This document shows, piece after piece, positions 1 to 64,000 of a stretch of DNA of 64,000 nucleotides. Under the pieces are notes generated by a model. It was not told where the DNA came from. It made no database searches and worked only from the letters and a program-made list of their open reading frames with translations. This DNA is from an uncultured Veillonellaceae bacterium (GTDB taxonomy: Bacteria; Bacillota; Negativicutes; JARBTT01), in contig CAWDTA010000002.1 of assembly GCA_963805085.1 (NCBI GenBank), forward strand, positions 1,216,001 through 1,280,000, in the 5' to 3' direction. Position 1 is the first letter of the stretch, and every line of letters starts with the position of its first letter. The translations under genes were made by a program, and so were the position numbers.

Positions 1-30
1 GCTACATATTATTCTATTTATGATAATCAT
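1..30 (-). CDS. 5' start of a gene running off the window edge, probable target of the c-di-GMP riboswitch
   Basis: On the minus strand, AAAAAGGT is followed by an ATG at 30 reading MIIINNRIIC..., open to the edge and downstream of the riboswitch and terminator. Confidence 0.35.
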   Translation of the reverse strand, partial: MIIINRIICS

Positions 31-62
31 CACGACCTTTTTCGAGCAAATCTCCTTATATA

Positions 63-90
63 TAACAAGAACTCTGCCTTATGGCAGAGC
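63..90 (-). terminator. Intrinsic terminator, likely the riboswitch expression platform
   Basis: Stem CTCTGCC-ATAA-GGCAGAG followed by TTCTTGTT on the minus strand, just 3' of the aptamer. Confidence 0.6.
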
Positions 91-111
91 TAGAATGCGT
101 AAGGTATCTAT

Positions 112-203
112 TTGCAACTCAGCCATCATCATTTATAAAAATAATATAAATTTTAGATCTGTAGCTTTGCGTCCCAGTCTTTCGATTGGTTTGCCAAATT
201 TCA
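112..203 (-). ncRNA. Cyclic di-GMP-I (GEMM) riboswitch
   Basis: Minus strand reads GGCAAACC-AATC-GAAA-GACTGG-GACGCAAAGC-TACAGATCTAA...GATGGCTGAGTTGC. This matches the class I consensus (GGCAAACC, GAAA tetraloop, GACGCAAAGC, TAA receptor, G(G/A)GTTGC). Confidence 0.9.
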
Positions 204-328
204 TTTACAGGACAATTATACTAAGCAAATACATAAAAATCAAATATATTTTGTTAAAATTTAGAAAATAGGAAAAATAATTATAGTGAGGTAGCTACAT
301 AAAATCGATTGGATTGATAAACCATAGT

Positions 329-356
329 GTCAATACGTCTTGATTATTCATAGTAT
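329..356 (+). promoter_or_regulatory. Putative sigma-E-type sporulation promoter
   Basis: GTCAATA...CATAGTAT resembles the mother-cell sigma-E consensus and lies upstream of the small ORF at 403. Confidence 0.4.
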
Positions 357-402
357 ACAGTAGCTAAAAGCTATGATTGTATAGAAAGGGGAGGCGTTTT
401 AA

Positions 403-501
403 ATGGGCTTTGGCAATGGCAACGGCGGTTGGATTTGGTTTTTGATCATCATCATTATCCTATTAGCTTGCTGTAACAATGGTTTTGGAAGTGATTGTTG
501 A
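403..501 (+). CDS. 32-aa Gly/Cys-rich single-TM small protein (YjcZ-like sporulation peptide)
   Basis: Strong RBS AAAGGGGAGG, then MGFGNGNGGWIWFLIIIIILLACCNNGFGSDC*. Not in the ORF track because it is too short. Confidence 0.7.
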   Translation: MGFGNGNGGWIWFLIIIIILLACCNNGFGSDC

Positions 502-758
502 TTAACAAATAAGGTAACATAAATATAGTTGCTCTGATGACTATATTTATGTTTTTTCATAAGATTGGACAAGTAATCTTCGGAATGATTCCAGTAGTAG
601 TATAGATAAAATACGGCACAGTTTTTATAAAATAGTGTGCTTGTTTCATAAAAACTCAAAGTGATAGATGAGAACTTGCGGTATTTTTGTTACAATGAAT
701 ATGTTTCGTTATAATTTTATTGCTATGATCTTATAAATGTATGATGGAGGAATTTATT

Positions 759-1589
759 ATGTTACATATAGGTTGCCATTTATCCACTAGCAAGGGATAT
801 CAACATATGGGCAAAGAAGCTTTGCAAATTGGCGCAAACACCTTCCAGTTTTTTACGCGTAATCCACGCGGTGGTAAAGCAAAAGCTATTGATGAGGAAG
901 ATCTTGCTGGACTACGAGCAATGATCAAAGAAAATGAATTTGCGAAGCTTTTAGCACATGCTCCATATACCTTAAATGCTTGTTCTGCCGATGGAAGAAT
1001 AAGAAAGTTTGCCATTGAGATGTTCACTGATGATCTAGCGCGGATGGAGTATTTGCCACATAATTTATATAATTTTCATCCCGGTAGTCATGTGAATCAA
1101 GGTGTAGAGGTAGGTGTGACGTTTATTGCGGGAATGTTAAATCAGATTTTAAAGCCGGAGCAAACAACTACCGTATTGCTTGAAACAATGGCGGGAAAAG
1201 GAAGTGAAATAGGACAAAATTTTGAAGAGTTACAACAAATTTTAAGTAGAGTTAACTTAATTGATAAAATGGGAATCTGTCTAGATACCTGCCATATTTA
1301 TGATGCTGGTTATGATATCGTAAATGACTTAGATGGCGTATTAGCGGAGTTTGATAGCGTGATCGGATTAGAAAAACTTTGCGCAATTCATTTAAATGAC
1401 AGTATGAACCCCTTTAGAAGTCATAAAGATCGGCATGCAAAAATTGATAATGGTTTTATTGGTTTAGAGGCCATTACTAGAATCATCAATCATCCACAGC
1501 TTCGAAATTTACCCTTCTTTTTAGAAACGCCGAATGAGCTAGATGGGTACGCCGAAGAAATAAAACTGTTGCGCAGCGTATATAAGTGA
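759..1589 (+). CDS. nfo: Endonuclease IV (AP endonuclease 2)
   Basis: Motifs HAPY, FHPGSH, LLETMAG, CLDTCH, HLNDS, DRHA and LETP. RBS GGAGG precedes ATG 759. Confidence 0.95.
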
Positions 1590-1711
1590 TAAGGTAATTG
1601 CAAGAGATGAATGATAACAAATAATTATTACTTTTTCGATGGAAAAGGGTATCTTAAAATCGAAGTGTGTTATAATAGAAATAGTAAATAAAAGTTGAAG
1701 TAGGTGTTCAT

Positions 1712-2368
1712 ATGATGAATCAAGATCGCGTGCCTGCACTAAATTTAGAAGAAATATTGAATGCTGTTACACATGGAATTGGAACGATATTAGCCATTAT
1801 TGCTCTTTGTGTTATGGTAGGTCTTTATAATGACGTGAGTGAATGGCATTTGTTGAGTGGGGCTATTTATGGTGGCTCTTTAGTTCTGCTTTATTTGGCA
1901 TCAACGCTGTATCATAGCTTTACCAATGAAAAATTAAAAAGTTTATTTAAATTCTTTGATCATGCGGCAATTTATATTTTAATTGCTGGCAATTACACGC
2001 CGTTTGCGTTAATCCCGCTGCACGGAAATTTTGGTTGGACGATTTTTGGTGTGATTTGGTCACTTGCAGCGATTGGGATTTTATTTAAAGTGTTTTTTGT
2101 GAAAAGATTTAAAATTCTTTCTACCATTTGTTATTTGCTGATGGGCTGGTTTGCCGTGTTTATTATGAAACCGTTGATTGCAGCATTATCGATTGAAGCG
2201 ATTTATTGGCTGATCGCTGGAGGTCTGTTTTATACAGTAGGAGCAATTTTTTACTTGATCAAACGAATTCCTTATAATCATGCGATTTGGCATTTGTTTG
2301 TACTAGCTGGTAGTGCGGCGCATTTTATTGCCGTCGTCAATTATGTATTGCCGTTACATGTGATGTAA
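1712..2368 (+). CDS. Hemolysin III / PAQR family membrane protein
   Basis: EEILNAVTHG, STLYHS, DHAAIYILIAG and HAIWHLFVLAG; about 7 TM segments. Confidence 0.92.
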   Translation: MMNQDRVPALNLEEILNAVTHGIGTILAIIALCVMVGLYNDVSEWHLLSGAIYGGSLVLLYLASTLYHSFTNEKLKSLFKFFDHAAIYILIAGNYTPFALIPLHGNFGWTIFGVIWSLAAIGILFKVFFVKRFKILSTICYLLMGWFAVFIMKPLIAALSIEAIYWLIAGGLFYTVGAIFYLIKRIPYNHAIWHLFVLAGSAAHFIAVVNYVLPLHVM

Positions 2369-2493
2369 ATCAAGGTTTCTTTGCTAAAAAACGAATTGAT
2401 AGGGACATACTGTGAAGTAAGAAAAAAATTCGTGGATTCCTGACTATTGACTATGTTATAGCAAAATGATAATATGATTTTAATTGAATAAGA

Positions 2494-2596
2494 CTCTTAT
2501 CTAGAGAGGTCGAGGGACTGGCCCGATGACACCCAGCAACCGGCGCAAGGCGCGAGGTGCTAATTCCAGCAGGATGTATTTCCTGAAAGATGAGAG
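2494..2596 (+). ncRNA. SAM-I (S-box) riboswitch
   Basis: CTCTTATCTAGAGAGGTCGAGGGACTGGCCCGATGACACCCAGCAACC...GGTGCTAATTCCAGCAG...CTGAAAGATGAGAG, upstream of metA. Confidence 0.96.
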
Positions 2597-2606
2597 GGTG
2601 CGGATA

Positions 2607-2645
2607 AATGAGCCCCTTTCGTTGGAAAGGGGCTCATTCTTTTTT
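2607..2645 (+). terminator. SAM riboswitch terminator
   Basis: AATGAGCCCCTTTC-GTTG-GAAAGGGGCTCATT followed by a U-tract. Confidence 0.9.
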
Positions 2646-2695
2646 GATGGCAGGGTCTTATTGAAATGAAATGCTTACTATAGGAGGAATTTGTT

Positions 2696-3640
2696 ATGCC
2701 GATTAAAATCCCAAATAACTTACCAGCAACACATATTTTAGAAAGTGAAAATATCTTTGTTATGGATGCTGACAGAGCGTATAAACAAGATATTCGTCCA
2801 CTAAAAATCCTCATTTTAAACTTAATGCCGACGAAAGTAATAACAGAAACACAATTGCTTCGGTTACTTGGTAATACTTCACTTCAAGTAGAGGTGGATT
2901 TTATTTATACAGCAAGTTATGTACCGCAAAATACCACGCAGGAGCATTTGACGGAATTTTACGGTACGTTTGAAGATATACGTAATAAAAATTATGATGG
3001 TTTTATCATCACAGGAGCACCAGTAGAACAATTAGAGTTTGAAGACGTTACCTATTGGGATGAAATTTGTGAAATTATGGAGTGGAGTAAAACACATGCT
3101 TATTCGACATTCCATATCTGTTGGGGTTCACAAGCAGGTCTTTATTATCATTATGGCATTAAGAAGTATCCAGTTGCGCCGAAGGTATTTGGTGTGTATA
3201 AACATACAATGAATCTTGAACATGAAAAATTATTTCGTGGTTTTGATGATGAATTTTATGTGCCGCATTCTCGGCATACGGAAGTCAAAAAAGAAGATAT
3301 AGAAAAAGTTCCAGAGTTATCGATTTTAGCAGAAGCAGATGGGGCAGGAATTTATGCGGTGGCGAACTTGACAGAACGGCAATTTTTTATTACCGGTCAT
3401 GCTGAGTATGATCCATTAACCTTAAAGGCTGAATATGATCGTGATATCAAGGCAGGTATGGAGATTGCTGTGCCACAAAATTATTATCCTAACGATGATC
3501 CTACTAGAGCACCAATCGTAAAATGGCGTAGTGTAGCAAATTTGTTATTTGCCAACTGGCTGAACTATTATGTATACCAGGAAACACCATATGATTTGAA
3601 TGAGTTAAACAATTTAAATGATTATATCTACAATATATAA
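2696..3640 (+). CDS. metA: Homoserine O-acyltransferase, MetA family, probably acetyl-CoA specific
   Basis: ILNLMP, ITGAPVE, HICWG (catalytic Cys), PHSRHT and TGHAEYD. Confidence 0.95.
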
Positions 3641-3673
3641 AATAGGTTATAATGTAACAAAGGAGGGATAAAT

Positions 3674-4717
3674 TTGGGTTATACTAGTTTGATTGAAAAA
3701 GCAGAAAAAACACATCAATTGGCTAAAAGTGAAATTGTAGCATTATTAAATAATGAAACATGCCAAGAAAAATTGATTGCTGCCGCTGATCGTGTTCGTG
3801 CAGCATTTGTTGGTAATGATATACATTTGCGTGGCTTAGTTGAGTTTTCGAATATTTGTAAACAAAATTGTATGTATTGCGGTCTTAGACGAGATAACAA
3901 AAAAGTAGAACGGTATCGTCTATCGACAGAAGAAATATTAGATTTTGCCCAAAAAGCAAAAGAGTATGGTTATAAAACGGTTGTTATGCAATCGGGCGAA
4001 GATATGGATTTTTCTGTAGAAAAGTTAACCGATATTTTGCGTCAAGTAAAAGCGTTAGGTTTAGCCATTACACTTAGTATTGGGGAAAAGACGCGCGAAG
4101 AGTATGCAGCGTATAAAGAAGCTGGGGCTGACCGTTATTTACTTCGGATAGAAACGACCGATAAGGCATTATACGAGGAGTTAAATCCCGGTATGAGCTT
4201 TGAAAATCGGGTGCGGTGTTTAAAGGATTTAAAAGAACTTGGTTTTGAAGTCGGGACGGGCTGTTTGGTTGGGTTACCGAAGCAGACAGTAGAGTCACTT
4301 GCTGATGACATTTTATTTTTTAAATCTATTGATGCCGATATGATTGGGATAGGACCTTTTATTCCGAATGGGGATACTCCATTAAAAGATGCTGAAGGTG
4401 GAACGTTTCCGATGAGCTTGCGGTTTATTGCTGTCTTGCGTTTATTGATGCCTGATATCAATATTCCAGCAACTACGGCTATGGAAACGCTTGATAAAAA
4501 TGCTCGTATAATTGCGTTGCAAGCAGGCGCCAATGTTGTAATGCCAAACGTAACCGAAGGGGATTATCGGCGTAAATATGCGTTGTATCCGGGAAAAATT
4601 TGCATCAACGATACTCCGGCGAAATGTTGGGGCTGTATTGGCGGTAAAATTGCTGGTATCGGTAGAAAAATTTCACAAGGACAAGGCTTTAGAAAAATAA
4701 AAGATAAAAATAACTAA
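3674..4717 (+). CDS. hydE: [FeFe]-hydrogenase maturase radical SAM protein HydE
   Basis: CxxxCxxC (CKQNCMYC), LLRIET, PATTA, NVVMPN, YALYPGK and a C-terminal Cx7Cx2C. TTG start after AGGAGG. Confidence 0.88.
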   Translation: MGYTSLIEKAEKTHQLAKSEIVALLNNETCQEKLIAAADRVRAAFVGNDIHLRGLVEFSNICKQNCMYCGLRRDNKKVERYRLSTEEILDFAQKAKEYGYKTVVMQSGEDMDFSVEKLTDILRQVKALGLAITLSIGEKTREEYAAYKEAGADRYLLRIETTDKALYEELNPGMSFENRVRCLKDLKELGFEVGTGCLVGLPKQTVESLADDILFFKSIDADMIGIGPFIPNGDTPLKDAEGGTFPMSLRFIAVLRLLMPDINIPATTAMETLDKNARIIALQAGANVVMPNVTEGDYRRKYALYPGKICINDTPAKCWGCIGGKIAGIGRKISQGQGFRKIKDKNN

Positions 4718-4735
4718 ATGATAATTATTATTATT
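4717..4735. promoter_or_regulatory. Fur/PerR-like box upstream of the H-NOX chemoreceptor
   Basis: AATGATAATTATTATTATT versus the Fur-type AATGATAATCATTATCATT. The AT-rich background lowers specificity. Confidence 0.4.
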
Positions 4736-4837
4736 AAATTTGTCTTTTCATGCGATTAAAAAAGTATTATAATGAATTCCAAGGTAACTTTTGTTAACTT
4801 GGAATTTTTTTTAGCAAAAAAAGAGGTGGGTGTAAGT

Positions 4838-6628
4838 ATGAAGGGAACAATTGTCGGAACTTGGTTAAGCACTATAAGAAAATTATGGGGCGAAGAGCTA
4901 GTTATAGAAGTAATGGAGCAAGTTGGGTGGAATAGTAATAAAATATTTTTACCAACTGAAGAAGTAGAAGATAGTAAACCTAGAAAACTGGTTGAATTGA
5001 TTGCACAAAGGGTTGGTAAACCAGTCAGTGTGGTTTGGCGAGACATCGGGAAAGATAATGTCTTAACATTTTTCAAGTTTTATCCTGCCTTTTTTCAAAA
5101 TAAAACGTTATATTCTTTTTTAGCGTCGATGTATGATGTGCATGTTGAAGTTGTGAAACGTCTGCCAGGGGCAAATCCACCAGAACTTATCATGACACCT
5201 GTTTCGGAAACAGAAGCTGTATTATCCTATCGTTCCAAACGAGCGATGTTTGATTATTTCCAAGGTGTATTGGTGGGGTCGGCAGAGCATTACAAAGAGA
5301 ACGTTGTAACTGAGGTTATCGAGCAAACGAATGATACGATTAAAATAAAAATTAAATTTGCAAAACCGATTACCCGCAAGAAAAGTTATCTTCTTAATAA
5401 AATGCTTGGCTTTACGAGTAGTATTGCTGTAAAAGCAGGTATATTGACAACTGGAGTGAGTTTTGTTATTGCACTTATATTAAATTTATTAGGTGTTTCA
5501 TTGCCGTTATGGTCAGCACTGATTACCGGTATTGTTGCCATGGTTAGTGTTGGACAATTACTAAGACCTATGCAAGCAATTGAACGGGAAATAAATAGTA
5601 TTATTGAATACCGTTATTTTGATAGTTTAACGATCGAAACCAAAGATGAATTTGAAGCGATGAATCATCAACTCGAAGCCTATAAAAAGCGTATACGTGC
5701 TGAATTTACTGGCTTTAAAGGTAGTAGTGACGAATTAAATCGTTTTGGTGATACCTTTAATGTTTTGGCCGGTAAAATGAGTGAAACCTCCGATGAGATT
5801 GCCACAGTAATCAATGAGTTTGCGATTGCAACAACGGATCAAGCGGAAAATACTTCCTCCGCGGTGGAAATTCTGAATGGTAATTTAAAAACACTAAAAG
5901 TAGTGATTGAAGAACAAGTAGCCAATAATAAAAAACTTGAAGGCGCGGTAAGTGAAATCGACAATGGTTTTGGGAATGTACAAGCCTCAAGTGATAAATT
6001 AAATGCGAGCATGCAAAAGTTTGCCGAGGTAAAAGGCGCTGCGGCTACATTGCAAGCACAAACACAAAAGATTACAGAAATCACTGGAATGGTTGCAGCG
6101 ATTGCCGGACAAACCAATTTACTAGCACTTAATGCGGCGATTGAAGCAGCACGGGCAGGTGAACAAGGTCGTGGTTTTGCGGTTGTAGCCGAAGAGGTTC
6201 GTAAACTCGCCGAACAATCTCATGAATACTCTGAACTCATTAGTCATGACATTAAAGCAGTTACAAGCATCATTGAGACCGTGGTTGGTTCTGTCGATGA
6301 AGAATATGAAGTTCTTGCAACGGAGAGCTGCCAACTCAATGCTGTTGTCAGTGGCAACGTCGAGCATGTTACGAATATTCGCAGTGTTTCTAACAACATC
6401 ATCGATATGATTGGTAAACTAGAAGATGAAATGAAGGATATTAACGCTGTATATAGCAAAATTGAATCAATTGCGTCAGCTTCAGAAGAAAACTCAGCAG
6501 CGAGTGAAGAAATGAGTGCTTCGGTGTCCGATTATAATGTTAAATTGCAAGACATGGTAGAAAAAATTGGTGAGTTCAAGAAAATGGCGCAGAATTTTAG
6601 CGAAGATATCGGTCATTATAAAGTCTAA
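4838..6628 (+). CDS. H-NOX (heme NO/O2-binding) methyl-accepting chemotaxis protein
   Basis: N-terminus MKGTIVGTW, proximal His (DVH), YxSxR (YRSKR), two TM helices and the MCP signature [38 protein letters not shown]. Confidence 0.93.
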   Translation: MKGTIVGTWLSTIRKLWGEELVIEVMEQVGWNSNKIFLPTEEVEDSKPRKLVELIAQRVGKPVSVVWRDIGKDNVLTFFKFYPAFFQNKTLYSFLASMYDVHVEVVKRLPGANPPELIMTPVSETEAVLSYRSKRAMFDYFQGVLVGSAEHYKENVVTEVIEQTNDTIKIKIKFAKPITRKKSYLLNKMLGFTSSIAVKAGILTTGVSFVIALILNLLGVSLPLWSALITGIVAMVSVGQLLRPMQAIEREINSIIEYRYFDSLTIETKDEFEAMNHQLEAYKKRIRAEFTGFKGSSDELNRFGDTFNVLAGKMSETSDEIATVINEFAIATTDQAENTSSAVEILNGNLKTLKVVIEEQVANNKKLEGAVSEIDNGFGNVQASSDKLNASMQKFAEVKGAAATLQAQTQKITEITGMVAAIAGQTNLLALNAAIEAARAGEQGRGFAVVAEEVRKLAEQSHEYSELISHDIKAVTSIIETVVGSVDEEYEVLATESCQLNAVVSGNVEHVTNIRSVSNNIIDMIGKLEDEMKDINAVYSKIESIASASEENSAASEEMSASVSDYNVKLQDMVEKIGEFKKMAQNFSEDIGHYKV

Positions 6629-6643
6629 TCATTACATAAAAGT

Positions 6644-6679
6644 ACAAACACACGTAAATTTTTATTTACGTGTGTTTGT
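6644..6679. terminator. Hairpin terminator after the H-NOX MCP
   Basis: 16-bp perfect inverted repeat ACAAACACACGTAAAT/ATTTACGTGTGTTTGT. Confidence 0.7.
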
Positions 6680-6733
6680 CATGGCGTATCGTATATTAAT
6701 TTTGCAAGAATGTTTCATGCCTCTACAAAGTAC

Positions 6734-6781
6734 AGCTGAAAGAAAAAAGCAGGTGTTATCACCTGTTTTTTTCTTTCAGCT
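6734..6781. terminator. Second hairpin, likely the mgsA terminator
   Basis: AGCTGAAAGAAAAAAGCAGGTG...CACCTGTTTTTTTCTTTCAGCT. Confidence 0.6.
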
Positions 6782-6847
6782 ACAATTACTAGATTTTATA
6801 TAGCAAAAATGTAAAGTCTGCTGTAAAATGTAAATGATAATATTTGG

Positions 6848-7216
6848 TTATACTTGTAATGATTTTACTAAGATATGTGCACTTTTTCTGTTTGTTGCGA
6901 GTGGGATGTTATGCACATCACAGATTCTAAGTAATGCAGTAATATCTGGTTCATGAGGCTGTGCTGCTAATGGATCACGCAGGAAGATCACAAGGTTTAC
7001 TTGTTCCGTGGCGACTAAAGCACCAATTTGTTGATCCCCACCAAGCGGACCAGACATATAAGCTGTGACTTCAAGACCGATTTTTTCTTTGATTAAGCGA
7101 CCAGTCGTAGCGGTTGCTACAAGATGGTAATTAGATAGTAAGTCTTTGTGATGTTCAACAAATTCTAACATTTGTTCTTTCATACGATCATGAGCAATTA
7201 AAGCAATCGTTTGCAT
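6848..7216 (-). CDS. mgsA: Methylglyoxal synthase
   Basis: [36 protein letters not shown] and PLATN. Confidence 0.96.
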
Positions 7217-7423
7217 AATATTACCTACCTTATCATTTTCAAAAATTTTAAATCAGTATTGCAAAGATATTTATTACTTAGTTTCAAGTATAAAGCATTT
7301 TGAAAGAATGGTAAATAGTAAAGTAAAAAGTCTTGTAGATTGCTATAGTTGACAACGATTGGTACAATATATACATGATTTAAAGAGGCGAATAATAAAA
7401 ATGCATTATAGGAGGCAGTATAT

Positions 7424-9337
7424 ATGATTAGAGAACAACGTAGTAGGACAAAGTTGGCATCGTATTATTCTAAATATATGGAAGAAGGCGTCATCGATCC
7501 GAATGTGCATCCGTGGGTTGCAGAATCTTGGCAAAAAAGCCGTGCAGACAATGTTTCGACGAAAGCAATGTCGACGATAAATTATTTATCAGCCGAACAA
7601 TTGGCGTTATATCAACAAAAACATAGTAACGCGATTGAGTATTTGGAAGAGTTCAGTCAACAAATTAGAGAGTTTTTCCAAACGTATAACTTAAGTCTAC
7701 TTTTAATTGATGCGGATAATTATGTATTAAAAAGTTATTCATTACCATTTTATCAAAAAACACCGGGTGAAATTGAAGGCGTAAGAGTTGGGGTTCAAGA
7801 TATTGGTACTTCTAGTATTAGCATCGTGCATGAACATAAGACCCCCTTTTTATTATTTGGTCCAGAAATGTGGATTGAGGAATGCCAACAAGGTGATGCT
7901 TGTTCTGCGCCAATCATGGTGAATGGTGAACTTGCATATATAATTACGTTTGTATCCGTGGAACAGGAAACATTGCCACATAACTCAGTGATTTCTATTA
8001 TGCTTACGATGAAGCATGCTTTAGAAAAACATCTGAGTATATCGTTACGATTAAAAGCGCAAGAGGCTATTTTAGATGCAACGCCATTTGCGGTTTATCA
8101 TGTTATGCCGGGTGGGGAAGTTGCGTATGCGAATAAATTAGGACTTGATCGTTTGGCAGGACTCGGTGCAACCAAAGAAGGTTCCTCAATTTTAAAATTA
8201 AGTGATGTCGTATTAAATTATCGACATACACCAATCTATAAAGGGTTTAGCGGAGTCCCATCCTACAATAAAGAAGTAACTTGGATTACCCAAGCGAAAA
8301 CTTATGAAGATATTACAACCGTTGTACCTTTAGAACGTGATACAGATCAAGCAGTAAGCAGCGTCGTTACCGTGTCGATGCCGATTGAAGATCTACGTAC
8401 GCTGGTAGCACATGCAGCTGGCTATACGGCACGTTATAGTTTAAGCTCTATGGTTGGTGAAGGTACGACCTTTATTACAACCAAAGATAAAGCGGCTCGT
8501 GTTGCGCGCAATCAAAACCACATCTTATTACAAGGGGAATCTGGTACCGGGAAGCAACGTATGGCTCATGGTATACACCAGTCCAGTGGCAGGGCAGCAT
8601 GTCCGTTGATTTCCGTAAAATGTGGGGATATCACACCAGATTTATTGGAACAAGAGCTATTTGGGATAACGACCAGTAATCCTGAAATCAGCCATCCAGG
8701 TAAATTAGAACTTGCCAATGGTGGAACTTTATTTATGGATGAAATTGAAAAGTTACCGATGAGTTTATCCAATGCGCTCGCGAAAGCACTGAAAACGCAA
8801 GTGATTAAGCGTATCGGTGAAGATGTAGAACGACATATTGATGTTAGAATTATCTCTGCTTGTGACAGCGATTTAAAACGTTTAACGGAACGTGGTGTCT
8901 TTAACCAGAGTCTATATGAAATCATTTCTAAAAGTGTGATTCGTGTGCCTTCGCTTAGAAGTCGTCGCGAAGATATTCCGATTTTGGCCAAGCACATTGT
9001 CAATGAACTGGCAGCGCAACATCAGATTGAACCAAAAACGATTCTGCCAGCGACAGCAGTGGTACTAAAAAATTATGACTGGCCAGGGAACATCAAACAA
9101 TTACAAGGGGTTATTGAATATGCCTTCTTTAATACCCAAGAGCAGGATATCCGTCCAGAAAATATAAATCTGATGGGTGACATCAAACCAGATAATAGTT
9201 GGAAAGAAGATCGCGATGTCTTTGTAAAAGCATGGCAAGCTGCTGGTGGTAACGTAAGTAGACTGGCGAACCTCTTAAATGTCAGCCGGGTAACATTGTA
9301 TAGATATTTGAAAAAATACGGTTTAGAAAAATCATAA
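7424..9337 (+). CDS. GAF-PAS-AAA+-Fis HTH transcriptional regulator (AcoR/DhaR-like) lacking GAFTGA
   Basis: Walker A GESGTGK, Walker B LFMDEI, YDWPGN and the Fis-type HTH GNVSRLANLLNVSRVTLYR. Confidence 0.88.
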   Translation: MIREQRSRTKLASYYSKYMEEGVIDPNVHPWVAESWQKSRADNVSTKAMSTINYLSAEQLALYQQKHSNAIEYLEEFSQQIREFFQTYNLSLLLIDADNYVLKSYSLPFYQKTPGEIEGVRVGVQDIGTSSISIVHEHKTPFLLFGPEMWIEECQQGDACSAPIMVNGELAYIITFVSVEQETLPHNSVISIMLTMKHALEKHLSISLRLKAQEAILDATPFAVYHVMPGGEVAYANKLGLDRLAGLGATKEGSSILKLSDVVLNYRHTPIYKGFSGVPSYNKEVTWITQAKTYEDITTVVPLERDTDQAVSSVVTVSMPIEDLRTLVAHAAGYTARYSLSSMVGEGTTFITTKDKAARVARNQNHILLQGESGTGKQRMAHGIHQSSGRAACPLISVKCGDITPDLLEQELFGITTSNPEISHPGKLELANGGTLFMDEIEKLPMSLSNALAKALKTQVIKRIGEDVERHIDVRIISACDSDLKRLTERGVFNQSLYEIISKSVIRVPSLRSRREDIPILAKHIVNELAAQHQIEPKTILPATAVVLKNYDWPGNIKQLQGVIEYAFFNTQEQDIRPENINLMGDIKPDNSWKEDRDVFVKAWQAAGGNVSRLANLLNVSRVTLYRYLKKYGLEKS

Positions 9338-9363
9338 GACAAAGTTAACAGGGGGATCATTCA

Positions 9364-10014
9364 TTGCGTTTAAGAAAAAAGCCTTGGATTGATAAGGCGA
9401 TATTAGAATTTAGTGATTTTGTTTATGCGACTTCAGAAAGTATAGAAACGATTGTAAAAGGTGAATGGGAAAATGTTTTTATGAAAAAGGCACCTCTTCA
9501 CGTGGAACTCGGTACAGGCAAAGGTCGTTTTATTACCCAAATGGCAGAGCGGCATCCGGAAATCAATTTTATTGGCATCGAAGCACAACAAGATGTTATT
9601 TACTTTGCGGCTCTTAAGGTGCGGGAATTGGGATTGAAAAATGTAAAACTATTGGTATTTGATATCAATCATATTGCTGATATCTTTGCTGACGATGAAG
9701 TGGATCGTTTCTTTATCAATTTCTGTGATCCATGGCCGAAAGCGCGTCATGCAAAACGTCGGTTAACGCACGTGAACTTTTTAGAGAAGTATCGGTCGTT
9801 ACTCACCGCTGAGGGTGAGTTGTTTTTTAAAACAGATAACCGTCCGTTATTCGACTTTTCACTAGAACAATTCGAAGTAGCCAAATTGACGGTGAAAAAC
9901 CTTACCTTTGATCTGCATAATAGTGGAATGGAAGACAATATTATGACCGAATATGAAATGAAATTCAGCGGCTTAGGTGAAAAAATTAATCGTTGTGAAG
10001 TATCCTTCAAATAG
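9364..10014 (+). CDS. trmB: tRNA (guanine-N7)-methyltransferase
   Basis: MRLRKKPW, ELGTGKG, FCDPWPKARHAKRRLT, FKTDN and TEYE. Confidence 0.96.
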   Translation: MRLRKKPWIDKAILEFSDFVYATSESIETIVKGEWENVFMKKAPLHVELGTGKGRFITQMAERHPEINFIGIEAQQDVIYFAALKVRELGLKNVKLLVFDINHIADIFADDEVDRFFINFCDPWPKARHAKRRLTHVNFLEKYRSLLTAEGELFFKTDNRPLFDFSLEQFEVAKLTVKNLTFDLHNSGMEDNIMTEYEMKFSGLGEKINRCEVSFK

Positions 10015-10104
10015 CCAATCTAAGAACAAAATAATGTAGATATTTATTTAGCCCTTGCATATGATGTAATAGTTGAAAAAACACTGGAATGGAGTGTATG
10101 AACT

Positions 10105-11439
10105 ATGCGTCAGGCAAGGGCTAGTTTGCCAAATGAGGCTTTGAATATGGAAGAAATTAGATTTTGGTTAAAGATTATGCAAGAGCATACGATTTTTATT
10201 AAGCTAGGATTACCGAATGAGGTAGAGGACTATGTAGAGGCAACCAAGGAGTTTCATCGCGCTTTTTGTAGTTTATCGCAAAAAGCGGAACGGTTAAAAA
10301 ACAGTAAAAAAGCCAATGAATTATTGGTGGAACTTGGTAACGTATTAGAAGAGTTTTGTCATTATCAGCGCAAGCTGCTCAGTGATAAAATGAATGTTAG
10401 TTTAGGTGGGGCACATTATCCATTTTTTTTAGACCATGTGATTCGTGAAACTATGTATTTTTTAGCTTTAGTAAAACAAGTTGAAACAACGGAAATTTTA
10501 TATAAAAATGGGTCGCAAACCAAGGAAATGGTGCTATGGTTGCGCTTTATGGCTGATCATACGAAACTTATTTATCATTACTTAGACCCGTCAGAGCGAA
10601 GGTTACTTAAAATGTCAATGGAGTTTGTCGAGCTTTTTGATAATCTTGTTTTAGAATCAAGAGATGTCGCAAGTATGCTTTACTGTCATAGAGGTGAAAT
10701 CCAAGCATTTCGCCGCTTTCTATTAGATGTTCGCACCGATGTACAACGACTCAGAGATTTTAAGCAGATGATAGCAGAGCTGATTTCTGATTGTAGAGTG
10801 CTTAGCATTATGAGTGTGGATTTAGTAGACCATATGAAACGCGAATCGGAACATTTTTTAATGATCCTTGCGCTAATGGAAAAAGGTTTATTGAAACATT
10901 GTCCGGAAGGTTTTAAAGATGATGTAGAGGATGCAAATTGGGAAGAACAAGAGAGAATTGATGATGAGCTGGAAATTGAAGAAACTGATCTAGCCGACAT
11001 GCTAGAAGAAAGTGAGGCGAATCTAAGCTTTACTGGCGAAGAAAGAATGGAAATAGTAAGTAACCAGCAGGAAGAAGATTTAAAAGCAGCGGTGGATATG
11101 CTAACAGAAAACGGCAATGAAGATGAGCCGCTTATTGCCGTGATGCAGCTGGAAAGTTCAGAAAATGTTAGAATTAGTGAAGTGGAAAAAGAAAAAAAAG
11201 TTAAAATTGCACCTGAAAATCAAGCATCTATTGCAGAGATAGAGGAAAAGGTAGAAGAGAAGGTAGAAGATACAATACCAGTGGAGCCAGGCGTACCTAA
11301 GGAAAAAATTTATGCCAAGGCTAGCAGTTATAAATATATGCCAAACAAATTTGCCGGAAAAACTCCGGAAGAAAAACTCAGAGAAAAAACACAAAAAGAA
11401 AAGATGCAAAATAAAATACGTCGGTTAGGGAAAAAGTGA
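10105..11439 (+). CDS. DUF2935-type tandem His/Glu helical-repeat protein with a long acidic tail
   Basis: Repeated FWLKIMQEH...DHVIRE and LWLRFMADH...DHMKRE units; E/D-rich C-terminal third. Confidence 0.75.
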   Translation: MRQARASLPNEALNMEEIRFWLKIMQEHTIFIKLGLPNEVEDYVEATKEFHRAFCSLSQKAERLKNSKKANELLVELGNVLEEFCHYQRKLLSDKMNVSLGGAHYPFFLDHVIRETMYFLALVKQVETTEILYKNGSQTKEMVLWLRFMADHTKLIYHYLDPSERRLLKMSMEFVELFDNLVLESRDVASMLYCHRGEIQAFRRFLLDVRTDVQRLRDFKQMIAELISDCRVLSIMSVDLVDHMKRESEHFLMILALMEKGLLKHCPEGFKDDVEDANWEEQERIDDELEIEETDLADMLEESEANLSFTGEERMEIVSNQQEEDLKAAVDMLTENGNEDEPLIAVMQLESSENVRISEVEKEKKVKIAPENQASIAEIEEKVEEKVEDTIPVEPGVPKEKIYAKASSYKYMPNKFAGKTPEEKLREKTQKEKMQNKIRRLGKK

Positions 11440-11465
11440 CAAGAGCTACAAACGGTCTAAAAATA

Positions 11466-11506
11466 AAAATGGCAAAGCGTCAGATATTCTGAACCTTGCC
11501 ATTTTT
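11466..11506. terminator. Bidirectional terminator
   Basis: AAAAATGGCAA...TTGCCATTTTT between convergent genes. Confidence 0.65.
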
Positions 11507-12458
11507 ATTTTGTCGTGTTTTCTTCAATAAATGCGCGAATTGTTTCCGTATAAGTTGCTTTATCATAATACACAGCACTCGCATGCGGTGTATCAGTAAA
11601 GAAATGAAGCTCTTTTGCGCCTGCTGTGGCGTTATACAGGTCTTGTGACATCTGTGCTGGAATTAGTGTGTCTTTTAGTCCGTGAAGATAGAGAATCGGG
11701 GTTGTTGAGTGCATGACAGCCAAACGTGGCGAAATTTGATCAAAGGTAAATTTGTCATGATAGTAAGCCGCGATTTGTGTATAGAAGAGGAGGATATCGG
11801 GCACGTTGCTATCTTCAGGCAATGCGGCAAGAATCGTTAATTGCTTGATGAGCAGATCTTTAAAATCGTTATACGAACTATCCGCAATATAAAAGCTGAC
11901 TTGCTGGGTGCTTTCGTTAAGCTCACTATGGAGAAGGGCTGTTGCTGCTCCCATCGAGATGCCATGAATACCAATGATACCTTGCGGTGTTTTTTGCTCT
12001 AGCCAAGCTAACCAGACATTGATATCGTCCTTTTCGAAATATCCCCAGGAGATGGATCCACCCCCGCTGTCACCATGACCGCGGGCATCGACGATGAGCA
12101 CATTATAGCCCATCTCTTGATAGATATCTAAATAATCAAGCCCGGAAGATCGATTTTGGAAGAGGCCATGTAAGAAAAGTATGGTCTGCTTGGATGTCTG
12201 CTTGGCTGGAATATATGTCCCGCGTATTGTATAACCATGCGGTGAATTCAAACGGACTTTTTCCCATTCATATTTCTTTTCTGCGGTTGCAATTTTTTCG
12301 ATATTTTGGGAGTTATCTTGTAAATTAAACAAGTTTTGATATAAATGTGGATACGTCAGTTCGCGATAAATGAATTCGCCCATCATCAGACCAAGTGCAT
12401 TGGCGGTGATAAATATACCCAGTGTTATACCAAAACAAAAAATCAATATTTTTTTCAT
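11505..12458 (-). CDS. Membrane-anchored alpha/beta hydrolase (YqkD-like)
   Basis: N-terminal hydrophobic segment, LHG oxyanion motif, DARGHGDS, GISMG nucleophile elbow, HGLKD and a catalytic His. Confidence 0.88.
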   Translation of the reverse strand: MKKILIFCFGITLGIFITANALGLMMGEFIYRELTYPHLYQNLFNLQDNSQNIEKIATAEKKYEWEKVRLNSPHGYTIRGTYIPAKQTSKQTILFLHGLFQNRSSGLDYLDIYQEMGYNVLIVDARGHGDSGGGSISWGYFEKDDINVWLAWLEQKTPQGIIGIHGISMGAATALLHSELNESTQQVSFYIADSSYNDFKDLLIKQLTILAALPEDSNVPDILLFYTQIAAYYHDKFTFDQISPRLAVMHSTTPILYLHGLKDTLIPAQMSQDLYNATAGAKELHFFTDTPHASAVYYDKATYTETIRAFIEENTTK

Positions 12459-12904
12459 TCATCATCTTTCTTTCATGGTTCAAGATTATATATTTTTTTG
12501 AGCTGTTAATGAAAAGTAAATTCTGTATAAATACAATGCATATCTTAAAGCCTACGCCAAGAATAGAAGTTTTGTCAAGAAGAGTACAAAAATAAAAGAA
12601 AAGTGTAAACTATTGATTCGGTAAATTGAAAGACTTGCTGGCGTCACAAGCTGGCTCCTTGACAGCCAGTATATTAATTATCTGCAGTTTATGCTTTGTA
12701 GTGCAATTTAAAGCTTCACTTAAATCGACATTTTATTCGCTTTTTGTCAAAAAGGCAGGAAAAACCCCGTTGTTTTTGAACTTATACAATGTGCAATAAT
12801 ATAGTATGGATTTATGTACAACATGTAAACAATTTTCGCTGCGAAGGAGGTATTTGTACTCTAAATAGGAGATATCAGCATGGATGTGAAAGGATGATTT
12901 ATAA

Positions 12905-14165
12905 ATGATTTGGATAGGTGTTGCAATTATACTTCTGACATTGGCGGCAATTGTTAAACGATATGAAACGAGGTTGGTCTTATTTCTTGCTGGTTTAGCG
13001 ATGGCTCTAGTAGCTGGCAACCCGTTAGCAGCCATGGATGCTTTTGCGAAGGCCATGGCCAACGAGGGACTCGTAACTACAAATTGTACTGTTATGGGTT
13101 TTTCTTATGTAATGAAAATTACCGGTTGTGACAATCATCTGGTACATTGTCTGACCTCTTTATTAAAACGGGTAAAATTTATCTTGATACCAGGAGCCGT
13201 ACTTTTAACTTGGCTCCTAAATATTGCATTGCCAAGCTGGTTGTGCAGCTGCTGTTGGTGCCGTGTTGATCCCGACCTTGATTCGGTCAGGGGTGCATCC
13301 AGCGATGGCTGGTGCCTGCATTTTAGGCGGAACTTTTGGTAGTACGCTCAGTTCTGGACTTGCGCACAATCATTTTGTGGCTAAACTAGCGAATGTGGAT
13401 GTAATGACCGTAATTGCGGGACATATGCCAGCAGTGCTCACGGCAATGGTTATTTCCGTTGCTAGTTTAACGATTATTTGTTACTTACGTAAAGAAGGAC
13501 CAAATGCTCAGCGGGCGGCTCAATTTAGTGCTGATGAAGAGGCTTTTAAAGTAAATTTCATCAGAGCATTGGTGCCATTGGTACCTTTAGCATTATTGGT
13601 GCTCGGAAGTAAATTGGTTGCTGTGATTTCGCCAATCACTGTGTCACAGGCAATGATTATGGGCGCTATATTAGGCTTTGTTGTAACAAGAAAGAATCCA
13701 CAAGAAATATCAAAAGGATTTTTTAAAGGCATGGGTGAATTCTATGCTGATGTTATGGGGATTATTATTGCGGCAGCAGTATTTACACAAGGAATGGAAA
13801 TTATTGGCTTGACTGGGGCACTCATTGAAAAAATGAAGGAGTCACAGGATGTAGCCTTGTATGCCGCTTCTTTTGGTCCATATTTACTAGCAATTTTAAG
13901 TGGTTCCGGCGATGCCGCTTCGCTTGCCTTTAACGGAGCAGTTACGCCACATGCAGTGCAGTTTGGTTTTCAAATAACCGACATGGGTTCCCTTGCTACC
14001 CTCTCGGGCGCATTTGGTCGCACGATGTCCCCAGTAGCTGGTGTGACTATTGTATGTGCGACCTTAGCAAAGGTGAGTCCGTTCGATATTGCAAAAAGAA
14101 CCGCACCAGGTATGGTGCTTGCACTGATTAGCGTTTTGATTTTCTTCTCATCTAGGCAGATATAA
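12905..14165 (+). pseudogene. DcuC-family C4-dicarboxylate/anion transporter, frameshifted near 13236
   Basis: ORF 12905 reads ...NIALPS and then leaves the frame. ORF 13224 carries AGCAAAVG...GRTMSPVAG. The family motif PSAAG is split across two frames. Confidence 0.8.
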
Positions 14166-14228
14166 AGTTGCGCTTTGCTTGACCCATTCGTAGTATTCAT
14201 TATACTATTTGGTGATATTTACAAAATA

Positions 14229-14276
14229 AAAACGAACTCCTGCAAATTTTAAATTTGATGGGAGTTCGTTTTTGTT
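14229..14276. terminator. Bidirectional terminator
   Basis: AAAACGAACTCC...GGAGTTCGTTTT. Confidence 0.6.
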
Positions 14277-14376
14277 ATTGCATCCTAATTTAAAGAAAAT
14301 ACTAAAGTTGACGACCGCGGTTTTTAAATTTTTTGTTTCATGTCTGCATTTGCTTTCCACGAAATGATCAAGGTGA

Positions 14377-15693
14377 TTATTTGCTTTTTGCAAATTGATC
14401 AGTCATATGCTCCTGTACGCCTTTAAAGTTATGAATGAAGGCTTCTAGGGGTGTTAGGTTATCAGTTACAGTAGAAAAGGTAGCAGTGGTGGCGGCGGTG
14501 TTCGTTGCGATATCATAGACCGTTTGCGTTAGTGTGATGTAGTAGGTGTTCTTTTTGTTTCTCACACGTACAGCACTTACGTCGGAGATAATCGCCCACT
14601 GACAAGCAGAGGCGCTAGCTTCTTTTCGCCAGTCAGAAGTAGTCTTTGCTGCCACATAGTCTGGTAATGCTTGCTGGTATTCTTCCTGTAATGATTCCTG
14701 CATGTACAAAAAGTCTGTCGTCAAGTCATTCGGGAGGTTATTGACGAGTGGCGCAATGTAGACACGTCCGGGATTTTTTTGTTTATGTGTGGAGGAGACT
14801 GGTAGTTCTATTCCAGCAGAAAGAGCTAGACGGCGTTTGTCGTAATAGTTTTTCATCGCCGAGTCTATATAGCCAATTAATTGGTGTGAATCACCTACCG
14901 TATCAGGTGCATGCCATTTTATTTGTTGCCCAAATTGCTGATAGCCACCGACCAAAGTTTGCAAGGCTCCAGTTACCATGTCGCCAGAATTGACAATTCG
15001 TGTTAGGTGAAGGGGGGAGCTGAACTTGTTAGCAAAGGCAGCATTGCCTACGGCAGGTGCGCCGAAGGTAATGACCTCCAATTGATCTGGGCTGATGCCG
15101 CCGCTAAGTAGTCTAGCTCCGGCCAAAGTGGCGGCTGCACCGCCGAGACTATGCCCGGTTAGAAGTAATTTGCGTGATTGGTCAGTTTGAAGCAAGTCCG
15201 TGAACGAGATGCTAGCCTGCTGGGGGCTCAGCAAGACTGCCGATAGACCAGCTGCAACGAATTGATTAAACCCTCTGTGCACTTTTGGTTCAGCAGCGGG
15301 AACATCTTGTTTAGCGGCATTGGTAATGAATTCTTCGGGCGTACTGCCAGCGAAATAGATTTTATCGACTTTTAAATCAGTTTTGATGTCTCGATCGTTT
15401 TCCGTGCCAACAATGGCTACAAGAGCGTAGGGAAATCCTTCTTTTTGCGCAATCAGATAGCGAGCACCACTATGACCTTCGGCTTGCACATAATGATCAA
15501 TTTTCCAGCCGTCTTGTTCTAAGTAATGATTTACCAACTCGCCGAGCCTGTCACTATAGGCTGCCGCGCTGGCGCCAGCGGCAATGTAGATTTTATAAGC
15601 TTGTTCATAGTCTTCCTTTGGTCCGGCATATCCTGTGAGTGGAAGGTATGATAGCGTACAAGCGAGAAGGCATAATAGCAAGATTCGTTTCAA
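14377..15693 (-). CDS. Secreted class 3 lipase family protein
   Basis: Signal peptide, VHRGF, TGHSLGGA, ITFGAPAVGN and GDMV. Confidence 0.88.
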   Translation of the reverse strand: MKRILLLCLLACTLSYLPLTGYAGPKEDYEQAYKIYIAAGASAAAYSDRLGELVNHYLEQDGWKIDHYVQAEGHSGARYLIAQKEGFPYALVAIVGTENDRDIKTDLKVDKIYFAGSTPEEFITNAAKQDVPAAEPKVHRGFNQFVAAGLSAVLLSPQQASISFTDLLQTDQSRKLLLTGHSLGGAAATLAGARLLSGGISPDQLEVITFGAPAVGNAAFANKFSSPLHLTRIVNSGDMVTGALQTLVGGYQQFGQQIKWHAPDTVGDSHQLIGYIDSAMKNYYDKRRLALSAGIELPVSSTHKQKNPGRVYIAPLVNNLPNDLTTDFLYMQESLQEEYQQALPDYVAAKTTSDWRKEASASACQWAIISDVSAVRVRNKKNTYYITLTQTVYDIATNTAATTATFSTVTDNLTPLEAFIHNFKGVQEHMTDQFAKSK

Positions 15694-15860
15694 TTTATAT
15701 CACCTCTTAGTTAGTCATGCCGCCATTGACGGCATAGCGTGTTGTATTTTTCGGGGAAGTAAGAATAGTTTACTTTGCTTTAAAAAAAAGCTTCCTTATT
15801 ATCAATTGTTTCATCGCATCACATCCCGTAGCTTAAAGTTGATAAGGTAATCGAATTGTA

Positions 15861-16043
15861 TCAGTTTGGTGGTTGTTTATGCATTGATTTATGGGTACGC
15901 TGCTCTAGCTCATCTTCTTCGCCAATTGAGACGCGATAAAATTCAAAAAAAAGCTGAAATGCTTTTACTATAAATAGCGCACCTATTATAAATACTATGC
16001 CTGTTACATACCACCACAAGGATAGTTCATCAAGCCATTCCAT
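15861..16043 (-). CDS. 60-aa single-TM hypothetical protein
   Basis: RBS AAGGAGG, then MEWLDELSLWWYVTGIVFIIGALFIVKAFQLFF... Confidence 0.65.
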   Translation of the reverse strand: MEWLDELSLWWYVTGIVFIIGALFIVKAFQLFFEFYRVSIGEEDELEQRTHKSMHKQPPN

Positions 16044-16044
16044 A

Positions 16045-16173
16045 TTACGACACCTCCTTTGCTTTGTCAGTAAATATTCCAAGTTTGGTGCGCCAGTTAA
16101 AGCCTATTGTATCGGTGATGATGACAGACTTGGCAGTAGCTGGTTCTGATCCGTAAAACGCGTTATGGTACAT
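16045..16173 (-). CDS. 42-aa small ORF downstream of the RND permease
   Basis: RBS GGAGGT inside the RND 3' end, then MYHNAFYGSEPATAKSVIITDTIGFNWRTKLGIFTDKAKEVS*. The stop lies 1 nt before the next ATG. Confidence 0.5.
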   Translation of the reverse strand: MYHNAFYGSEPATAKSVIITDTIGFNWRTKLGIFTDKAKEVS

Positions 16174-16176
16174 AAT

Positions 16177-19100
16177 TTATGACCTCCAAGTTGAGGGGGG
16201 GATATTCCGACAATTTTCATAGGATGGTTTGGCTTTCTGCCAAACGGCATACATAACTGGTAAGACGAGCAGTGTCAATACAGTAGCAACAAACAGACCA
16301 GCCCCGATTGCCACAGCTAGAGGTCCCCAAAATAAATTGGAAACTAATGGAATCATCGCTAAAATAGCAGCGGCTGCCGTTAGTAAAATGGGACGCAGCC
16401 GGGTTATCGTAGCATTGATGATGGAATCCCACATGCTTTCACCAGCAGAGAGGTGTTGTTCAATTTGATCCATTAGAATCACTGAATTACGCATAATAAT
16501 TCCGGATAATGCCAGCATTCCAAGCTGTACAACAAAGCCCATAGGTTTACCTGTTAAAAAGAGACCAACGGCAACCCCGATGATACCTAAAGGTGCTGTC
16601 AATAATGTTAAGATCATTTTTGATATGCTTTGTAGCTGGAACATCAAGAGAACCATGATGATGATCATCATTGCTGGTATAGGCGCAAGTAGTAATTTAG
16701 TCGCTTTGATACTTTCCTCTGTTGCTCCATCATATTTGATAATATAGCCAGCAGGCAGACTTTCACGTAGTTCATGGAGATCTTTGTAAATTTGGCGAGT
16801 AACATCATCACCAGATACACCTGCTTTTGTTTCTGCTCGTACGGTAATCGTTGGGGTCAGATCACGACGATGAATTAACCCATCTTCAGTTTCAAAGCTG
16901 ATTTTAGCAATTTGATCGAGGGGAACATATTTGCCGTTTCCAATATGAATAGAAAGGTTTTTAATTTGTGCAGGGTCATTTCTAGAAGCAGCATTAAAAC
17001 GAAAAACTAATGGAACGGTTTTATCGGCTTCGCGAAACTCAGTAATGCTTGTTCCAGACAATTGACTTTGGAGTGTTGATGCTAAAGCCTGAGATGTGAT
17101 GCCTAGAATACGTGCTTTGTCTTGATCAACTGATAAATGCATAATTTTACTTTTTTCATTCCAGTTCATGTTGACATTTTTAGTATCGGCACGCGCTGCT
17201 ATGACTTCTTTGACCTCTTTAGCAATCTCACGCACTTTATCATGATCATAGCCTTCTATGCGAAGCATAACTGGATAATCGGCAGAACTGCCAGTGCTGA
17301 TTACTTTTGTGTGTACCTGTACACTAGGAAAATCTTCATCTAACAATTTTGTCAGTTTGGTATGGAGCTGGTTGCGGGCGTTCGTATCTTTAGCCACGAT
17401 AACAAATTCAGCAAAGTTGGTTTTATTGAACGTAGGATCAAACGTTAGAACAAAACGAGGCGCTCCTTCCCCGACATGGTAGGTATAGTAGTCAATCAGT
17501 GTATCGTCCTTTAGCCTTTGGGCAAACTCGCTAGCAATTGTTTCGGCATTCTTTAGAGAAGCTCCATCCTGTAATTGTAGTTGTACAATAAGCTCAGAAC
17601 GAGTAGAAGTAGGAAAATACTCTTCTTTGAGTGATCCTAAGAGCCCTATAGAGGCAATAAACAAAACGACTGTAACGGTTAGTACGATTTTACTATGGGT
17701 AAGACACCAGATCAATGTTTGTTTAAAGCTGCGATATAATTTTGTATCGTAGACGTGGTGCTCTGGATCTTTTTTTGTATTGGACGGTATTTTGATAAAT
17801 AGATAACCAAAGAGTGGCGTTACCATAGCGGCAACTACCCAAGAAGTGAGCAAAGCGATTGTGATTACTGAAAAAAGGGTAGAACAAAATTCGGAGGCAC
17901 TGCCTTGGGCAAATCCTACAGGAATAAAACCAGCGCAAGTAATGAGGGTTCCTGTCAGCATCGGAAATGCAGTAGCACTATAGGCATAGGCAGCGGCACT
18001 CAACCGATCTAGACCTTGCTCCAATTTTACAGCCATCATTTCAATAACAATCATCGCATCGTCGACGAGGAGTCCAAGGGCGATGATGAGTGCACCAAGT
18101 GATACACGCTGCAATTCGATATTCATCAAATACATGATCGTAAAAACGATAGCCAGAACAAGTGGAATGCAAAGTGCGACGACAAAGCCAGAACGTGTGC
18201 CTAGACTAACCAAACTTACAATAAAAATAATGATAATCGCTTCCACAAGTGATTTTACAAATTCGTTAATGGAAGTTTCTACGATGTTGGGCTGATTTAC
18301 GGTTTGGTGGAGTTCTAATCCAGCGGGCAGCTCTTTCTTTATTTTTGCAACGGTTGCATCAAGATTATTTCCTAGCATGAGAATATTGTCCCCAGGCTCC
18401 ATGGCAATTGCAATCCCTAGGGCGGGTTGACCATTATAAAAAAATTTGGGATCCGTCGGTTCGGCATACGAACGCGTGATTTTGGCGATATCTCCTAAGC
18501 GAAAGGTTCGTCCGTTGGCTGCGATAGGCGTGGCTCGAAGGTCTTCTAGCTGTTCAAACATTCCAGTTATGCGTAGGTATACGTTATCTGTTTCCGTTTC
18601 AAGCATGCCAGTGGCAGACATCGCATTTTGCGCTTGCAGGGTGCTGGTAATTAGCGCAGGGTCAATTCCCAGCTGTGCCATTTTGCTATTTTCAACTTCA
18701 ATATAAATGTTTTCCATTTGTGCGCCTAAGAGTTGCACTTTTTTTACACTAGGGACGCTTAGAAAAATGCGACGGATTTTTTCCGCCTTTTCCCGCATTT
18801 CTTCATACGTATAGCCATCGCTGGTAAGTGCGTAAACGATGCCATATACTTCATCAAAGCGGTCATTAAACTGTGGTGATTGTACCCCTGCTGGTAAAGT
18901 TCCCGCCATGTCGTTTACCATATTGCGCGCTTCTAGCCATTTTGCGCGAATGTCTTTTTTCGGTACGGTATCTTTTAAGTTAACGTAAATAATCGCTTGG
19001 CCAGGCGTAGAATAGCTTTGCAGATAATCTAGTCCGGGTAAATCCTGTAGTTTCTTTTCTACTTTGTCAGTGACTTGTTCTTCCATTTGGCGTGCGGTAG

Positions 19101-19269
19101 CTCCTGGCCAACTTACACTAACGACCATTTGTTTGATGGTGAAGTCGGGATCCTCCATACGCCCTAAGTTTATGTAAGAGAATAAGCCTGTCATAAAAAA
19201 AAGCGCGATGAAAAAATAGATGAATTGTTTATGATGTAGTGCCCATGAAGCTAAGTTGAAATTTTTCAT
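16177..19269 (-). CDS. RND efflux permease (AcrB/HAE1 family)
   Basis: 1030 aa; GRMEDPDF, ALGLLVDDAM and TRLRPILLT. Confidence 0.95.
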   Translation of the reverse strand: MKNFNLASWALHHKQFIYFFIALFFMTGLFSYINLGRMEDPDFTIKQMVVSVSWPGATARQMEEQVTDKVEKKLQDLPGLDYLQSYSTPGQAIIYVNLKDTVPKKDIRAKWLEARNMVNDMAGTLPAGVQSPQFNDRFDEVYGIVYALTSDGYTYEEMREKAEKIRRIFLSVPSVKKVQLLGAQMENIYIEVENSKMAQLGIDPALITSTLQAQNAMSATGMLETETDNVYLRITGMFEQLEDLRATPIAANGRTFRLGDIAKITRSYAEPTDPKFFYNGQPALGIAIAMEPGDNILMLGNNLDATVAKIKKELPAGLELHQTVNQPNIVETSINEFVKSLVEAIIIIFIVSLVSLGTRSGFVVALCIPLVLAIVFTIMYLMNIELQRVSLGALIIALGLLVDDAMIVIEMMAVKLEQGLDRLSAAAYAYSATAFPMLTGTLITCAGFIPVGFAQGSASEFCSTLFSVITIALLTSWVVAAMVTPLFGYLFIKIPSNTKKDPEHHVYDTKLYRSFKQTLIWCLTHSKIVLTVTVVLFIASIGLLGSLKEEYFPTSTRSELIVQLQLQDGASLKNAETIASEFAQRLKDDTLIDYYTYHVGEGAPRFVLTFDPTFNKTNFAEFVIVAKDTNARNQLHTKLTKLLDEDFPSVQVHTKVISTGSSADYPVMLRIEGYDHDKVREIAKEVKEVIAARADTKNVNMNWNEKSKIMHLSVDQDKARILGITSQALASTLQSQLSGTSITEFREADKTVPLVFRFNAASRNDPAQIKNLSIHIGNGKYVPLDQIAKISFETEDGLIHRRDLTPTITVRAETKAGVSGDDVTRQIYKDLHELRESLPAGYIIKYDGATEESIKATKLLLAPIPAMMIIIMVLLMFQLQSISKMILTLLTAPLGIIGVAVGLFLTGKPMGFVVQLGMLALSGIIMRNSVILMDQIEQHLSAGESMWDSIINATITRLRPILLTAAAAILAMIPLVSNLFWGPLAVAIGAGLFVATVLTLLVLPVMYAVWQKAKPSYENCRNIPPSTWRS

Positions 19270-20387
19270 CAGGAATCACCGCCTATTTTCACTTTTTGCC
19301 CTTCTTTGAGTTTATGTACGCCAGCCGTGACAATGCAGTCACCCTGTTTAATACCACTGAGTACTTCAATCGTTCCATTGCCAAATTTACCAGTCGTTAT
19401 TGGTTCTAAGGTCAGCATGTCATTTTTTACGAGCCAAACAGCAGGCAGTTTACCATCTTGATAAACAGCAGAGAGCGGAATATTTACGGTCAATTGCGCA
19501 GTATTGTCAGGCAATTGAATCGCGGAGGTCATACCGAGTTTTATTTCTGGTGGTGGATTCATTAGACTGATACGCACTTTAAAGGTACGCGTATTTTGAT
19601 CGGCCATAGGCGCGATTTCTCTTATTTTACCGTCTACAATTACATTCGGAAGTGCCCAAAAGCTTGCTTTGATTTGTTCGGCGTTACGCAGTTCATTTAG
19701 ACGATTTTCAGGAACGTTGATTTCGATTTCTCGTTCGTCATCTTGTACTATAGTGACAACTGCTTGTCCTGCACTCACCACTTGTCCCATTTCAGCGGTG
19801 ATACTAGACACGACACCGGCTTTGTCGGCTCTAAGCACTGTATAATCTAGTTGGTTAGCGCCTTGGCTGTATTGTGATGAAGCTTGATTTACATTGGCGA
19901 TTGCTACATTGTAGGCATTTACATATTGATCATACATCGATTGACTAATTGCACCTTGGGATAATAGTTGTCTATAGCGCGAGAGATTGCTTTCTGCTAA
20001 GGACAACTGTGATTGAGCAGAAGCGACTTGGGCAGAATTACTGTTTACCGTTTGTTGAATATCTTTGGCATCAATCTGCATTAAAACGTCGCCTGCACTC
20101 ACTTTACTGCCCAGTTCTACGCTCCGTTTAATGATTTTTCCAGTGACTTGGAACGCCAGTTGCGTTTCATAACGACCGCGTACTTCGCCAGAATAGGTAT
20201 AGTTTTGTGCATTTTCCCCAGTTTGAATTGTAAGTGTGCGTACGCTCACACGATCATCAGCTGGGATAGCTGCTTTATTTTTTTCATGAAAGACAATGCC
20301 TGTCACTAGGCATAAGCCGACTATGGCAGCTAAGATATAATACCATTGTTTTTTTTTGAGTTCTGTTAATAAATGTAGTAGGTTCAT
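19269..20387 (-). CDS. RND periplasmic adaptor (membrane fusion protein)
   Basis: N-terminal TM, lipoyl-like half motifs, coiled coil and TRTFKVRI; 1-nt overlap with the permease. Confidence 0.93.
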   Translation of the reverse strand: MNLLHLLTELKKKQWYYILAAIVGLCLVTGIVFHEKNKAAIPADDRVSVRTLTIQTGENAQNYTYSGEVRGRYETQLAFQVTGKIIKRSVELGSKVSAGDVLMQIDAKDIQQTVNSNSAQVASAQSQLSLAESNLSRYRQLLSQGAISQSMYDQYVNAYNVAIANVNQASSQYSQGANQLDYTVLRADKAGVVSSITAEMGQVVSAGQAVVTIVQDDEREIEINVPENRLNELRNAEQIKASFWALPNVIVDGKIREIAPMADQNTRTFKVRISLMNPPPEIKLGMTSAIQLPDNTAQLTVNIPLSAVYQDGKLPAVWLVKNDMLTLEPITTGKFGNGTIEVLSGIKQGDCIVTAGVHKLKEGQKVKIGGDS

Positions 20388-20408
20388 GATTTTGCTCCTT
20401 CACTTTTT

Positions 20409-20433
20409 ATTAATTGAATTACGTTCAATTAAT
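20409..20433. promoter_or_regulatory. Putative TetR operator upstream of the MFP gene
   Basis: Palindrome ATTAATTGAA-TTACG-TTCAATTAAT. Confidence 0.7.
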
Positions 20434-20509
20434 TTGTCTAAAAAAACCGCTCGTCTAAAACTAATGTTTAGAGGCGGGAGTTTTCTTAGTCTTTTTTTCG
20501 TTCGTTGTT

Positions 20510-21124
20510 TTATAGTGTGAGATGAATTGTGTTTTCCTTTGTGCCTAGTGCTTTTTCAATCAGTGATTCTGCCATCCTCAAACGAAAAGATAAAATATCT
20601 TCAGAAGTTTTTTGATATAATGCTTCACTTAAAAAATCTAAAATAGCATGGATATAATCTACAGCCGTTGGCGGATGAGATACGCAAAAGATTTGAGTAG
20701 ATATACCTTCTTCTATAATTTTTAGCAGCCGGGGCGCAAGCGATACTTCGATTTGGCAAAATAACTTGAGCTTAAGATGTAAATTTTGCTCATCGTAGAG
20801 CATATTAAGCAGTAATCCGTCTTTGTAACCAGCCTTGCATAGTACGCTAGAAATCGTTAAAGATAGTTTTTCTGCGGGAGAATGGTCAAGGCGAATGATC
20901 ATTTGGATTTCTGCCATCAAGGAAGAAACGTGCCGAATCAGCAGAGTTTCTAAAATTTCTTCTTTTGATTTGAAGTAATAATAAAGCATCCCCTGTGCGG
21001 TCCCCATTTTTTTTGCGATATCGCTAATGGTAGTTGCTTGGTAGCCTTTGGTGAAAAATAAGTGATCGGCAACATCTAAGATTTCATTGATTCGAATTTG
21101 CGGGTCTTGTGGAGTTCTAGCCAT
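20510..21124 (-). CDS. TetR/AcrR family regulator
   Basis: KGYQATTISDIAKKMGTAQGMLYYYFKSKEEI helix-turn-helix. Confidence 0.95.
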   Translation of the reverse strand: MARTPQDPQIRINEILDVADHLFFTKGYQATTISDIAKKMGTAQGMLYYYFKSKEEILETLLIRHVSSLMAEIQMIIRLDHSPAEKLSLTISSVLCKAGYKDGLLLNMLYDEQNLHLKLKLFCQIEVSLAPRLLKIIEEGISTQIFCVSHPPTAVDYIHAILDFLSEALYQKTSEDILSFRLRMAESLIEKALGTKENTIHLTL

Positions 21125-21137
21125 TTATACATCCCTC

Positions 21138-21170
21138 ATTTATAATTTGAACTATATTCAAATTATAAAT
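21138..21170. promoter_or_regulatory. Putative TetR autoregulatory operator
   Basis: Palindrome ATTTATAATTTGAA-CTATA-TTCAAATTATAAAT, with the same TTGAA-N5-TTCAA core as 20409. Confidence 0.7.
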
Positions 21171-21446
21171 CATGCAAGAAAATAATGTCAAGAATAATTT
21201 TTTTATGGAAGATTTTCTTGGATTTTGACAGAACAATAATTGATAGCTTATACGTCTAAATCTGCTTGTATCGTGAAATTTTAGCAATAGCCAAGAGCAA
21301 ACAATTGTTGACCTTTTTTCATTACAACGGTATGATGGAAATAATATGTAGCAAAGGTGCTATCTGAATTGAAAGATTGGATAGTACCTTTTTTAATAGG
21401 AAAATATATTGGAAAGATAGTTTTTTATGGGGTCGGAGGAGAAAGA

Positions 21447-22724
21447 ATGAAAAATGAACAAATTGTTGAAGCGATGAAAAAAGGGTTAGTGATAGCGACT
21501 GGTTGTACGGAGCCGGTGGCAATTGCTTATGCAGGCGCTGTGGCGAGTAGTCATGTAGAAGGTCCAATTGAACATATTAAGCTGGTTACGAGTGCGAATA
21601 TTATCAAAAATGCATTTGTCGTAGGAATTCCAGGGACGGATTTAACTGGATTGAAATACGCTGTTGCCATTGGCTGTATGTGTACGGAGCCTGAAAAGAA
21701 ATTGGCTGTACTGGAAGGTTTAGCAGAAAGCCAAATAGAAATGGCAAAACAACTGGTAGAAGTGAATAAGGTAGAACTAGCTAAGTCGGAATTACCTTAT
21801 AAGTTATACATAGAAGTGACTGTAAAAACGAAAGCAGACGTTGTAACCGTAACGATCATCGGTTCGCATACGAACGTGACGAAGATTGTTAAGAATGGTA
21901 AGACCAAGTATAACGGTGGCTGTGGCAGTAGTTTGGAAGAAAAAGAAGCAGCGGAATATTCTTTTGATTTAAAGGATGTTTACGAATATTGTCTAAATGT
22001 CGAGGTAAAAGAATTGGGCTTAATAAAAACGGCGATTGAACTCAATTCGAAGATTTCCGAGGAGGGTCTAGAGGAACAATATGGCTTAGAAGTTGGTAGG
22101 ATGATTCAGGCAAATATACACAAGAAAATTCTTGCCGATGATATGACCAACTATGCAATGATGATTACTGCCGCAGCAAGTGATGCGCGGATGGCGGGAC
22201 TTAGCCTACCGGTGATGAGTAATTCGGGTAGTGGAAATCAAGGCATCGCCGCAACGATGCCAGTGGTCGCCGTGTGGAAAAAGTTAGAATCTAAAGATGA
22301 GACACAATTGCTCCGTGCCTGTGCGCTTAGCAATTTAGCGACGATTTATATCAAACAAAAATTTGGTATCTTATCGGCGTTATGTGGTGCGGTAGTAGCG
22401 GCTTCTGGGGCAGCTTGTGGTATTACATACTTACTGGGCGGAACGTTCGAGCAAATTGAAAATTCTATCCACAATACACTAGGAAATGTTGCTGGTATGG
22501 TTTGTGATGGCGCAAAATCGAGCTGTGCCCTTAAAATTTCTACTTGTACGAACGCTGCAATGCAAGCATCACTGCTGGCTCTCAGTGATCTAAGGATAAA
22601 ACCCAATGAAGGTATTGTAGAGCAATTAAGCGAAAAAACAATTGATAATTTTGCAATACTTGGTAATGAGGGTAGTGAAAATATCGATAAACTTATTTTA
22701 GATATGATTATTCATAAAGAATAG
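21447..22724 (+). CDS. L-cysteine desulfidase (YhaM/CdsB-like, serine dehydratase alpha family)
   Basis: GCTEP, ASDARMAG, SNSGSGNQG, LSALCG and CDGAKSSCALK. RBS GGAGGAG precedes ATG 21447. Confidence 0.88.
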   Translation: MKNEQIVEAMKKGLVIATGCTEPVAIAYAGAVASSHVEGPIEHIKLVTSANIIKNAFVVGIPGTDLTGLKYAVAIGCMCTEPEKKLAVLEGLAESQIEMAKQLVEVNKVELAKSELPYKLYIEVTVKTKADVVTVTIIGSHTNVTKIVKNGKTKYNGGCGSSLEEKEAAEYSFDLKDVYEYCLNVEVKELGLIKTAIELNSKISEEGLEEQYGLEVGRMIQANIHKKILADDMTNYAMMITAAASDARMAGLSLPVMSNSGSGNQGIAATMPVVAVWKKLESKDETQLLRACALSNLATIYIKQKFGILSALCGAVVAASGAACGITYLLGGTFEQIENSIHNTLGNVAGMVCDGAKSSCALKISTCTNAAMQASLLALSDLRIKPNEGIVEQLSEKTIDNFAILGNEGSENIDKLILDMIIHKE

Positions 22725-22730
22725 AAGATA

Positions 22731-22771
22731 AAAATGTGATAGGCTGCTTTGGTAGCAACCTATCACATTTT
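22731..22771. terminator. Bidirectional terminator
   Basis: AAAATGTGATAGG-CTGC...GCA-ACCTATCACATTTT. Confidence 0.7.
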
Positions 22772-22776
22772 CTTGA

Positions 22777-23709
22777 CTATTTTAAAATGATCAGCATATT
22801 GGCAAATTCACAGTCGTTGTTGCTCATGGAGATTAAGCGCTGGTTAACTAAATCTATCACCGATAAATCAGCAAACATATTGCTTGTGGCGATTGCAAAA
22901 TTGGGGTTAGGCAACAGATATAGATTGGTGATAGAACGCCCGATAGAAAAAGCGCCACTGATACTGTTGCTCGTTAAGTCTATGATGGTTAAAGAGGAAC
23001 TATCTTCGTTGACTATGTAAGCGGTGTTGGTGCTAGGATTGATGGTGATATTGCAAGGATAGGCACGAAGCGCTTTTACTGATTGTGATGATTGGAAACT
23101 AAGATAAATTGGCAGGTTATCCTTAGTAAAAATTGCTACCCCTTCGCCATGTACTAGGCTTTCGGTAAACGGAACGAGTATTTTCTCTTGATAAACGCAA
23201 ATGTTTGTTGGAACGCCTTCCAGTTGATATTCTGCTAAGAAGTCGCCATTTGTTTTAAGAACAGCAATACTACCATTTTCCTTTGTTTCCCAAGCGGTAT
23301 AAATTTTATCATCGGCAAAGGCGATTCCAACGCAACTGGCGTCATCGGGCTGACCGATTGGGGTAATCGTTAGTGCCGTCATATCTAAACAATATAAAAT
23401 TGATTTGTCATCGATAAAATAAGCAAAATTGAAAGCCGATGAGATAGCGCATTGAAGTGGCGCAGGAAATTCAATTGGTAGGCGATATATTTTAGGGGTT
23501 GTTACATTTATGTTAAATAAAGAGCCCTTATTACCATTTTTCGTGATTAGACAAGCTTTTTGTTGTTCACTGTTATATTCCAAAACAACCGGAATTTCCT
23601 GTTCAGGATAGCTAAGTTGGGCAAAAATAGCGGCGTTTCGCTGGTCGATAAACAGTAACATGTCTTTCAAAAGGTCAATGATAATCATTTTATAAATAAA
23701 CCACTCCAT
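22777..23709 (-). CDS. YncE/YVTN-like beta-propeller protein
   Basis: Repeated beta-blade motifs (TAYIVNEDSSSLTIIDL, ATSNMFADLSVIDL). RBS GAGGTG precedes ATG 23709. Confidence 0.65.
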   Translation of the reverse strand: MEWFIYKMIIIDLLKDMLLFIDQRNAAIFAQLSYPEQEIPVVLEYNSEQQKACLITKNGNKGSLFNINVTTPKIYRLPIEFPAPLQCAISSAFNFAYFIDDKSILYCLDMTALTITPIGQPDDASCVGIAFADDKIYTAWETKENGSIAVLKTNGDFLAEYQLEGVPTNICVYQEKILVPFTESLVHGEGVAIFTKDNLPIYLSFQSSQSVKALRAYPCNITINPSTNTAYIVNEDSSSLTIIDLTSNSISGAFSIGRSITNLYLLPNPNFAIATSNMFADLSVIDLVNQRLISMSNNDCEFANMLIILK

Positions 23710-23834
23710 GTGTTTCACCTCTTCTTTCAATTCACAATACTAGTATATTCATGAAATGTTTATTTTGCTTATTAGAATAAAGGTCTTTTTTCTGGTATAA
23801 TTCTAATTGAAGAAAATAGTTTGGAGGCTTTATC

Positions 23835-25007
23835 ATGACAAAGTCTAGGTTGTGGGTGAGTCATACAGAGGCAGTACTGTGTATTATGTTTATGTTGATT
23901 TTAATTGGTACTGTTAATGTTTTTAGTGCAAGTTTCGTAAAAGCCGGTATGGAGTATAACAATACCTATTATTTCTTGAATCGTCATTTGATATCGTTGG
24001 GAATCGGCTTTGTCTGTATGATCTTGACCATTAAATTTGATTATAGAAGGTGGCGGAAGCTCATTCCCTTTATATTATTGGCTACGATTGCGGCTTTGAT
24101 CGCAGTTCATGTTGCAGGGGTCGAAATCAATGGTTCACGGCGGTGGTTAAATATTGGGATGCAGTTCCAGCCATCGGAACTCGCTAAGTTAGCGACAATC
24201 TTATTTATGGCTGCTTATTTGGGCCCTAAAATTGATCGGCAAGCAAAAATTTCGATGTTCACCAAACAGATGGGGATTATTGCGGCTATGGGATTTCTTG
24301 TGTATCGTCAGCCAGATCTAGGAACGGCTGCGATCATTGTCGGGATTGCGTTTTTCTTACATATCCTTGCGGGTATGCATAAAGAAGAGGCGATTTTATT
24401 ATCCTTATTAGCGCTAACGGTCGCTGTTGCTCTAACCTTTTCAGCCTCTTATCGAGCCGAACGTGTTTGGGCATGGTTTGATCCGTGGGCGTATCAAGGC
24501 GACAAGGGGTATCAGACAGTGCAATCGATTATTGCCATCGGTTCGGGTGGCTTTTTTGGCGAAGGTCTTGGCATGGGGACAAGTAAATTTTATTATCTGC
24601 CAGAAGCACATACGGACTTTGCTTTTGCGATTTTATGCCAAGAAATGGGCTTTGTTGGTGCAATGGGAGTGTTTGTTTTACTTGCCGCCTTGGCCTTTTA
24701 CAGTGGTAAAATTGCTAGGCAAGCACAAGATGGGTTCGGTAAGATGCTCGTCATTGGAATTACGATTTTAGTCGTTGGCCAAGGCATTGCGAATATCGCC
24801 ATGGTTTCGGGAATTTTACCCGTCATTGGGGTGCCGTTGCCTTTTATTAGCTATGGTGGTACTTCACTTATTATTAATATGGTCGCTGTTGGCATTTTAG
24901 TCAATGTTGGTAGGCAAGCGGCAAAAAAAACATTGCCAGGACCAAATGGCGGAGAAAAGAATGCTGTTCCAAAACGTACATTCAAATTAATGCGCAAGGG
25001 CGCATAA
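23835..25007 (+). CDS. SEDS peptidoglycan polymerase, FtsW/SpoVE family
   Basis: GSRRWL, FQPSELAK, QPDLGT, LPEAHTDFAF and LPFISYGGTS. Confidence 0.93.
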   Translation: MTKSRLWVSHTEAVLCIMFMLILIGTVNVFSASFVKAGMEYNNTYYFLNRHLISLGIGFVCMILTIKFDYRRWRKLIPFILLATIAALIAVHVAGVEINGSRRWLNIGMQFQPSELAKLATILFMAAYLGPKIDRQAKISMFTKQMGIIAAMGFLVYRQPDLGTAAIIVGIAFFLHILAGMHKEEAILLSLLALTVAVALTFSASYRAERVWAWFDPWAYQGDKGYQTVQSIIAIGSGGFFGEGLGMGTSKFYYLPEAHTDFAFAILCQEMGFVGAMGVFVLLAALAFYSGKIARQAQDGFGKMLVIGITILVVGQGIANIAMVSGILPVIGVPLPFISYGGTSLIINMVAVGILVNVGRQAAKKTLPGPNGGEKNAVPKRTFKLMRKGA

Positions 25008-25075
25008 GAACATAGTTTAGAGGCTATCGTAATGTTATTTACGATAGTCTCTATTTTTTATTGCTTTAAAAAGTA

Positions 25076-25103
25076 ACACAACGAGCGAACTTCACATAAA
25101 ATA
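25076..25103 (+). promoter_or_regulatory. Putative mother-cell (sigma-K/E-like) promoter of cotJ
   Basis: ACA-16nt-CATAAAATA. Confidence 0.35.
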
Positions 25104-25132
25104 TACTAGCTTAGGAGAGAAGAGGTGGTAAT

Positions 25133-25339
25133 GTGTTTATGGAAGAAGAAATGCGCCCTTGTATTGATCAATGTGATGATAGTGAACACATGATGAAACA
25201 TGGTATGAGCTCGCGTAAAATATTAGCTCATACCTATATGCTATGGCAAACTTATGATAAAGCATTTAGTCCAAAGGAAGCTTTGTCAAAAGGAACATTA
25301 TTCCCAGAGTTATGGGGTGTATATAGAATTCCAAAATGA
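25133..25339 (+). CDS. cotJA: Spore coat protein CotJA
   Basis: LAHTYMLWQ...EALSKGTLFPEL. Confidence 0.9.
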   Translation: MFMEEEMRPCIDQCDDSEHMMKHGMSSRKILAHTYMLWQTYDKAFSPKEALSKGTLFPELWGVYRIPK

Positions 25340-25357
25340 GAAATGAGGTGATTTATA

Positions 25358-25615
25358 ATGGGGTGTGAAAAGCAAGCAGAAATGCTTGTGAAAATTCAAG
25401 AAATGGAGTTTATCGCAATTGAGCTTAATTTATATTTAGATACACATCCGTGTGATAGTGAAGCAATCAATGATTATAATTGTGCGGTAGAAAGCTCACG
25501 AAAATTAGTACGAAAATATGAGGCTGAATATGGACCGCTTTACAATTTTGGATTGAGTGCAAATTGTGAGGATTCATGGCAATGGATTAACAGTCCGTGG
25601 CCCTGGGAAATATAG
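25358..25615 (+). CDS. cotJB: Spore coat protein CotJB
   Basis: ELNLYLDTHP, YGPL and WQWINSPWPWE. Confidence 0.95.
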   Translation: MGCEKQAEMLVKIQEMEFIAIELNLYLDTHPCDSEAINDYNCAVESSRKLVRKYEAEYGPLYNFGLSANCEDSWQWINSPWPWEI

Positions 25616-25626
25616 GAGGAAGTCGA

Positions 25627-26250
25627 ATGTGGATTTATGAAAAAAAGTTAGAACGGCCGATGTGCGTTAGTTGCCCAGATGTTGCTTTTGCAAAACTTGT
25701 TCTTACACAATATGGCGGCCCAAACGGTGAACTATCAGCTTCTCTACAATATATTAATCAACGGTATTCTATGCCGACAAATAAAGCAAGAGCGGTTTTG
25801 ACTGATATTGGAACGGAAGAACTTGCTCATCAAGAAATGATTGCAACTCTAGTTTATAAATTGACAGAGGGGGCTAGTCCAAAAGATTTTGAAGCGGCTG
25901 GTTGGGCTGGCAAATGGACGCAGCATGGTTGTGGATTGTTCTGGCAAGATGCGAATGGTGTGCCATGGAGTGCAAAATATATTTCTTGTCTTGGTGATCC
26001 GATTGCCGATCTTACTGCAAATCTAGCAGCTGAACAAAATGCACGGGCAACTTACGAGCATTTAATAGCCCAGACCTGTGACCCGCATGTAAAAGATTCG
26101 CTGCGGTTTTTATGGCAACGGGAAATTGTGCATCTGCAACGCTTTGGCGAAGCGTTAAACGATATGGAAGAATGGATGTGCAAATGCAAGCGTGTTTGGA
26201 CGGGAACGCAGCAGGAAGAGGAAGAAGCTGATCTAGAAAACGAGGAATAA
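25627..26250 (+). CDS. cotJC: Spore coat manganese catalase-family protein CotJC
   Basis: MWIYEKKL, QYGGPNGELSA, TDIGTEELAH and REIVH. Confidence 0.95.
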   Translation: MWIYEKKLERPMCVSCPDVAFAKLVLTQYGGPNGELSASLQYINQRYSMPTNKARAVLTDIGTEELAHQEMIATLVYKLTEGASPKDFEAAGWAGKWTQHGCGLFWQDANGVPWSAKYISCLGDPIADLTANLAAEQNARATYEHLIAQTCDPHVKDSLRFLWQREIVHLQRFGEALNDMEEWMCKCKRVWTGTQQEEEEADLENEE

Positions 26251-26391
26251 AGATAAAAAACCATACTTTCGTCCCTATTTTGCTAAGGTTTAGAAATAAG
26301 ACAGAATATTACTGTTTATTTGCTTCTTTATTATTGGTTTTGCTGTATAATGAAACTAATGATACTTATTGCAATATAGGGGGTAGCTTTG

Positions 26392-27072
26392 ATGACAAAC
26401 ATATTACTAGTCGGTGGCGGTCGAAGTGCTGCGGGGTTTTTAGAATTGGGCAAAAATGTTCCTGATATTAAAATCGTTGGTGTTGTTGATTTAAAAACAG
26501 ATGCAGTAGCAATTCAATTAGCGAATAAATCAGGGATTAGAACTTTCCAAGATATCAAAGAAGCAGTTAATACGTCTGGTGTCGATGTAGTAATAAACAT
26601 TACAGGTGATACTAGTGTAAATAAAGTGATTTCTGATAATAAACCAGAACAGGTAAAATTAGTAGATTCTTTTATCACTTCGATGTTGTATCATTTAATT
26701 AAATCCCAAATCCTTCTTACCGATGATTTAGAAGAAAAGGTTGGGACGTTATCTAATGCGGTAACTGAGGCAAAAGGGCATATCAATAAAACCCATGAAG
26801 TCATAGGCTTTATTAATAAAGTTTCCCAACAAACCAATCTTTTGGGGTTAAATGCTGCGATTGAAGCGGCTCGTGCAGGTGAACAGGGAAAAGGGTTTGC
26901 GGTAGTTGCAAATGAAGTTCGTAAACTAGCGGAAGATAGTGTCGAGGCTACAAAAAAAATAAACTCCATTTTGAATAATATTGAATCGTCTATGCAGGCT
27001 ATTATCGTGGGGATAGAAGAAACTGCAGCGGTTGCTGAAAGTAATCGAAGTGGCAAGTCAATGAGACAATAA
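26392..27072 (+). CDS. Soluble short chemoreceptor with an N-terminal Rossmann-like domain
   Basis: N-terminal [10 protein letters not shown]...VGVVD...DVVINITG, then the MCP hairpin [35 protein letters not shown]; no TM. Confidence 0.85.
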
Positions 27073-27090
27073 ATAAGTGATCAATAAATA

Positions 27091-27127
27091 AAAAGCCTTG
27101 GACTCTGAATAGAGTGCCAAGGCTTTT
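27091..27127. terminator. Bidirectional terminator
   Basis: AAAAGCCTTGG-ACTC...GAGT-G-CCAAGGCTTTT. Confidence 0.7.
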
Positions 27128-27132
27128 AAGTG

Positions 27133-27579
27133 TTAGTCAGGGATCACAGATGGGTTATCAGTGATTGCTGACAAAATAACAATGGTTTGTGTTTTGATAA
27201 TACCAGGTTGATTTTTAATTCTGGTTAATAGCAATTCTAATGTATGGGTATTTTCGGTTATAATTTTTAAGGAATAATCAAAATCACCAGTAATGTAAAA
27301 ACATTCTTTAATTTCATTTTCGCTTTTTACAAAATGTGCGAAAGAGTCACTATGGCTTGGATTTTCAAATCTAACAAACATTAATGCCATGAGATGTTTG
27401 TTGAGCATGGTAGGGTCTAATATGACAGTATATTGCTTGATTACGCCAGATGCTTCAAGCTTTTTTAGCCTTTCACTAATCGCTGGCATTGATAATGATA
27501 TTTCGGAACTTAAGTCGGAAATAGTCATGCGGGCATTTTTTTGTAAGTTTTTCAATATTTTTTTATCAATATCATCCAT
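27133..27579 (-). CDS. Lrp/AsnC family regulator
   Basis: MDDIDKKILKNLQKNARM...ERLKKLEASGVIKQY and ITGDFDY. Confidence 0.95.
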   Translation of the reverse strand: MDDIDKKILKNLQKNARMTISDLSSEISLSMPAISERLKKLEASGVIKQYTVILDPTMLNKHLMALMFVRFENPSHSDSFAHFVKSENEIKECFYITGDFDYSLKIITENTHTLELLLTRIKNQPGIIKTQTIVILSAITDNPSVIPD

Positions 27580-27730
27580 ATAATCACCACCAATCTAAAA
27601 ACAGAAATTTTCTATATTCCTTTATTATAACAGGCAAATGAATTTCTGTAAGTGTTTTTGTGATTAATATTTAAAATATATGGTTGTTTTTGTTTTTGTA
27701 TAGAAATTTTCAAGTGTATCTGATTTATTT

Positions 27731-27758
27731 AGAGGGAAAAAGAGTAATCTTACAGAAT
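27731..27758 (+). promoter_or_regulatory. Putative sigma-H promoter of the class B PBP
   Basis: AGAGGG-18nt-GAAT, matching the AGGA-17/18-GAAT spacing. Confidence 0.45.
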
Positions 27759-27801
27759 ATATTTAGACTAATATTTTTAATGCTTTTTAGGGGTTGATAG
27801 A

Positions 27802-29769
27802 ATGGCTACGAAATTGCGATCAAATGTGCAACGACGAATAGCTGTATTTATATCGTTTATGCTTATGTTCATTATCGTCTTAAGTGGTAGGCTTGCTTGG
27901 ATGCAATTGGTGCAGGGCGATGAATTCCAAAAAAGAGTGGACCATCAAGTAGGAGAAAGCAAAATACTACAATCGCCACGGGGGACTATCTACGATAGGC
28001 AAGGTAGAGAGCTGGCAGTTAGCATCATGACGAAGTCTCTGTATGTTGATCCGCATGAAGTGAAAGATGCGGATCAATTAGCCCAGGATCTCTCGCCACT
28101 CATAGGAATCCCAGTAGAAGATATCAAAGAACGTATCGCTGTGGGCGGCGGGTTCGTTTGGCTAAAACGTAAATTAGAACCAGATGTAGTAACCAAGGTA
28201 AAACAGCTTATTTATGATAAGAAATTAAATTGTTTAAACTTTGAAGATGAAAGTAAGCGTTATTATCCTAATGATGTTTTAGCAGCACAGGTATTGGGAT
28301 TTGTTGGTACTGATGACACTGGCTTAGATGGAATTGAATTAATTCAAAATGATGTCATTAAAGGAAAAACGACAAAACGCTATGTGATGACCGATAAAAA
28401 TAGTAAACCAATTTTTAATTCGGTGCTTTCTAATAATTCTTTTGAAAAATGTAAAAATGTTTATTTGACATTGGATAGTACGATTCAATTTATCGTTGAA
28501 CAAAATTTGGATAAAGCGATGATTGAAACAAAACCAAGGGCGATTACTGCGATTGTTATGAATCCAAAAACCGGAGAAATTCTCGCGATGGCGAATAGGC
28601 CTACCTTTAATCCAAATGAGTTTGGCAAATATTCGCCAACGGAATGGAAGAATCGCGCGGTATCCTTCGTATACGAACCGGGTTCTACATTTAAAGCAAT
28701 TGTTGCAGCAGCCGCTTTGCAAGAAGGAACTGTAACGCCAAATCAAATATTTCACGTTCCAAGTTATGTAATGGTATCAGGGCGCCGAATTCAAAATTGG
28801 AGTGATGAAGATTATGGTAACGTTACATTTACCAAGATTATTAAGGAGTCCATTAATACGGGATTTGTTCAAGTTGGCATGCAACTTGGTGCGAATAAAT
28901 TAAATGAATATGTACATTTGTTTGGTTTTGGAAAAATAACGGATGTTGGTTTGCCGGGAGAAGAAGTCGGCATCTTGTTTAATCCTAATGATATGCGCGA
29001 TTCCGATTTAGCAACAATGTCGATTGGACAAAGTATTGCGGTTACACCAATTCAACTGGTTACAGCGATGTCAGCAATAGCCAATAAAGGTGTGCTGCTA
29101 AAACCAACCATTTTAAAAGAAATTCGTAATGCGGATAATACAATCTTCAGTGAAGAAAAAACAACTGAGATTAGACGAGCTATACCCGAAGAAACAGCCT
29201 TGGAATTAAGTGGAATGCTCGAACAGGTTGTTGCTTCTGGCGGTGCTAGTAAAGCGGCGGTAAAAGGGTATCGTATTGCCGGCAAAACGGGAACAGCGGA
29301 AAAATTGCGCGACGATGGTAGTGGTTATTTAGCGGGCCATTATATTGCTTCCTTTTGCGGTTTTGCGCCAGTGGAAGATCCGCAAATTACAATATTAGTT
29401 ATTATTGATGATCCGAATGGTACTTACTATGGTGGCCAAATTGCGGCGCCAATTGCCGGCCAAATATTTGAACAAGTATTGCGGTATTTAAATGTGAAAC
29501 CATCGACCAATAATTTAAATCTAAAAGAATTCACAGGCAAAGAAAAAGTCGTCGAAGATGAACCAGCATCAGCGGTTGTGGTACCACAAGGAAAGGTTTT
29601 AATACCTGATATGAGTGGTAAAAGCCTGCGTCAGGCAGCAGAAGACCTCAAAGCGATTGGAATTAGTATGATTCCAGAAGGAACAGGAACTGCCTTTAAG
29701 CAGGATATAGCGCCAAATGCGATTGTTGATCCGGGTGCCACAATGACTGTATATTTTCGTTCGGATTGA
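27802..29769 (+). CDS. Class B penicillin-binding protein (FtsI/SpoVD family) with a PASTA domain
   Basis: RGTIYDR, RYYP, EPGSTFK (SxxK), SIN (SxN), GKTGT and a C-terminal PASTA. Confidence 0.94.
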   Translation: MATKLRSNVQRRIAVFISFMLMFIIVLSGRLAWMQLVQGDEFQKRVDHQVGESKILQSPRGTIYDRQGRELAVSIMTKSLYVDPHEVKDADQLAQDLSPLIGIPVEDIKERIAVGGGFVWLKRKLEPDVVTKVKQLIYDKKLNCLNFEDESKRYYPNDVLAAQVLGFVGTDDTGLDGIELIQNDVIKGKTTKRYVMTDKNSKPIFNSVLSNNSFEKCKNVYLTLDSTIQFIVEQNLDKAMIETKPRAITAIVMNPKTGEILAMANRPTFNPNEFGKYSPTEWKNRAVSFVYEPGSTFKAIVAAAALQEGTVTPNQIFHVPSYVMVSGRRIQNWSDEDYGNVTFTKIIKESINTGFVQVGMQLGANKLNEYVHLFGFGKITDVGLPGEEVGILFNPNDMRDSDLATMSIGQSIAVTPIQLVTAMSAIANKGVLLKPTILKEIRNADNTIFSEEKTTEIRRAIPEETALELSGMLEQVVASGGASKAAVKGYRIAGKTGTAEKLRDDGSGYLAGHYIASFCGFAPVEDPQITILVIIDDPNGTYYGGQIAAPIAGQIFEQVLRYLNVKPSTNNLNLKEFTGKEKVVEDEPASAVVVPQGKVLIPDMSGKSLRQAAEDLKAIGISMIPEGTGTAFKQDIAPNAIVDPGATMTVYFRSD

Positions 29770-29823
29770 AAGAAAATAATGAAAGGGCGGCTTAGTTAGC
29801 CGCCCTAATGAAGCAAAGGTAAA

Positions 29824-30039
29824 CTATTGTTGGTTATTGTTACCTAAGGATGATTCATATTGTTCGATCATTTTACGAACCATACGACCACCAACGCGGC
29901 CACAATCGGCAGAAGTCATGGTGGACCAACCGTTTTGACGAACGGTGTCTGCAATACCTAATTCACTCGCGATTTCATATTTCATTTTGTCCATGGAATT
30001 CTGAGCTGCAGGATTAACAAGTTTGTTTGTTCTCGACAT
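29824..30039 (-). CDS. Alpha/beta-type small acid-soluble spore protein
   Basis: MKYEIASELG and CGRVGGRMVRKMI. RBS AAGGAGG precedes ATG 30039. Confidence 0.95.
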   Translation of the reverse strand: MSRTNKLVNPAAQNSMDKMKYEIASELGIADTVRQNGWSTMTSADCGRVGGRMVRKMIEQYESSLGNNNQQ

Positions 30040-30068
30040 GTTGTCACCTCCTTCTCGCGTTCTAAACC

Positions 30069-30098
30069 TATTATCTACAAAATGTAACAAGCTTATAC
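30069..30098 (-). promoter_or_regulatory. Putative sigma-G (forespore) promoter of the SASP gene
   Basis: GTATA-18nt-GATAATA on the minus strand. Confidence 0.55.
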
Positions 30099-30161
30099 TG
30101 AAAAAAATATATGTAAATTGTGGTATTTAACGGTGATTTGCCGAGAAAAGTTTTCCAAAGA

Positions 30162-30188
30162 GCAGGGAATAAGCAACGAATAGCGAAT
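30162..30188 (+). promoter_or_regulatory. Putative sigma-H promoter of the Spo0E-like gene
   Basis: GCAGGG-17nt-GAAT. Confidence 0.45.
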
Positions 30189-30280
30189 TTCTAAAAAATG
30201 GGATTATATAGTATTTTTAAGTGTTAATATGTAAAGACGTGCTGTTTAGTTAATTGCGGTTGGAAATGTGGGGTGTAGAT

Positions 30281-30448
30281 GTGTCTGAATTAAAAAAAAT
30301 TAATCAAGATATTGAACGGTTACGTGAACAGTTGCATAAGCTTGTATTAGAAAAAAAATGTCACTTCGTTGATGAGGAAGTAACTAGACTAAGTCAGCAA
30401 CTGGATATGCTAATTGTCAAACATGAAAAATCCAAGTTGACTAAATAG
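30281..30448 (+). CDS. Spo0E-family aspartyl-phosphate phosphatase
   Basis: IERLREQL...LSQQLD(M)LI, matching the SQELD-like signature; GTG start. Confidence 0.88.
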   Translation: MSELKKINQDIERLREQLHKLVLEKKCHFVDEEVTRLSQQLDMLIVKHEKSKLTK

Positions 30449-30500
30449 GGAGTATCTTTTTATCAATACTTTTAAGTTTATAGAGGAAATAGGAGATGGA

Positions 30501-31616
30501 GTGGAAATGCCGAATCGTGCAGTATGGGCAGAGGTGAATTTAGCCGCCATTAAGCATAATATTAGGGAAATCAAAAGTAAAGTGCAAGGCAATGCGAAAT
30601 TTTGTGCTGTTGTGAAAGCAAATGCTTATGGACATGGAGTGATTGCAGTCGCAAAAACTGCAATTGAAGCAGGTGCTGATTATTTAGCGGTGGCAATTTT
30701 AAATGAGGCACTGGAACTGAGACAGGCGGGTTTCTTAGAACCGATTTTGATTTTAGGGTTTACCCCGATTGATCAGGCGGAGCAAGTCGTTGAATACGAT
30801 ATTGAGCAAGCAGTGTTTACTGTGGAAGCAGCAGAAGCTCTATCGAAAGCTGCTGCATTGCAAAATAAGATGGCAAAAATTCATTTGAAGGTCGATACTG
30901 GGATGAGTCGCATTGGGATTATCCCCGAACAAGCGGGTGAATTAGCCAGCCAAATCCAAGCAATGCCAAATATTGAAATCGTGGGAATGTTTTCACATTT
31001 TGCGACTGCTGATAGTGAAGATAAATCCTTTGCTTACCAGCAATTAGCACAATTTAAAACAGCCATTGCCAGTGTTGAAAGTAAAGGCATTGATATTCCC
31101 ATAAAGCATATCGCCAATAGTGCGACAATTTTAGAAATTCCTGAGGCTCATTTTGATATGGTTCGCGCTGGCGTGATTCTTTATGGCTTATGGCCATCGG
31201 ATGAGGTTAAAAAAGATATTGATTTAAGACCGGCAATGCAGCTTAGAGCAAAAGTTGCTTATGTCAAAACGATGCCACCAAACCGTGGGATTAGTTACGG
31301 ACAAATCTTTCGGACAGAGAGGGAAAGTAAGATTGCTACGATTCCTATCGGCTATGCCGATGGTTGGACACGCCTGCTAACTGGTAAAGTTCGGGTGCAA
31401 ATTAATGATAAATTAGTGCCGATCGTCGGCAAAATTTGCATGGATCAATGTATGGCTGATATTACAGATGTTGGCGAAGTCAAAGTGGATGATGAAGTGG
31501 TGCTTTTTGGTAGTGAGCAAGTTACGATTGATGATATTGCAAACTTACTCGGCACCATCAATTATGAAATTGTTTGTATGGTTGGCAAACGTGTACCAAG
31601 AATTTACGTCAAATAA
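30501..31616 (+). CDS. alr: Alanine racemase
   Basis: AVVKANAYGHG (PLP Lys), HLKVDTGMSRIG, SHFA, SYG, PIGYADG and ICMDQ. Confidence 0.97.
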   Translation: MEMPNRAVWAEVNLAAIKHNIREIKSKVQGNAKFCAVVKANAYGHGVIAVAKTAIEAGADYLAVAILNEALELRQAGFLEPILILGFTPIDQAEQVVEYDIEQAVFTVEAAEALSKAAALQNKMAKIHLKVDTGMSRIGIIPEQAGELASQIQAMPNIEIVGMFSHFATADSEDKSFAYQQLAQFKTAIASVESKGIDIPIKHIANSATILEIPEAHFDMVRAGVILYGLWPSDEVKKDIDLRPAMQLRAKVAYVKTMPPNRGISYGQIFRTERESKIATIPIGYADGWTRLLTGKVRVQINDKLVPIVGKICMDQCMADITDVGEVKVDDEVVLFGSEQVTIDDIANLLGTINYEIVCMVGKRVPRIYVK

Positions 31617-31673
31617 GTTCATAATTAGAATTTTTGAGGTAGTCATTCTAATATTGGTATGGCTACCTTATTT

Positions 31674-32693
31674 TTATCGACTTATTATTAATTTAAATAA
31701 AATCCATAGTGTAGTATAGCCGAAGATGGGGAAAGTTATTGCTATGAGATCTTTAAAGCCGATTTCTGTAAAGAGTAGACTGATGGTTATAGTGATCGCT
31801 AGACAAACTGGATAAGGAAGATGCAGGATGCTTTTTATTTTTATTGCAGAGCTATACAAGCAACTTAGTGAGGTTGTAAACATCGCAATTACAAAAATGG
31901 CTGTATAAAAGATGGAATGTAATTTTACTTGGGTACAAGCGATGGTTAACATTGGAACTTCCGTGGTGATAATATCAGGGCAATGGATCACAATCGTGCA
32001 AGCAATCAGAAACGCAAGAAAGGCGAGCAAGAGTCCGCCAAGGAGACTGCCGAGTTTCCGAACTGTTTTGTCTGTGGTTGTTTTACCAAGCGGGATGAGT
32101 ATAGTCGTAGCTAGTATTATATTATAAGAAACGTATAAGATACAAGAGAGTAACCAGTGCGGAGCCGGCTGCAAAGAAAATGTGGCAGCCGTGGAAAAAA
32201 GATTGGAAAAGTCAGCATGATATGCAAGCGAGCTGCAGCTAACGATGAGAATAGCAAACGTTAAAAATGGTGTAGCAAGTAAATTGATTTTCGTAATGCC
32301 ACTGATGCCACCAAGCGAGAGTAACGTGATGGCAATAGCCAAGCTATAAGCACCGTAGATGTTCATCGTATCAGCGGCAGCTAGCATAATGACTAAAACG
32401 GTGAAAATAAAAAGTGAAATAGCGATATCAAAAAATATGCCAAGCTTTTTACCGCATAATTTATAAATCAGCTCGGGGTAAGAAGATAATTGATAGCGAT
32501 AACTAATCGCTAATAAGCGGTAGCCAAGCCAAGAAAATAAAATACCAGCAAATAAGATACCGTATAAGCCAAAACTGCCATAGGTAATAAAAAATTGCAG
32601 AAGTTCTTGACCAGAAGCAAAGCCGGCGCCGATAATCGTACCAGCGAATGTTAAGGCAACTTTTATAATTTCCTTTATTGAAGTGTTTTTCAT
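31674..32693 (-). CDS. YkvI-family membrane protein
   Basis: GTIIGAGFASGQELLQFF, YVSYN and multiple TM helices. Confidence 0.88.
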   Translation of the reverse strand: MKNTSIKEIIKVALTFAGTIIGAGFASGQELLQFFITYGSFGLYGILFAGILFSWLGYRLLAISYRYQLSSYPELIYKLCGKKLGIFFDIAISLFIFTVLVIMLAAADTMNIYGAYSLAIAITLLSLGGISGITKINLLATPFLTFAILIVSCSSLAYHADFSNLFSTAATFSLQPAPHWLLSCILYVSYNIILATTILIPLGKTTTDKTVRKLGSLLGGLLLAFLAFLIACTIVIHCPDIITTEVPMLTIACTQVKLHSIFYTAIFVIAMFTTSLSCLYSSAIKIKSILHLPYPVCLAITITISLLFTEIGFKDLIAITFPIFGYTTLWILFKLIISR

Positions 32694-32922
32694 AAAAACC
32701 TCCAAGCAATAGTTTTTTATTTTTTAGTTTAGAATCAGAGCAACTATAAATTATATGTGAAAAGATAACAGGATAGGTATAATTGTTTTTGTAAATATTT
32801 AATGGCTTAGTTTGACAGTTTTTTGGTTAAAATATATAATTAATAAATATTGTATTAGTGAAATATAAGATTTCAGGGCGTGGTGTAAACTGTGTTTTTA
32901 AATATGGAGGTCGTAGAAAGAA

Positions 32923-34194
32923 ATGCTTGATATTAAATTTGTCAGAGATAACCCAGAAAAAGTACAGGAAGCTCTTAAAAATCGTGGCAATTCCATGACT
33001 TTGGATGCATTCCTAGAACTAGAAAAAGAACGTCGTCAGATTCTTGGTGAGGTAGAAAATCTCAAAAGCAAACGTAACGCTGTGTCACAACAAATCAGCG
33101 TAATGAAGAAAAATAAAGAGAATGCTGCTGATCTTGTACTCGAGATGCGCCAAGTTGGTGAAGAAATCAGTAAACTTGATGCACTCTTAAAAGAAGTAGA
33201 AGCGTCTTTAAAAGATATTATGTTAAGTATTCCGAATGTACCAAATGAAGTAGTTCCTATTGGAAAAAATGAAAATGATAATCCAGAGATTCGTCGTTGG
33301 GGTGAGTATCCTAAATTTGATTTTGAACCTAAGGCACATTGGGATATTGGTGAACGATTAGGTATCTTAGATCCAGAACGGGCAGCAAAAGTAACGGGAG
33401 CACGCTTTACATTTTATAAAGGTCTAGGAGCGAGATTAGAACGTGCTGTGATTAACTTTATGTTAGATCTACATACAGGTCAGCACGGCTATACAGAAAT
33501 GCTTACGCCGTTTATTGCCAATAAAGATAGTATGACTGGTACTGGCCAATTGCCAAAGTTTGCCGAAGATATGTTTAAGCTAGAAGGGCTTGACTATTAT
33601 TTGATTCCAACGGCGGAAGTGCCAGTAACGAACTATTATCGTAGTGAAATTCTTGATGGTAAAGAATTACCTAAATACTATAGTGCGTATAGTGCTTGTT
33701 TTAGAGCAGAAGCAGGTTCTGCTGGACGCGATACACGTGGTCTAATTCGCCAGCATCAGTTTAATAAAGTAGAACTTGTGAAATTTGTGAAACCAGAAGA
33801 TTCTTATGAGGAATTAGAAAAATTAACAAATAACGCTGAACGTGTGTTGCAATTATTAAATTTACCTTATCGGGTGATTCTTCTTTGCACAGGAGATATG
33901 GGGTTTAGTTCGGCGAAGACTTACGATATTGAAGTATGGTTACCAAGCTTCAATATGTATCGTGAAATTTCTTCGTGTTCAAATTTTGAAGATTACCAGG
34001 CACGCCGTGCGGATATCAAGTTCCGCCGTGAAGCAAAGGCAAAACCAGAATATGTACACACATTGAATGGATCTGGGCTGGCAATCGGGCGGACCGTAGC
34101 TGCAATTTTAGAAAATTATCAACAAGCCGATGGATCGGTAGTGATTCCAGAAGCATTGCGTTCATACATGGGTACAGATATCATAAAAGCGTAA
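32923..34194 (+). CDS. serS: Seryl-tRNA synthetase
   Basis: [44 protein letters not shown] and [11 protein letters not shown]. Confidence 0.98.
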
Positions 34195-34226
34195 CAAGGT
34201 GATAGATTAAAGGGGAGTAACAATTT

Positions 34227-34487
34227 ATGTCATATATTTATCAAACACAAGGTACTTGCTCTAAACAAATTACGATAGAATTAGATGATAACATCATTAA
34301 AAAAGTCGAATTTCTTGGTGGTTGTAATGGTAATTTAAATGGTATTTCTAGTTTGGTGGTAGGAATGTCGATTGAGCGAGTGATCGAAAGATTCGCTGGT
34401 ACAACTTGCGGTCCGCGGAGCACTTCTTGTCCAGATCAATTGGCGATTGCCTTAAAAGAAGCCTATGAAGCAAGTAAAACAAAATAA
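34227..34487 (+). CDS. TSCPD-domain small protein (TIGR03905-like)
   Basis: GTCS, GGCNGN and CGPRSTSCPDQLA. Confidence 0.9.
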   Translation: MSYIYQTQGTCSKQITIELDDNIIKKVEFLGGCNGNLNGISSLVVGMSIERVIERFAGTTCGPRSTSCPDQLAIALKEAYEASKTK

Positions 34488-34503
34488 ATAAATGTAATCC
34501 AGA

Positions 34504-34541
34504 GCAAGGCTGTTCACAAACAATGTGGCAGCCTTGTTTTT
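34504..34541 (+). terminator. Intrinsic terminator
   Basis: CAAGGCTG...CAGCCTTG followed by a U-tract. Confidence 0.7.
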
Positions 34542-34569
34542 ATATCGTTTACAATTTCCTGTAATTATA

Positions 34570-34598
34570 TTGACATTAATAATCATTCTTAATAAAAT
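34570..34598 (+). promoter_or_regulatory. feo promoter with a Fur box between -35 and -10
   Basis: TTGACA-17-TAAAAT enclosing ATTAATAATCATTCTTAAT. Confidence 0.75.
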
Positions 34599-34683
34599 AA
34601 GGACTACATCTTCGACTTCGAAAATAAATTGGGTATAAAGCCTTTCATTTATAGCACTGTTAGATGAGTAAGTGGGTGAAAAA

Positions 34684-34902
34684 ATGACATTGGATAAAGT
34701 CCTGCGTGGACAGCATGTTAAGATTGTTGCAATTCCTGATGAACAAGTAAGGGTGCAAGCAATTCGGTTTGGCATTTCTATTGGTTCTACAGTAGAGTGC
34801 GCTGAAAAAATAATTGGCGGACCGATTGTATTAGTCCGAGGAAAGCAAGAAATTGCGATTGGTAGGGAATTATCAAAGCGAATCAAGATTGAGTTGGTAT
34901 AA
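34684..34902 (+). CDS. feoA: Ferrous iron transport protein A
   Basis: RFGISIG, GGPI and EIAIGRELS; immediately upstream of feoB. Confidence 0.92.
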   Translation: MTLDKVLRGQHVKIVAIPDEQVRVQAIRFGISIGSTVECAEKIIGGPIVLVRGKQEIAIGRELSKRIKIELV

Positions 34903-34931
34903 AAGCTGTCAAGTGACAAAGAGGTGATGGT

Positions 34932-36776
34932 ATGGGATGTCATAGTGAAGCTCAGGATATTGAAATCCCTAAGTATGCAAAAAAAATTGTTTTAGTAGGA
35001 AATCCGAATGTTGGTAAATCGGTATTTTTTAATGCCTTAACTGGCATTTATGTAGATGTTTCTAATTTTCCAGGAACGACTGTTGATATTTCGCATGGGA
35101 AATTTGGTAATGATATTGTTCTTGATACGCCAGGGGTGTATGGGATCTCTTCGTTTAATGACGAAGAAAAGGTAGCGCGTGACGTTATTTTAGCAGCAGA
35201 TATGATTGTGAATGTTGTCGATGCTGTTCACTTGGAGCGAGATTTATTTTTAACGATGCAAGTCATTCATACAGGGATACCTATCCTTGTTGTATTGAAT
35301 ATGATGGATGATGCCAAAGCACAAGGGGTTAAAATTGATTTGAAATTATTAGAAGAAGCCTTGGGTGTGCCTGTTGTGCCAGCGGTCGCGGTGAAAGGAA
35401 TTGGTGTTGAAAATGTAAAGGCTAAATTATATGAAGCGCGGATCGGTATAGTAACGCCTAGTGTGCAAGCAGAGATAGAGCCGTTTATTACGGCTACTTG
35501 CCTGCAAGCGGATGCTCTTTTAATTGCTGAGGGTGATCATCATGTCGCTAAAAGACATAGGGTAAAACCGGGCAAGATGCGTGAATACATTTATCAAGCT
35601 CGGCGCGAACAGGTGAATCAGGTAGTGGCAGAGGTAGTTAGTTATACAGCGAGTGGTGCTAACCTTTCCACGAAAATTGGCAGAGCTATGTTAATGCCTG
35701 TCACTGGTGCAATTATTTTTATGGCTGCATTGACACTGATGTATTATGTGATTGGGGTCTTTGTGGCGCAAGATGTTGTTGATATCACCGAAAAGCAGAT
35801 GATGAAGGGCGTCTATGAGCCTTTTGTTCGCTTTATGATTGGGCAGTCTATTCCAGAAAAATCAATACTAGGTGCATATTTGATTGGTGAATTTGGTATT
35901 TTAACGATGACGGTCACGTATGTATTTGGTTTATTATTACCGCTAGTACTAGGCTTTTATTTTATTCTTTCCATTATGGAGGACTCTGGTTATTTACCAC
36001 GACTGGCAACTTTGGTTGACCGTTTTATGAATATGGTTGGTTTAAATGGTCGAGCGGTTATTCCCATGATTCTTGGTTTTGGTTGTGTTACGATGGCAAC
36101 CATTTCAACAAGGTTACTTGGTTCTGAACGTGAGCGTACCATAGCTGTGTCCTTACTTGGATTAGCGATACCCTGCTCGGCGCAATTAGGGGTTATTGCT
36201 GGACTGCTTGCTGGTATTGGCAGCCAATATATTGTTTTATATTTATTAGTCATGCTGATTACTTTAGGCTTGGTTGGCAAGGTATTGCACAGCGTATTGC
36301 CAGGCAAGCCGACGGATCTGTTGATTGATTTACCACCGATCCGTTTGCCGCGCATTGGTAATGTGACAACAAAGATGGTTACCAAATCTTATGCTTTCAT
36401 CAAAGAGGCAACACCGATTTTTGCCTTGGGCGCCTTGATTGTCACAACGTTACAAGTGACTAACTCACTATATTATATTCAAGACTGGCTATCACCCTTG
36501 ACGACAGGCGTGTTAAAGTTGCCACGGGAGACGGCAAATGTGTTTATAATGGGGTTGATTCGCCGTGATTTTGGCGCAGCAGGGCTTACAGGGATGGATC
36601 TTGACCCAGCACAGTTGATTGTCGCATTAATTACGATTACATTGTTTGTCCCCTGCATTGCATCGGTTATTGTCATGTTCAAAGAGCGTGGCAAGCTAGA
36701 AGGGCTGCTGATTTGGTTTGGTTCTTGGGCAGCAGCATTTACCATTGGTGGTATTGTTGCACAATTGGTGATATGA
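34932..36776 (+). CDS. feoB: Ferrous iron transport protein B
   Basis: GNPNVGKS, NFPGTTV, DTPG, NMMD, EDSGYLPR, GFGC and IPCSAQ. Confidence 0.97.
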   Translation: MGCHSEAQDIEIPKYAKKIVLVGNPNVGKSVFFNALTGIYVDVSNFPGTTVDISHGKFGNDIVLDTPGVYGISSFNDEEKVARDVILAADMIVNVVDAVHLERDLFLTMQVIHTGIPILVVLNMMDDAKAQGVKIDLKLLEEALGVPVVPAVAVKGIGVENVKAKLYEARIGIVTPSVQAEIEPFITATCLQADALLIAEGDHHVAKRHRVKPGKMREYIYQARREQVNQVVAEVVSYTASGANLSTKIGRAMLMPVTGAIIFMAALTLMYYVIGVFVAQDVVDITEKQMMKGVYEPFVRFMIGQSIPEKSILGAYLIGEFGILTMTVTYVFGLLLPLVLGFYFILSIMEDSGYLPRLATLVDRFMNMVGLNGRAVIPMILGFGCVTMATISTRLLGSERERTIAVSLLGLAIPCSAQLGVIAGLLAGIGSQYIVLYLLVMLITLGLVGKVLHSVLPGKPTDLLIDLPPIRLPRIGNVTTKMVTKSYAFIKEATPIFALGALIVTTLQVTNSLYYIQDWLSPLTTGVLKLPRETANVFIMGLIRRDFGAAGLTGMDLDPAQLIVALITITLFVPCIASVIVMFKERGKLEGLLIWFGSWAAAFTIGGIVAQLVI

Positions 36777-36934
36777 TGAGAAAAAACGATGCACTTCAAT
36801 GCTCGCAATGTGGCAATATCATTACAGATAAAACAACGATTCGCTGTCCTCGTTGTAATCAATTATTAGTATTGCCTTGCAAGGGACGCTGTAGCCTGTG
36901 TAGTGTAAAAACTTGCAAAGATGATGAGGCATAA
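36773..36934 (+). CDS. 53-aa Cys-rich protein translationally coupled to feoB
   Basis: ATGA overlap with the feoB stop; CSQC...CPRC...CKGRCSLC...C (8 Cys). Confidence 0.7.
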   Translation: MMRKNDALQCSQCGNIITDKTTIRCPRCNQLLVLPCKGRCSLCSVKTCKDDEA

Positions 36935-37131
36935 GTAAAGAGCAGATGGTATGCAACGAATCATCTGCTTTTATTGACAGCTAAGAGTATTTATTATAAC
37001 AGTTTTTTGATTTTAATTGCTTAAGAAAAACTAAAAAAGTGTCGATATATTATTAATTGATATATTTTCATGTTTTACCTAAATATCTCAAGGGATGATA
37101 GCATTGATGATTTTTCTAAGGGGAAAGACAA

Positions 37132-37908
37132 ATGATATTTGATACACATGTACATACGAATTTTTCTTCAGACTCAAAAATGCTTTTGCCCGATGCGCTT
37201 GCTAGGGCAAAAGAAGTTGGTATGGGCTTGATCACGACAGAGCATATGGATTTGTTATATCCAGAGAGTGGTCAATTTATTTTTGATGTCGATCAATATT
37301 TTGCTGACTATGAACAATATCGAAGTGAGCAGCTACTGCTCGGAATTGAGGTTGGCATGCAATTAGAATGTCTTGAGGAGAATGCTAAGATTGTCAAAAA
37401 AAATAATTTTGATTATGTTCTAGGTTCTATCCACCTCGTAGACGGCATAGATATTTACTATGATGTTTTTTATGAAAAGCGTACAAAGTTGGAAACCTAT
37501 GCGCGCTATTTTGAAGCGATGGCTAGCTGTGTAAAAGAGCATTCGTTTATTGATGCGTTAGGGCATATCGACTATATTGCCCGTTATGCAAAGTATGAAG
37601 ATACAGAAATTTATTATCATGAGTTCCAAGAGAACATTGATGATATTTTAAAATATACGATAAAAAATGATATTGTATTGGAGCTAAATACTCGGCGATT
37701 TGGCGATAGAACTGTAATTAAAGCATTGACGCCCATTTATAAACGTTATTATGAATTGGGTGGAAGATTTGCAACTATTGGCTCCGATGCTCATAATCAA
37801 AAGGATATTGGCAGTCACTTTAAGCTTGCCAGGGAATTTGTAGAACAGTGCCATTTGCAACTGGTCTATTTTAAAAGTAGAAGCCCTGAATATATGGTGG
37901 AAAAATAA
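37132..37908 (+). CDS. PHP-family histidinol-phosphatase-like protein (HisJ/HisK family)
   Basis: DTHVHT, TEH, GIEVG, GSIH, GHID and GSDAH. Confidence 0.85.
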   Translation: MIFDTHVHTNFSSDSKMLLPDALARAKEVGMGLITTEHMDLLYPESGQFIFDVDQYFADYEQYRSEQLLLGIEVGMQLECLEENAKIVKKNNFDYVLGSIHLVDGIDIYYDVFYEKRTKLETYARYFEAMASCVKEHSFIDALGHIDYIARYAKYEDTEIYYHEFQENIDDILKYTIKNDIVLELNTRRFGDRTVIKALTPIYKRYYELGGRFATIGSDAHNQKDIGSHFKLAREFVEQCHLQLVYFKSRSPEYMVEK

Positions 37909-37946
37909 CGGCTAAAGTAAAGTTATTGTGATGAGGGGATAGTAGC

Positions 37947-38621
37947 GTGAAACATACATTATTTCGTAATGCCAACTATGTTATGGGGATACTAGGCCTT
38001 TTCTTAGGGGGAGGTATGTATGGGCTTACTAAAGCGATTCAAGTTGGTCTATTGGCGATACCAGAGAGTGTCGTGTGGATATGTTTTACAGCTATGCTGG
38101 TTTTTGTTGGCTTGATTAATGGTAAGATGATTAGCCTCTTGCATCAGTGGGCCTATCGTGATTTTTTGACAGGAGTGTGGAATCGTAAGTATTTCACTTA
38201 TCGAATTAAAAAAGAAATGCTCGGTAAAAAGCAGACTAAGCAATCGTTATGCTTGGCTTTAGTTGATTTGGATAATTTCAAACGGGTTAATGATACGTAT
38301 GGCCATGGCGTTGGTGATAAAGTCATCAAGCAAGTTGCAAATGTCTTGATGACAAATGTTCGTTACACCGATTTGGTGGTGAGACTTGGCGGTGATGAAT
38401 TTGCCATCATTTTCCCTGGTACGGAAATCAAAAAAGCAAAGATAATTTCCGAGCGTATTCGTAAAATGGTCGACACCCGCTGTGAGCATGTAACAGTAAG
38501 CGTTGGTCTGGTAGAAGTTAATGATACAATCAATGTTTCCGAAGTGATGGATTTGGTTGATTCGGTATTATACAAAGCGAAACTTTCTAAAAACTCTGTC
38601 ATTACGATGGTGGCTGGTTAA
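37947..38621 (+). CDS. Membrane-anchored diguanylate cyclase
   Basis: Two TM helices, DFLTG, DLDNFKRVNDTYGH, RYTD I-site and RLGGDEF. Confidence 0.93.
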   Translation: MKHTLFRNANYVMGILGLFLGGGMYGLTKAIQVGLLAIPESVVWICFTAMLVFVGLINGKMISLLHQWAYRDFLTGVWNRKYFTYRIKKEMLGKKQTKQSLCLALVDLDNFKRVNDTYGHGVGDKVIKQVANVLMTNVRYTDLVVRLGGDEFAIIFPGTEIKKAKIISERIRKMVDTRCEHVTVSVGLVEVNDTINVSEVMDLVDSVLYKAKLSKNSVITMVAG

Positions 38622-38652
38622 CGGAAAAATCAATTGGCGTGAACAAATACAC

Positions 38653-38695
38653 AAAAGAGACTGTCTCAAAATAAAATTTTGAGACAGTCTCTTTT
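38653..38695. terminator. Bidirectional terminator
   Basis: 20-bp perfect inverted repeat AAAAGAGACTGTCTCAAAAT/ATTTTGAGACAGTCTCTTTT. Confidence 0.8.
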
Positions 38696-38772
38696 CTTAT
38701 GGGCTAAGTCTGCTATTTTGTATTGCCTTGTAATTATGACTCAACTCCAGAAATTTTGAGCAAAGATCAAAT

Positions 38773-39537
38773 CTAATTAGGTGCTGAATGGATTAGGGCA
38801 ACATTGTGTTTTTGAAAATAGTCTATATATTCTTTGTCGGGCTCTTTATCTGTAATAAAATAGTCAAGATTCTTCAATGGACAGAACGTCATAAGTGAAA
38901 CGGTTCCTGCTTTTGAAGAATCAACGAGTAATATTTTTGTACAATTTTTTTCGGTTAAATACCGCTTAATTTCACATTCGAGCGGCGAAGCATTTGTTGC
39001 ACCATTTTCAATTGAAAAGCCAGTCGAGGCGAGAAATGTTTTTGAAATGTTGTAGGTTTTTAAGCAGTTGATAACACTTGCACCGACAAAAGCGTTTGAC
39101 GGCCGATAGAGTGAACCACCTGTAGCAATGATGTTCATCTGATTGTAAGAGAACGCAGCATTGATGACATGAACGCTAGCAGTGATAATAGTTAGATTTT
39201 TTTTCTCTGCTAGATAAGGAATCATGTGCATTGTCGTTGTGCCAGAATCAATATAGATAACATCACCATCATCGACAAGGTTACTAGCCAACTTGGCAAT
39301 CTGTTTCTTTTGTGTCTGGTTTTTGATCTGACGCGCGGCAAATGGTTCGGGACTATCGTTTTGGTTGAGCATAATGCCACCGTAGACTTTCTTAATAGAC
39401 CCACGGTTTTCTAATTCCGCAATATCACGGCGAATAGTGTTTTTTGAGACTTCAAATATTTCGCAGAGTTTATTGATAGAAATGTTGTTTGATTCTTTTA
39501 AAATTTCTTCAATCTTATTTAAGCGATTTATTTTCAT
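38773..39537 (-). CDS. iolR: DeoR-family inositol catabolism repressor
   Basis: VSKNTIRRDI HTH and IDSGTT; divergent from the iol operon. Confidence 0.85.
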   Translation of the reverse strand: MKINRLNKIEEILKESNNISINKLCEIFEVSKNTIRRDIAELENRGSIKKVYGGIMLNQNDSPEPFAARQIKNQTQKKQIAKLASNLVDDGDVIYIDSGTTTMHMIPYLAEKKNLTIITASVHVINAAFSYNQMNIIATGGSLYRPSNAFVGASVINCLKTYNISKTFLASTGFSIENGATNASPLECEIKRYLTEKNCTKILLVDSSKAGTVSLMTFCPLKNLDYFITDKEPDKEYIDYFQKHNVALIHSAPN

Positions 39538-39902
39538 TATTCATCACATCCAATATCTTATTAACTCACAATTTGACAAACAATAATATACTCAAAATAT
39601 ATACAAAAAATAAGCATATTTTGAGTATGTTACCAATAATCCAATTATAAAACTCATCAAAGAAATAAACAAGTAGTTTTTTGAATTTATAATAAAAATT
39701 TTAAAATAAAAGCTTAATTTTAAAAACAGGTAGAGGGTTTTATAGAAAGTTTGAAATAGGTAGCTTCTATCAAAAAAAAGGAATTTACAAAAAACAAAAA
39801 TAATTTATTGCATAGAAAAAGGATATAAATTCTTTGTTGTGATAAACAATAAGAAATAGTCGAAATTTATATAAAAAAATTTTTATAAATGAGAAAAACC
39901 TA

Positions 39903-39987
39903 TTGACAAAAGATTAGAAATATATTAATTTATAACCAAGAGGTAATCAACACATAATCAAAAACATATCATAATATAATCAAATTA
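39903..39987 (+). promoter_or_regulatory. iol operon promoter with five tandem 11-mer IolR-type operators
   Basis: TTGACA at 39903, then in 11-nt phase: TAACCAAGAGG, TAATCAACACA, TAATCAAAAAC, ATATCATAATA, TAATCAAATTA. These resemble the B. subtilis IolR direct repeat WRAYCAADARD. Confidence 0.7.
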
Positions 39988-40015
39988 AGAAAAAAGAAAC
40001 GAGGTAATAGGTATT

Positions 40016-41167
40016 ATGAGTAACGTATTTTTAGTTCCATCAAAAATATTAACTGGATTTGGCGCAATTAACCAAATTGGAGAACACATTCAAGGTAGAG
40101 GAAAAAAAGCCTTGGTGGTTACTGATAAATTTATGGTACAGTTTGGTAATGTTGCCAAACTAACAGCAACTTTAGATGAATGTAACATCCAATACTATAT
40201 ATATGATGGTGTAAACGGTGAACCTACTGATAAAATGGTAGAAGAAGGCGTTCAGCTATACAAAGATCAAAAATGTGATTTACTGATAGCGCTTGGTGGT
40301 GGCAGTCCGATTGATACAGCGAAAGCAATTGGCTTCATGGCAAACAACACTGGCAAAATTAGCAGTTATATGAAAAAAGTCATTAATACAGAAGTTCCTT
40401 ACTTAGTAGCAATTCCAACAACAGCTGGAACTGGTTCAGAAGCTACTCAATTTACAATCATTGCGGATACAGAAAATAATGTAAAGATGCTACTTGCAGG
40501 TCCATCAATATTGCCAGCACTTGCAATCGTCGATCCAACCTTTACAATGACGGCGCCACCAAAGGTAACGGTAGCAACTGGTATAGATGCATTGACGCAT
40601 GCGATTGAAGCATATACTTCAAGAAAAGCGCAACCGTTATCTGATATCTTTGCATTAGCTGCAATCAAAAAAATTCACAAGAACTTACCAATCTGCTTTG
40701 CCGATGGTAAAAATGAAGAAGCAAGACTTCAAATGTCGCTTGGGGCGCATGAAGCTGGAATTGCATTTAACAACTCATCGATTACTATCGTTCATGGTAT
40801 GAGTAGACCAATTGGTGCACTTTTTCATATAGCACACGGTGTTAGTAATGCAGTACTTCTTACAGGTTGTATGGAATTTGCAATCAAAAAAAATACAGTA
40901 AGATTTGCTGAAATTGCAAAAATCATGGGTGTTACGGATGAGAATATGACGGATATGCAAGCCGCTCAGGCCATGGTAAAAGAGCTAGATCGCTTTTGCA
41001 AAGCTTTAGAAGTTCCAACACTTGAACAATTAGGCGTGAAGAAAGAAGACTTCTTCACACAACTGGATAAAATGGCGGATGATGCATTAGACAGTGGTAG
41101 TCCAAATAACACAATGAGGACACCAACAAAAGATGAAATTATCACAATATATAAAAAACTCTATTAA
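40016..41167 (+). CDS. Iron-containing alcohol dehydrogenase, putative malonate-semialdehyde reductase
   Basis: GGGSPID, PTTAGTGSE, DALTHAIEAY, HGMS and HG; first gene of the iol operon. Confidence 0.9.
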   Translation: MSNVFLVPSKILTGFGAINQIGEHIQGRGKKALVVTDKFMVQFGNVAKLTATLDECNIQYYIYDGVNGEPTDKMVEEGVQLYKDQKCDLLIALGGGSPIDTAKAIGFMANNTGKISSYMKKVINTEVPYLVAIPTTAGTGSEATQFTIIADTENNVKMLLAGPSILPALAIVDPTFTMTAPPKVTVATGIDALTHAIEAYTSRKAQPLSDIFALAAIKKIHKNLPICFADGKNEEARLQMSLGAHEAGIAFNNSSITIVHGMSRPIGALFHIAHGVSNAVLLTGCMEFAIKKNTVRFAEIAKIMGVTDENMTDMQAAQAMVKELDRFCKALEVPTLEQLGVKKEDFFTQLDKMADDALDSGSPNNTMRTPTKDEIITIYKKLY

Positions 41168-41196
41168 TTCAGGGGTGAAAGAAAGGAGTCAAAGAA

Positions 41197-42042
41197 ATGC
41201 CAATCGTTAAATTAGATGAGCTTTTGCTCGGCGTCAAGGATAACTCGTATGCAATCGGCTCCTTCAATGTTTCAAATATGGAAATGATAATAGGGACGAT
41301 AAAGGCTGCGGAAGAATTGAATGTACCCGTCATCATCCAGATTGCAGAAGGCAGATTGAAATACTCTCCACTGCATACGCTGGGGCCAATGATGGTAGCA
41401 GCAGCAAAAGAAGCGAAAGTTCCAGTGACAGTGCATCTTGATCATGGTGGAACAATCGAAGTTATTCATCAAGCATTGGAAATCGGATTTACTTCGGTTA
41501 TGTTTGATGGTTCTCAATATCCATTGGACATAAATATTGAAAAGACAATGCAAGTAAAAGAACTTGCAGATAAATATAATGCGAGTGTTGAAGCGGAAAT
41601 CGGTAGAGTCGGTGGCTCTGAAGGTGATTATGCCAACGTTGATATCATGATTACAAGTGTTGATGAAGCAGTGAAATTTTACGAAGCAACTAAAGTTGAC
41701 GCTTTAGCAGTAGCAATCGGTACAGCACATGGTAATTACAAAGAAGTTCCTAAACTTCGTATCGACAGATTAAAAGAAATTGCAAAAGTAGTTGCTTGTC
41801 CACTTGTTTTACATGGTGGTACAGGACTTACTGAACAGGATTTTAGAAATAGCTTAGAAAATGGTATCAAGAAAATCAATATTGCAACAGCATCTTATGA
41901 CAGCGTAGCGGCAAATGTAAAGAAACTGGCAAAAGATAAACCAGATTTCAATTACTTTGATCATACGGATACTGTAATGATGGCGACATATGAAAATGTA
42001 AAAAAACACATGTTGATTTTTGGTTTGAAAGATAAAGCATAA
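41197..42042 (+). CDS. iolJ: Class II aldolase (6-phospho-5-dehydro-2-deoxy-D-gluconate aldolase)
   Basis: VHLDHG, SVMFDGS, IGTAHG, LVLHGGTG and KIN; iol context. Confidence 0.82.
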   Translation: MPIVKLDELLLGVKDNSYAIGSFNVSNMEMIIGTIKAAEELNVPVIIQIAEGRLKYSPLHTLGPMMVAAAKEAKVPVTVHLDHGGTIEVIHQALEIGFTSVMFDGSQYPLDINIEKTMQVKELADKYNASVEAEIGRVGGSEGDYANVDIMITSVDEAVKFYEATKVDALAVAIGTAHGNYKEVPKLRIDRLKEIAKVVACPLVLHGGTGLTEQDFRNSLENGIKKINIATASYDSVAANVKKLAKDKPDFNYFDHTDTVMMATYENVKKHMLIFGLKDKA

Positions 42043-42056
42043 GGAGAGAAGAGCAA

Positions 42057-43088
42057 ATGGCAGTGATTGAATTTGACAACACAAAACATTTGGACATTGT
42101 ATTAATCGGTCGGGCAGCAATTGATTTTAACCCAAATGAGTTGAACCGTACATTAGATAAGGTAAATACTTTTACGAAATATGTGGGCGGTTCACCAGCA
42201 AACATCGCGGTTGGCGTATCAAAGCTTGGTAAAAAAGCTGGTTTCATCGGAGCAGTATCTGATGATCAATTCGGCACATTTGTTGTGGATTACTTTAATG
42301 AAAGAGATATTGATACAACAGGTATCGTAAAAGCAAAGAATGGTGAAAACTTAGGTCTTACTTTTACTGAAATTTCTAGCCCAACGGACAGTCAAATTTT
42401 GATGTATCGTAATGGCGTAGCAGATTTACAAATATCTACAGATGATGTTTCAGAAAATTATATCAAAAACAGCAAAATCTTATTGGTGTCTGGTACTGCA
42501 TTAGCAGCGAGTCCATCAAGAGAAGCCTGCTTCCTTGCTATCAAATATGCAAAAAAGCATGGTGTAAAAGTTATTTTTGATATTGACTATCGTGCGTATA
42601 CTTGGAAATCAAAAGCTGAAATTGGTATTTATTATTCGTTAGTCGGACAAATGAGTGATATCATTATTGGCTCCAGAGAAGAGTTTGAGCTTACTGAAAT
42701 GCTCCCAGAGGGTAACCAAGTACCAAATTATGAAATTGCTGAAAAATATATGAGTTTTGGTAATAAAATTGTCATCATTAAACACGGTAAAAAAGGTTCG
42801 GTCGCCTATAGCGCAGATAAAAAATCTTTTAAGGTGCAATCATTTAATATTAAATTATTAAAATCATTCGGTGGCGGCGATGCTTACGCATCAGCATTTA
42901 TTTACGGTTTACTTGAAGGCTGGAACCTAGATAAAGCTTTAGAATATGCCACAGCACATGCAGCAATGGTGGTTGCAAGTCATAGTTGTTCAGATGCAAT
43001 GCAAAGTGCAGATTCAATTCACGCATTTATTGAAGCACATAAAGATGAAAAGGTTATTACTCCAATTGACTGGAGGGACGAACTATGA
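42057..43088 (+). CDS. iolC: 5-dehydro-2-deoxygluconokinase
   Basis: YVGGSPANIA, FDIDYR and FGGGDAY; PfkB family. Confidence 0.95.
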   Translation: MAVIEFDNTKHLDIVLIGRAAIDFNPNELNRTLDKVNTFTKYVGGSPANIAVGVSKLGKKAGFIGAVSDDQFGTFVVDYFNERDIDTTGIVKAKNGENLGLTFTEISSPTDSQILMYRNGVADLQISTDDVSENYIKNSKILLVSGTALAASPSREACFLAIKYAKKHGVKVIFDIDYRAYTWKSKAEIGIYYSLVGQMSDIIIGSREEFELTEMLPEGNQVPNYEIAEKYMSFGNKIVIIKHGKKGSVAYSADKKSFKVQSFNIKLLKSFGGGDAYASAFIYGLLEGWNLDKALEYATAHAAMVVASHSCSDAMQSADSIHAFIEAHKDEKVITPIDWRDEL

Positions 43089-43870
43089 AATTCGGTCGCT
43101 TAGGTGAATTGAAACATGGCTACAATGCAATGACGACTTGTGAAAGTGCAATGCTTATGGATATTGGTTATCAGGTCATGAATGCACAAGAAAAGTTAAC
43201 ATTTAAAGATGATAAAAAAGAAACTGCATTTGTTATTTTGACTGGTGAAGTAATGATTCATTGGCAAAATGAAACGGAAATGATGAAACGGAATTTACTT
43301 TTTGATGATAATCCATACTGCTTACATGTTCCAGCGGGAACTGAGGTTATTGTTCAAGCGAATAACCATGTAGAAGTATTAATACAAAAGACCGAAAATG
43401 AAAGAAACTTTGCTCCTAAGTTCTATAGACCAGAAGATTGTCAATGCGATCAATTTGGTGCTGGAGTATGGAATGGTACTGCTGAACGGACAGTACGGAC
43501 AATATTTGATTATACCAATGCCCCATATTCTAATATGGTAAATGGTGAAGTAATTAATCGTCCAGGTAGATGGTCAGGTTATATTCCACATACACATCCA
43601 CAACCAGAGGTCTATACTTATAAGTTTAATAAACCGCAAGGATTTGGCTGCTCATTTATTGGTGATGATGCTTATAAGATTTCGCATAACAGTTATTCAG
43701 CAATTCCTGGTGGTGATAGTCATCCGCAAGTTACAGCGCCAGGGTATGCAATGTGGTATAGTTGGATGATTCGGCATTTACCAAATGATCCGTGGATAAA
43801 AACAAGAACTGATGATGTAGAACATACGTGGTTATTAGAAAAAAATGTGAAAATATGGGAACCAAAATAA
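43085..43870 (+). CDS. iolB: 5-deoxy-glucuronate isomerase
   Basis: GEV, WSGYIPHTH, E.Y.Y and HPQVTAPGY; ATGA overlap with iolC. Confidence 0.92.
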   Translation: MKFGRLGELKHGYNAMTTCESAMLMDIGYQVMNAQEKLTFKDDKKETAFVILTGEVMIHWQNETEMMKRNLLFDDNPYCLHVPAGTEVIVQANNHVEVLIQKTENERNFAPKFYRPEDCQCDQFGAGVWNGTAERTVRTIFDYTNAPYSNMVNGEVINRPGRWSGYIPHTHPQPEVYTYKFNKPQGFGCSFIGDDAYKISHNSYSAIPGGDSHPQVTAPGYAMWYSWMIRHLPNDPWIKTRTDDVEHTWLLEKNVKIWEPK

Positions 43871-43896
43871 AGAGACAAAGAAAGGTGAGGTAAACA

Positions 43897-45828
43897 ATGG
43901 GCTTTGTAAGAATGACTGTTGCACAAGCAGTAGTTAGATTCCTAGACCAACAGTATATCGAAGTGGATGGCAAAAAAAATAAATTTGTCCGTGGTATTTT
44001 TACTATATTTGGTCATGGAAATGTTGTTGGTTTGGGACAGGCTTTAGAAGAACTAGAACACAAATTAGAAGTTTATCAAGGAAAAAATGAACAAGGTATG
44101 GCACATATTGCAACTGGTTTTGCAAAACAGAAGAATCGTCACCAAATCTATGCTTGTACGTCATCCGTAGGTCCTGGAGCGGCAAATATGATTACTGCTG
44201 CCGCGACTGCAACGGCAAATAATATCCCCCTTTTATTACTGCCAGGAGATGTTTTTGCAACCCGTCAGCCAGATCCTGTTTTGCAACAGATTGAGCAAAC
44301 AGATAGTTTGGCGATTTCAACCAATGATGCATTCCAAGCAGTAAGTAAATATTGGGACCGAGTGAGCCGTCCAGAGCAATTGATGACTGCAATGATTAAT
44401 GCTATGAGGGTATTGACCGATCAGGCAAACACTGGAGCAGTGACGATTGCGTTACCACAAGATGTACAAGGCGAAGCTTACGACTTTCCAGAGTATTTCT
44501 TTCAAGAGCGTGTTCACCGAATTGATCGGAGATTACCAGTACAAGCAGCGATTGAGGATGCGGTTAAGATAATTATGCGTAAGAAAAAGCCAATCATTAT
44601 TTGTGGTGGCGGACTGCGATATGCTGAAGCTGGTGAAGAATTAAAAAGCTTTTCTGAGGCCTTTCATATTCCTTATGGTGAGACGCAGGCTGGTAAGAGC
44701 GCGGTCGCTTACGATCATGCATATAACTTAGGTGGAATCGGTGTAACTGGTAACTCGGCGGCAAATGATATAGCGCATCAGGCCGATTTGGTTATTGGGA
44801 TTGGTACGAGATTTACCGATTTTACAACGGGATCAAAAGGTGTATTTGATGCACCGAATGTAGAATTTTTGACAATCAATGTTTCTGATTTTCATGCTAA
44901 TAAATTAGATGCAGTAAAAGTTGTTGCTGATGCAAAAGTTACCTTAAAAAAAATAGAAGAAGAACTGAAAAAAGTAAATTATAAAGCTGCTTATACTGAT
45001 GAAATTAAGTTTGCAAAAGAAAAATGGCAGCTAGAATTAGAACGTTTATATGATGTTAAGTATTGCCCTGATTTTGTACCAGAGGTATCTGGTGATTTTG
45101 ATAAAAGCAAAATGACTGAATATAGAGAATCTTTAAAAACCTGCTTGACCCAAACAGAAGTAATTGGTGTATTTGATCGATTGCTTGACGATGATGCCAT
45201 TGTGGTTGGTGCATCAGGAAGTTTACCTGGATGTTTACAACGTGTATGGCGTCCAAAAAAAGTTGGTGGTTACCATATGGAATACGGTTACTCTTGTATG
45301 GGGTATGAAGTTGCTGCATCTATTGGAGCAAAATTAGCAGAAGAGAATCGTGAAGTGTATGCTTTTGTTGGTGATGGCAGTTATCTCATGCTGCACACGG
45401 AATTGGTAACTAGCATTCAAGAAGGGATAAAAACCAATATTGTTTTACTCGACAATAGTGGTTTTGGCTGTATCAATAATTTACAAATGGGTAATGGTAT
45501 GGGCAGTTTCTATACAGAATTTAGAAAACGTTCAAAAGATGGAAAAGGCAATGGTGCTTTATTGCAAATTGATTTTGCTAAAAATGCCGAGGCTTATGGG
45601 GCAAAGACATATTCCATTCATACGTTAGAAGAATTAGAAGCAGCTATTATAGATGCAAAAAAACAAACGGTATCAACATTATTTGATATAAAGGTATTGC
45701 CAAAAACGATGACCCATGGGTATGGTGCAGATTGGAATGTTGGCTTAGCTGAAATTTCTAGCAATGCTAAGATTAATGCTGCATACCAAAACCGTAGAAG
45801 CTTCTTAGACAAAGCGAGAAAGTACTAA
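43897..45828 (+). CDS. iolD: 3D-(3,5/4)-trihydroxycyclohexane-1,2-dione acylhydrolase
   Basis: [33 protein letters not shown] and the ThDP motif GDGSY. Confidence 0.97.
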
Positions 45829-45872
45829 GTTATTCAGAAAGATAATTTATAAATTGAAGGGCGGCTTTTAAA

Positions 45873-46898
45873 ATGTTGAAAATCGGTATTATTGGTGCAG
45901 GTCGTATTGGTAAGGTTCATGGAGAAAGCATTGCAAAATATGTAAAAAATGCCACGGTAAAAGCAATTGCTGATCCATTTCTAAATGATGAAACAAAAGA
46001 ATGGGCCAAGTCTATGGGCATTGAGCATACGTATACGGATTATAAAAAAATTATGAATGATTCTGAAATTGATGCGGTGCTTATTTGTGCTTCAACAGAT
46101 ATGCATTCTCCACTTTCTATAGAAGCAATTCAAGCGGGTAAACATGTTTTTTGTGAAAAACCAATTGATCATGATGTAGAAAAAATCAAAGAGGTTTTAA
46201 ATGTTGTTAAAGCTTCTGATCGGAAATACCAAGTTGGTTTTAACCGCCGTTTTGACCATAATTTTAGAGCTGCACAAGAAGCGGTTGCTGCAGGTAAGAT
46301 TGGTAAACAACAAATTATTAAAATTACTTCTCGTGATCCCGAAGCACCACCAATCAGCTATGTAAAAGTTTCTGGCGGAATGTTCTTAGATATGACAATT
46401 CATGATTTTGATATGGTTAGATTTTTATCTGGCAGTGAAGTTGAAGAAGTATACACTGTAGGCGGAGTTACGGTTGATCCAGCAATTGGTGAAGCGGGTG
46501 ACGTTGACACTGCAATTATCAGCTTAAAACTTGCCAATGGTGCTATGGCTGTGATTGATAACTGTCGTCAAGCTGTATATGGTTATGACCAACGTGCTGA
46601 AGTATTTGGAACAGAGGGAGCAATTCAAATTAGCAATGATAGTGCCTCCAATGCAATTCTTAGTAATAGAGATGGAGTTACTGCTGAAAAACCATTGTAT
46701 TTCTTCTTAGAACGTTATATGCGTGCTTATGCTGATGAAATTGGTGCTTTTGTTGATGCGATTGTTGAAGATAAAGAAGTTATGGTAAATGCAGAGGATG
46801 GTTTAGAACCAGTCATTATCGGCCTAGCTGCTAAAAAATCATTACTTGAAAATAGACCAGTTAAGACTGCTGAAATTAAGCAAGCTTTTGGTTTATAA
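45873..46898 (+). CDS. iolG: myo-Inositol 2-dehydrogenase
   Basis: GAGRIG, CEKP, GFNRRFD, SRDP, DMTIHDFD and YGYDQR. Confidence 0.95.
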   Translation: MLKIGIIGAGRIGKVHGESIAKYVKNATVKAIADPFLNDETKEWAKSMGIEHTYTDYKKIMNDSEIDAVLICASTDMHSPLSIEAIQAGKHVFCEKPIDHDVEKIKEVLNVVKASDRKYQVGFNRRFDHNFRAAQEAVAAGKIGKQQIIKITSRDPEAPPISYVKVSGGMFLDMTIHDFDMVRFLSGSEVEEVYTVGGVTVDPAIGEAGDVDTAIISLKLANGAMAVIDNCRQAVYGYDQRAEVFGTEGAIQISNDSASNAILSNRDGVTAEKPLYFFLERYMRAYADEIGAFVDAIVEDKEVMVNAEDGLEPVIIGLAAKKSLLENRPVKTAEIKQAFGL

Positions 46899-46902
46899 AT
46901 AA

Positions 46903-47013
46903 AGATTTAGTTTTAGAGATTTTTATGCAATGAGATAATTTACTAAGCAAAGATATATTACTCCCTTGGTAACAAAGTAAATGTCTAGAACGTAAAAATC
47001 TCTAAGCAAATCT
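46903..47013. repeat. Long imperfect intergenic inverted repeat between iolG and iolE
   Basis: TTAGAGATTTTTATG/CGTAAAAATCTCTAA, plus inner ATTTACT/AGTAAAT and outer AGATTT/AAATCT arms. Confidence 0.7.
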
Positions 47014-47116
47014 ATCATTGGTATGACGTTATAATTTATACTCCTAAGCAAAATATAGAAATTATTATTACAGTGTATATGGTTTTATGAAAATAAAGGG
47101 TTGAGGAGCGTAGTTT

Positions 47117-48013
47117 ATGTTAAATATAAATGATATTCATTTGGGGATTGCACCGATTGCTTGGACAAATGATGATATGCCTGACTTAGGCAAAGAAAAT
47201 ACGTTTGAACAATGTATCAGTGAAATGGCTTTGGCTGGATTTACTGGCTGCGAAGTAGGAAATAAATATCCTCGGAATACTAGTGTCTTAAGTAAAGCTT
47301 TGAAAATACGTGGACTAAAAATTGCGAGTGCGTGGTTTAGTTCTTTTTTAACGACAAAACCGTTGCAAGAAACAATAGATGCGTTTATTGAACATCGTGA
47401 TTTTTTATGTGCAATGGGCGCTAAAGTAGTTGTAGTATCTGAACAAGGACACAGTGTTCAAGGGCAAGTAAAAACGCCGATTTTTGCCAAGAAACCATAC
47501 TTTACAGAAGATGAATGGAATAAACTTGCCACAGGGTTAAATAAACTTGGCGAGCTCGCAAAAGAAAAAGACATGAATGTTGTTTACCATCATCATATGG
47601 GAACTGGAGTACAAACAGCGGTAGAAATTGATAAACTAATGGAAATGACAGATCCTGCGTTAGTCTCTTTATTATTTGATAGTGGACATTTAGTTTATTC
47701 AGGAGAAAATCATTTAGCCGTGTTGAGAAAACATGTAGATCGTATCAAACATGTGCATTTAAAAGATATTCGAATCGAAAAAGTACAAGAGGTAAAAGAA
47801 AAACAGTTAAGCTTTCTAGAAGGTGTTAGATTAGGTACATTTACAGTCCCTGGTGATGGTTCAATTGATTTTATGCCAATTTTCGAAATATTAGCAAAAG
47901 CGAGATATCAAGGTTGGTTTGTAGTTGAAGCAGAACAAGATCCTTCCAAAGCAAATCCATTTGAATATGCTCAAAAAGCAAGATGTTATATTAAGAAAAC
48001 AGCAAATTTATAA
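47117..48013 (+). CDS. iolE: myo-Inosose-2 dehydratase
   Basis: [27 protein letters not shown] and VEAEQDP. Confidence 0.97.
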
Positions 48014-48125
48014 AAAACAGAGTATTCCAATAATTGTATTTAATGGTTTCTAATTGATGAAGAAAAACAGCATATTAAAGATGAATCACTGATCAAACAT
48101 ATATTTAATAGTGTAAATTGAAGGA

Positions 48126-49502
48126 GTGAAAATAATGAATATTTTAAAATCGTTTTTGACAGGAGCAGACAAATCACGCATTACTGACCCTGCAGCTATA
48201 AAACGTATGTTTACAACCGCTCGCTGGCAGGTAATGACCTCGATGATTATTGGCTATGGTATGTATTATGTAGTAAAAATGACCTTGGGTGTAGCGAAAA
48301 AGCCTATGATGGAAGCCGGATTTACTGCTACAGAATTAGGGCAAATTGGTGCAGGATTACTTATTGCGTATGCTCTTGGTAAATTTGTTCATGGTTTCCT
48401 AGGTGACCGCATTAATGTTAAAAAGCTAGTGCCTACGGGCTTACTTGGCTGTGCTATTGTAAATATTATTTTAGGATTTACCACATCTTTTTATGTATTT
48501 TTGATCCTTTGGTTTATTAACGGCTGGTTTCAGTCTATGGGTTCTGCGCCATGTATCGTTTCAATAACGCAGTGGTTTTCTAAAAAAGAAGTAGCAACGC
48601 AATATGGTGTATTCAGTATTGCACATTATCTTGGTGAAGGCGCAACTTATATTATTTCGGCTTGGTTGATTGTACATTATGGCTGGCAGTCGGCATTCTG
48701 GTTCCCAGGAATTTTGTGCGTAGTAATGGCTTACCTAATGTATAAATTTATGTGGGATCGCCCTCAGGCATATGGTTTACCTACCGCTAATGAATTTAAA
48801 GGTGAAGTAGAAGAGGTTAAGAAAGAAAAAGTTAAGACTACGAAGGAAGCACAATTAGAGGTTATTAAAAACCCATTTGTTTGGTTAATTGCTTTAAGTG
48901 CCGCTTTCATGGGTATTGCACGTTATTCTTTGAGCAGTTGGGGCGTAATTTTCCTTCAAGAAAGTAAGATGTATAGTTTAGTGGCCGCTGGCAGTATTAT
49001 GGCTCTCAGTCCGCTCATGGGTGGATTAGGTTCTTTTCTTTCAGGTTATATTTCTGATAAAATTTTCAAATCACACCATGCTTTAACTACAATTTTCTTT
49101 GGACTAGTTATGCTTGGCGGACTTGTAGGTTTTTGCTATACACCTCCCGGAAATCAACTGCTGGATATGATCTGGATTTCAGTCTTTGGCTTTGGGCTTG
49201 GCGTTATCCTATGCTTTGTTGGTGGAATGCTGGCAGTCGATCTTTGCTCGCAAAAGGCCGCTGGGGCAGCAATGGGAACAGTCGGCTTGTTAGCTTATGC
49301 CGGTGCAGCTTTGCAGGATATTGCAAACGGCTGGCTGATGGATATCAGTAAAATTATGGTAGATGGTAAAGCAGTATATAATTTTGATGTGATTAATATG
49401 TTCTGGATTGGATCAGTTGCTATTATGATAGTCTTAATTGTTCCTTGTTTATGGGCCAAGAAGAAAAATACTCCAGAATCTACTACTGATGTTAATGGCT
49501 AA
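48126..49502 (+). CDS. MFS organophosphate:Pi antiporter (GlpT/UhpT/OPA family)
   Basis: GYGMYY, YALGKF, NGWFQSMG, WFSKKE, AHYLG, DRPQAYGLP and GYISDK; 12 TM. Confidence 0.9.
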   Translation: MKIMNILKSFLTGADKSRITDPAAIKRMFTTARWQVMTSMIIGYGMYYVVKMTLGVAKKPMMEAGFTATELGQIGAGLLIAYALGKFVHGFLGDRINVKKLVPTGLLGCAIVNIILGFTTSFYVFLILWFINGWFQSMGSAPCIVSITQWFSKKEVATQYGVFSIAHYLGEGATYIISAWLIVHYGWQSAFWFPGILCVVMAYLMYKFMWDRPQAYGLPTANEFKGEVEEVKKEKVKTTKEAQLEVIKNPFVWLIALSAAFMGIARYSLSSWGVIFLQESKMYSLVAAGSIMALSPLMGGLGSFLSGYISDKIFKSHHALTTIFFGLVMLGGLVGFCYTPPGNQLLDMIWISVFGFGLGVILCFVGGMLAVDLCSQKAAGAAMGTVGLLAYAGAALQDIANGWLMDISKIMVDGKAVYNFDVINMFWIGSVAIMIVLIVPCLWAKKKNTPESTTDVNG

Positions 49503-49541
49503 TAAGCCCCGTAATCTATCGTAAATATTTGTGCTGATGCA

Positions 49542-49581
49542 GATGTAATAAATTACAGAATATTCTGTAATTTATTACATC
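49542..49581. repeat. Perfect 40-bp palindrome
   Basis: GATGTAATAAATTACAGAAT|ATTCTGTAATTTATTACATC, with no spacer. Confidence 0.9.
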
Positions 49582-49695
49582 ATAAGCATTTAATTAGAAA
49601 TAAGTTCGATAAGCATATTTATTAAATTAAATATTTTTCGTTACTTAACAGTGACAGGGCAGAGGGTTAAATCAAACACATAAGGAGCATATGTT

Positions 49696-50412
49696 ATGGC
49701 AAAATTTATTGCAGATTTACACACACATACAATTTCATGCAGGCATGGTTTTAGTACGGTTACGGAAATTATCAAAGCCGCAGCTGATATTGGATTAGAA
49801 GCAGTTGGCCTCACCGAACATGGACCAGGTTATCCTGGCAGTGTTGGCGATGCATACTTTAATACTTACAGGGATATACCGTCAGAAATGTTTGGCATCA
49901 CTGTTCTAAAAGGTTGTGAGGTTAACATGATGGACTTTTATGGTAAGGTAGATTTGGAACAGTCCCGCATGGCTAAATTGGATATTGTTATTGCCAGTTG
50001 CCACAAAGAATGCACCCCTATAGGCTCTATAGAGGAGAATACAAAAATGTATTTAGGGGCTATTAGGAATCCTTATGTCGACATTATCGGTCATCCTGAT
50101 GCACCTCTTTATCCTATTGACATAGAAAAAGTCGTAAAGGCAGCGGTTAAATATGGGGTCGCCCTGGAAGTTAATAATAGTTCACCAGCGGCGCGTCCCA
50201 GCAGTGAAAAATTATGTGCTGAGATCATCCGCTTAGCAAAAAAATTTGGAGCAAAGCTGGCTGTGGGTTCGGATGCACATTATCATGTAGTTGTTGGCAA
50301 GTTTGATTATGCATATAAAATGATTACAGAAGGTACCTTTCCACTTGATCAAGTTATAAATTCTTCAAAAGATAATTTAATGGCTCATCTTCGCCGGAAT
50401 CGAAAACTTTAA
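49696..50412 (+). CDS. PHP-family phosphatase (YcdX-like), cytoplasmic
   Basis: DLHTHT, TEHGP, GCE, GHPD, EVNNSS and GSDAH; no signal peptide. Confidence 0.9.
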   Translation: MAKFIADLHTHTISCRHGFSTVTEIIKAAADIGLEAVGLTEHGPGYPGSVGDAYFNTYRDIPSEMFGITVLKGCEVNMMDFYGKVDLEQSRMAKLDIVIASCHKECTPIGSIEENTKMYLGAIRNPYVDIIGHPDAPLYPIDIEKVVKAAVKYGVALEVNNSSPAARPSSEKLCAEIIRLAKKFGAKLAVGSDAHYHVVVGKFDYAYKMITEGTFPLDQVINSSKDNLMAHLRRNRKL

Positions 50413-50476
50413 TTGCACTAAAGTTTTCGAAGAATATGCCGATGTGATTCATTAAATCAAAAAAATAAATAGGGAG

Positions 50477-51430
50477 TTGAATTTAATGAAAAAAGCTTTA
50501 TGGTTTAAGTCTATTTTATCCATTATGATGGCAGTTGCTTTACTTTTCCAATTTACTTTATTTGCATCAGCCGCTGAATCAAATAAAGTAGTTTTAAAAA
50601 TTGACAGGGCCGATGCCGATCAACTGCCAAGAAATTATAGAACGACTGATGATACTTTTCGTGCTACAAAAGATGGACAGTATCCTTCACGCGTTGGTTT
50701 GAAGGATATTCATGCCTCCGCCAGCAGTATTTTTTCAGAAAAAGAATTTGAACAAGTAATATCAAGGGCACACGGCAATGTAATTGTTGTAGACTTACGC
50801 CAGGAATCGCACGGATATCTTAATGGTATGGCTGTTAGCTGGTTTGGTGCTAATAATTGGGGAAATGACGGAAAAGATTTGGAACAAGTTAAAGTTATTG
50901 AAAAAGGCTTACTTGATAAGGCTTTAACAGAAACACCAACAACTATTTATCATTTTGATGATGATAAAAACGTAACCACCGAGTCTTTTCAGATTAATGT
51001 TGAAAACGCACTTACTGAAGAAGAAATGATAAAATCTCATGGGGCAGGCTATTTTCGGTTAGCTTGTTCAGATCATTTCCGTCCCGAAGATGCTGATGTT
51101 GATCGTTTTCTTGAGTTTTATAAATTGCTTCCAAAGGATGCATGGCTACACTTTCATTGCTTTGCGGGTGAAGGACGTACAACTATTTTTATGAATATGT
51201 ATGATATTTTAAAAAATGCAAAAAAAGTAAGCTATGATGATATTGCATTACGACAAGGGTTAATTGGACCAGTTGATATTCGAAATGTACCGGCTTCTAA
51301 AATGAATTGGAAACGTAAAGCCTATATTGAACGTGCTCAATTTGTTAAACATTTTTATGATTTTGTAAAACAAAGTCCGGATAATTTGCCAATGACTTGG
51401 TCGAAATGGGCTAGGCAACATAGTTATTAA
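50477..51430 (+). CDS. Secreted protein-tyrosine-phosphatase-like (cysteine) phytase
   Basis: Sec signal ending ASA|AES, LPRNYR, VDLRQESHG, SDH acid loop and P-loop WLHFHCFAGEGRTT (CX5R), as in Selenomonas PhyA-type enzymes. Confidence 0.92.
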   Translation: MNLMKKALWFKSILSIMMAVALLFQFTLFASAAESNKVVLKIDRADADQLPRNYRTTDDTFRATKDGQYPSRVGLKDIHASASSIFSEKEFEQVISRAHGNVIVVDLRQESHGYLNGMAVSWFGANNWGNDGKDLEQVKVIEKGLLDKALTETPTTIYHFDDDKNVTTESFQINVENALTEEEMIKSHGAGYFRLACSDHFRPEDADVDRFLEFYKLLPKDAWLHFHCFAGEGRTTIFMNMYDILKNAKKVSYDDIALRQGLIGPVDIRNVPASKMNWKRKAYIERAQFVKHFYDFVKQSPDNLPMTWSKWARQHSY

Positions 51431-51742
51431 TTAGCCACAGTCTTCTTATGCCTGTTGCTTGGGAGAGTGATTTTTGATACAGCGCAGATAAAAATTTAGA
51501 AAATAAACGAATATAAATGAAAAATATGCAGAGGTAATTCATTAATTGTTGAATATTTTGCCTGATCTGATCATGGCTAAAGAAGGATGGGAACAGAAAT
51601 AAAACGCGTCAATTTTGTTAAAATTTTATTATATGACTAGATGGCATAACGTGAAGTTAGCTGTTAATTCATAAATTGGCACCAATGAAATTTATATTTA
51701 CAGACTAAAGTGCTCTAATGAAGTAACAGAATAGGTTTGATG

Positions 51743-51790
51743 AAGATAGACAGTGTAGATAATCTTTATGATGTCTACACTGTCTATCTT
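51743..51790. repeat. 17-bp stem-loop directly upstream of the MCP RBS
   Basis: AAGATAGACAGTGTAGA...TCTACACTGTCTATCTT, with no U-tract. Confidence 0.8.
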
Positions 51791-51813
51791 ATGTAAAAGG
51801 AGAGATATCTATT

Positions 51814-53814
51814 ATGTGGAAGAAAATGAATATGATGTCAAAGATGTTACTAGCTTTATTATTGCCAATGTTTCTTATTGTTGCGGGAATTTGTACGTAT
51901 TCTTATTTTGAGTCTCGTAATATCTTAAATAAGCAAATCATGCAGACCGTTACTTATATGGCGGAAAGTCAAAGTAATACGGTATACTATACATTGAAAG
52001 AAAAAGAAACGTTACTTACAATGTGTGCTGAGATTTTAGGACAAAAAGAGATGTCCACATCAGAGCGTATTGCTTTATATAAACAAGTGAAAGCAAATTT
52101 TACTGGAATTAAATCAGTATTTGATGGTTATGAAGATAAAACATGTAGTGATTCTCAAGGGGTAACAGAAAAAGAAAAGCCAGCAGGATATGATCCAAAA
52201 AGTCGTATTTGGTATAAGATTGCAAATGAATCAAAAGGTGTTGGCTATACACCTGCTTTTGAGACGTCTAACAAATCACTATCAGTAGATTTAAGTAAAA
52301 AAATTATTCGCAATGGACAAATGGTAGGTGTTGTGGGGGTCGATATTGATATTAGCCAAATACGTGAATTAGCACAAAATTTTAAAATTGGTGAAACCGG
52401 ATATGTAGCAATTTTAGATGAAAAAGGCAATTTCATTTCTCATCCTAAATTTGGTTTGACGGATAATATTAATGAGGTGGAAAATGGAAATCTAAAAAGC
52501 TATGCGGGTTCTTTGATGAATAAGCAGGCAAATGTACAAAGTGGAATTTTAAATGGTGAACAAGTATTAATGTCTGCATCACCAATTGGTAATACCGGAT
52601 GGACTTTTGTGATATTTGCGCCAGAAAAAGAGTTGTTTAGGGATGTAAATGAATTGGCCTTAAAGTCGATAACTTCCAGTCTTATTGGATTGATTTTAAT
52701 TGGTTTTATCATTATCGTTATTACAATTAATTTTGTGAAACATATAAAATTAATTGACAAAATGGCGGGAGAAATAGCAGCTGGTGATTTGCAGATTGAT
52801 CATGATTATAAAACAGATGAATCTAGTAAAGACGAAATTGATAAATTAATTCATAGTTTCCAACGAATGAAAATAAAATTACGTTCCTTAATCAGTAATG
52901 TTAGTACTTCAGCGATACAAGTTACACAGTCAACAGGACAGTTCTATGAAAGTTCCCAACAGTCAGCGGAAGCTGCAGATAGTGTTGCTTCTTCGATAAC
53001 ACATTTAGTTGGAGCAACTGAAAGTCAGGTAAAAGCCGTTAATGAAGTAGTAACAATAGTGGGCAAAATGTCGGAGAACATACAAAATGTTGCTGGCAGT
53101 GCAAATAGTATGGCAGGTATTGCAGACGAAGCCGCTGGAGCAACTATTTCAGGAAAACAATCAGTTGATGAGGCTGTTGCACAAATGGATAATGTCAGCA
53201 AAGCCGCTAATCGGGCGAAACTTGCATCGACTGATATGGAAAAAAGTTCAGATCAAATCGGGCAAATTGTTGAAATGATTTCTAATATTGCGGGACAAAC
53301 CAATTTACTTGCATTAAATGCGGCAATTGAGGCGGCAAGAGCCGGTAATCAAGGTCGTGGGTTTGCTGTAGTAGCGGAAGAGGTTCGGAAATTAGCTGAA
53401 CAATCTGATCATGCAGCCAGACAAATTACGGAATTAGTACAGAAAAATCATGAAAATATTGATCATATGGTTACATCAATTGAAGATGCAATTAATGATG
53501 TAAATCAGGGAAGTACACGTGTTTATGCCGCAGGCGAAGAATTTAAAAAAATCTTGGATATGGTAAATAATTTAGTGAATCGTGTAAAGCAAATATCTTC
53601 ATCGCTTGATGAGATTTCTAGCGGCAGCCAAAGCATTGTTGTTGCAGTAAACGATGTAGATGAGGTATGTAAAGGAACAGCAACTGAATTTGAAAGTGTA
53701 TCAGCGGCTGTTGAAGAACAGTCAGCATCAATGCAAGAAATTGCATCATCATGTTCTGCACTAAGTAATTTAGCGGAAAAATTAGATTGTGAAGTTCAAA
53801 AATTTAAATTATAG
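51814..53814 (+). CDS. dCache_1-HAMP methyl-accepting chemotaxis protein
   Basis: TM1, [23 protein letters not shown]...HP, TM2, DEI HAMP motif and the MCP signature. Confidence 0.93.
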
Positions 53815-53895
53815 CCAGCTTTAATTAAACAATATAGAATGTTAATGCTGCTAACGTTTAAAGTATGTACGACTTTTATAGGGGGGAGAAAACTT

Positions 53896-56817
53896 ATGAT
53901 GAGCAAAGAAACTATATTGAATGGACCATATCTATTGGCTCCGACTACGAATAGTATGACCATAGCCTGGGAGACTCGGTTTCAGGGGCAGACAAATGTA
54001 TTTTATGGGGTAAATGAGCAGTTTGATCAGCAAGCAGAAGTACAAGTGCAAAGGGCAACGCCCTATAAAGATAATCCTGATGGTAATTTTATCTCTACGA
54101 CAATTATAAACAAACTGGATGCAGACACAAAATATAGCTATAAAATTAAACTTGGAAATGAGCAAGAAGTTTGTGGCGAGTTTAAGACACTGGGGGATAA
54201 TCCAGATATAAAGCGAATTTTTACGATAAGTGACTCCCATCTGTTTAATACAAACAAGCAATTTGCTAATATAGTTTTAGCTAATAAGCCTGATTTTATT
54301 ATTCATATTGGAGATATCTCATTTGGAACCGGATATCAACGTGAACAGTATGAGGATAATTGGTTTAAGAAAATTCCAGAAGTAATAAAAACAATTCCTG
54401 TTATACATGTACCTGGTAATCATGATGATGGTCCATTTTATAATGACTTTTTTACTTTTCCTCAATCAAAGACTTACCAGTGTGATGAAGCAAAACGAAG
54501 TTTTTCATTTGACTATGGGAAAATTCATTTTTTAATACTTGATAGCAACCCTTGGGGATTATTTGAGATGAATGCAATTAATTCAGGATTGTCTGCAGAT
54601 AGTGAAACGAAGAAGATAATTTATAATACATTAGAATGGGCAATTGATGATTTAAAATCAAATCAAGCAAAAAATGCTGACTGGCGGGTAATCGTACTCC
54701 ATCACCCGTATACAGATGAATTTAATAATAAGTATATTGTTCCTATCGCTGAAAAGTATAATGTTAATTTAGTGATTAGCGGGCATCTACATTATTATGT
54801 TAAAAGTGTTTCTATTAACCCAGAGATTGGTGCTAAAACAGTTTATTTAACCCAAGGAAGTGCACAAGATGGAGAACATGAATTAAATCTAGGGCAGTTT
54901 GATAAGCGGTTATTAGTAGAATTTCCAGAAGTTGTTGCACTTGGAAAAGGTAATTATGGGGAGCTAGATATAACAAAAAGTAACCTGGCTTATAAAAGCT
55001 ATGGATTTAATAAGGATGACGATAAAGAGATTTTGGTTGATACAGTTGTTTTAACAAAGGAAAAACCTGAAATAATTATCTCTGATGTTCAAATTGATAC
55101 GATCGATAAATTTGGACATATTCGAATTACTGGTAAAGCCAAAAATGCAGGTAGTGGTTTTGAAGCTGTAATAGTTAAGGTCATCGATAATGGTGCAGAA
55201 CATGTCATTAATTTATTTGGTAATAAGGGAAAAGAGCGGATTATTGCTTTGAATTGTAATGAGGAAAAAGATTTTATTGCGCTTTATCAAACCACAGATC
55301 CTGGACAGCATGAATTGTATGTAGAAGGTATTACTAAAAGCATTACAGTTTATGAACCAGAGCAACTGACTTTTGAACACATGAAGCTTAAAGTTGGTAA
55401 TGAAAAAAATACTAACCTGCTAATTGCAAGTGTTGAAATTACAAATAATTTAAAAAACGAAGTGCAAGTACCTGTTGATCTGATTATCAACAAAGAAGTT
55501 GTTCAAAGAAAAATGACATCATTAGCGGGTTATGAGAAAAAAAATATAGAGTATTATCATAAGTTATCAAGAGGTGGAAGTTATAAAGTTAAGATAGCCA
55601 ATTTAGAAGAAAAAGAGATCAGAATACAAGGCCCTGTACGAATAATACCAAGGGTTAAGGATCTATCTGGTAATGGCAATGATGCTCTTTTACATGGCAC
55701 GCCAAGGGTAATAAAAGAGAAAGATAGAGTAATCGTACATTTAGATCAATATAGTGATTATTTGGAAATTCCAGATAGTGACAGTTTGCGCGTTAGCGAT
55801 GGCTTTACCGGCATGGTTTGGGCAAATATTAGTAGATTAGCTCAGGGGGCAGAGATGTCACATAATCCGCTGATGGTTAAAGGAAAGTCAATTGGTTGGG
55901 GGGCGACATATTTATTGCGTATGGCAGTTGAGAGAGCTGGTAGTTTAAAATGGGGAACTTGTCATGATATTACCGAATATGCCTGGCAAGGTGGTAATGC
56001 AAGTTTAAATGAATGGGTCCATTATACCTCTTCTTTTGATAAAAAAAGTGGTGGCACTTCTTATTGCAATACGAATAAAGTTGCAGAGATCTCAGGCATC
56101 GGTGCTGATGCTAAATTAAGAAATTGGGAGGATGAACCATTGTTTGTTGGCTATTCATATATTGGGCATGTAATTGAAGAAATTGGCAGACCTAAATATT
56201 TTACGCATTTACCAGCGCAAATTAGTCAGGTCAGATTTTACAGAACGAAATTATCCAGTCAAGAAAATCAATTAATTTATAAAAAGCCAGCTGAAATTGG
56301 ACCCAAAAGTGATGAATTAGCAGTCTGGCTGGACTTTAATAATATTATTACGACCGGGACTCATATTACGGAGTGGAGACGCCCGGCAATCTTTGAACCT
56401 TCATATAAAACCGAAAAAAAATATTGGGATTTTAATCAGTTAAAAGTTACCGCTGTTATACCAGTTGAAACAACATTAGAAGCTACAGTTGAAGTTTCTG
56501 ATGATGGTGATTTAGTCAAGGATTCGAAGAAAATTTGTATACATGATGGAGTGTGCTGTGTTGATCTAAGTAATTTACAGCAAGCACAGTATATTAGAAT
56601 TATGACAAAATTTGTAGCTGAAGTTGGTGATAAGGGAATTTTTACTCCTGAATTGTGGGAATATCAGGTTACTGCATCAACAGAAAGTATTTTTACAGAG
56701 ATGATATGGGCAACACGCGATGATTGGGAAAAGGGTCGAATGACCGATGCAGTTGGTTTCGAACCAGTTGACAGGCTCAAAACTTTTCATGAATATACAG
56801 ATGTTATTCATGGCTAG
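53896..56817 (+). CDS. Large multidomain metallophosphoesterase (PAP-like FN3 + calcineurin-like MPP + Ig/CARDB-like + LamG-like)
   Basis: GPYL...SMTIAWET, DSH, GDISF, GNHD, HHP and GHLH. The C-terminal part has DLSGNGND...YLEIP...WVHY...ISQVRFY. No signal peptide. Confidence 0.8.
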   Translation: MMSKETILNGPYLLAPTTNSMTIAWETRFQGQTNVFYGVNEQFDQQAEVQVQRATPYKDNPDGNFISTTIINKLDADTKYSYKIKLGNEQEVCGEFKTLGDNPDIKRIFTISDSHLFNTNKQFANIVLANKPDFIIHIGDISFGTGYQREQYEDNWFKKIPEVIKTIPVIHVPGNHDDGPFYNDFFTFPQSKTYQCDEAKRSFSFDYGKIHFLILDSNPWGLFEMNAINSGLSADSETKKIIYNTLEWAIDDLKSNQAKNADWRVIVLHHPYTDEFNNKYIVPIAEKYNVNLVISGHLHYYVKSVSINPEIGAKTVYLTQGSAQDGEHELNLGQFDKRLLVEFPEVVALGKGNYGELDITKSNLAYKSYGFNKDDDKEILVDTVVLTKEKPEIIISDVQIDTIDKFGHIRITGKAKNAGSGFEAVIVKVIDNGAEHVINLFGNKGKERIIALNCNEEKDFIALYQTTDPGQHELYVEGITKSITVYEPEQLTFEHMKLKVGNEKNTNLLIASVEITNNLKNEVQVPVDLIINKEVVQRKMTSLAGYEKKNIEYYHKLSRGGSYKVKIANLEEKEIRIQGPVRIIPRVKDLSGNGNDALLHGTPRVIKEKDRVIVHLDQYSDYLEIPDSDSLRVSDGFTGMVWANISRLAQGAEMSHNPLMVKGKSIGWGATYLLRMAVERAGSLKWGTCHDITEYAWQGGNASLNEWVHYTSSFDKKSGGTSYCNTNKVAEISGIGADAKLRNWEDEPLFVGYSYIGHVIEEIGRPKYFTHLPAQISQVRFYRTKLSSQENQLIYKKPAEIGPKSDELAVWLDFNNIITTGTHITEWRRPAIFEPSYKTEKKYWDFNQLKVTAVIPVETTLEATVEVSDDGDLVKDSKKICIHDGVCCVDLSNLQQAQYIRIMTKFVAEVGDKGIFTPELWEYQVTASTESIFTEMIWATRDDWEKGRMTDAVGFEPVDRLKTFHEYTDVIHG

Positions 56818-56930
56818 GCTGTTTGTATTAGGAGGATTAACTTTATTTAAAATGATAGTCCTGGAATTTAGTTTTAGATAAGTCCGTAGTTTTTTTATTA
56901 TAAATTGCAGATATAGAGAGGAGTTATGTA

Positions 56931-58346
56931 GTGGATCTTATCATGATTTTTATTAGTTTAGTCGGTTTAATGTATTTGGCTTATCGTGGATATTCCATTA
57001 TATTAATCGCACCTGCCTTTGCTGTGATAGCGGCTATTGGTAGTGGCTATGCAGCGATGCCGATTTATAGTGAGCTTTATATGACAAAAGCAGCAGAATA
57101 TATTAAAAATTATTATCCGGTCTTTTTATTGGGAGCAGTCTTTGCCAAGGTTATGGAATCTGGTGGACTTGCAGCGGCAGTTGCGAGTAAAATCGTACAA
57201 ACGCTTGGTAAAGAAAGAGCGATTTTAGCCGTGCTCTTGGGCTGCGGGGCTTTGACATACGGAGGGCTAAGTGTATTTGTAGTTGCATTTGTGATGTACC
57301 CGTTTTCTGCTATTTTATTTAAGCAAGCGAAAATTCCCAAACGATTACTACCAGCAACCTTATGGATGGGGATACTTACCTATGCGATGATTGCCATTCC
57401 GGGGACTCCTCAGATTCAAAATATTATTCCAACGGCTTTTTTTGGTACGACGACTTGGGCGGGAATTAGTACAGGTCTTTTTGCTACATTATTATATTTT
57501 GTTATTGCATGGGCATGGATCAGTTATCGACATAAGAAATTAGCAAGTCAGGGCGAAGGTTATGGAAATTATATTTTAAACGAACCAGAGGATGTAAAAG
57601 AAGATCTACCACATTGGAGCTTGGCGGCGTTACCACTGGTTCTCGTTGTTGTGATTAATTTGATTGTGAGCAATCCTTTTACTTGGCAATGGGCATATCA
57701 TTGGGATAACCATAGTTTAGAGAATTTTACAACGCTAAAATTGTCACTTTTAGCATCTAGTGTCGATCGTGTACAAGCGATATGGTCGATTAATGTTGCG
57801 CTTATTATAAGCAGCATTGTTGCGGCATTCATTGGGCGAAAACGTTTAAAAACGCAAGGAGGCGTACTTTCACCGATTAATATGGGAGCTGTATCTTCTA
57901 CTTCAGCAGTTTTGAATGTAGCATCTGGCTACGCATTTGGTTGTGTTATCGCTATCTTACCAGGTTTTCAAATCATCAAAGAAATGCTGCTGAATTTAAG
58001 TGTTGGTGATGGGCCATTACTTTCTGCAATCATTACGACGAATATTATGACAGGAATTACGGGATCGGCATCGGGGGGGTTAACCATAGCGTTGGGGATG
58101 CTTGGAAATGAATGGCTTGCTTGGGCAAACAGCATGCAGATGTCACCGGAGATTTTACATCGAATTGTTTGTATTGCTTCTGAAGGCATTGATACAGTAC
58201 CGCATTCTGGAGCGTTAGTTACCCTTTTTGCAGTCTGTGGATTAACTCATAAAGATTCTTATTATGATGTTTTTATACTAACAATACTAAAAACGACAAT
58301 TGCTTTTATTTGTTTGGCTTTTTATAGCATAACAGGACTCGTTTAA
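56931..58346 (+). CDS. GntP-family H+/organic acid permease
   Basis: LTYGGLSVFV, PGTPQIQNIIP, GITGSASGG and DTVPHSGA. Confidence 0.9.
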   Translation: MDLIMIFISLVGLMYLAYRGYSIILIAPAFAVIAAIGSGYAAMPIYSELYMTKAAEYIKNYYPVFLLGAVFAKVMESGGLAAAVASKIVQTLGKERAILAVLLGCGALTYGGLSVFVVAFVMYPFSAILFKQAKIPKRLLPATLWMGILTYAMIAIPGTPQIQNIIPTAFFGTTTWAGISTGLFATLLYFVIAWAWISYRHKKLASQGEGYGNYILNEPEDVKEDLPHWSLAALPLVLVVVINLIVSNPFTWQWAYHWDNHSLENFTTLKLSLLASSVDRVQAIWSINVALIISSIVAAFIGRKRLKTQGGVLSPINMGAVSSTSAVLNVASGYAFGCVIAILPGFQIIKEMLLNLSVGDGPLLSAIITTNIMTGITGSASGGLTIALGMLGNEWLAWANSMQMSPEILHRIVCIASEGIDTVPHSGALVTLFAVCGLTHKDSYYDVFILTILKTTIAFICLAFYSITGLV

Positions 58347-58420
58347 AGTAAAGATAACATAAACAAATATTTTGACTAAAATAATATACTAGAGGAAATC
58401 TCGTAGTGTAATGTAAAATA

Positions 58421-58463
58421 AAAAACTAGAATATCAGAATAAAATCTGGTATTCTAGTTTTTT
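58421..58463. terminator. Terminator closing the iol/phytase region
   Basis: AAAAACTAGAATATCAGA...TCTGGTATTCTAGTTTTT. Confidence 0.75.
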
Positions 58464-58720
58464 AGAATAGACAGGGAAATGCTGGACATTTATAAAAATG
58501 TAGTAACACAGGCAAAGGCTATGACAATAATTAAACAGGTAAATAGTGCGTTGACTAAGTGTACGGAGTTTCTACTGCAAAATTTCATCATTTTATTCTA
58601 CACCTCGAATTCTAATGTAAATAGCATTAATTGTAAAACAATTATACATTTACAAGATGTAAAGTACAATGCCAATTTCCGATATTTAGAGAAAAATAGG
58701 ATAAAAGTCCAAGAATTACG

Positions 58721-58768
58721 GAATAAAAATAAGCTAAACGTCCTAGACGTTTAGCTTATTTTTTATTC
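58721..58768. terminator. Terminator of the minus-strand hypothetical gene
   Basis: AAAAATAAGCTAAACGTC-CTA-GACGTTTAGCTTATTTTT. Confidence 0.75.
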
Positions 58769-59428
58769 TGGTGCTTTCATTAAATTTGTTTGTATAGGCA
58801 AAAGGTCCTGACTAATATCTAGGTTGATTGGATCGGCTAAAATAAGGATTTTTTGCAAGGCGTTGACTTGATCATCGTGTTGTTTGTTATTTAGTAAATT
58901 CTGACCATCGAGGGCATAAACGCTAGTTTCAATTATTTTCGTTTGTTTGCGAGAAAAAATTTTCGTTTTACTAATAATCTCTAAAACATGATTATGATTG
59001 TCATCAGTTAAATTTGCGGGCGGGGCAAGTTGTGTTAGTTTTTCATTGAGCGAGTTACTCTTGGTATATAAATCGGCCAAGCGAGCATGGGCGGTTTGTA
59101 CGCTGATCGTATCATTTTGGAATGCTTTGATTATTTTATGATATTGCTGCCAATTGTTGTTTAGTCTATCAATATATTTTTTGTAGGCAGTATACCATTC
59201 TGAGAAATTCATTTGTTCTTGAATTAACAGTTGTTGCTCTTCGGGCGTTGGTGGTTCTGGTTTCTCTGGTGGAGTTGGTTTGAAAATGAACGGAATACTA
59301 AGGAGAACTAGACAAATGATAATCGGCAAAATTTGTTTTTTACGAATGGCCAGAAAGATAATACAGCCGATACATAAAATCAGTAAGCCAAATAATATGT
59401 TTAATATTAATGGTGTTAAATGTAGCAT
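58763..59428 (-). CDS. Membrane-anchored hypothetical protein (2 TM, Pro-rich linker, helical domain)
   Basis: RBS AAGGAG; two N-terminal TM segments and KPTPPEKPEPPTP. Confidence 0.75.
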   Translation of the reverse strand: MLHLTPLILNILFGLLILCIGCIIFLAIRKKQILPIIICLVLLSIPFIFKPTPPEKPEPPTPEEQQLLIQEQMNFSEWYTAYKKYIDRLNNNWQQYHKIIKAFQNDTISVQTAHARLADLYTKSNSLNEKLTQLAPPANLTDDNHNHVLEIISKTKIFSRKQTKIIETSVYALDGQNLLNNKQHDDQVNALQKILILADPINLDISQDLLPIQTNLMKAPE

Positions 59429-59654
59429 GGAAATCTCCTTTATCTAAAGTATATGTACTTTCTACAATTGTTTGGCGAGTTCCTGCTATTGCATGAAGAA
59501 GTTTGTATACAGCAGGTATTTTCCAGCAGGTATTGCAGGCTTAAAAATTTCACTATATACTAAATATTATATTCGTAATGCAGAAGTGATCAGGAAAGAA
59601 CTTACTAATCGAGTCTTTCCGAAATATATATACGAATAGAAAGAGGCTTTGCTC

Positions 59655-61370
59655 ATGAAGTTTATCAATAAAAATTTTTGTAAAGGCCTTTGGCAGTTGT
59701 TCAAAGGATATTGGAATTCAGAAGAAAAATGGAAGGCAAGAGGTTTGCTTGGTATCGTCATTGCTTTGAATTTTATAGCAGTCTATATAACAGTGCTACT
59801 TAATCAGTGGTATAACACTTTTTACAATGCATTACAAAATTACGATCAAGCCGCATTCTGGAGTCTGAATGGACAATTTGCGATTCTTGCTTTTCTTCAT
59901 ATTATAGTTGCAGTATACGCGATGTATTTACAGCAAATGCTCCAAATCAAGTGGCGGAAGTGGATGACAAATTGCTATCTTGATAAGTGGATGCATAATC
60001 AGACGTATTATAAAATGCAGATTCTCGAAGATAAGACGGATAACCCAGATCAACGTATCAGTGAAGATATCAATCAGTTTGTTTCCTTAACACTTAGTTT
60101 ATCTTTGGGATTTTTGAAGCAGATTACTATGCTGGGCGCGTTTATCGCTATTTTATGGGATTTATCTGGCGTAATTACGATCCCTGTTGGTAGTGATCAA
60201 TTTACGATTTATGGTTATATGGTTTGGATTTCGATTTTATATGCTGTTATTGGTACCTATTTAACGGCGAAAATCGGGAATCCTTTGATTCGGTTGAATT
60301 ACGATCAACAACGTTATGAAGCAAACTTCCGTTTTAATATGGTGCGGTTAAGAGAGAATAGTGAGAGTGTTGCTTTCTACGGTGGCGATAACCCAGAAAA
60401 ATCAGGGCTTATGGCACGATTTGAACAAGTATTTAAAAATTATTGGTCTTTAATGAAATATGGAAAGCGCTTAACCTGGTTTACCTCAGGGTATGGTCAA
60501 TTAGCAATTATTTTCCCGACTTTGCTTGCTGCACCACGTTATTTTAGTGGTGTGATGCAACTTGGCGGCTTGATTCAAACTTCCAGCGCATTTGGTCGCG
60601 TGCAAGATGCGTTATCTTTCTTTGTTGATAGTTACACCTCGATTGCTCAGTGGCAAGCGGTGGTAAAACGTTTGCTTGGTTTTGTGGAACATATGCAAGC
60701 GGTAGAAGAGTTAAAAGTTGATACGAATATCGCTGAGGTCAATGTGGAACGTTTGGCCATCAAGAATTTAACAGTAGCATTGCCGAATGGGCAGACATTA
60801 TTACAAGATGTGAATCTACAGGTTTCGTGTGGAGAAAAATTATTGATCACCGGAGCTTCTGGTTGTGGGAAGAGTACCTTCATGCGAACGATTTCAGGTA
60901 TTTGGCCTTTTGGTAAAGGTAGTATTGTTGTTCCACAGGGGCAAATACGATTATTTTTACCACAACGCCCATATTTACCATTAGGTAGTTTAAAAGAAGC
61001 AATCTTGTATCCGAAAGAGAACCTATTGGTTGATGATGAACGCATCAAAGAAGTAATGAAAGAGTGCCAATTAGGCGATTTCATTAGCAAACTATATGAT
61101 GACGCTGATTGGTCGCGTATTTTATCGCTCGGAGAACAACAACGCCTTGCTTTTGCTAGAGTGTTACTGATAAAACCAGAGTGGGTATTCCTCGATGAAG
61201 CGACTTCGGCACTTGATGAACCAACCGAAAAAGTGATGTATGAATTGCTAGTAGAGCATTTGCCAAATACAGCGATTATTAGCATTGGGCATCGAAATAC
61301 ACTGGTAAATTATCATCAGAAGAAATTGCATTTAAGTGGTGATGGTAGCTGGGGTATGGAAGCGATATAA
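59655..61370 (+). CDS. ABC transporter fused permease/ATPase (ABCD/YddA/Rv1819c-like)
   Basis: DNPDQRISED, EANFRF..VRLRENSESVAFY, GASGCGKS, PQRPYLP, LSLGEQQR and DEATSALD. Confidence 0.92.
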   Translation: MKFINKNFCKGLWQLFKGYWNSEEKWKARGLLGIVIALNFIAVYITVLLNQWYNTFYNALQNYDQAAFWSLNGQFAILAFLHIIVAVYAMYLQQMLQIKWRKWMTNCYLDKWMHNQTYYKMQILEDKTDNPDQRISEDINQFVSLTLSLSLGFLKQITMLGAFIAILWDLSGVITIPVGSDQFTIYGYMVWISILYAVIGTYLTAKIGNPLIRLNYDQQRYEANFRFNMVRLRENSESVAFYGGDNPEKSGLMARFEQVFKNYWSLMKYGKRLTWFTSGYGQLAIIFPTLLAAPRYFSGVMQLGGLIQTSSAFGRVQDALSFFVDSYTSIAQWQAVVKRLLGFVEHMQAVEELKVDTNIAEVNVERLAIKNLTVALPNGQTLLQDVNLQVSCGEKLLITGASGCGKSTFMRTISGIWPFGKGSIVVPQGQIRLFLPQRPYLPLGSLKEAILYPKENLLVDDERIKEVMKECQLGDFISKLYDDADWSRILSLGEQQRLAFARVLLIKPEWVFLDEATSALDEPTEKVMYELLVEHLPNTAIISIGHRNTLVNYHQKKLHLSGDGSWGMEAI

Positions 61371-61463
61371 GTGGATAAGACATCTGCAAGCCTAAGAAAC
61401 GATAGCTTGCTTTTCGTTTTATGTAAATAATAATTATTCTCTGATTTCATAAAATAAAAGTAG

Positions 61464-61517
61464 AAAAATAAGATCAGCCGCTAAATTTTATTATATTTAG
61501 CGGCTGATCTTATTTTT
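61464..61517. terminator. Bidirectional terminator
   Basis: AAAAATAAGATCAGCCGCTAAAT...ATTTAGCGGCTGATCTTATTTTT. Confidence 0.8.
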
Positions 61518-62401
61518 TATTTATATTTTTGTATATAATCCCAAAGTGTTTGGAGTGATGAAAATGTCTTCTTCTGTTTTTTGCGGGCGAGAACGATATG
61601 TTTATAAAAAGGCTTGACGAGCGGGATAACGGTAATATCAGGGCAATTGTAGTATTGCAGACCGCTTAGAGAGATAAGAGATATGCCAAGTCCGGCGTTG
61701 ACTAGGTCAACTCTGCGCCCAGGTTCATTACAATAGCTGATAATTTGGGGAGAGAATCCAGCTTTACGGCACTCAGTAAGAAAGATATCATGTGAGACAT
61801 TTTCAGGTGAAGGAAAAATGAATTTTTCGCCGTTGGCATCTTTGAGGTCAAGAATTTTCTTTTGGGCAAAAGAATGGTTATTGGGTACGATGCAGACAAA
61901 ATCTTCTTGTTCTAATGAAATGAAGTCAAAATCATAGTCTTTGATGTTATATGGTGCAGCCAAAAGTGCTAAATCAAGTTCGTTGTCATTTAGCTTGCGA
62001 CAAAGTTCTTTACTTAAGTTATTGGTTAGGGTGAAGCTGATGTCTGAAAAATTGGTATTGAACGATGATAGAATGTCCGCGATATTGATGTTGCCAAGTC
62101 CTGTAATCATACCAATGCGAATGGTATTTTGCCCGTGGCTTGGACGATGTTTTTGTAATTGATGCTCCAATGCCGAGATGTCATCGAGAATTTTGATGGC
62201 GTATTGCATAAAGTCTTGTCCAGCAGGTGTCAATTCTACAGGATGACTAATGCGGTTGATGAGTTTAATACCAAGGTCGTTTTCTAATTTGGTAATTTGC
62301 TGTGATAAAGCTGACTGCGAGACGAAAAGACGGTCTGCAGCACGTGTGAAGTGTTTACACTCAGCGACTGCCATGAAATATTGAATTTGTTTTAATAGCA
62401 T
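61517..62401 (-). CDS. LysR-family regulator
   Basis: HFTRAADRLFVSQSALSQQITKLENDLG, LTPAG and GLGIS. Confidence 0.96.
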   Translation of the reverse strand: MLLKQIQYFMAVAECKHFTRAADRLFVSQSALSQQITKLENDLGIKLINRISHPVELTPAGQDFMQYAIKILDDISALEHQLQKHRPSHGQNTIRIGMITGLGNINIADILSSFNTNFSDISFTLTNNLSKELCRKLNDNELDLALLAAPYNIKDYDFDFISLEQEDFVCIVPNNHSFAQKKILDLKDANGEKFIFPSPENVSHDIFLTECRKAGFSPQIISYCNEPGRRVDLVNAGLGISLISLSGLQYYNCPDITVIPLVKPFYKHIVLARKKQKKTFSSLQTLWDYIQKYK

Positions 62402-62645
62402 AAAATCACCCTTAAATAAGACTGTTAACGATACTGATCCAATCTTGATATTATATTTTACTATAATATCATTAACTGTAATTATTAATCAAATTATTTT
62501 TTCTAATAACAATAGTAGAAATTTGAATTGTACTTTCACGTAGAATATCTGTATGATGAAATCAAATTGATCCAGTATAAACGATTAAGATGCAAATGGA
62601 TACGATGAGGCTTTTAGTTTGGGTGTAAGAAATGAGGTTTGTAAA

Positions 62646-63782
62646 ATGAAAATATTTAAATTATCGCAATATTTAGAAGAATTGGAATGCCTAGTAAACA
62701 TTGATAGCGTTTCGTCTGAGCCTATGGGAACAACACAAATCGCCGATATGATGAAAGAAAAATATGAAAGTATTGGATGGCAAGTGAAAAAGCATCAATT
62801 TGCTCCAAGCATTGGGCCTTGTCTGGAAATTACCAATTGCGAGGCCTCTAGTTATGATGTTTTAATTTTAGCCCATATGGACACAGTTTTTCCAGTAGGA
62901 ACAGCAAAACAACGTCCTTTTTCGATTAGAGAAAATCGTGCATATGGTCCTGGCGTTATTGATTGTAAAGCTGGGATGCTCAGTGGATTTTATGCATTGC
63001 AGTATTTATCACAGCAAGGTGAACTTGAAGATAAAGCTGTTTGCGTGTTTTTAAATAGCGATCATGAGGGGATTAGCTCCAAATATTCACAGCATTACTC
63101 GCAATCCTTAGCAAAAAAAAGCCGATATGTACTTGTGTTAGAAGCAGGTCGTGCCAATGGAAATCTTGTCAATAAACGAAAAGGCATTGGTCGTTATTAT
63201 ATTACAACTCATGGCGTAGCAGCGCACGCAGGTGTTGACCATAAAAGTGGTAGAAATGCGATTGAGGAATTGGCACATTGGATTTTAGCATTGCAAAAGC
63301 GTACAGATTATGTCAAGGAAACAACGCTGAATATTGGTATGGTTTCAGGTGGAGTTTCAATTAGTGCAGTTCCCGCAGAAGCAAAAGCAGCACTAGATAT
63401 TCGTTATTACGATGTGAAAGAAGCAGAAGCAATTGAGCGGTTGATGCAAGATTTGATAGCAAATCCGCATGTAGAAGGAACAACAGCAGAGTTTTCTGGT
63501 GGGATAACGCGTCCGCCAATGATTCCGACAGAAAAGACGCTGAAACTTTGTCAAGCAATTAATGATATCGGGGCAGAAATCGGTGTGGATTTTGACTGGA
63601 TGGCAAGCGGTGGTGGATCCGATGGAAGTTTTGCCGCGGCAGCAGGAACACCGACGATTGACGGATTAGGTCCAGTTGGTGGCGGGGCGCATAGTCCAGG
63701 AGAATATATGGAAATTGATACGATTATACCACGTTATGAACTTTTGTGTAGAACGTTAGTGCATATTTTAAGAGAAAAATGA
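62646..63782 (+). CDS. M20 metallopeptidase (carboxypeptidase G2-like)
   Basis: AHMDTVF, GPGVID, LEAG, AAHAG, GGGSDG and DGLGPVGGGAHS. Confidence 0.9.
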   Translation: MKIFKLSQYLEELECLVNIDSVSSEPMGTTQIADMMKEKYESIGWQVKKHQFAPSIGPCLEITNCEASSYDVLILAHMDTVFPVGTAKQRPFSIRENRAYGPGVIDCKAGMLSGFYALQYLSQQGELEDKAVCVFLNSDHEGISSKYSQHYSQSLAKKSRYVLVLEAGRANGNLVNKRKGIGRYYITTHGVAAHAGVDHKSGRNAIEELAHWILALQKRTDYVKETTLNIGMVSGGVSISAVPAEAKAALDIRYYDVKEAEAIERLMQDLIANPHVEGTTAEFSGGITRPPMIPTEKTLKLCQAINDIGAEIGVDFDWMASGGGSDGSFAAAAGTPTIDGLGPVGGGAHSPGEYMEIDTIIPRYELLCRTLVHILREK

Positions 63783-63827
63783 AGTAGATAAAGGATTTGA
63801 CAAGTTTAAAGTTGGAGGGATCATTTT

Positions 63828-64000
63828 ATGCTGGAAATTTTTATTGCAGCAGTTATTACTATAGGAATGGGATTCCTTGTTATAAAAAAGTATAAGCCGC
63901 AGTCAGTTATTTTACTGGGAGGTTTGTTATTGCTCGGCTGTACGCTTATGATGGGAAAAGGGATTATTGCAAATAAACAAAGTTTAGGAATAGGTTGGTT
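63828..64000 (+). CDS. 5' part of a DcuC-family transporter, truncated by the window edge
   Basis: RBS GGAGG; MLEIFIAAVITIGMGFLVIKKYKPQSVIFTGGLLLL... resembles a DcuC N-terminus. Confidence 0.7.
   Translation, partial: MLEIFIAAVITIGMGFLVIKKYKPQSVILLGGLLLLGCTLMMGKGIIANKQSLGIGW

Follow-up and report, generated by a model that had tools for sequence, protein, structure and literature searches.

An inositol catabolic operon that appears to have taken in an inositol-phosphate acquisition module in an uncultured Veillonellaceae bacterium

The window analysed here is a stretch of 64,000 nucleotides from an uncultured Veillonellaceae bacterium, the genome of which has a completeness of 83% and a contamination of 6%. 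Combining the list of open reading frames with Pfam and NCBIfam profile searches, we found 14 genes between 38773 and 58346, every one of them at the position given in the original prediction. iolR (38773-39537), on the minus strand, is divergent from a run of 13 co-directional genes on the plus strand. The run opens with Fe-ADH (40016-41167) and continues with iolJ (class II aldolase, 41197-42042), iolC (42057-43088), iolB (43085-43870), iolD (43897-45828), iolG (45873-46898) and iolE (47117-48013). These are followed by genes for an OPA-family (GlpT/UhpT/PgtP-like) MFS antiporter (48126-49502), a PHP-family (YcdX-like) metal phosphoesterase (49696-50412), a PTP-like inositol polyphosphatase ("cysteine phytase") of the D1 type, predicted to be secreted (50477-51430), a dCache_1 MCP (51814-53814), a metallophosphoesterase (MPE) of ~973 residues (53896-56817) and a 471-residue permease of a GntP-like (ion-transporter superfamily) group (56931-58346). 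The strong terminator anticipated at about 58.4 kb was recovered by folding, as a terminator-like 20-bp hairpin at 58419-58464 on the plus strand (-23.9 kcal/mol, z -9.1; 0 of 200 shuffles fold as well), with an A-run on its 5' side and a U-run on its 3' side; a consensus scan alone did not list one.

The first part of the run is an iol cluster, with four equivalogs present side by side: IolC (TIGR04382, 407.4 bits against a cut-off of 300), IolD (TIGR04377, 937.4 against 715), IolG (TIGR04380, 481.5 against 355) and IolE (TIGR04379, 425.4 against 290). The names IolB and IolJ are given from position, the former protein matching at family level (Pfam KduI/IolB, 184 bits; TIGR04378 just 90.8 against 205) and the latter passing a class II aldolase model (409.7 bits against 396) that is not IolJ-specific. 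Similarly, the divergent regulator has HTH_DeoR and DeoRC domains and falls below all equivalog cut-offs, so that the name iolR comes from its position. There is no second iol cluster in the source genome. A Pfam search of 38.7-58.4 kb returned no aldehyde dehydrogenase that could be IolA; a methylmalonate-semialdehyde dehydrogenase scoring above cut-off is encoded on another contig, and an acetyl-CoA route is therefore also possible. Fe-ADH has the Fe-ADH and ADH_Fe_C domains, with lactaldehyde reductase as its best model (340 bits against 523), and in relatives the iol operon opens with orthologues of 54-86% identity. We propose that it is a malonate-semialdehyde reductase making 3-hydroxypropionate. 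A malonic semialdehyde reductase of the Fe-ADH family is known in Nitrosopumilus, according to an excerpt of PMC5797428, and in the available text on M. jalaludinii the authors credit a different reductase with 3-hydroxypropionate formation (PMC7618129).

The cluster resembles the B. subtilis iol operon in its IolG, IolE, IolD and IolC equivalogs, its family-level matches in the IolB and IolJ slots, its divergent DeoR-type regulator and a putative operator lying over the promoter. Unlike that operon, it lacks iolA and an inositol transporter of the iolT/iolF type and has Fe-ADH at its head, and the interval from iolE to the permease is filled by an insertion that encodes an organophosphate antiporter and phosphatases of three folds.

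A promoter-like sequence and a putative IolR operator array precede Fe-ADH on the plus strand (39903-39983). By eye, TTGACA (39903-39908) is followed after a 17-nt spacer by TAATTT and then by five TAAYCA half-sites phased at 11 bp (39933-39983); a pattern scan returned phased half-site matches at 39933, 39944, 39955 and 39966. The motif TAATCA-N5-TWAYCAA lies just 3' of the -10 region of the Fe-ADH promoter in 8 of 8 aligned genomes, the same eight genome regions from which it was derived. Allowing up to one mismatch, no second site was found anywhere in the 64-kb window, the sole operator array of which is the one at Fe-ADH. In other loci, the same motif is found 63-222 bp 5' of the OPA gene (L001/L013, L032, L033, L050, L053, L091-L093), and it also precedes iolG and a sodium:solute symporter gene. 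Among 28 motif matches in 935 kb of metagenome loci, just 3 were located elsewhere. The divergent iolR/Fe-ADH head also recurs (L015, L018, L019, L020, L022, L040, L041, L042, L045, L046). We propose that IolR represses the whole run via a direct-repeat array that overlaps the Fe-ADH promoter.

Two further plus-strand hairpins were found by folding inside the run. A perfect 18-bp stem occupies the gap between the OPA and PHP genes (49542-49581; -26.3 kcal/mol, z -7.2) and has no U-run after it; candidate roles are RNA stabilisation or processing, partial termination and protein binding. The other lies directly 5' of the MCP ribosome-binding site (51743-51790; -31.6 kcal/mol, z -6.1). Together with intergenic gaps of 194-384 bp, these elements could split the run into separate transcription units. 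Since two strong hairpins lie within it, a single transcript is something that we only infer.

The antiporter is a member of the OPA family of MFS carriers. Its six best NCBIfam models are all from this family (PgtP, GlpT, UhpC, UhpT), each below cut-off, and its closest solved structure is GlpT (1pw4, E 9e-57). It reaches the cut-off of none of the characterised subfamilies, with 253 bits against 408, 237 against 633, 217 against 564 and 133 against 497 for the models of the GlpT, UhpT, UhpC and PgtP group, and source annotations label it merely "MFS transporter" or "UhpC-like". With GlpT, UhpT and PgtP it shares the MFS fold and a phosphate site in which Lys, His and Arg are conserved: K86, H167 and R266, which we take to match K80, H165 and R269 in GlpT numbering, are invariant in 21 sequences. 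Position 51, aligned with GlpT R45, is Lys in the window and Arg in most orthologues. OPA carriers swap an organophosphate for inorganic phosphate, such that the cell gains carbon but no net phosphorus. We propose that this one is an inositol-phosphate:Pi exchanger. The known OPA substrates given in an excerpt of a review are G3P, G6P, phosphoglycerates and PEP, with no inositol phosphate among them (PMC9306846).

As listed, the MPE reading frame starts at 53839 and encodes 992 residues, with Metallophos and Laminin_G_3 domains and a weak purple-acid-phosphatase (PAP) N-terminal domain (Pur_ac_phosph_N, 28.4 bits, under the cut-off of 30). The true start is probably 53896, because in orthologues just 5-12 residues separate the start from a conserved NGPYLL motif. 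OPA-adjacent copies start in this way and therefore have no signal peptide. In contrast, a signal peptide is present in two copies not adjacent to OPA, one in L038 and the other an extra paralogue in L054, a 93%-identical relative in which the secreted paralogue occupies the site of the window's 51441-51611 spacer. The metal-ligand motifs DxH, GD, GNHD, H and GHxH are invariant in 42 sequences. The best solved match is kidney-bean PAP (E 1.6e-6), and like PAPs, including the plant PAP phytases, MPE has an N-terminal fibronectin-like domain followed by Metallophos. It differs from them in being twice as long, with a conserved C-terminal part of ~570 residues that includes a ConA-like domain, in having DxH as its first motif, and in the absence of a visible signal peptide from OPA-linked copies. 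The PAP seven-ligand set is not present either, in that Phe (GDISF) takes the position of the Fe(III)-bound chromophoric Tyr (GDLSY). Diesterases, too, are found in the MPE superfamily. We propose that MPE dephosphorylates inositol phosphates in the cytoplasm, as the core partner of the OPA antiporter.

The PHP protein belongs to the PHP/YcdX-like group, matching PF02811 (51.3 bits against 26.4) and YcdX (PDB 1m65, E 1e-36 over residues 6-232) and scoring slightly below the NF006702 cut-off (255.2 against 264); no signal peptide was seen at its N-terminus. The neighbouring gene had been described as a PTP-like phytase with a signal peptide, and both the family (PF14566, 96.9 bits against 27) and the P-loop (HCFAGEGRT, of the form C-X5-R-(S/T)) bear this out. 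Starting from the likely ATG at 50486, its N-terminus looks by eye like a signal peptide (MKKALWFKSILSIMMAVALLFQFTLFASA/AE). E values against PDB phytases run from 3e-157 to 5e-38; the best PDB alignment is with domain 1 of 3f41 (E 5e-99), compared with 5e-56 for domain 2 and 3e-56 for PhyAsr. The protein is of the same fold family as PhyAmm (3f41) and PhyAsr (1u24), with the CX5R(T) P-loop and predicted secretion in common, but unlike both it has a Glu in the P-loop, and unlike the tandem-repeat PhyAmm it is single-domain. In a tree it falls in clade I, with the D1 domains of tandem enzymes. A D2/PhyAsr-like paralogue is encoded in the source genome, ~350 kb from the cluster. We take D1 to be the site of the tandem enzyme that favours lower inositol phosphates. 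An excerpt of a review states that, in the tandem enzyme of the Mitsuokella type, one of the active sites is skewed to such substrates (PMC10982552). With an in-cluster PTP of the D1 type, genes located elsewhere may be needed to attack InsP6 itself.

Among 301 sampled Negativicutes genomes from 93 genera, MPE orthologues were found in 27 genomes and 13 genera, and 27 regions were fetched around the MPE matches. OPA and MPE (~970 residues, without signal peptide) occur together in 25 of these regions, and in 18 the pair has iol genes nearby; unlike GlpT, UhpT and PgtP, the antiporter has MPE and iol genes as its genomic partners. PTP phytases are present in 16 regions and absent from the vicinity in 11. 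PHP follows OPA in eight regions, an orthologous MCP is found in six and the permease in three. Three unrelated phosphatase folds in one iol locus had been thought unusual; however, PHP, MPE and PTP were found together in 6 of the 27. Conservation of the neighbourhood in Negativicutes, which the original prediction had left to a synteny search, was seen across several families and in all five named loci found via PTP (Pelosinus, Anaerospora, Megamonas and a Bacillota MAG). Each of the five has OPA, MPE and at least one PTP, while iol genes are found in three and an MCP in four. In the Anaerospora locus the module also includes a bona fide phytase, of the beta-propeller fold (PF02333, E 1e-145). 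Of 77 loci sampled independently from metagenomes, 69 had enough upstream DNA to be eligible, and OPA was located ≤1.2 kb 5' of MPE in 54 of these.

Across genomes, MPE was found in 25 of 51 iolD-positive genomes versus 1 of 249 that are iolD-negative; conversely, leaving out the source genome, iolD is present in 25 of 26 MPE-positive genomes. A PTP-like phytase is encoded in 24 of those 26, versus 66 of 274 MPE-less genomes. The steadier occurrence of the OPA-MPE pair than of phytases (25 versus 16 of 27 regions), and the two MPE-positive genomes of the 26 with no PTP match, could mean that the pair handles another inositol organophosphate, for example glycerophosphoinositol or a breakdown product of phosphatidylinositol lipids (inositol-1-phosphate or cyclic inositol phosphate). 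In that case MPE would be a phosphodiesterase, and PTP phytases an optional add-on instead of the feeding step. We regard this as improbable, given that PTP-like phytases accompany nearly all MPE-positive genomes, phytases of two folds (PTP-like and beta-propeller) adjoin MPE in many loci, and secreted MPE paralogues are located among secreted phytases. The lack of the canonical PAP tyrosine fits a diesterase, as do the names "CpdA" or "phosphodiesterase" that sources give to some members of a superfamily that has diesterases, and the nearest solved transporter, GlpT, is a glycerol-3-phosphate carrier; against this, the only solved structures that MPE resembles, N-terminal domain included, are those of purple acid phosphatases, a group of monoesterases.

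A related genome (G009) keeps the gene order of the window all the way from hisJ through the ABC gene, its iol proteins being 86-94% identical. After iolE and ahead of the permease it encodes a 539-residue sodium:solute symporter (PF00474), in exactly the slot that OPA-PHP-PTP-MCP-MPE takes in the window. Orthologues of the symporter were found in just 5 of 301 genomes, four of them MPE-positive, and so the symporter and the module are not generally complementary. That the module fills the slot of a solute symporter inside an iol operon speaks against a chance location, as would be the case if the OPA-to-MPE genes were a phosphate-scavenging module under phosphate-starvation control, with phytate as a phosphorus source only. 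Such a role would follow the classical view of phytases as phosphate-acquiring enzymes; the motif scans of the window showed no iol-type operator immediately 5' of PHP, PTP, MCP or MPE, and the internal hairpins may decouple the OPA-to-MPE genes from the iol promoter. Yet MPE is nearly limited to iolD-positive genomes, and the iol operator motif is located 5' of OPA where OPA opens its own transcription unit. Moreover, by textbook stoichiometry an OPA carrier exports one phosphate per organophosphate, leaving no net phosphorus from a monophosphate. Mitsuokella, in addition, uses phytate as a carbon source, as the available text of PMC7618129 states. We consider phosphate scavenging very improbable. 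The sequence evidence supports a functional tie of the phosphatase, transporter and chemoreceptor genes to inositol catabolism, as opposed to chance neighbourhood.

The last-mentioned gene encodes a dCache chemoreceptor (PF02743 dCache_1, 76 bits; PF00672 HAMP, 31.8; PF00015 MCPsignal, 159.3). MCPs linked to the module in seven distinct related loci, from at least four families, share 46-54% identity with its sensor domain, whereas the closest paralogue encoded by the source genome shares just 28%; among solved structures it matched distant dCache structures alone. The permease at the end of the run had been labelled GntP. This label finds no support in Pfam (no PF02447 or curated model match, even with E up to 10) or in NCBIfam, and its only basis is what sources call homologues of 60-79% identity; "GntP family permease" is the name used there, and PF02447 or PF03600 is precomputed for a minority of the homologues. 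Among 23 orthologues with at least 69% identity, 15 are ≤20 kb from iolD, which indicates that the permease is a regular iol-cluster gene and not a member of the phosphatase module with which it had been grouped. We propose that it is a hydroxy-acid (3-hydroxypropionate) carrier. Both genes might instead be unrelated passengers, the MCP sensing something else and the permease importing a sugar acid, and we judge this unlikely. The sensor identities and the iolD linkage argue against it, as does the location of both genes between module genes and the terminator in the window, whereas MCP and permease orthologues accompany the module in just 6 and 3 of the 27 regions, no MCP ligand is revealed by sequence and the permease matches no curated family.

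Taken together, we favour, as the likely explanation, an iol operon that took in an inositol-phosphate acquisition module. The original prediction of a complete phytate/inositol-phosphate foraging system is partly supported: the link of the added genes to iol is supported, but completeness is not, the in-cluster PTP being of the D1 type. The predicted-secreted PTP would act in the periplasm on phytate-derived inositol phosphates, yielding low forms such as Ins(2)P, with the D2-type paralogue of the same genome, and in relatives further paralogues, assisting. The OPA antiporter would bring in inositol (mono)phosphate against cytoplasmic phosphate. MPE, lacking a signal peptide, would take off the last phosphate, possibly assisted by the YcdX-like PHP, and this dephosphorylation would also renew the counter-substrate of the antiporter; the compartments suggested here follow from N-termini read by eye. 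IolG, IolE, IolD, IolB, IolC and IolJ would convert the ring to DHAP and malonate semialdehyde, Fe-ADH would reduce the latter to 3-hydroxypropionate as a redox sink, and the GntP-like permease may carry this product across the membrane. The dCache MCP could guide the cell to its substrate. There is no gene within the cluster for an outer-membrane step, by porin or otherwise.

The closest known physiology is that of M. jalaludinii, which breaks phytate down by way of Ins(2)P and then inositol, ending in 3-hydroxypropionate (De Vos et al. 2024, PMC7618129, available text). The logic is shared: in that text phytate is a carbon source for Mitsuokella, the phytase is periplasmic, the intermediates are Ins(2)P and inositol, and there are an iol cluster, 3-hydroxypropionate as an end product and a hydroxy-acid permease. 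The text describes scattered genes for the phytase, an "inositol transporter", a 2-hydroxy-3-oxopropionate reductase and the permease, whereas the window has one run; the terms "alcohol dehydrogenase" and "chemotaxis" were not found in the available main text. In the genome used for this comparison (G074), the tandem phytase scores 1399 bits against PDB 3f41 and 4wu3, and in G074 and its genus-mates OPA-MPE lies directly 5' of iolR/Fe-ADH-iolJCBD (L015, L018, L019, L020). While the physiology is thus already published for Mitsuokella in that source, our literature searches turned up no account of this arrangement of genes, of the ~970-residue MPE family or of any OPA carrier for inositol phosphates. 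For this soil-type anaerobe, it is probable that a conserved in-operon gene set takes phosphates off inositol phosphates derived from phytate, brings these compounds into the cell against phosphate and passes the ring on to fermentation.

The gene content proposed for 38773-58346, a complete phytate or inositol-phosphate foraging system, was recovered in full by an ORF list combined with Pfam and NCBIfam scans. A DeoR-type regulator, iolR (38773-39537, minus strand), is divergent from a co-directional plus-strand run that opens with an Fe-ADH-family dehydrogenase, a class II aldolase at the IolJ position, IolC, an IolB-family protein, IolD, IolG and IolE. Next come a GlpT/UhpT/PgtP-like MFS antiporter (OPA), a YcdX-like PHP protein and a PTP-like phytase (PTP). 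The last three genes of the run encode a dCache MCP, a large metallophosphoesterase (MPE) and a 471-aa permease. IolC, IolD, IolG and IolE pass the NCBI equivalog cut-offs, and IolB and IolJ are family-level assignments. The 4.2-Mb genome of the window has no other iol cluster. The cluster lacks iolA, and an MMSDH is encoded elsewhere in the genome. An integrated locus for inositol-phosphate foraging and fermentation is the best-supported explanation of these genes, and one that we consider probable.

The neighbourhood proved strongly conserved, with synteny in named loci, in 27 fetched regions and in metagenome loci. Five named loci were found through their PTP genes (from an uncultured Pelosinus, P. 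propionicus, Anaerospora hongkongensis, a Bacillota MAG and a Megamonas MAG), and all five carry the OPA, the MPE and at least one PTP gene, with iol genes visible in three and an MCP in four. In an even sample of Negativicutes, MPE orthologues occur in 27 of 301 genomes and 13 of 93 genera. The 27 regions around these matches were fetched and scored with all proteins of the window: 25 contain the OPA, 18 iol genes, 16 PTP phytases, 8 the PHP protein, 6 an orthologous MCP, 3 the permease and 6 all three phosphatase folds together. The operon head, iolR divergent from Fe-ADH-iolJ-iolC-iolB-iolD, was found in at least 10 loci from four families.

The conserved heart of the system is the OPA-MPE pair, not the phytase. 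The OPA lies no more than 1.2 kb upstream of the MPE in 54 of the 69 metagenome loci with enough upstream DNA (77 loci in total), counts that overstate independence since many of the contigs are near-duplicates. Apart from the window's own genome, iolD is present in 51 of 300 sampled genomes, including 25 of the 26 that are MPE-positive, and the MPE occurs in just one of 249 iolD-negative genomes. A PTP-like phytase was likewise found in 24 of these 26 genomes, against 66 of the 274 without the MPE. Related genomes are not independent, and these co-occurrence counts are therefore given without a test statistic. G006, the one sampled genome that shares a genus with the window's genome (84% complete), had no detectable MPE, PTP-like phytase, iolD or permease, and the locus as a whole could be accessory.

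The MPEs form a small family without a name of its own, comprising 146 clusters at an E-value of 1e-10 or better, with source labels such as "metallophosphoesterase", "purple acid phosphatase family" and "CpdA". Across 42 sequences the metal-ligand motifs are invariant, and the C-terminal 570 residues are as well conserved as the catalytic part. A search of the ESM Atlas with the C-terminal part returned only ConA-like/Laminin_G_3 clusters with scores of at most 0.92, nothing beyond Pfam. Among solved structures, relatives were found only in the plant purple acid phosphatases (E 1.6e-6). Their Tyr ligand aligns with a Phe in the window MPE, so that the name purple acid phosphatase does not strictly apply to it. 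By eye, MPE genes that adjoin an OPA start 5-12 codons before an invariant NGPYLL motif, which places the start of the window gene probably at 53896. They lack a signal peptide, and their products are predicted to be cytoplasmic. Signal peptides were seen on two copies that do not adjoin an OPA, one in locus L038 and the other an extra paralogue in L054, a contig that shares ~93% identity with the window. This 1007-aa paralogue (L054:1607-4630) lies between the PTP and MCP genes, where the window has a 170-bp unmatched spacer (51441-51611); the difference reflects either a deletion in the lineage of the window or an insertion in L054.

For the OPA, the closest match is GlpT (1pw4, E 9e-57), and the window protein scores below the cut-off of every curated OPA subfamily. 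Lys, His and Arg are kept at the aligned positions that we take to be the GlpT phosphate site. The nearest named relatives of the window MPE (53896-56817) are from Clostridium, at 68-73% identity compared with at most 57% for named Negativicutes; the OPA, unlike the MPE, is closest to Negativicutes. The module may thus be a mosaic, with exchange between classes.

A natural comparison is provided by genome G009, which is collinear with the window through hisJ, a GGDEF gene, iolR, Fe-ADH, iolJCBDGE, the permease, a 221-aa gene and an ABC transporter, and whose iol proteins are 86-94% identical to those of the window. Between iolE and the permease, G009 has one gene, encoding a 539-aa sodium:solute symporter (PF00474), at the place occupied in the window by OPA-PHP-PTP-MCP-MPE (48014-56930). 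No close homologue of the symporter was found in the genome of the window (best identity 24%), which carries two sugar-porter genes elsewhere. It looks as if a solute importer has been exchanged for an import-and-dephosphorylate module. The idea that symporter and module generally replace each other was rejected, as only five of the 301 genomes carry a symporter orthologue and four of these five also have the MPE. When the G009 region (L048, G009:C7:2388000-2407999) is set against 34096-61361 of the window, identity falls to 68-78% for the flanking hisJ, GGDEF, 221-aa and ABC genes and to 59% for iolR, against the 86-94% of the iol proteins. G009 and the window's genome are assigned to separate families (f1 and f4); transfer or recombination may have affected the iol operon more recently than the genes around it.

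The PTP enzyme of the cluster has a signal-peptide-like N-terminus and an intact P-loop. Compared with the tandem Mitsuokella-type enzyme (3f41), it aligns best with domain 1 (D1; E 5e-99, versus 5e-56 for domain 2, D2). A tree of 41 PTP domains resolved three clades: the window enzyme, MPE-adjacent enzymes of other families and D1 domains in the first, second single-domain enzymes in the second, and D2 domains with the other PTP paralogue of the window's genome in the third. The same contig encodes this paralogue at a distance of ~350 kb, with a membrane anchor at its N-terminus. Relatives usually carry all three types side by side. We take D1 to be the site of the tandem enzyme with a preference for lower inositol phosphates. 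That one of its active sites favours such substrates is stated in the available portion of a 2024 review (PMC10982552). Since the in-cluster enzyme is of the D1 type and the other types are common in relatives, the cluster of the window alone may be unable to open InsP6. The same portion of the review terms the tandem architecture rare and cites three other sequences; in our sample, tandem two-domain PTP phytases (open frames of 630-663 aa) were present in 12 of 301 genomes (G057, G068, G074, G086, G139, G143, G147, G219, G266, G284, G296 and G299). One locus of genome G173 (L035) combines two phytase folds, a beta-propeller phytase (L035:2987-4153; PF02333, E 1e-145) and three PTP-like enzymes, with the MPE, OPA and MCP.

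Two further protein groups recur beside these genes. A ~385-aa family with twin-arginine signals is repeatedly encoded right beside MPE or PTP genes (L017:11760-12929, L030:11732-12901, L036:7318-8481, L022:14124-15272 and L047:5960-7108). The sole indication from Pfam is a weak resemblance to an HD domain in one member (E 8e-4), and the family has a 40-47% identical homologue on another contig of the window's genome (G000:C3:75694-76773); it may add another periplasmic phosphohydrolase to the system. Genes for outer-membrane-type proteins adjoin secreted phytases in Selenomonadaceae-type loci (L012:9413-10666, L026:8799-9998, L022:18375-19586, L024:14910-16205, L014:5939-7228, and L047:2832-5760 and 10195-11409). 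Some have SLH and Porin_5 domains and others a signal peptide and a coiled coil, and they are candidates for a route of phytate through the outer membrane. The cluster of the window has no such genes.

The sensor domain of the MCP is 46-54% identical to those of module-linked MCPs from seven distinct related loci, and 28% identical to its best paralogue in its own genome. A PDB search with this domain returned only distant dCache structures, which gave no ligand inference. Elsewhere in the window, at 4772-6628, an H-NOX (haem-NO-binding) domain is fused to an MCP signalling domain; this gene is unrelated to the iol locus. The last gene of the run had been called a GntP permease. A permease gene is indeed present, but no curated family in Pfam or NCBIfam matches it, and "GntP family permease" is the label that sources give to its homologues. 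Among its orthologues (at least 69% identity), 15 of 23 lie within 20 kb of iolD, which indicates that the permease belongs with the iol genes.

The strong terminator expected at about 58.4 kb is real: folding gives a 20-bp hairpin at 58419-58464 (-23.9 kcal/mol, z -9.1). Folding also revealed two long, perfect or near-perfect hairpins in intergenic gaps of the run, at 49542-49581 (z -7.2) and 51743-51790 (z -6.1), neither followed by a U-run and both as strong as the closing one; a consensus terminator scan missed all three. Because these two interrupt the run internally, its reading as one transcript is best called plausible. Short words common to the intergenic regions are AT-rich; among them is the palindrome at 49542-49581.

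A putative iol operator was derived from the aligned iolR/Fe-ADH intergenic regions of eight genomes. In all eight, a TTGACA box is followed after 17 nt by a TAAATT/TAATTT hexamer, beyond which lie direct repeats of the form TAATCA-N5-TWAYCAA; in the window there are five half-sites with 11-bp phasing (39933-39983). Matches at Fe-ADH promoters are circular evidence, since the motif was derived from them. The more informative matches lie 63 bp upstream of the OPA in L001/L013 and 80-97 bp upstream of it in L032 and L033. In the metagenome set (935 kb), the motif precedes the OPA in L050 (twice), L053 and L091-L093, iolG in L058 and the symporter in five loci, and only 3 of 28 matches fall elsewhere. 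It follows that the OPA carries the iol operator where it heads its own transcription unit. With up to one mismatch allowed, the pattern has no further match in the 64-kb window, and two-mismatch matches inside the cluster are unphased and mostly in coding sequence. Here the OPA begins 112 bp after iolE with no operator between them, an arrangement that fits co-transcription.

Mitsuokella jalaludinii ferments phytate via Ins(2)P and inositol to 3-hydroxypropionate, a pathway assigned to scattered genes in the portion of De Vos et al. 2024 available to us (PMC7618129). The terms "alcohol dehydrogenase" and "chemotaxis" are absent from the main text of that paper. Fe-ADH keeps its place at the head of the operon across relatives, and Nitrosopumilus has a malonic semialdehyde reductase that belongs to the Fe-ADH family, as noted in the accessible part of PMC5797428. 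The sampled genome G074 encodes the crystallised tandem phytase (1399 bits to 3f41) and, like its genus-mates, has OPA-MPE directly upstream of iolR; judged from these genes, the module most likely exists in the studied Mitsuokella group too. In the literature covered, which included passages of inositol and phytate reviews and of surveys as well as the part of PMC7618129 available to us, neither an inositol-phosphate OPA carrier nor the MPE family nor the clustered gene architecture was described. The OPA and the MPE are two uncharacterised, tightly co-inherited proteins. We nominate them for the passage of the phosphorylated ring across the inner membrane and for the removal of the last phosphate, steps left open in the consulted part of PMC7618129. 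A regulator motif and a chemoreceptor are further candidates from the locus and its relatives, and all four are directly testable.

Seeds store organic phosphorus chiefly as phytate, which also brings much carbon into guts and soils. Phytate-fermenting anaerobes shape gut propionate production, according to the portion of PMC7618129 available to us. An Ins(2)P transporter-phosphatase pair would also be of interest to feed-enzyme work, in which residual lower inositol phosphates limit phosphate release. We offer, tentatively and with more doubt than confidence, a joint reading in which the OPA is the first inositol-monophosphate:phosphate antiporter, its constant partner, the ~970-aa, PAP-like MPE that lacks a signal peptide, is a new kind of inositol-phosphate phosphatase, and the dCache receptor with orthologues in other modules is an inositol-phosphate chemoreceptor. 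The MPE would then take off the last, phytase-resistant phosphate, the axial 2-phosphate. If this joint reading is true, the genes form a portable cassette that turns an inositol-fermenting anaerobe into a phytate-fermenting one, and that provides the uptake step which the published Mitsuokella pathway lacks.

Follow-up and report, generated by a model that had tools for sequence, protein, structure and literature searches.

In this study, we describe an OPA-type (GlpT-like) MFS transporter encoded on the plus strand at 48135..49502 of the window (the whole 64,000-nucleotide stretch of DNA analysed, from an uncultured Veillonellaceae bacterium), which Pfam, NCBIfam, PDB, tree and synteny analyses place in a phytase-linked clade. 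Our comparative analyses of sequence and gene context suggest that it imports lower inositol phosphates, probably myo-inositol 2-phosphate (Ins(2)P), by Pi exchange, with dephosphorylation following in the cytoplasm; we put the probability of this reading at roughly 60%. The original prediction had assigned the intracellular dephosphorylation to a PHP enzyme. The comparative sequence evidence speaks strongly for import coupled to intracellular dephosphorylation, but the PHP protein appears to be only an accessory, and the constant partner is a second protein, PAP992. According to the scheme that we propose, the MFS would have branched off from the GlpT-like organophosphate:phosphate antiporters as a specialised form; secreted PTP-like phytase(s) would strip phytate outside the inner membrane, and the MFS would swap the remaining periplasmic inositol phosphate for cytoplasmic Pi, its likeliest substrate being Ins(2)P, the end product of PTP-like phytases. 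PAP992, together with the YcdX-like PHP protein where present, would take off the last phosphate(s) in the cytoplasm, supplying myo-inositol to IolG-E-D-B-C-J and Pi to drive further exchange. We infer the substrate, presumably a monophosphate, as well as the antiport mode and the division of labour between the phosphatases. A bolder formulation, to which we would give somewhat less than even odds, is that the clade represents the first antiporter of inositol phosphate and phosphate, Ins(2)P being its physiological substrate. On this view, the transporter would be central to a phytate utilisation locus that is conserved among Negativicutes from gut, rumen and environment and has been laterally shared with Actinomycetota and Victivallales, and in which two hitherto unassigned types of cytoplasmic enzyme, a PAP-like/LamG protein (970 aa) and a PHP protein of the YcdX type, would take the place of IMPase.

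The longest open reading frame of the MFS gene spans 48126..49502 (plus strand, GTG start, 458 aa); the true start is probably the ATG at 48135, since a GAAGGAG ribosome-binding site precedes it and P0001, the copy in the database, has 455 aa. The protein matches Pfam MFS_1 over residues 41-396, and its best NCBIfam matches are all OPA models, every one of them under the curated cut-off (253 bits against 408 for TIGR00881, 237 against 633 for the GlpT model TIGR00712, 217 against 564 for UhpC and, among the lower matches, 147 against 750 for PgtP and 133 against 497 for UhpT). Of the relatives with a solved structure, E. coli GlpT matches best (1pw4, E 9e-57), and the top PDB matches are GlpT and SLC37A4. 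By these sequence comparisons, the MFS is a divergent subfamily of the OPA family, which we take to comprise organophosphate:Pi antiporters (TC 2.A.1.4), and not a named equivalog. The marks of a GlpT equivalog were not found, be it the score, the K46/D274/E299 gating salt bridge or a glpQ/glpD context, and a UhpC-like sensor role is ruled out by the absence of UhpA/UhpB-type genes nearby. Moreover, the protein has no PF00083 match and a PF00083 scan of the genome gave none at C2:1264135-1265499, so that it is not an IolT/IolF-type sugar porter. That an OPA-family MFS follows iolE and precedes a cytoplasmic PHP phosphatase, as had been predicted, is borne out by the two reading frames (48126..49502 and 49696..50412) and their Pfam, NCBIfam and PDB matches.

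Within the window, iolE is followed by the MFS gene, the PHP gene, a PTP-like phytase gene with a signal peptide, a chemoreceptor gene, PAP992 and a gene for a GntP-like permease. The iol operon itself diverges from a DeoR-family regulator in an IolR-like position (38773..39537, minus strand; Pfam HTH_DeoR and DeoRC), whose homologues of 61-64% identity adjoin the same Fe-ADH/iolJ/iolC genes in L008, L127, L129-L132 and L143. Its first gene encodes an Fe-dependent alcohol dehydrogenase (40016..41167, plus strand; Pfam Fe-ADH), also conserved as the leading gene of the iol set in L003, L008, L117-L119, L132 and L136; iolA is absent from the operon in the window, and the dehydrogenase is possibly a malonic-semialdehyde reductase. 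The genes of myo-inositol catabolism follow on the plus strand: iolJ (41197-42042), iolC (42057-43088), iolB (43085-43870), iolD (43897-45828), iolG (45873-46898) and iolE (47117-48013). IolC, IolD, IolG and IolE score above the cut-offs of their NCBIfam equivalogs, IolB stays below its own (91 bits against 205) and matches Pfam KduI/IolB, and this iolG is the only one in the genome to score above cut-off. Simple promoter and terminator scans returned no excess of sites over chance (77 promoter-like sites against 79 expected, 13 terminator-like sites against 10).

No sugar porter (PF00083) or ABC transporter is encoded between 38.7 and 58.3 kb, where the MFS and the GntP-like protein are the only transporters; the cluster does indeed lack the IolT/IolF-type porter and the ABC inositol transporter that had been reported missing. 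The three best sugar-porter matches genome-wide adjoin xylulokinase, L-arabinose isomerase and a NiaR-like regulator, not iol genes, and no IMPase (PF00459) match was obtained in the genome, the assembly being 83% complete. The GntP-like permease (56931..58346, plus strand) was recognised by a feature score of 0.99 to GntP-like clusters, with no Pfam or NCBIfam match, and a homologue of 70% identity lies between iolE and the MFS gene in L003/L141 and L006/L144. It is possibly part of the pathway, for an acid product or another solute; that this protein (orf471, unrelated to GlpP) substitutes for IolT is unlikely, since the GntP family carries carboxylates.

The strongest context for the role of the MFS, and one of which the original prediction made no use, is the gene for a PTP-like (cysteine) phytase with a signal peptide that lies directly after the PHP gene (50477..51430, plus strand; Pfam PF14566, 96.9 bits against a cut-off of 27). 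Its active-site loop, HCFAGEGRT, fits the HCX5R(S/T) pattern, and its hydrophobic N-terminal leader, ending in ASA, was judged by eye to be a signal peptide. Among PDB entries, it matches the phytases of Mitsuokella multacida (3f41, E 3e-157) and Selenomonas ruminantium (1u24, E 3e-56). Also embedded in the locus is a methyl-accepting chemotaxis protein with a dCache sensor according to Pfam (51814..53814, plus strand), which may steer cells toward phytate-derived compounds; homologues of 52-54% identity occur at the same loci in L116, L117, L119 and L136.

Two cytoplasmic phosphoesterases are encoded on the plus strand downstream of the MFS. The YcdX-like PHP-domain protein (49696..50412, 238 aa) aligns with YcdX over its full length (1m65, E 1e-36) and scores 255.2 bits against the cut-off of 264 for NCBIfam PRK09248. 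Because its H-x-H motif begins at residue 9, there is no room for a signal peptide, and the His, Asp and Glu residues aligned with the YcdX motifs, which we take to be the ligands of the trinuclear metal site in 1m65, are all kept (H-x-H, H17, H42, E75, H103, H133, D193 and H195). All seven of its Negativicutes orthologues of at least 60% identity stand directly after a phytase-linked MFS, and the genome holds a separate housekeeping-type PHP paralogue (45% identity). PAP992 (53896..56817, 973 aa) is a metallophosphoesterase with Pfam PAP N-domain, Metallophos and Laminin_G_3 matches. Aligned to kidney-bean purple acid phosphatase, it keeps six of seven metal ligands and has Phe for the chromophoric Tyr of GDxxY (GDISF); it is therefore to be classed as a PAP-like metallophosphoesterase, not as a genuine purple enzyme. 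Signal peptides are absent from all 13 homologues compared, each of which starts at most 12 aa ahead of the conserved NGPYLL motif. It is PAP992, not PHP, that constantly accompanies the MFS clade as cytoplasmic partner, because it is found downstream in 27/28 loci as against 8/28 for PHP; the best reading of the sequence data is thus that the PHP protein serves as an accessory phosphatase of the module. Metallophos enzymes can be diesterases, and PAP992 may therefore act on a different bond, which speaks against the proposed scheme. The 193-bp spacer between the MFS and PHP genes, which measures only 20-81 bp in relatives, contains a perfect 40-nt palindrome (49542..49581) with an 18-bp AT-rich stem and no T-run after it. 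The fold z-score for 49500-49700 is -5.2, the palindrome was missed by the simple terminator scan, and its candidate roles are those of a terminator, a processing site or an operator; being single copy in the genome, it is not a repeated element.

Phylogenetic analysis united in one clade every one of the 14 sequences that have a phytase, PAP992 or PHP gene nearby (78-row tree, SH-aLRT 100), with a stem of about 0.5 in the 69-row tree; five truncated loci were removed from the clade tree. The rest of the GlpT-like family adjoins glycerophosphodiesterase or G3P-dehydrogenase genes, and in relatives of about 40% identity the flanking genes are GDPD(+DUF4996), GlpD and HAD, or else Na/Pi-cotransporter, TonB-receptor and Metallophos genes, hence the family handles phosphate esters. 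The clade is present in 28 of 401 Negativicutes genomes, from 14 of 110 genera. All of these loci except L145, whose contig ends 707 nt past the gene, have PAP992 downstream of the MFS gene and on its strand, and PHP, where it occurs, stands between the MFS and PAP992 genes; a cytoplasmic phosphoesterase gene follows the MFS in every assessable locus. A PTP-phytase gene lies within the retrieved stretch in 19/28 loci and iol genes in 21/28; the nine loci without a phytase and the seven without an iol gene include some whose stretches stop at contig ends. Many loci have MFS and PAP992 paired under an AraC regulator of their own, away from the iol genes. The repetition of this gene order across genomes shows that it is not due to chance. 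Outside Negativicutes, Schaalia (L010) carries MFS, PAP992 and iol genes, and a Victivallales MAG (L011) has the order iolB-D-E-MFS-PHP-iolG, without a phytase. Searches of all 34 clade loci (tblastn with the queries used) gave no GDPD or GlpD match. A second small clade of the family adjoins iolG-like and PfkB genes without phytases, so that linkage to iol genes is not by itself enough to define the substrate. The Marinimicrobia-type loci L023, L024 and L027 contain Na/Pi cotransporters and choice-of-anchor proteins, and the scanned neighbour ORFs there gave no Pfam phytase match. Separately, relatives carry a module of MFS-462, a PI-PLC-X-like protein, PHP and a PAP992-like protein, which suggests that phosphodiester inositol compounds are used as well.

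The residues of the MFS were mapped by a residue-by-residue alignment to 1pw4 and a separate alignment to K-12 GlpT. Both agree exactly with the earlier comparison made by eye, in which K80, H165 and R269 of GlpT are kept (as K83, H164 and R263) and R45-K46 are changed (to K48 and M49). K80, H165 and R269 are invariant in 34/34 clade members, as are Y38, Y42 and Y393 in the 14 aligned clade rows. The R45/K46 changes lose their diagnostic value in the wider comparison: K46 is replaced by M, L or Q throughout the wider family, including members beside GDPD/GlpD genes, and R45 is kept in 27/34 clade members, with Lys in the other seven (the window protein and six relatives), always accompanied by Y76. 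The other partners of the K46/D274/E299 salt bridge are likewise absent family-wide, positions 274 and 299 being S and P in the window protein. The changes that do mark the clade are Y266G, N166Y and R321H (34/34 each), I303G (33/34) and W161F (32/34); all five are scarce or missing among 64 relatives outside the clade and align with positions of the organic-moiety pocket, where Y266 is kept in 20/20 GDPD/GlpD-linked family members. In G6PT, the glucose subsite is reported to include Y233, S142 and I346 (PMC12552596), and by sequence alignment of the MFS to G6PT and GlpT, the positions changed in the clade lie on or next to these residues. The report that R45K abolishes binding and transport in E. 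coli GlpT (PMC4598623) counts against inositol-phosphate antiport, since the window protein itself has Lys there, and so do the OPA scores below cut-off and the loci with no phytase or iol gene in the retrieved stretch; the phosphate relay described for G6PT has Lys at one position, K240 (PMC12552596).

The enlarged pocket (Y266G, I303G) would also suit a transporter of InsP3-InsP6, with PAP992, which is large, cytoplasmic, constant and akin to the purple acid phosphatases of plants, a group that includes phytases, acting as an intracellular phytase and the secreted PTP enzymes having a minor or different role; the nine loci with no phytase nearby fit such a reading. We nevertheless consider it unlikely, as the clade has no extra positive charges at cavity-aligned positions, one relay residue is even weakened (R45 to K in 7/34), multiple secreted phytase genes occur at 19/28 loci, and the known OPA substrates are described as the monophosphates G3P, hexose-6-P and PEP/PGA (PMC9306846). 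Loss of phosphate dependence, turning the MFS into a free myo-inositol permease of the iol operon with phosphatases serving other ends, strikes us as quite unlikely. The gene does stand immediately behind iolE, a place taken elsewhere by IolT/IolF-type genes, in a genome without a sugar porter in inositol context; R45K and R321H weaken canonical OPA features, and L011 lacks a phytase. Against this, K80, H165 and R269 (34/34) and Y38, Y42 and Y393 (14/14) are invariant, the ever-present phosphoesterase gene would be senseless for a phosphate-free substrate, and MFS-PAP992 is often detached from the iol genes under its own AraC regulator; moreover, the clade occurs in Megamonas (P0061), MAGs of which reportedly carry iolT (PMC13617567). 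Finally, it is hardly probable that the MFS simply scavenges G3P or organophosphates in general, or imports glycerophosphoinositol, and is placed here for phosphate scavenging and not carbon supply: the links of the wider family to GDPD/GlpD and Pi-scavenging genes, GlpT as nearest solved relative and the MFS-462 module favour it, but the 34 clade loci lack GDPD/GlpD matches, the clade has a long separate stem with changes at organic-moiety positions such as Y266, and a second family member in the genome (C3:44607, 40% identity) could serve G3P.

Import of a lower inositol phosphate, if true, would add a new substrate class to the OPA family, provide the first physiological context for YcdX-type PHP proteins and the large PAP-like family, and make the MFS clade with PAP992 a metagenome gene marker for phytate/InsP consumers. 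Seeds store their organic phosphorus mainly as phytate, which is a large source of carbon and phosphorus in guts, rumen and soils, and the published bacterial schemes lead from an extracellular or periplasmic phytase straight to the uptake of free inositol. In phrase searches of the literature, no published importer of inositol phosphates came up for bacteria; the "lack of specific transporters" mentioned in one review refers to host gut absorption (PMC12482443). An importer with cytoplasmic phosphatases would close the Ins(2)P gap left by PTP-like phytases, and Pi exchange would make uptake energetically cheap for fermenters.

Among known systems, E. coli GlpT is matched over almost its whole length, with K80, H165, R269, Y38, Y42 and Y393 kept and Pi exchange presumably shared. 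The window MFS differs from it in being only about 30% identical (by eye from the alignment), in R45K and the five clade-specific changes, and in having phytase, phosphatase and iol genes as neighbours instead of glpQ and glpABC. UhpT and human G6PT (SLC37A4; PDB matches E 2e-34) are relatives in the OPA family whose substrate is the phosphate of a six-carbon polyol, and the K-R-R/K phosphate relay described for G6PT (PMC12552596) appears to be shared. However, the MFS is more distant from them than from GlpT, the sugar-subsite residues are not common to both, and UhpABC-type regulation is absent. To our knowledge, E. coli YcdX has no assigned physiological substrate; unlike it, the PHP protein of the window belongs to an orthologue group (at least 60% identity) found only directly after a phytase-linked MFS (7/7). 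SuhB/IMPase-type inositol monophosphatases carry out the reaction that we propose for PHP and PAP992 with unrelated folds. The window phytase is a close homologue of PhyAsr (S. ruminantium) and PhyAmm (M. multacida), but single-domain; among the repeats of PhyAmm, it resembles the N-terminal one (335 bits) more than the C-terminal one (193 bits). In 2007, Puhl et al. are said to have found that PTP-like phytases end at Ins(2)P, which bears the axial 2-phosphate. Mitsuokella jalaludinii, like our bacterium a Negativicute with a periplasmic phytase and iol genes, is reported to accumulate Ins(2)P and inositol on phytate (PMC7618129); the scheme in the passages of that paper drawn on here employs an "inositol transporter MJ_0380", reported to be induced 8-fold on phytate relative to inositol, and proposes neither an inositol-phosphate importer nor a cytoplasmic phosphatase, the two steps that the locus described here would supply.

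The genes of the locus lie on the + strand at about 40.0-58.3 kb in the order Fe-alcohol dehydrogenase, iolJ-C-B-D-G-E, the GlpT-like transporter of the OPA type (MFS), PHP, phytase, chemoreceptor, PAP992 and a GntP-like permease, with a divergent DeoR regulator upstream of the iol genes. The iolG of the cluster is the only one in the genome over the cut-off. As originally predicted, Pfam revealed neither a sugar porter nor an ABC system in the cluster, and the genome's three top-scoring PF00083 genes have as neighbours a xylulokinase, araA and a NiaR-like regulator. For the MFS, ATG 48135 is the most likely start, with a GAAGGAG site 8 nt upstream; the database protein identical to it has 455 aa. 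Just upstream of the regulator (37132-38621), we observed a HisJ-type PHP histidinol-phosphatase that exceeds its equivalog cut-off, together with a GGDEF diguanylate cyclase; neither has an evident connection to the locus.

The location of the encoded enzymes provides our main argument regarding the substrate. The PTP-like phytase (50477-51430) possesses, by eye, a typical hydrophobic leader ending in ASA. The N-terminus of PHP (49696-50412), MAKFIADLHTHT, is already the metal-binding H-x-H motif. The large PAP-like metallophosphoesterase PAP992 occupies a 992-aa ORF in which PAP-N, Metallophos and Laminin_G_3 domains were recognized, and its most likely start, at 53896 behind a GGGGGAG site, gives 973 aa (53896-56817). 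Since all 13 PAP992 homologues examined start at most 12 residues before a conserved (L/I)NGPYLL motif, none of them carries a signal peptide. Given that the phytases are predicted to be exported and both phosphoesterases to be cytoplasmic, right behind a transporter of the phosphate-ester type, the transported molecule would still be phosphorylated.

PHP is YcdX-like (1m65, E 1e-36) and retains every aligned metal-motif residue. YcdX-like matches at E <= 1e-30 occur in 161 of 401 Negativicutes genomes, and the genome studied here encodes a second copy (45% identity to PHP). The seven best foreign matches to PHP (60-75% identity) all directly follow a transporter of the phytase-linked MFS clade described below; the three at 56% identity occupy other places, with unrelated neighbours, in genomes that still carry an MFS-PAP992 locus on other contigs. 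PAP992 residues 20-376 align to purple acid phosphatases of plants at E about 2e-7, matching the GD, GNH(D/E), VxxH and GHxH motifs, with Phe replacing the Fe-binding Tyr. An IMPase was not found in the genome, the assembly of which is 83% complete with 6% contamination.

A protein homology search returned 415 MFS relatives, either without a name or with the generic label 'MFS / UhpC-like', and a scan of species-representative genomes yielded at least 80 loci. Neighbours were labelled by tblastn within 6 kb (E <= 1e-8, at least 40% coverage), using the window proteins and GDPD/GlpD/HAD queries from the loci, and Pfam was also run on ORFs beside the loci; the context labels hinge on the tblastn thresholds, and ORF calling is crude at GC-rich loci. 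Among the loci listed, relatives at 38-47% identity adjoin GDPD(+DUF4996), GlpD+HAD, or TonB-receptor/Metallophos/GDPD/Na/Pi-cotransporter genes, which is a signature of glycerol-phosphate-type and phosphate-scavenging uptake, and where identity reaches 53% or more (13 listed loci: L001-L012, L033), PAP992 is present in 11, PTP-phytase in seven, PHP in three and iol genes in 10 cases. A quick IQ-TREE search (LG+G4) covered 75 loci together with the window, the 40% paralogue of the same genome and the E. coli GlpT outgroup (78 rows in all, five truncated loci having been dropped), and the 14 rows with phytase, PAP992 or PHP context formed one clade (SH-aLRT 100); its stem measured about 0.5 substitutions per site in an earlier 69-row tree. 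The paralogue (C3:44607-45920 on another contig of the genome; L081:6590-7936) groups with GlpD/HAD-linked transporters; its neighbours are an Lrp-type regulator and a DUF89-type damage-control phosphatase.

Members of the clade (61-100% identity) were found in 28 of the 401 sampled Negativicutes genomes, the window's own included, and in 14 of 110 genera; none was found in a same-genus genome that is 84% complete. We retrieved and labelled the surroundings in all 27 other genomes. In 26 of them (27/28 with the window), PAP992 is encoded downstream of the MFS in the same orientation; in the one remaining case the contig measures 4.5 kb and stops 707 nt past the MFS gene. Counting the window, PHP is inserted between MFS and PAP992 in 8/28, a PTP-phytase occurs within the fetched stretch in 19/28 and iol genes in 21/28, although the surveyed genomes are related and these counts are not independent events. 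Schaalia (Actinomycetota, L010) has the MFS-PAP992 pair as well, and in a Victivallales MAG (L011) MFS and PHP are paired inside an iol operon. A divergent AraC regulator of its own accompanies the MFS-PAP992(-phytase) unit at several loci of Selenomonadaceae and Veillonellaceae. In several relatives (L001:9655-10824, L117:14232-15398, L002:18234-19418), PAP992 is followed by a protein of about 390 aa with a twin-arginine signal, no Pfam family and nothing stronger than weak HD-domain (YhaM-like) similarity; its 46% homologue in our genome is on another contig (C3:75697-76776).

To relate the clade to characterized transporters, 34 clade sequences and 64 other relatives were compared in E. coli GlpT numbering. 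Both the 1pw4 alignment (E 9e-57) and a separate K-12 GlpT alignment bore out the predicted reading of the window MFS (R45 to K, K46 to M, with K80, H165 and R269 kept); the change at position 46 proved uninformative, this position being L, M or Q family-wide. K80, H165 and R269 are kept in 34/34 clade sequences; Y38, Y42 and Y393 are likewise retained in the 14 clade rows of the K-12 GlpT alignment. Clade-specific changes are Y266G, N166Y and R321H (34/34 each), I303G and G155A (33/34 each) and W161F (32/34); nearly all 64 other relatives have Y266, N166, R321, I303 or L303, G155 and W161, and Y266 and R321 occur in 20/20 members with GDPD/GlpD context. In excerpts of the report on G6P-bound human G6PT (PMC12552596), Y60, K64 and W118 form the phosphate subsite and W138, S142, Y233, I346 and H366 the glucose subsite. 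Mapped by hand via a structural-database alignment, Y233 corresponds to window A256, itself clade-specific (S to A) and one helical turn from G260 (GlpT Y266), S142 to window S161, flanked by F160 and I162 and one turn from Y165, and I346 to window I358, next to V357. Hence, from the kept residues and these mapped changes, we infer that the clade would keep the phosphate side and remodel the side facing the organic moiety, where two large residues become Gly. Position 45 (MFS residue 48) is K in seven of the 34 members, all with Y76 (MFS residue 79); 26 combine R45 with I76, and R45 with Y76 occurs only in the Victivallales member. Judging by this pattern, the phosphate subsite seems to exist in two alternative arrangements, in which positions 45 and 76 may be a compensatory pair. 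The pairing matters since, according to excerpts of PMC4598623, E. coli GlpT loses both binding and transport with R45K, while K80A, R269K and K46L only diminish binding.

Other parts of the locus deserve attention. The Fe-alcohol dehydrogenase (40016-41167) is first in the iol operon, and this arrangement, without iolA, recurs in many relatives; it would fit an anaerobic branch reducing malonic semialdehyde, of the kind that the available part of PMC7618129 reports for Mitsuokella jalaludinii, which produces 3-hydroxypropionate. The 471-aa membrane protein (56931-58346) has GntP-like features (Atlas score 0.99) and no Pfam or NCBIfam match, and its 70% homologue lies between iolE and MFS in two Selenomonas species; speculatively, 3-hydroxypropionate or another acid end product may be its cargo. 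The dCache-type methyl-accepting chemotaxis protein (51814-53814) has counterparts with 52-54% identity at the corresponding loci of four further genomes (L116, L117, L119, L136); as a chemoreceptor, it may respond to compounds derived from phytate. The MFS-PHP spacer, unusually long at 193 bp, contains a perfect 40-nt palindrome (49542-49581), which occurs nowhere else in the genome and whose folding is far better than that of shuffled sequences; spacers of relatives measure 20-81 bp, and the palindrome is absent from them.

Two further gene groups were observed. In Selenomonadaceae (L126:1588-8562, L003:17731-21051, L006:14390-20613), a second module combines AraC, a 462-aa MFS, a PI-PLC-X-like protein of about 270 aa and a PAP992-like protein, with PHP (50% identity) only sometimes present, as in L126. 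This module suggests uptake of another inositol phospho-compound, and in L126 the PHP and PAP992 types are thus again linked to an inositol-phosphate-producing enzyme. A second, separate clade of the MFS family (L061, L063, L064, L065, L073; SH-aLRT 99 in the 69-row tree) is flanked by a short PfkB kinase and by iolG-like dehydrogenases, with a full iol set in L061 and no phytase detected; it may be another route for phosphorylated inositols.

In the titles and abstract openings returned by literature searches, no bacterial importer of inositol phosphate or phytate appeared, the matches on such transporters concerning plants, animals and imaging. The OPA substrates named in excerpts of an organic-phosphorus review are G3P, hexose-6-phosphates and PEP/2-PGA/3-PGA (PMC9306846), and a large iol-cluster survey, in the part available, does not count non-homologous transporters among the cluster genes (PMC9430895). 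Ins(2)P accumulates in M. jalaludinii cultures, according to the available part of PMC7618129. The genome encodes one further PTP-phytase elsewhere. PTP-like phytases end at Ins(2)P, and the phytase of the locus is close to PhyAmm of M. multacida (3f41; 335 bits for the N-terminal and 193 bits for the C-terminal repeat) and also matches PhyAsr of S. ruminantium.
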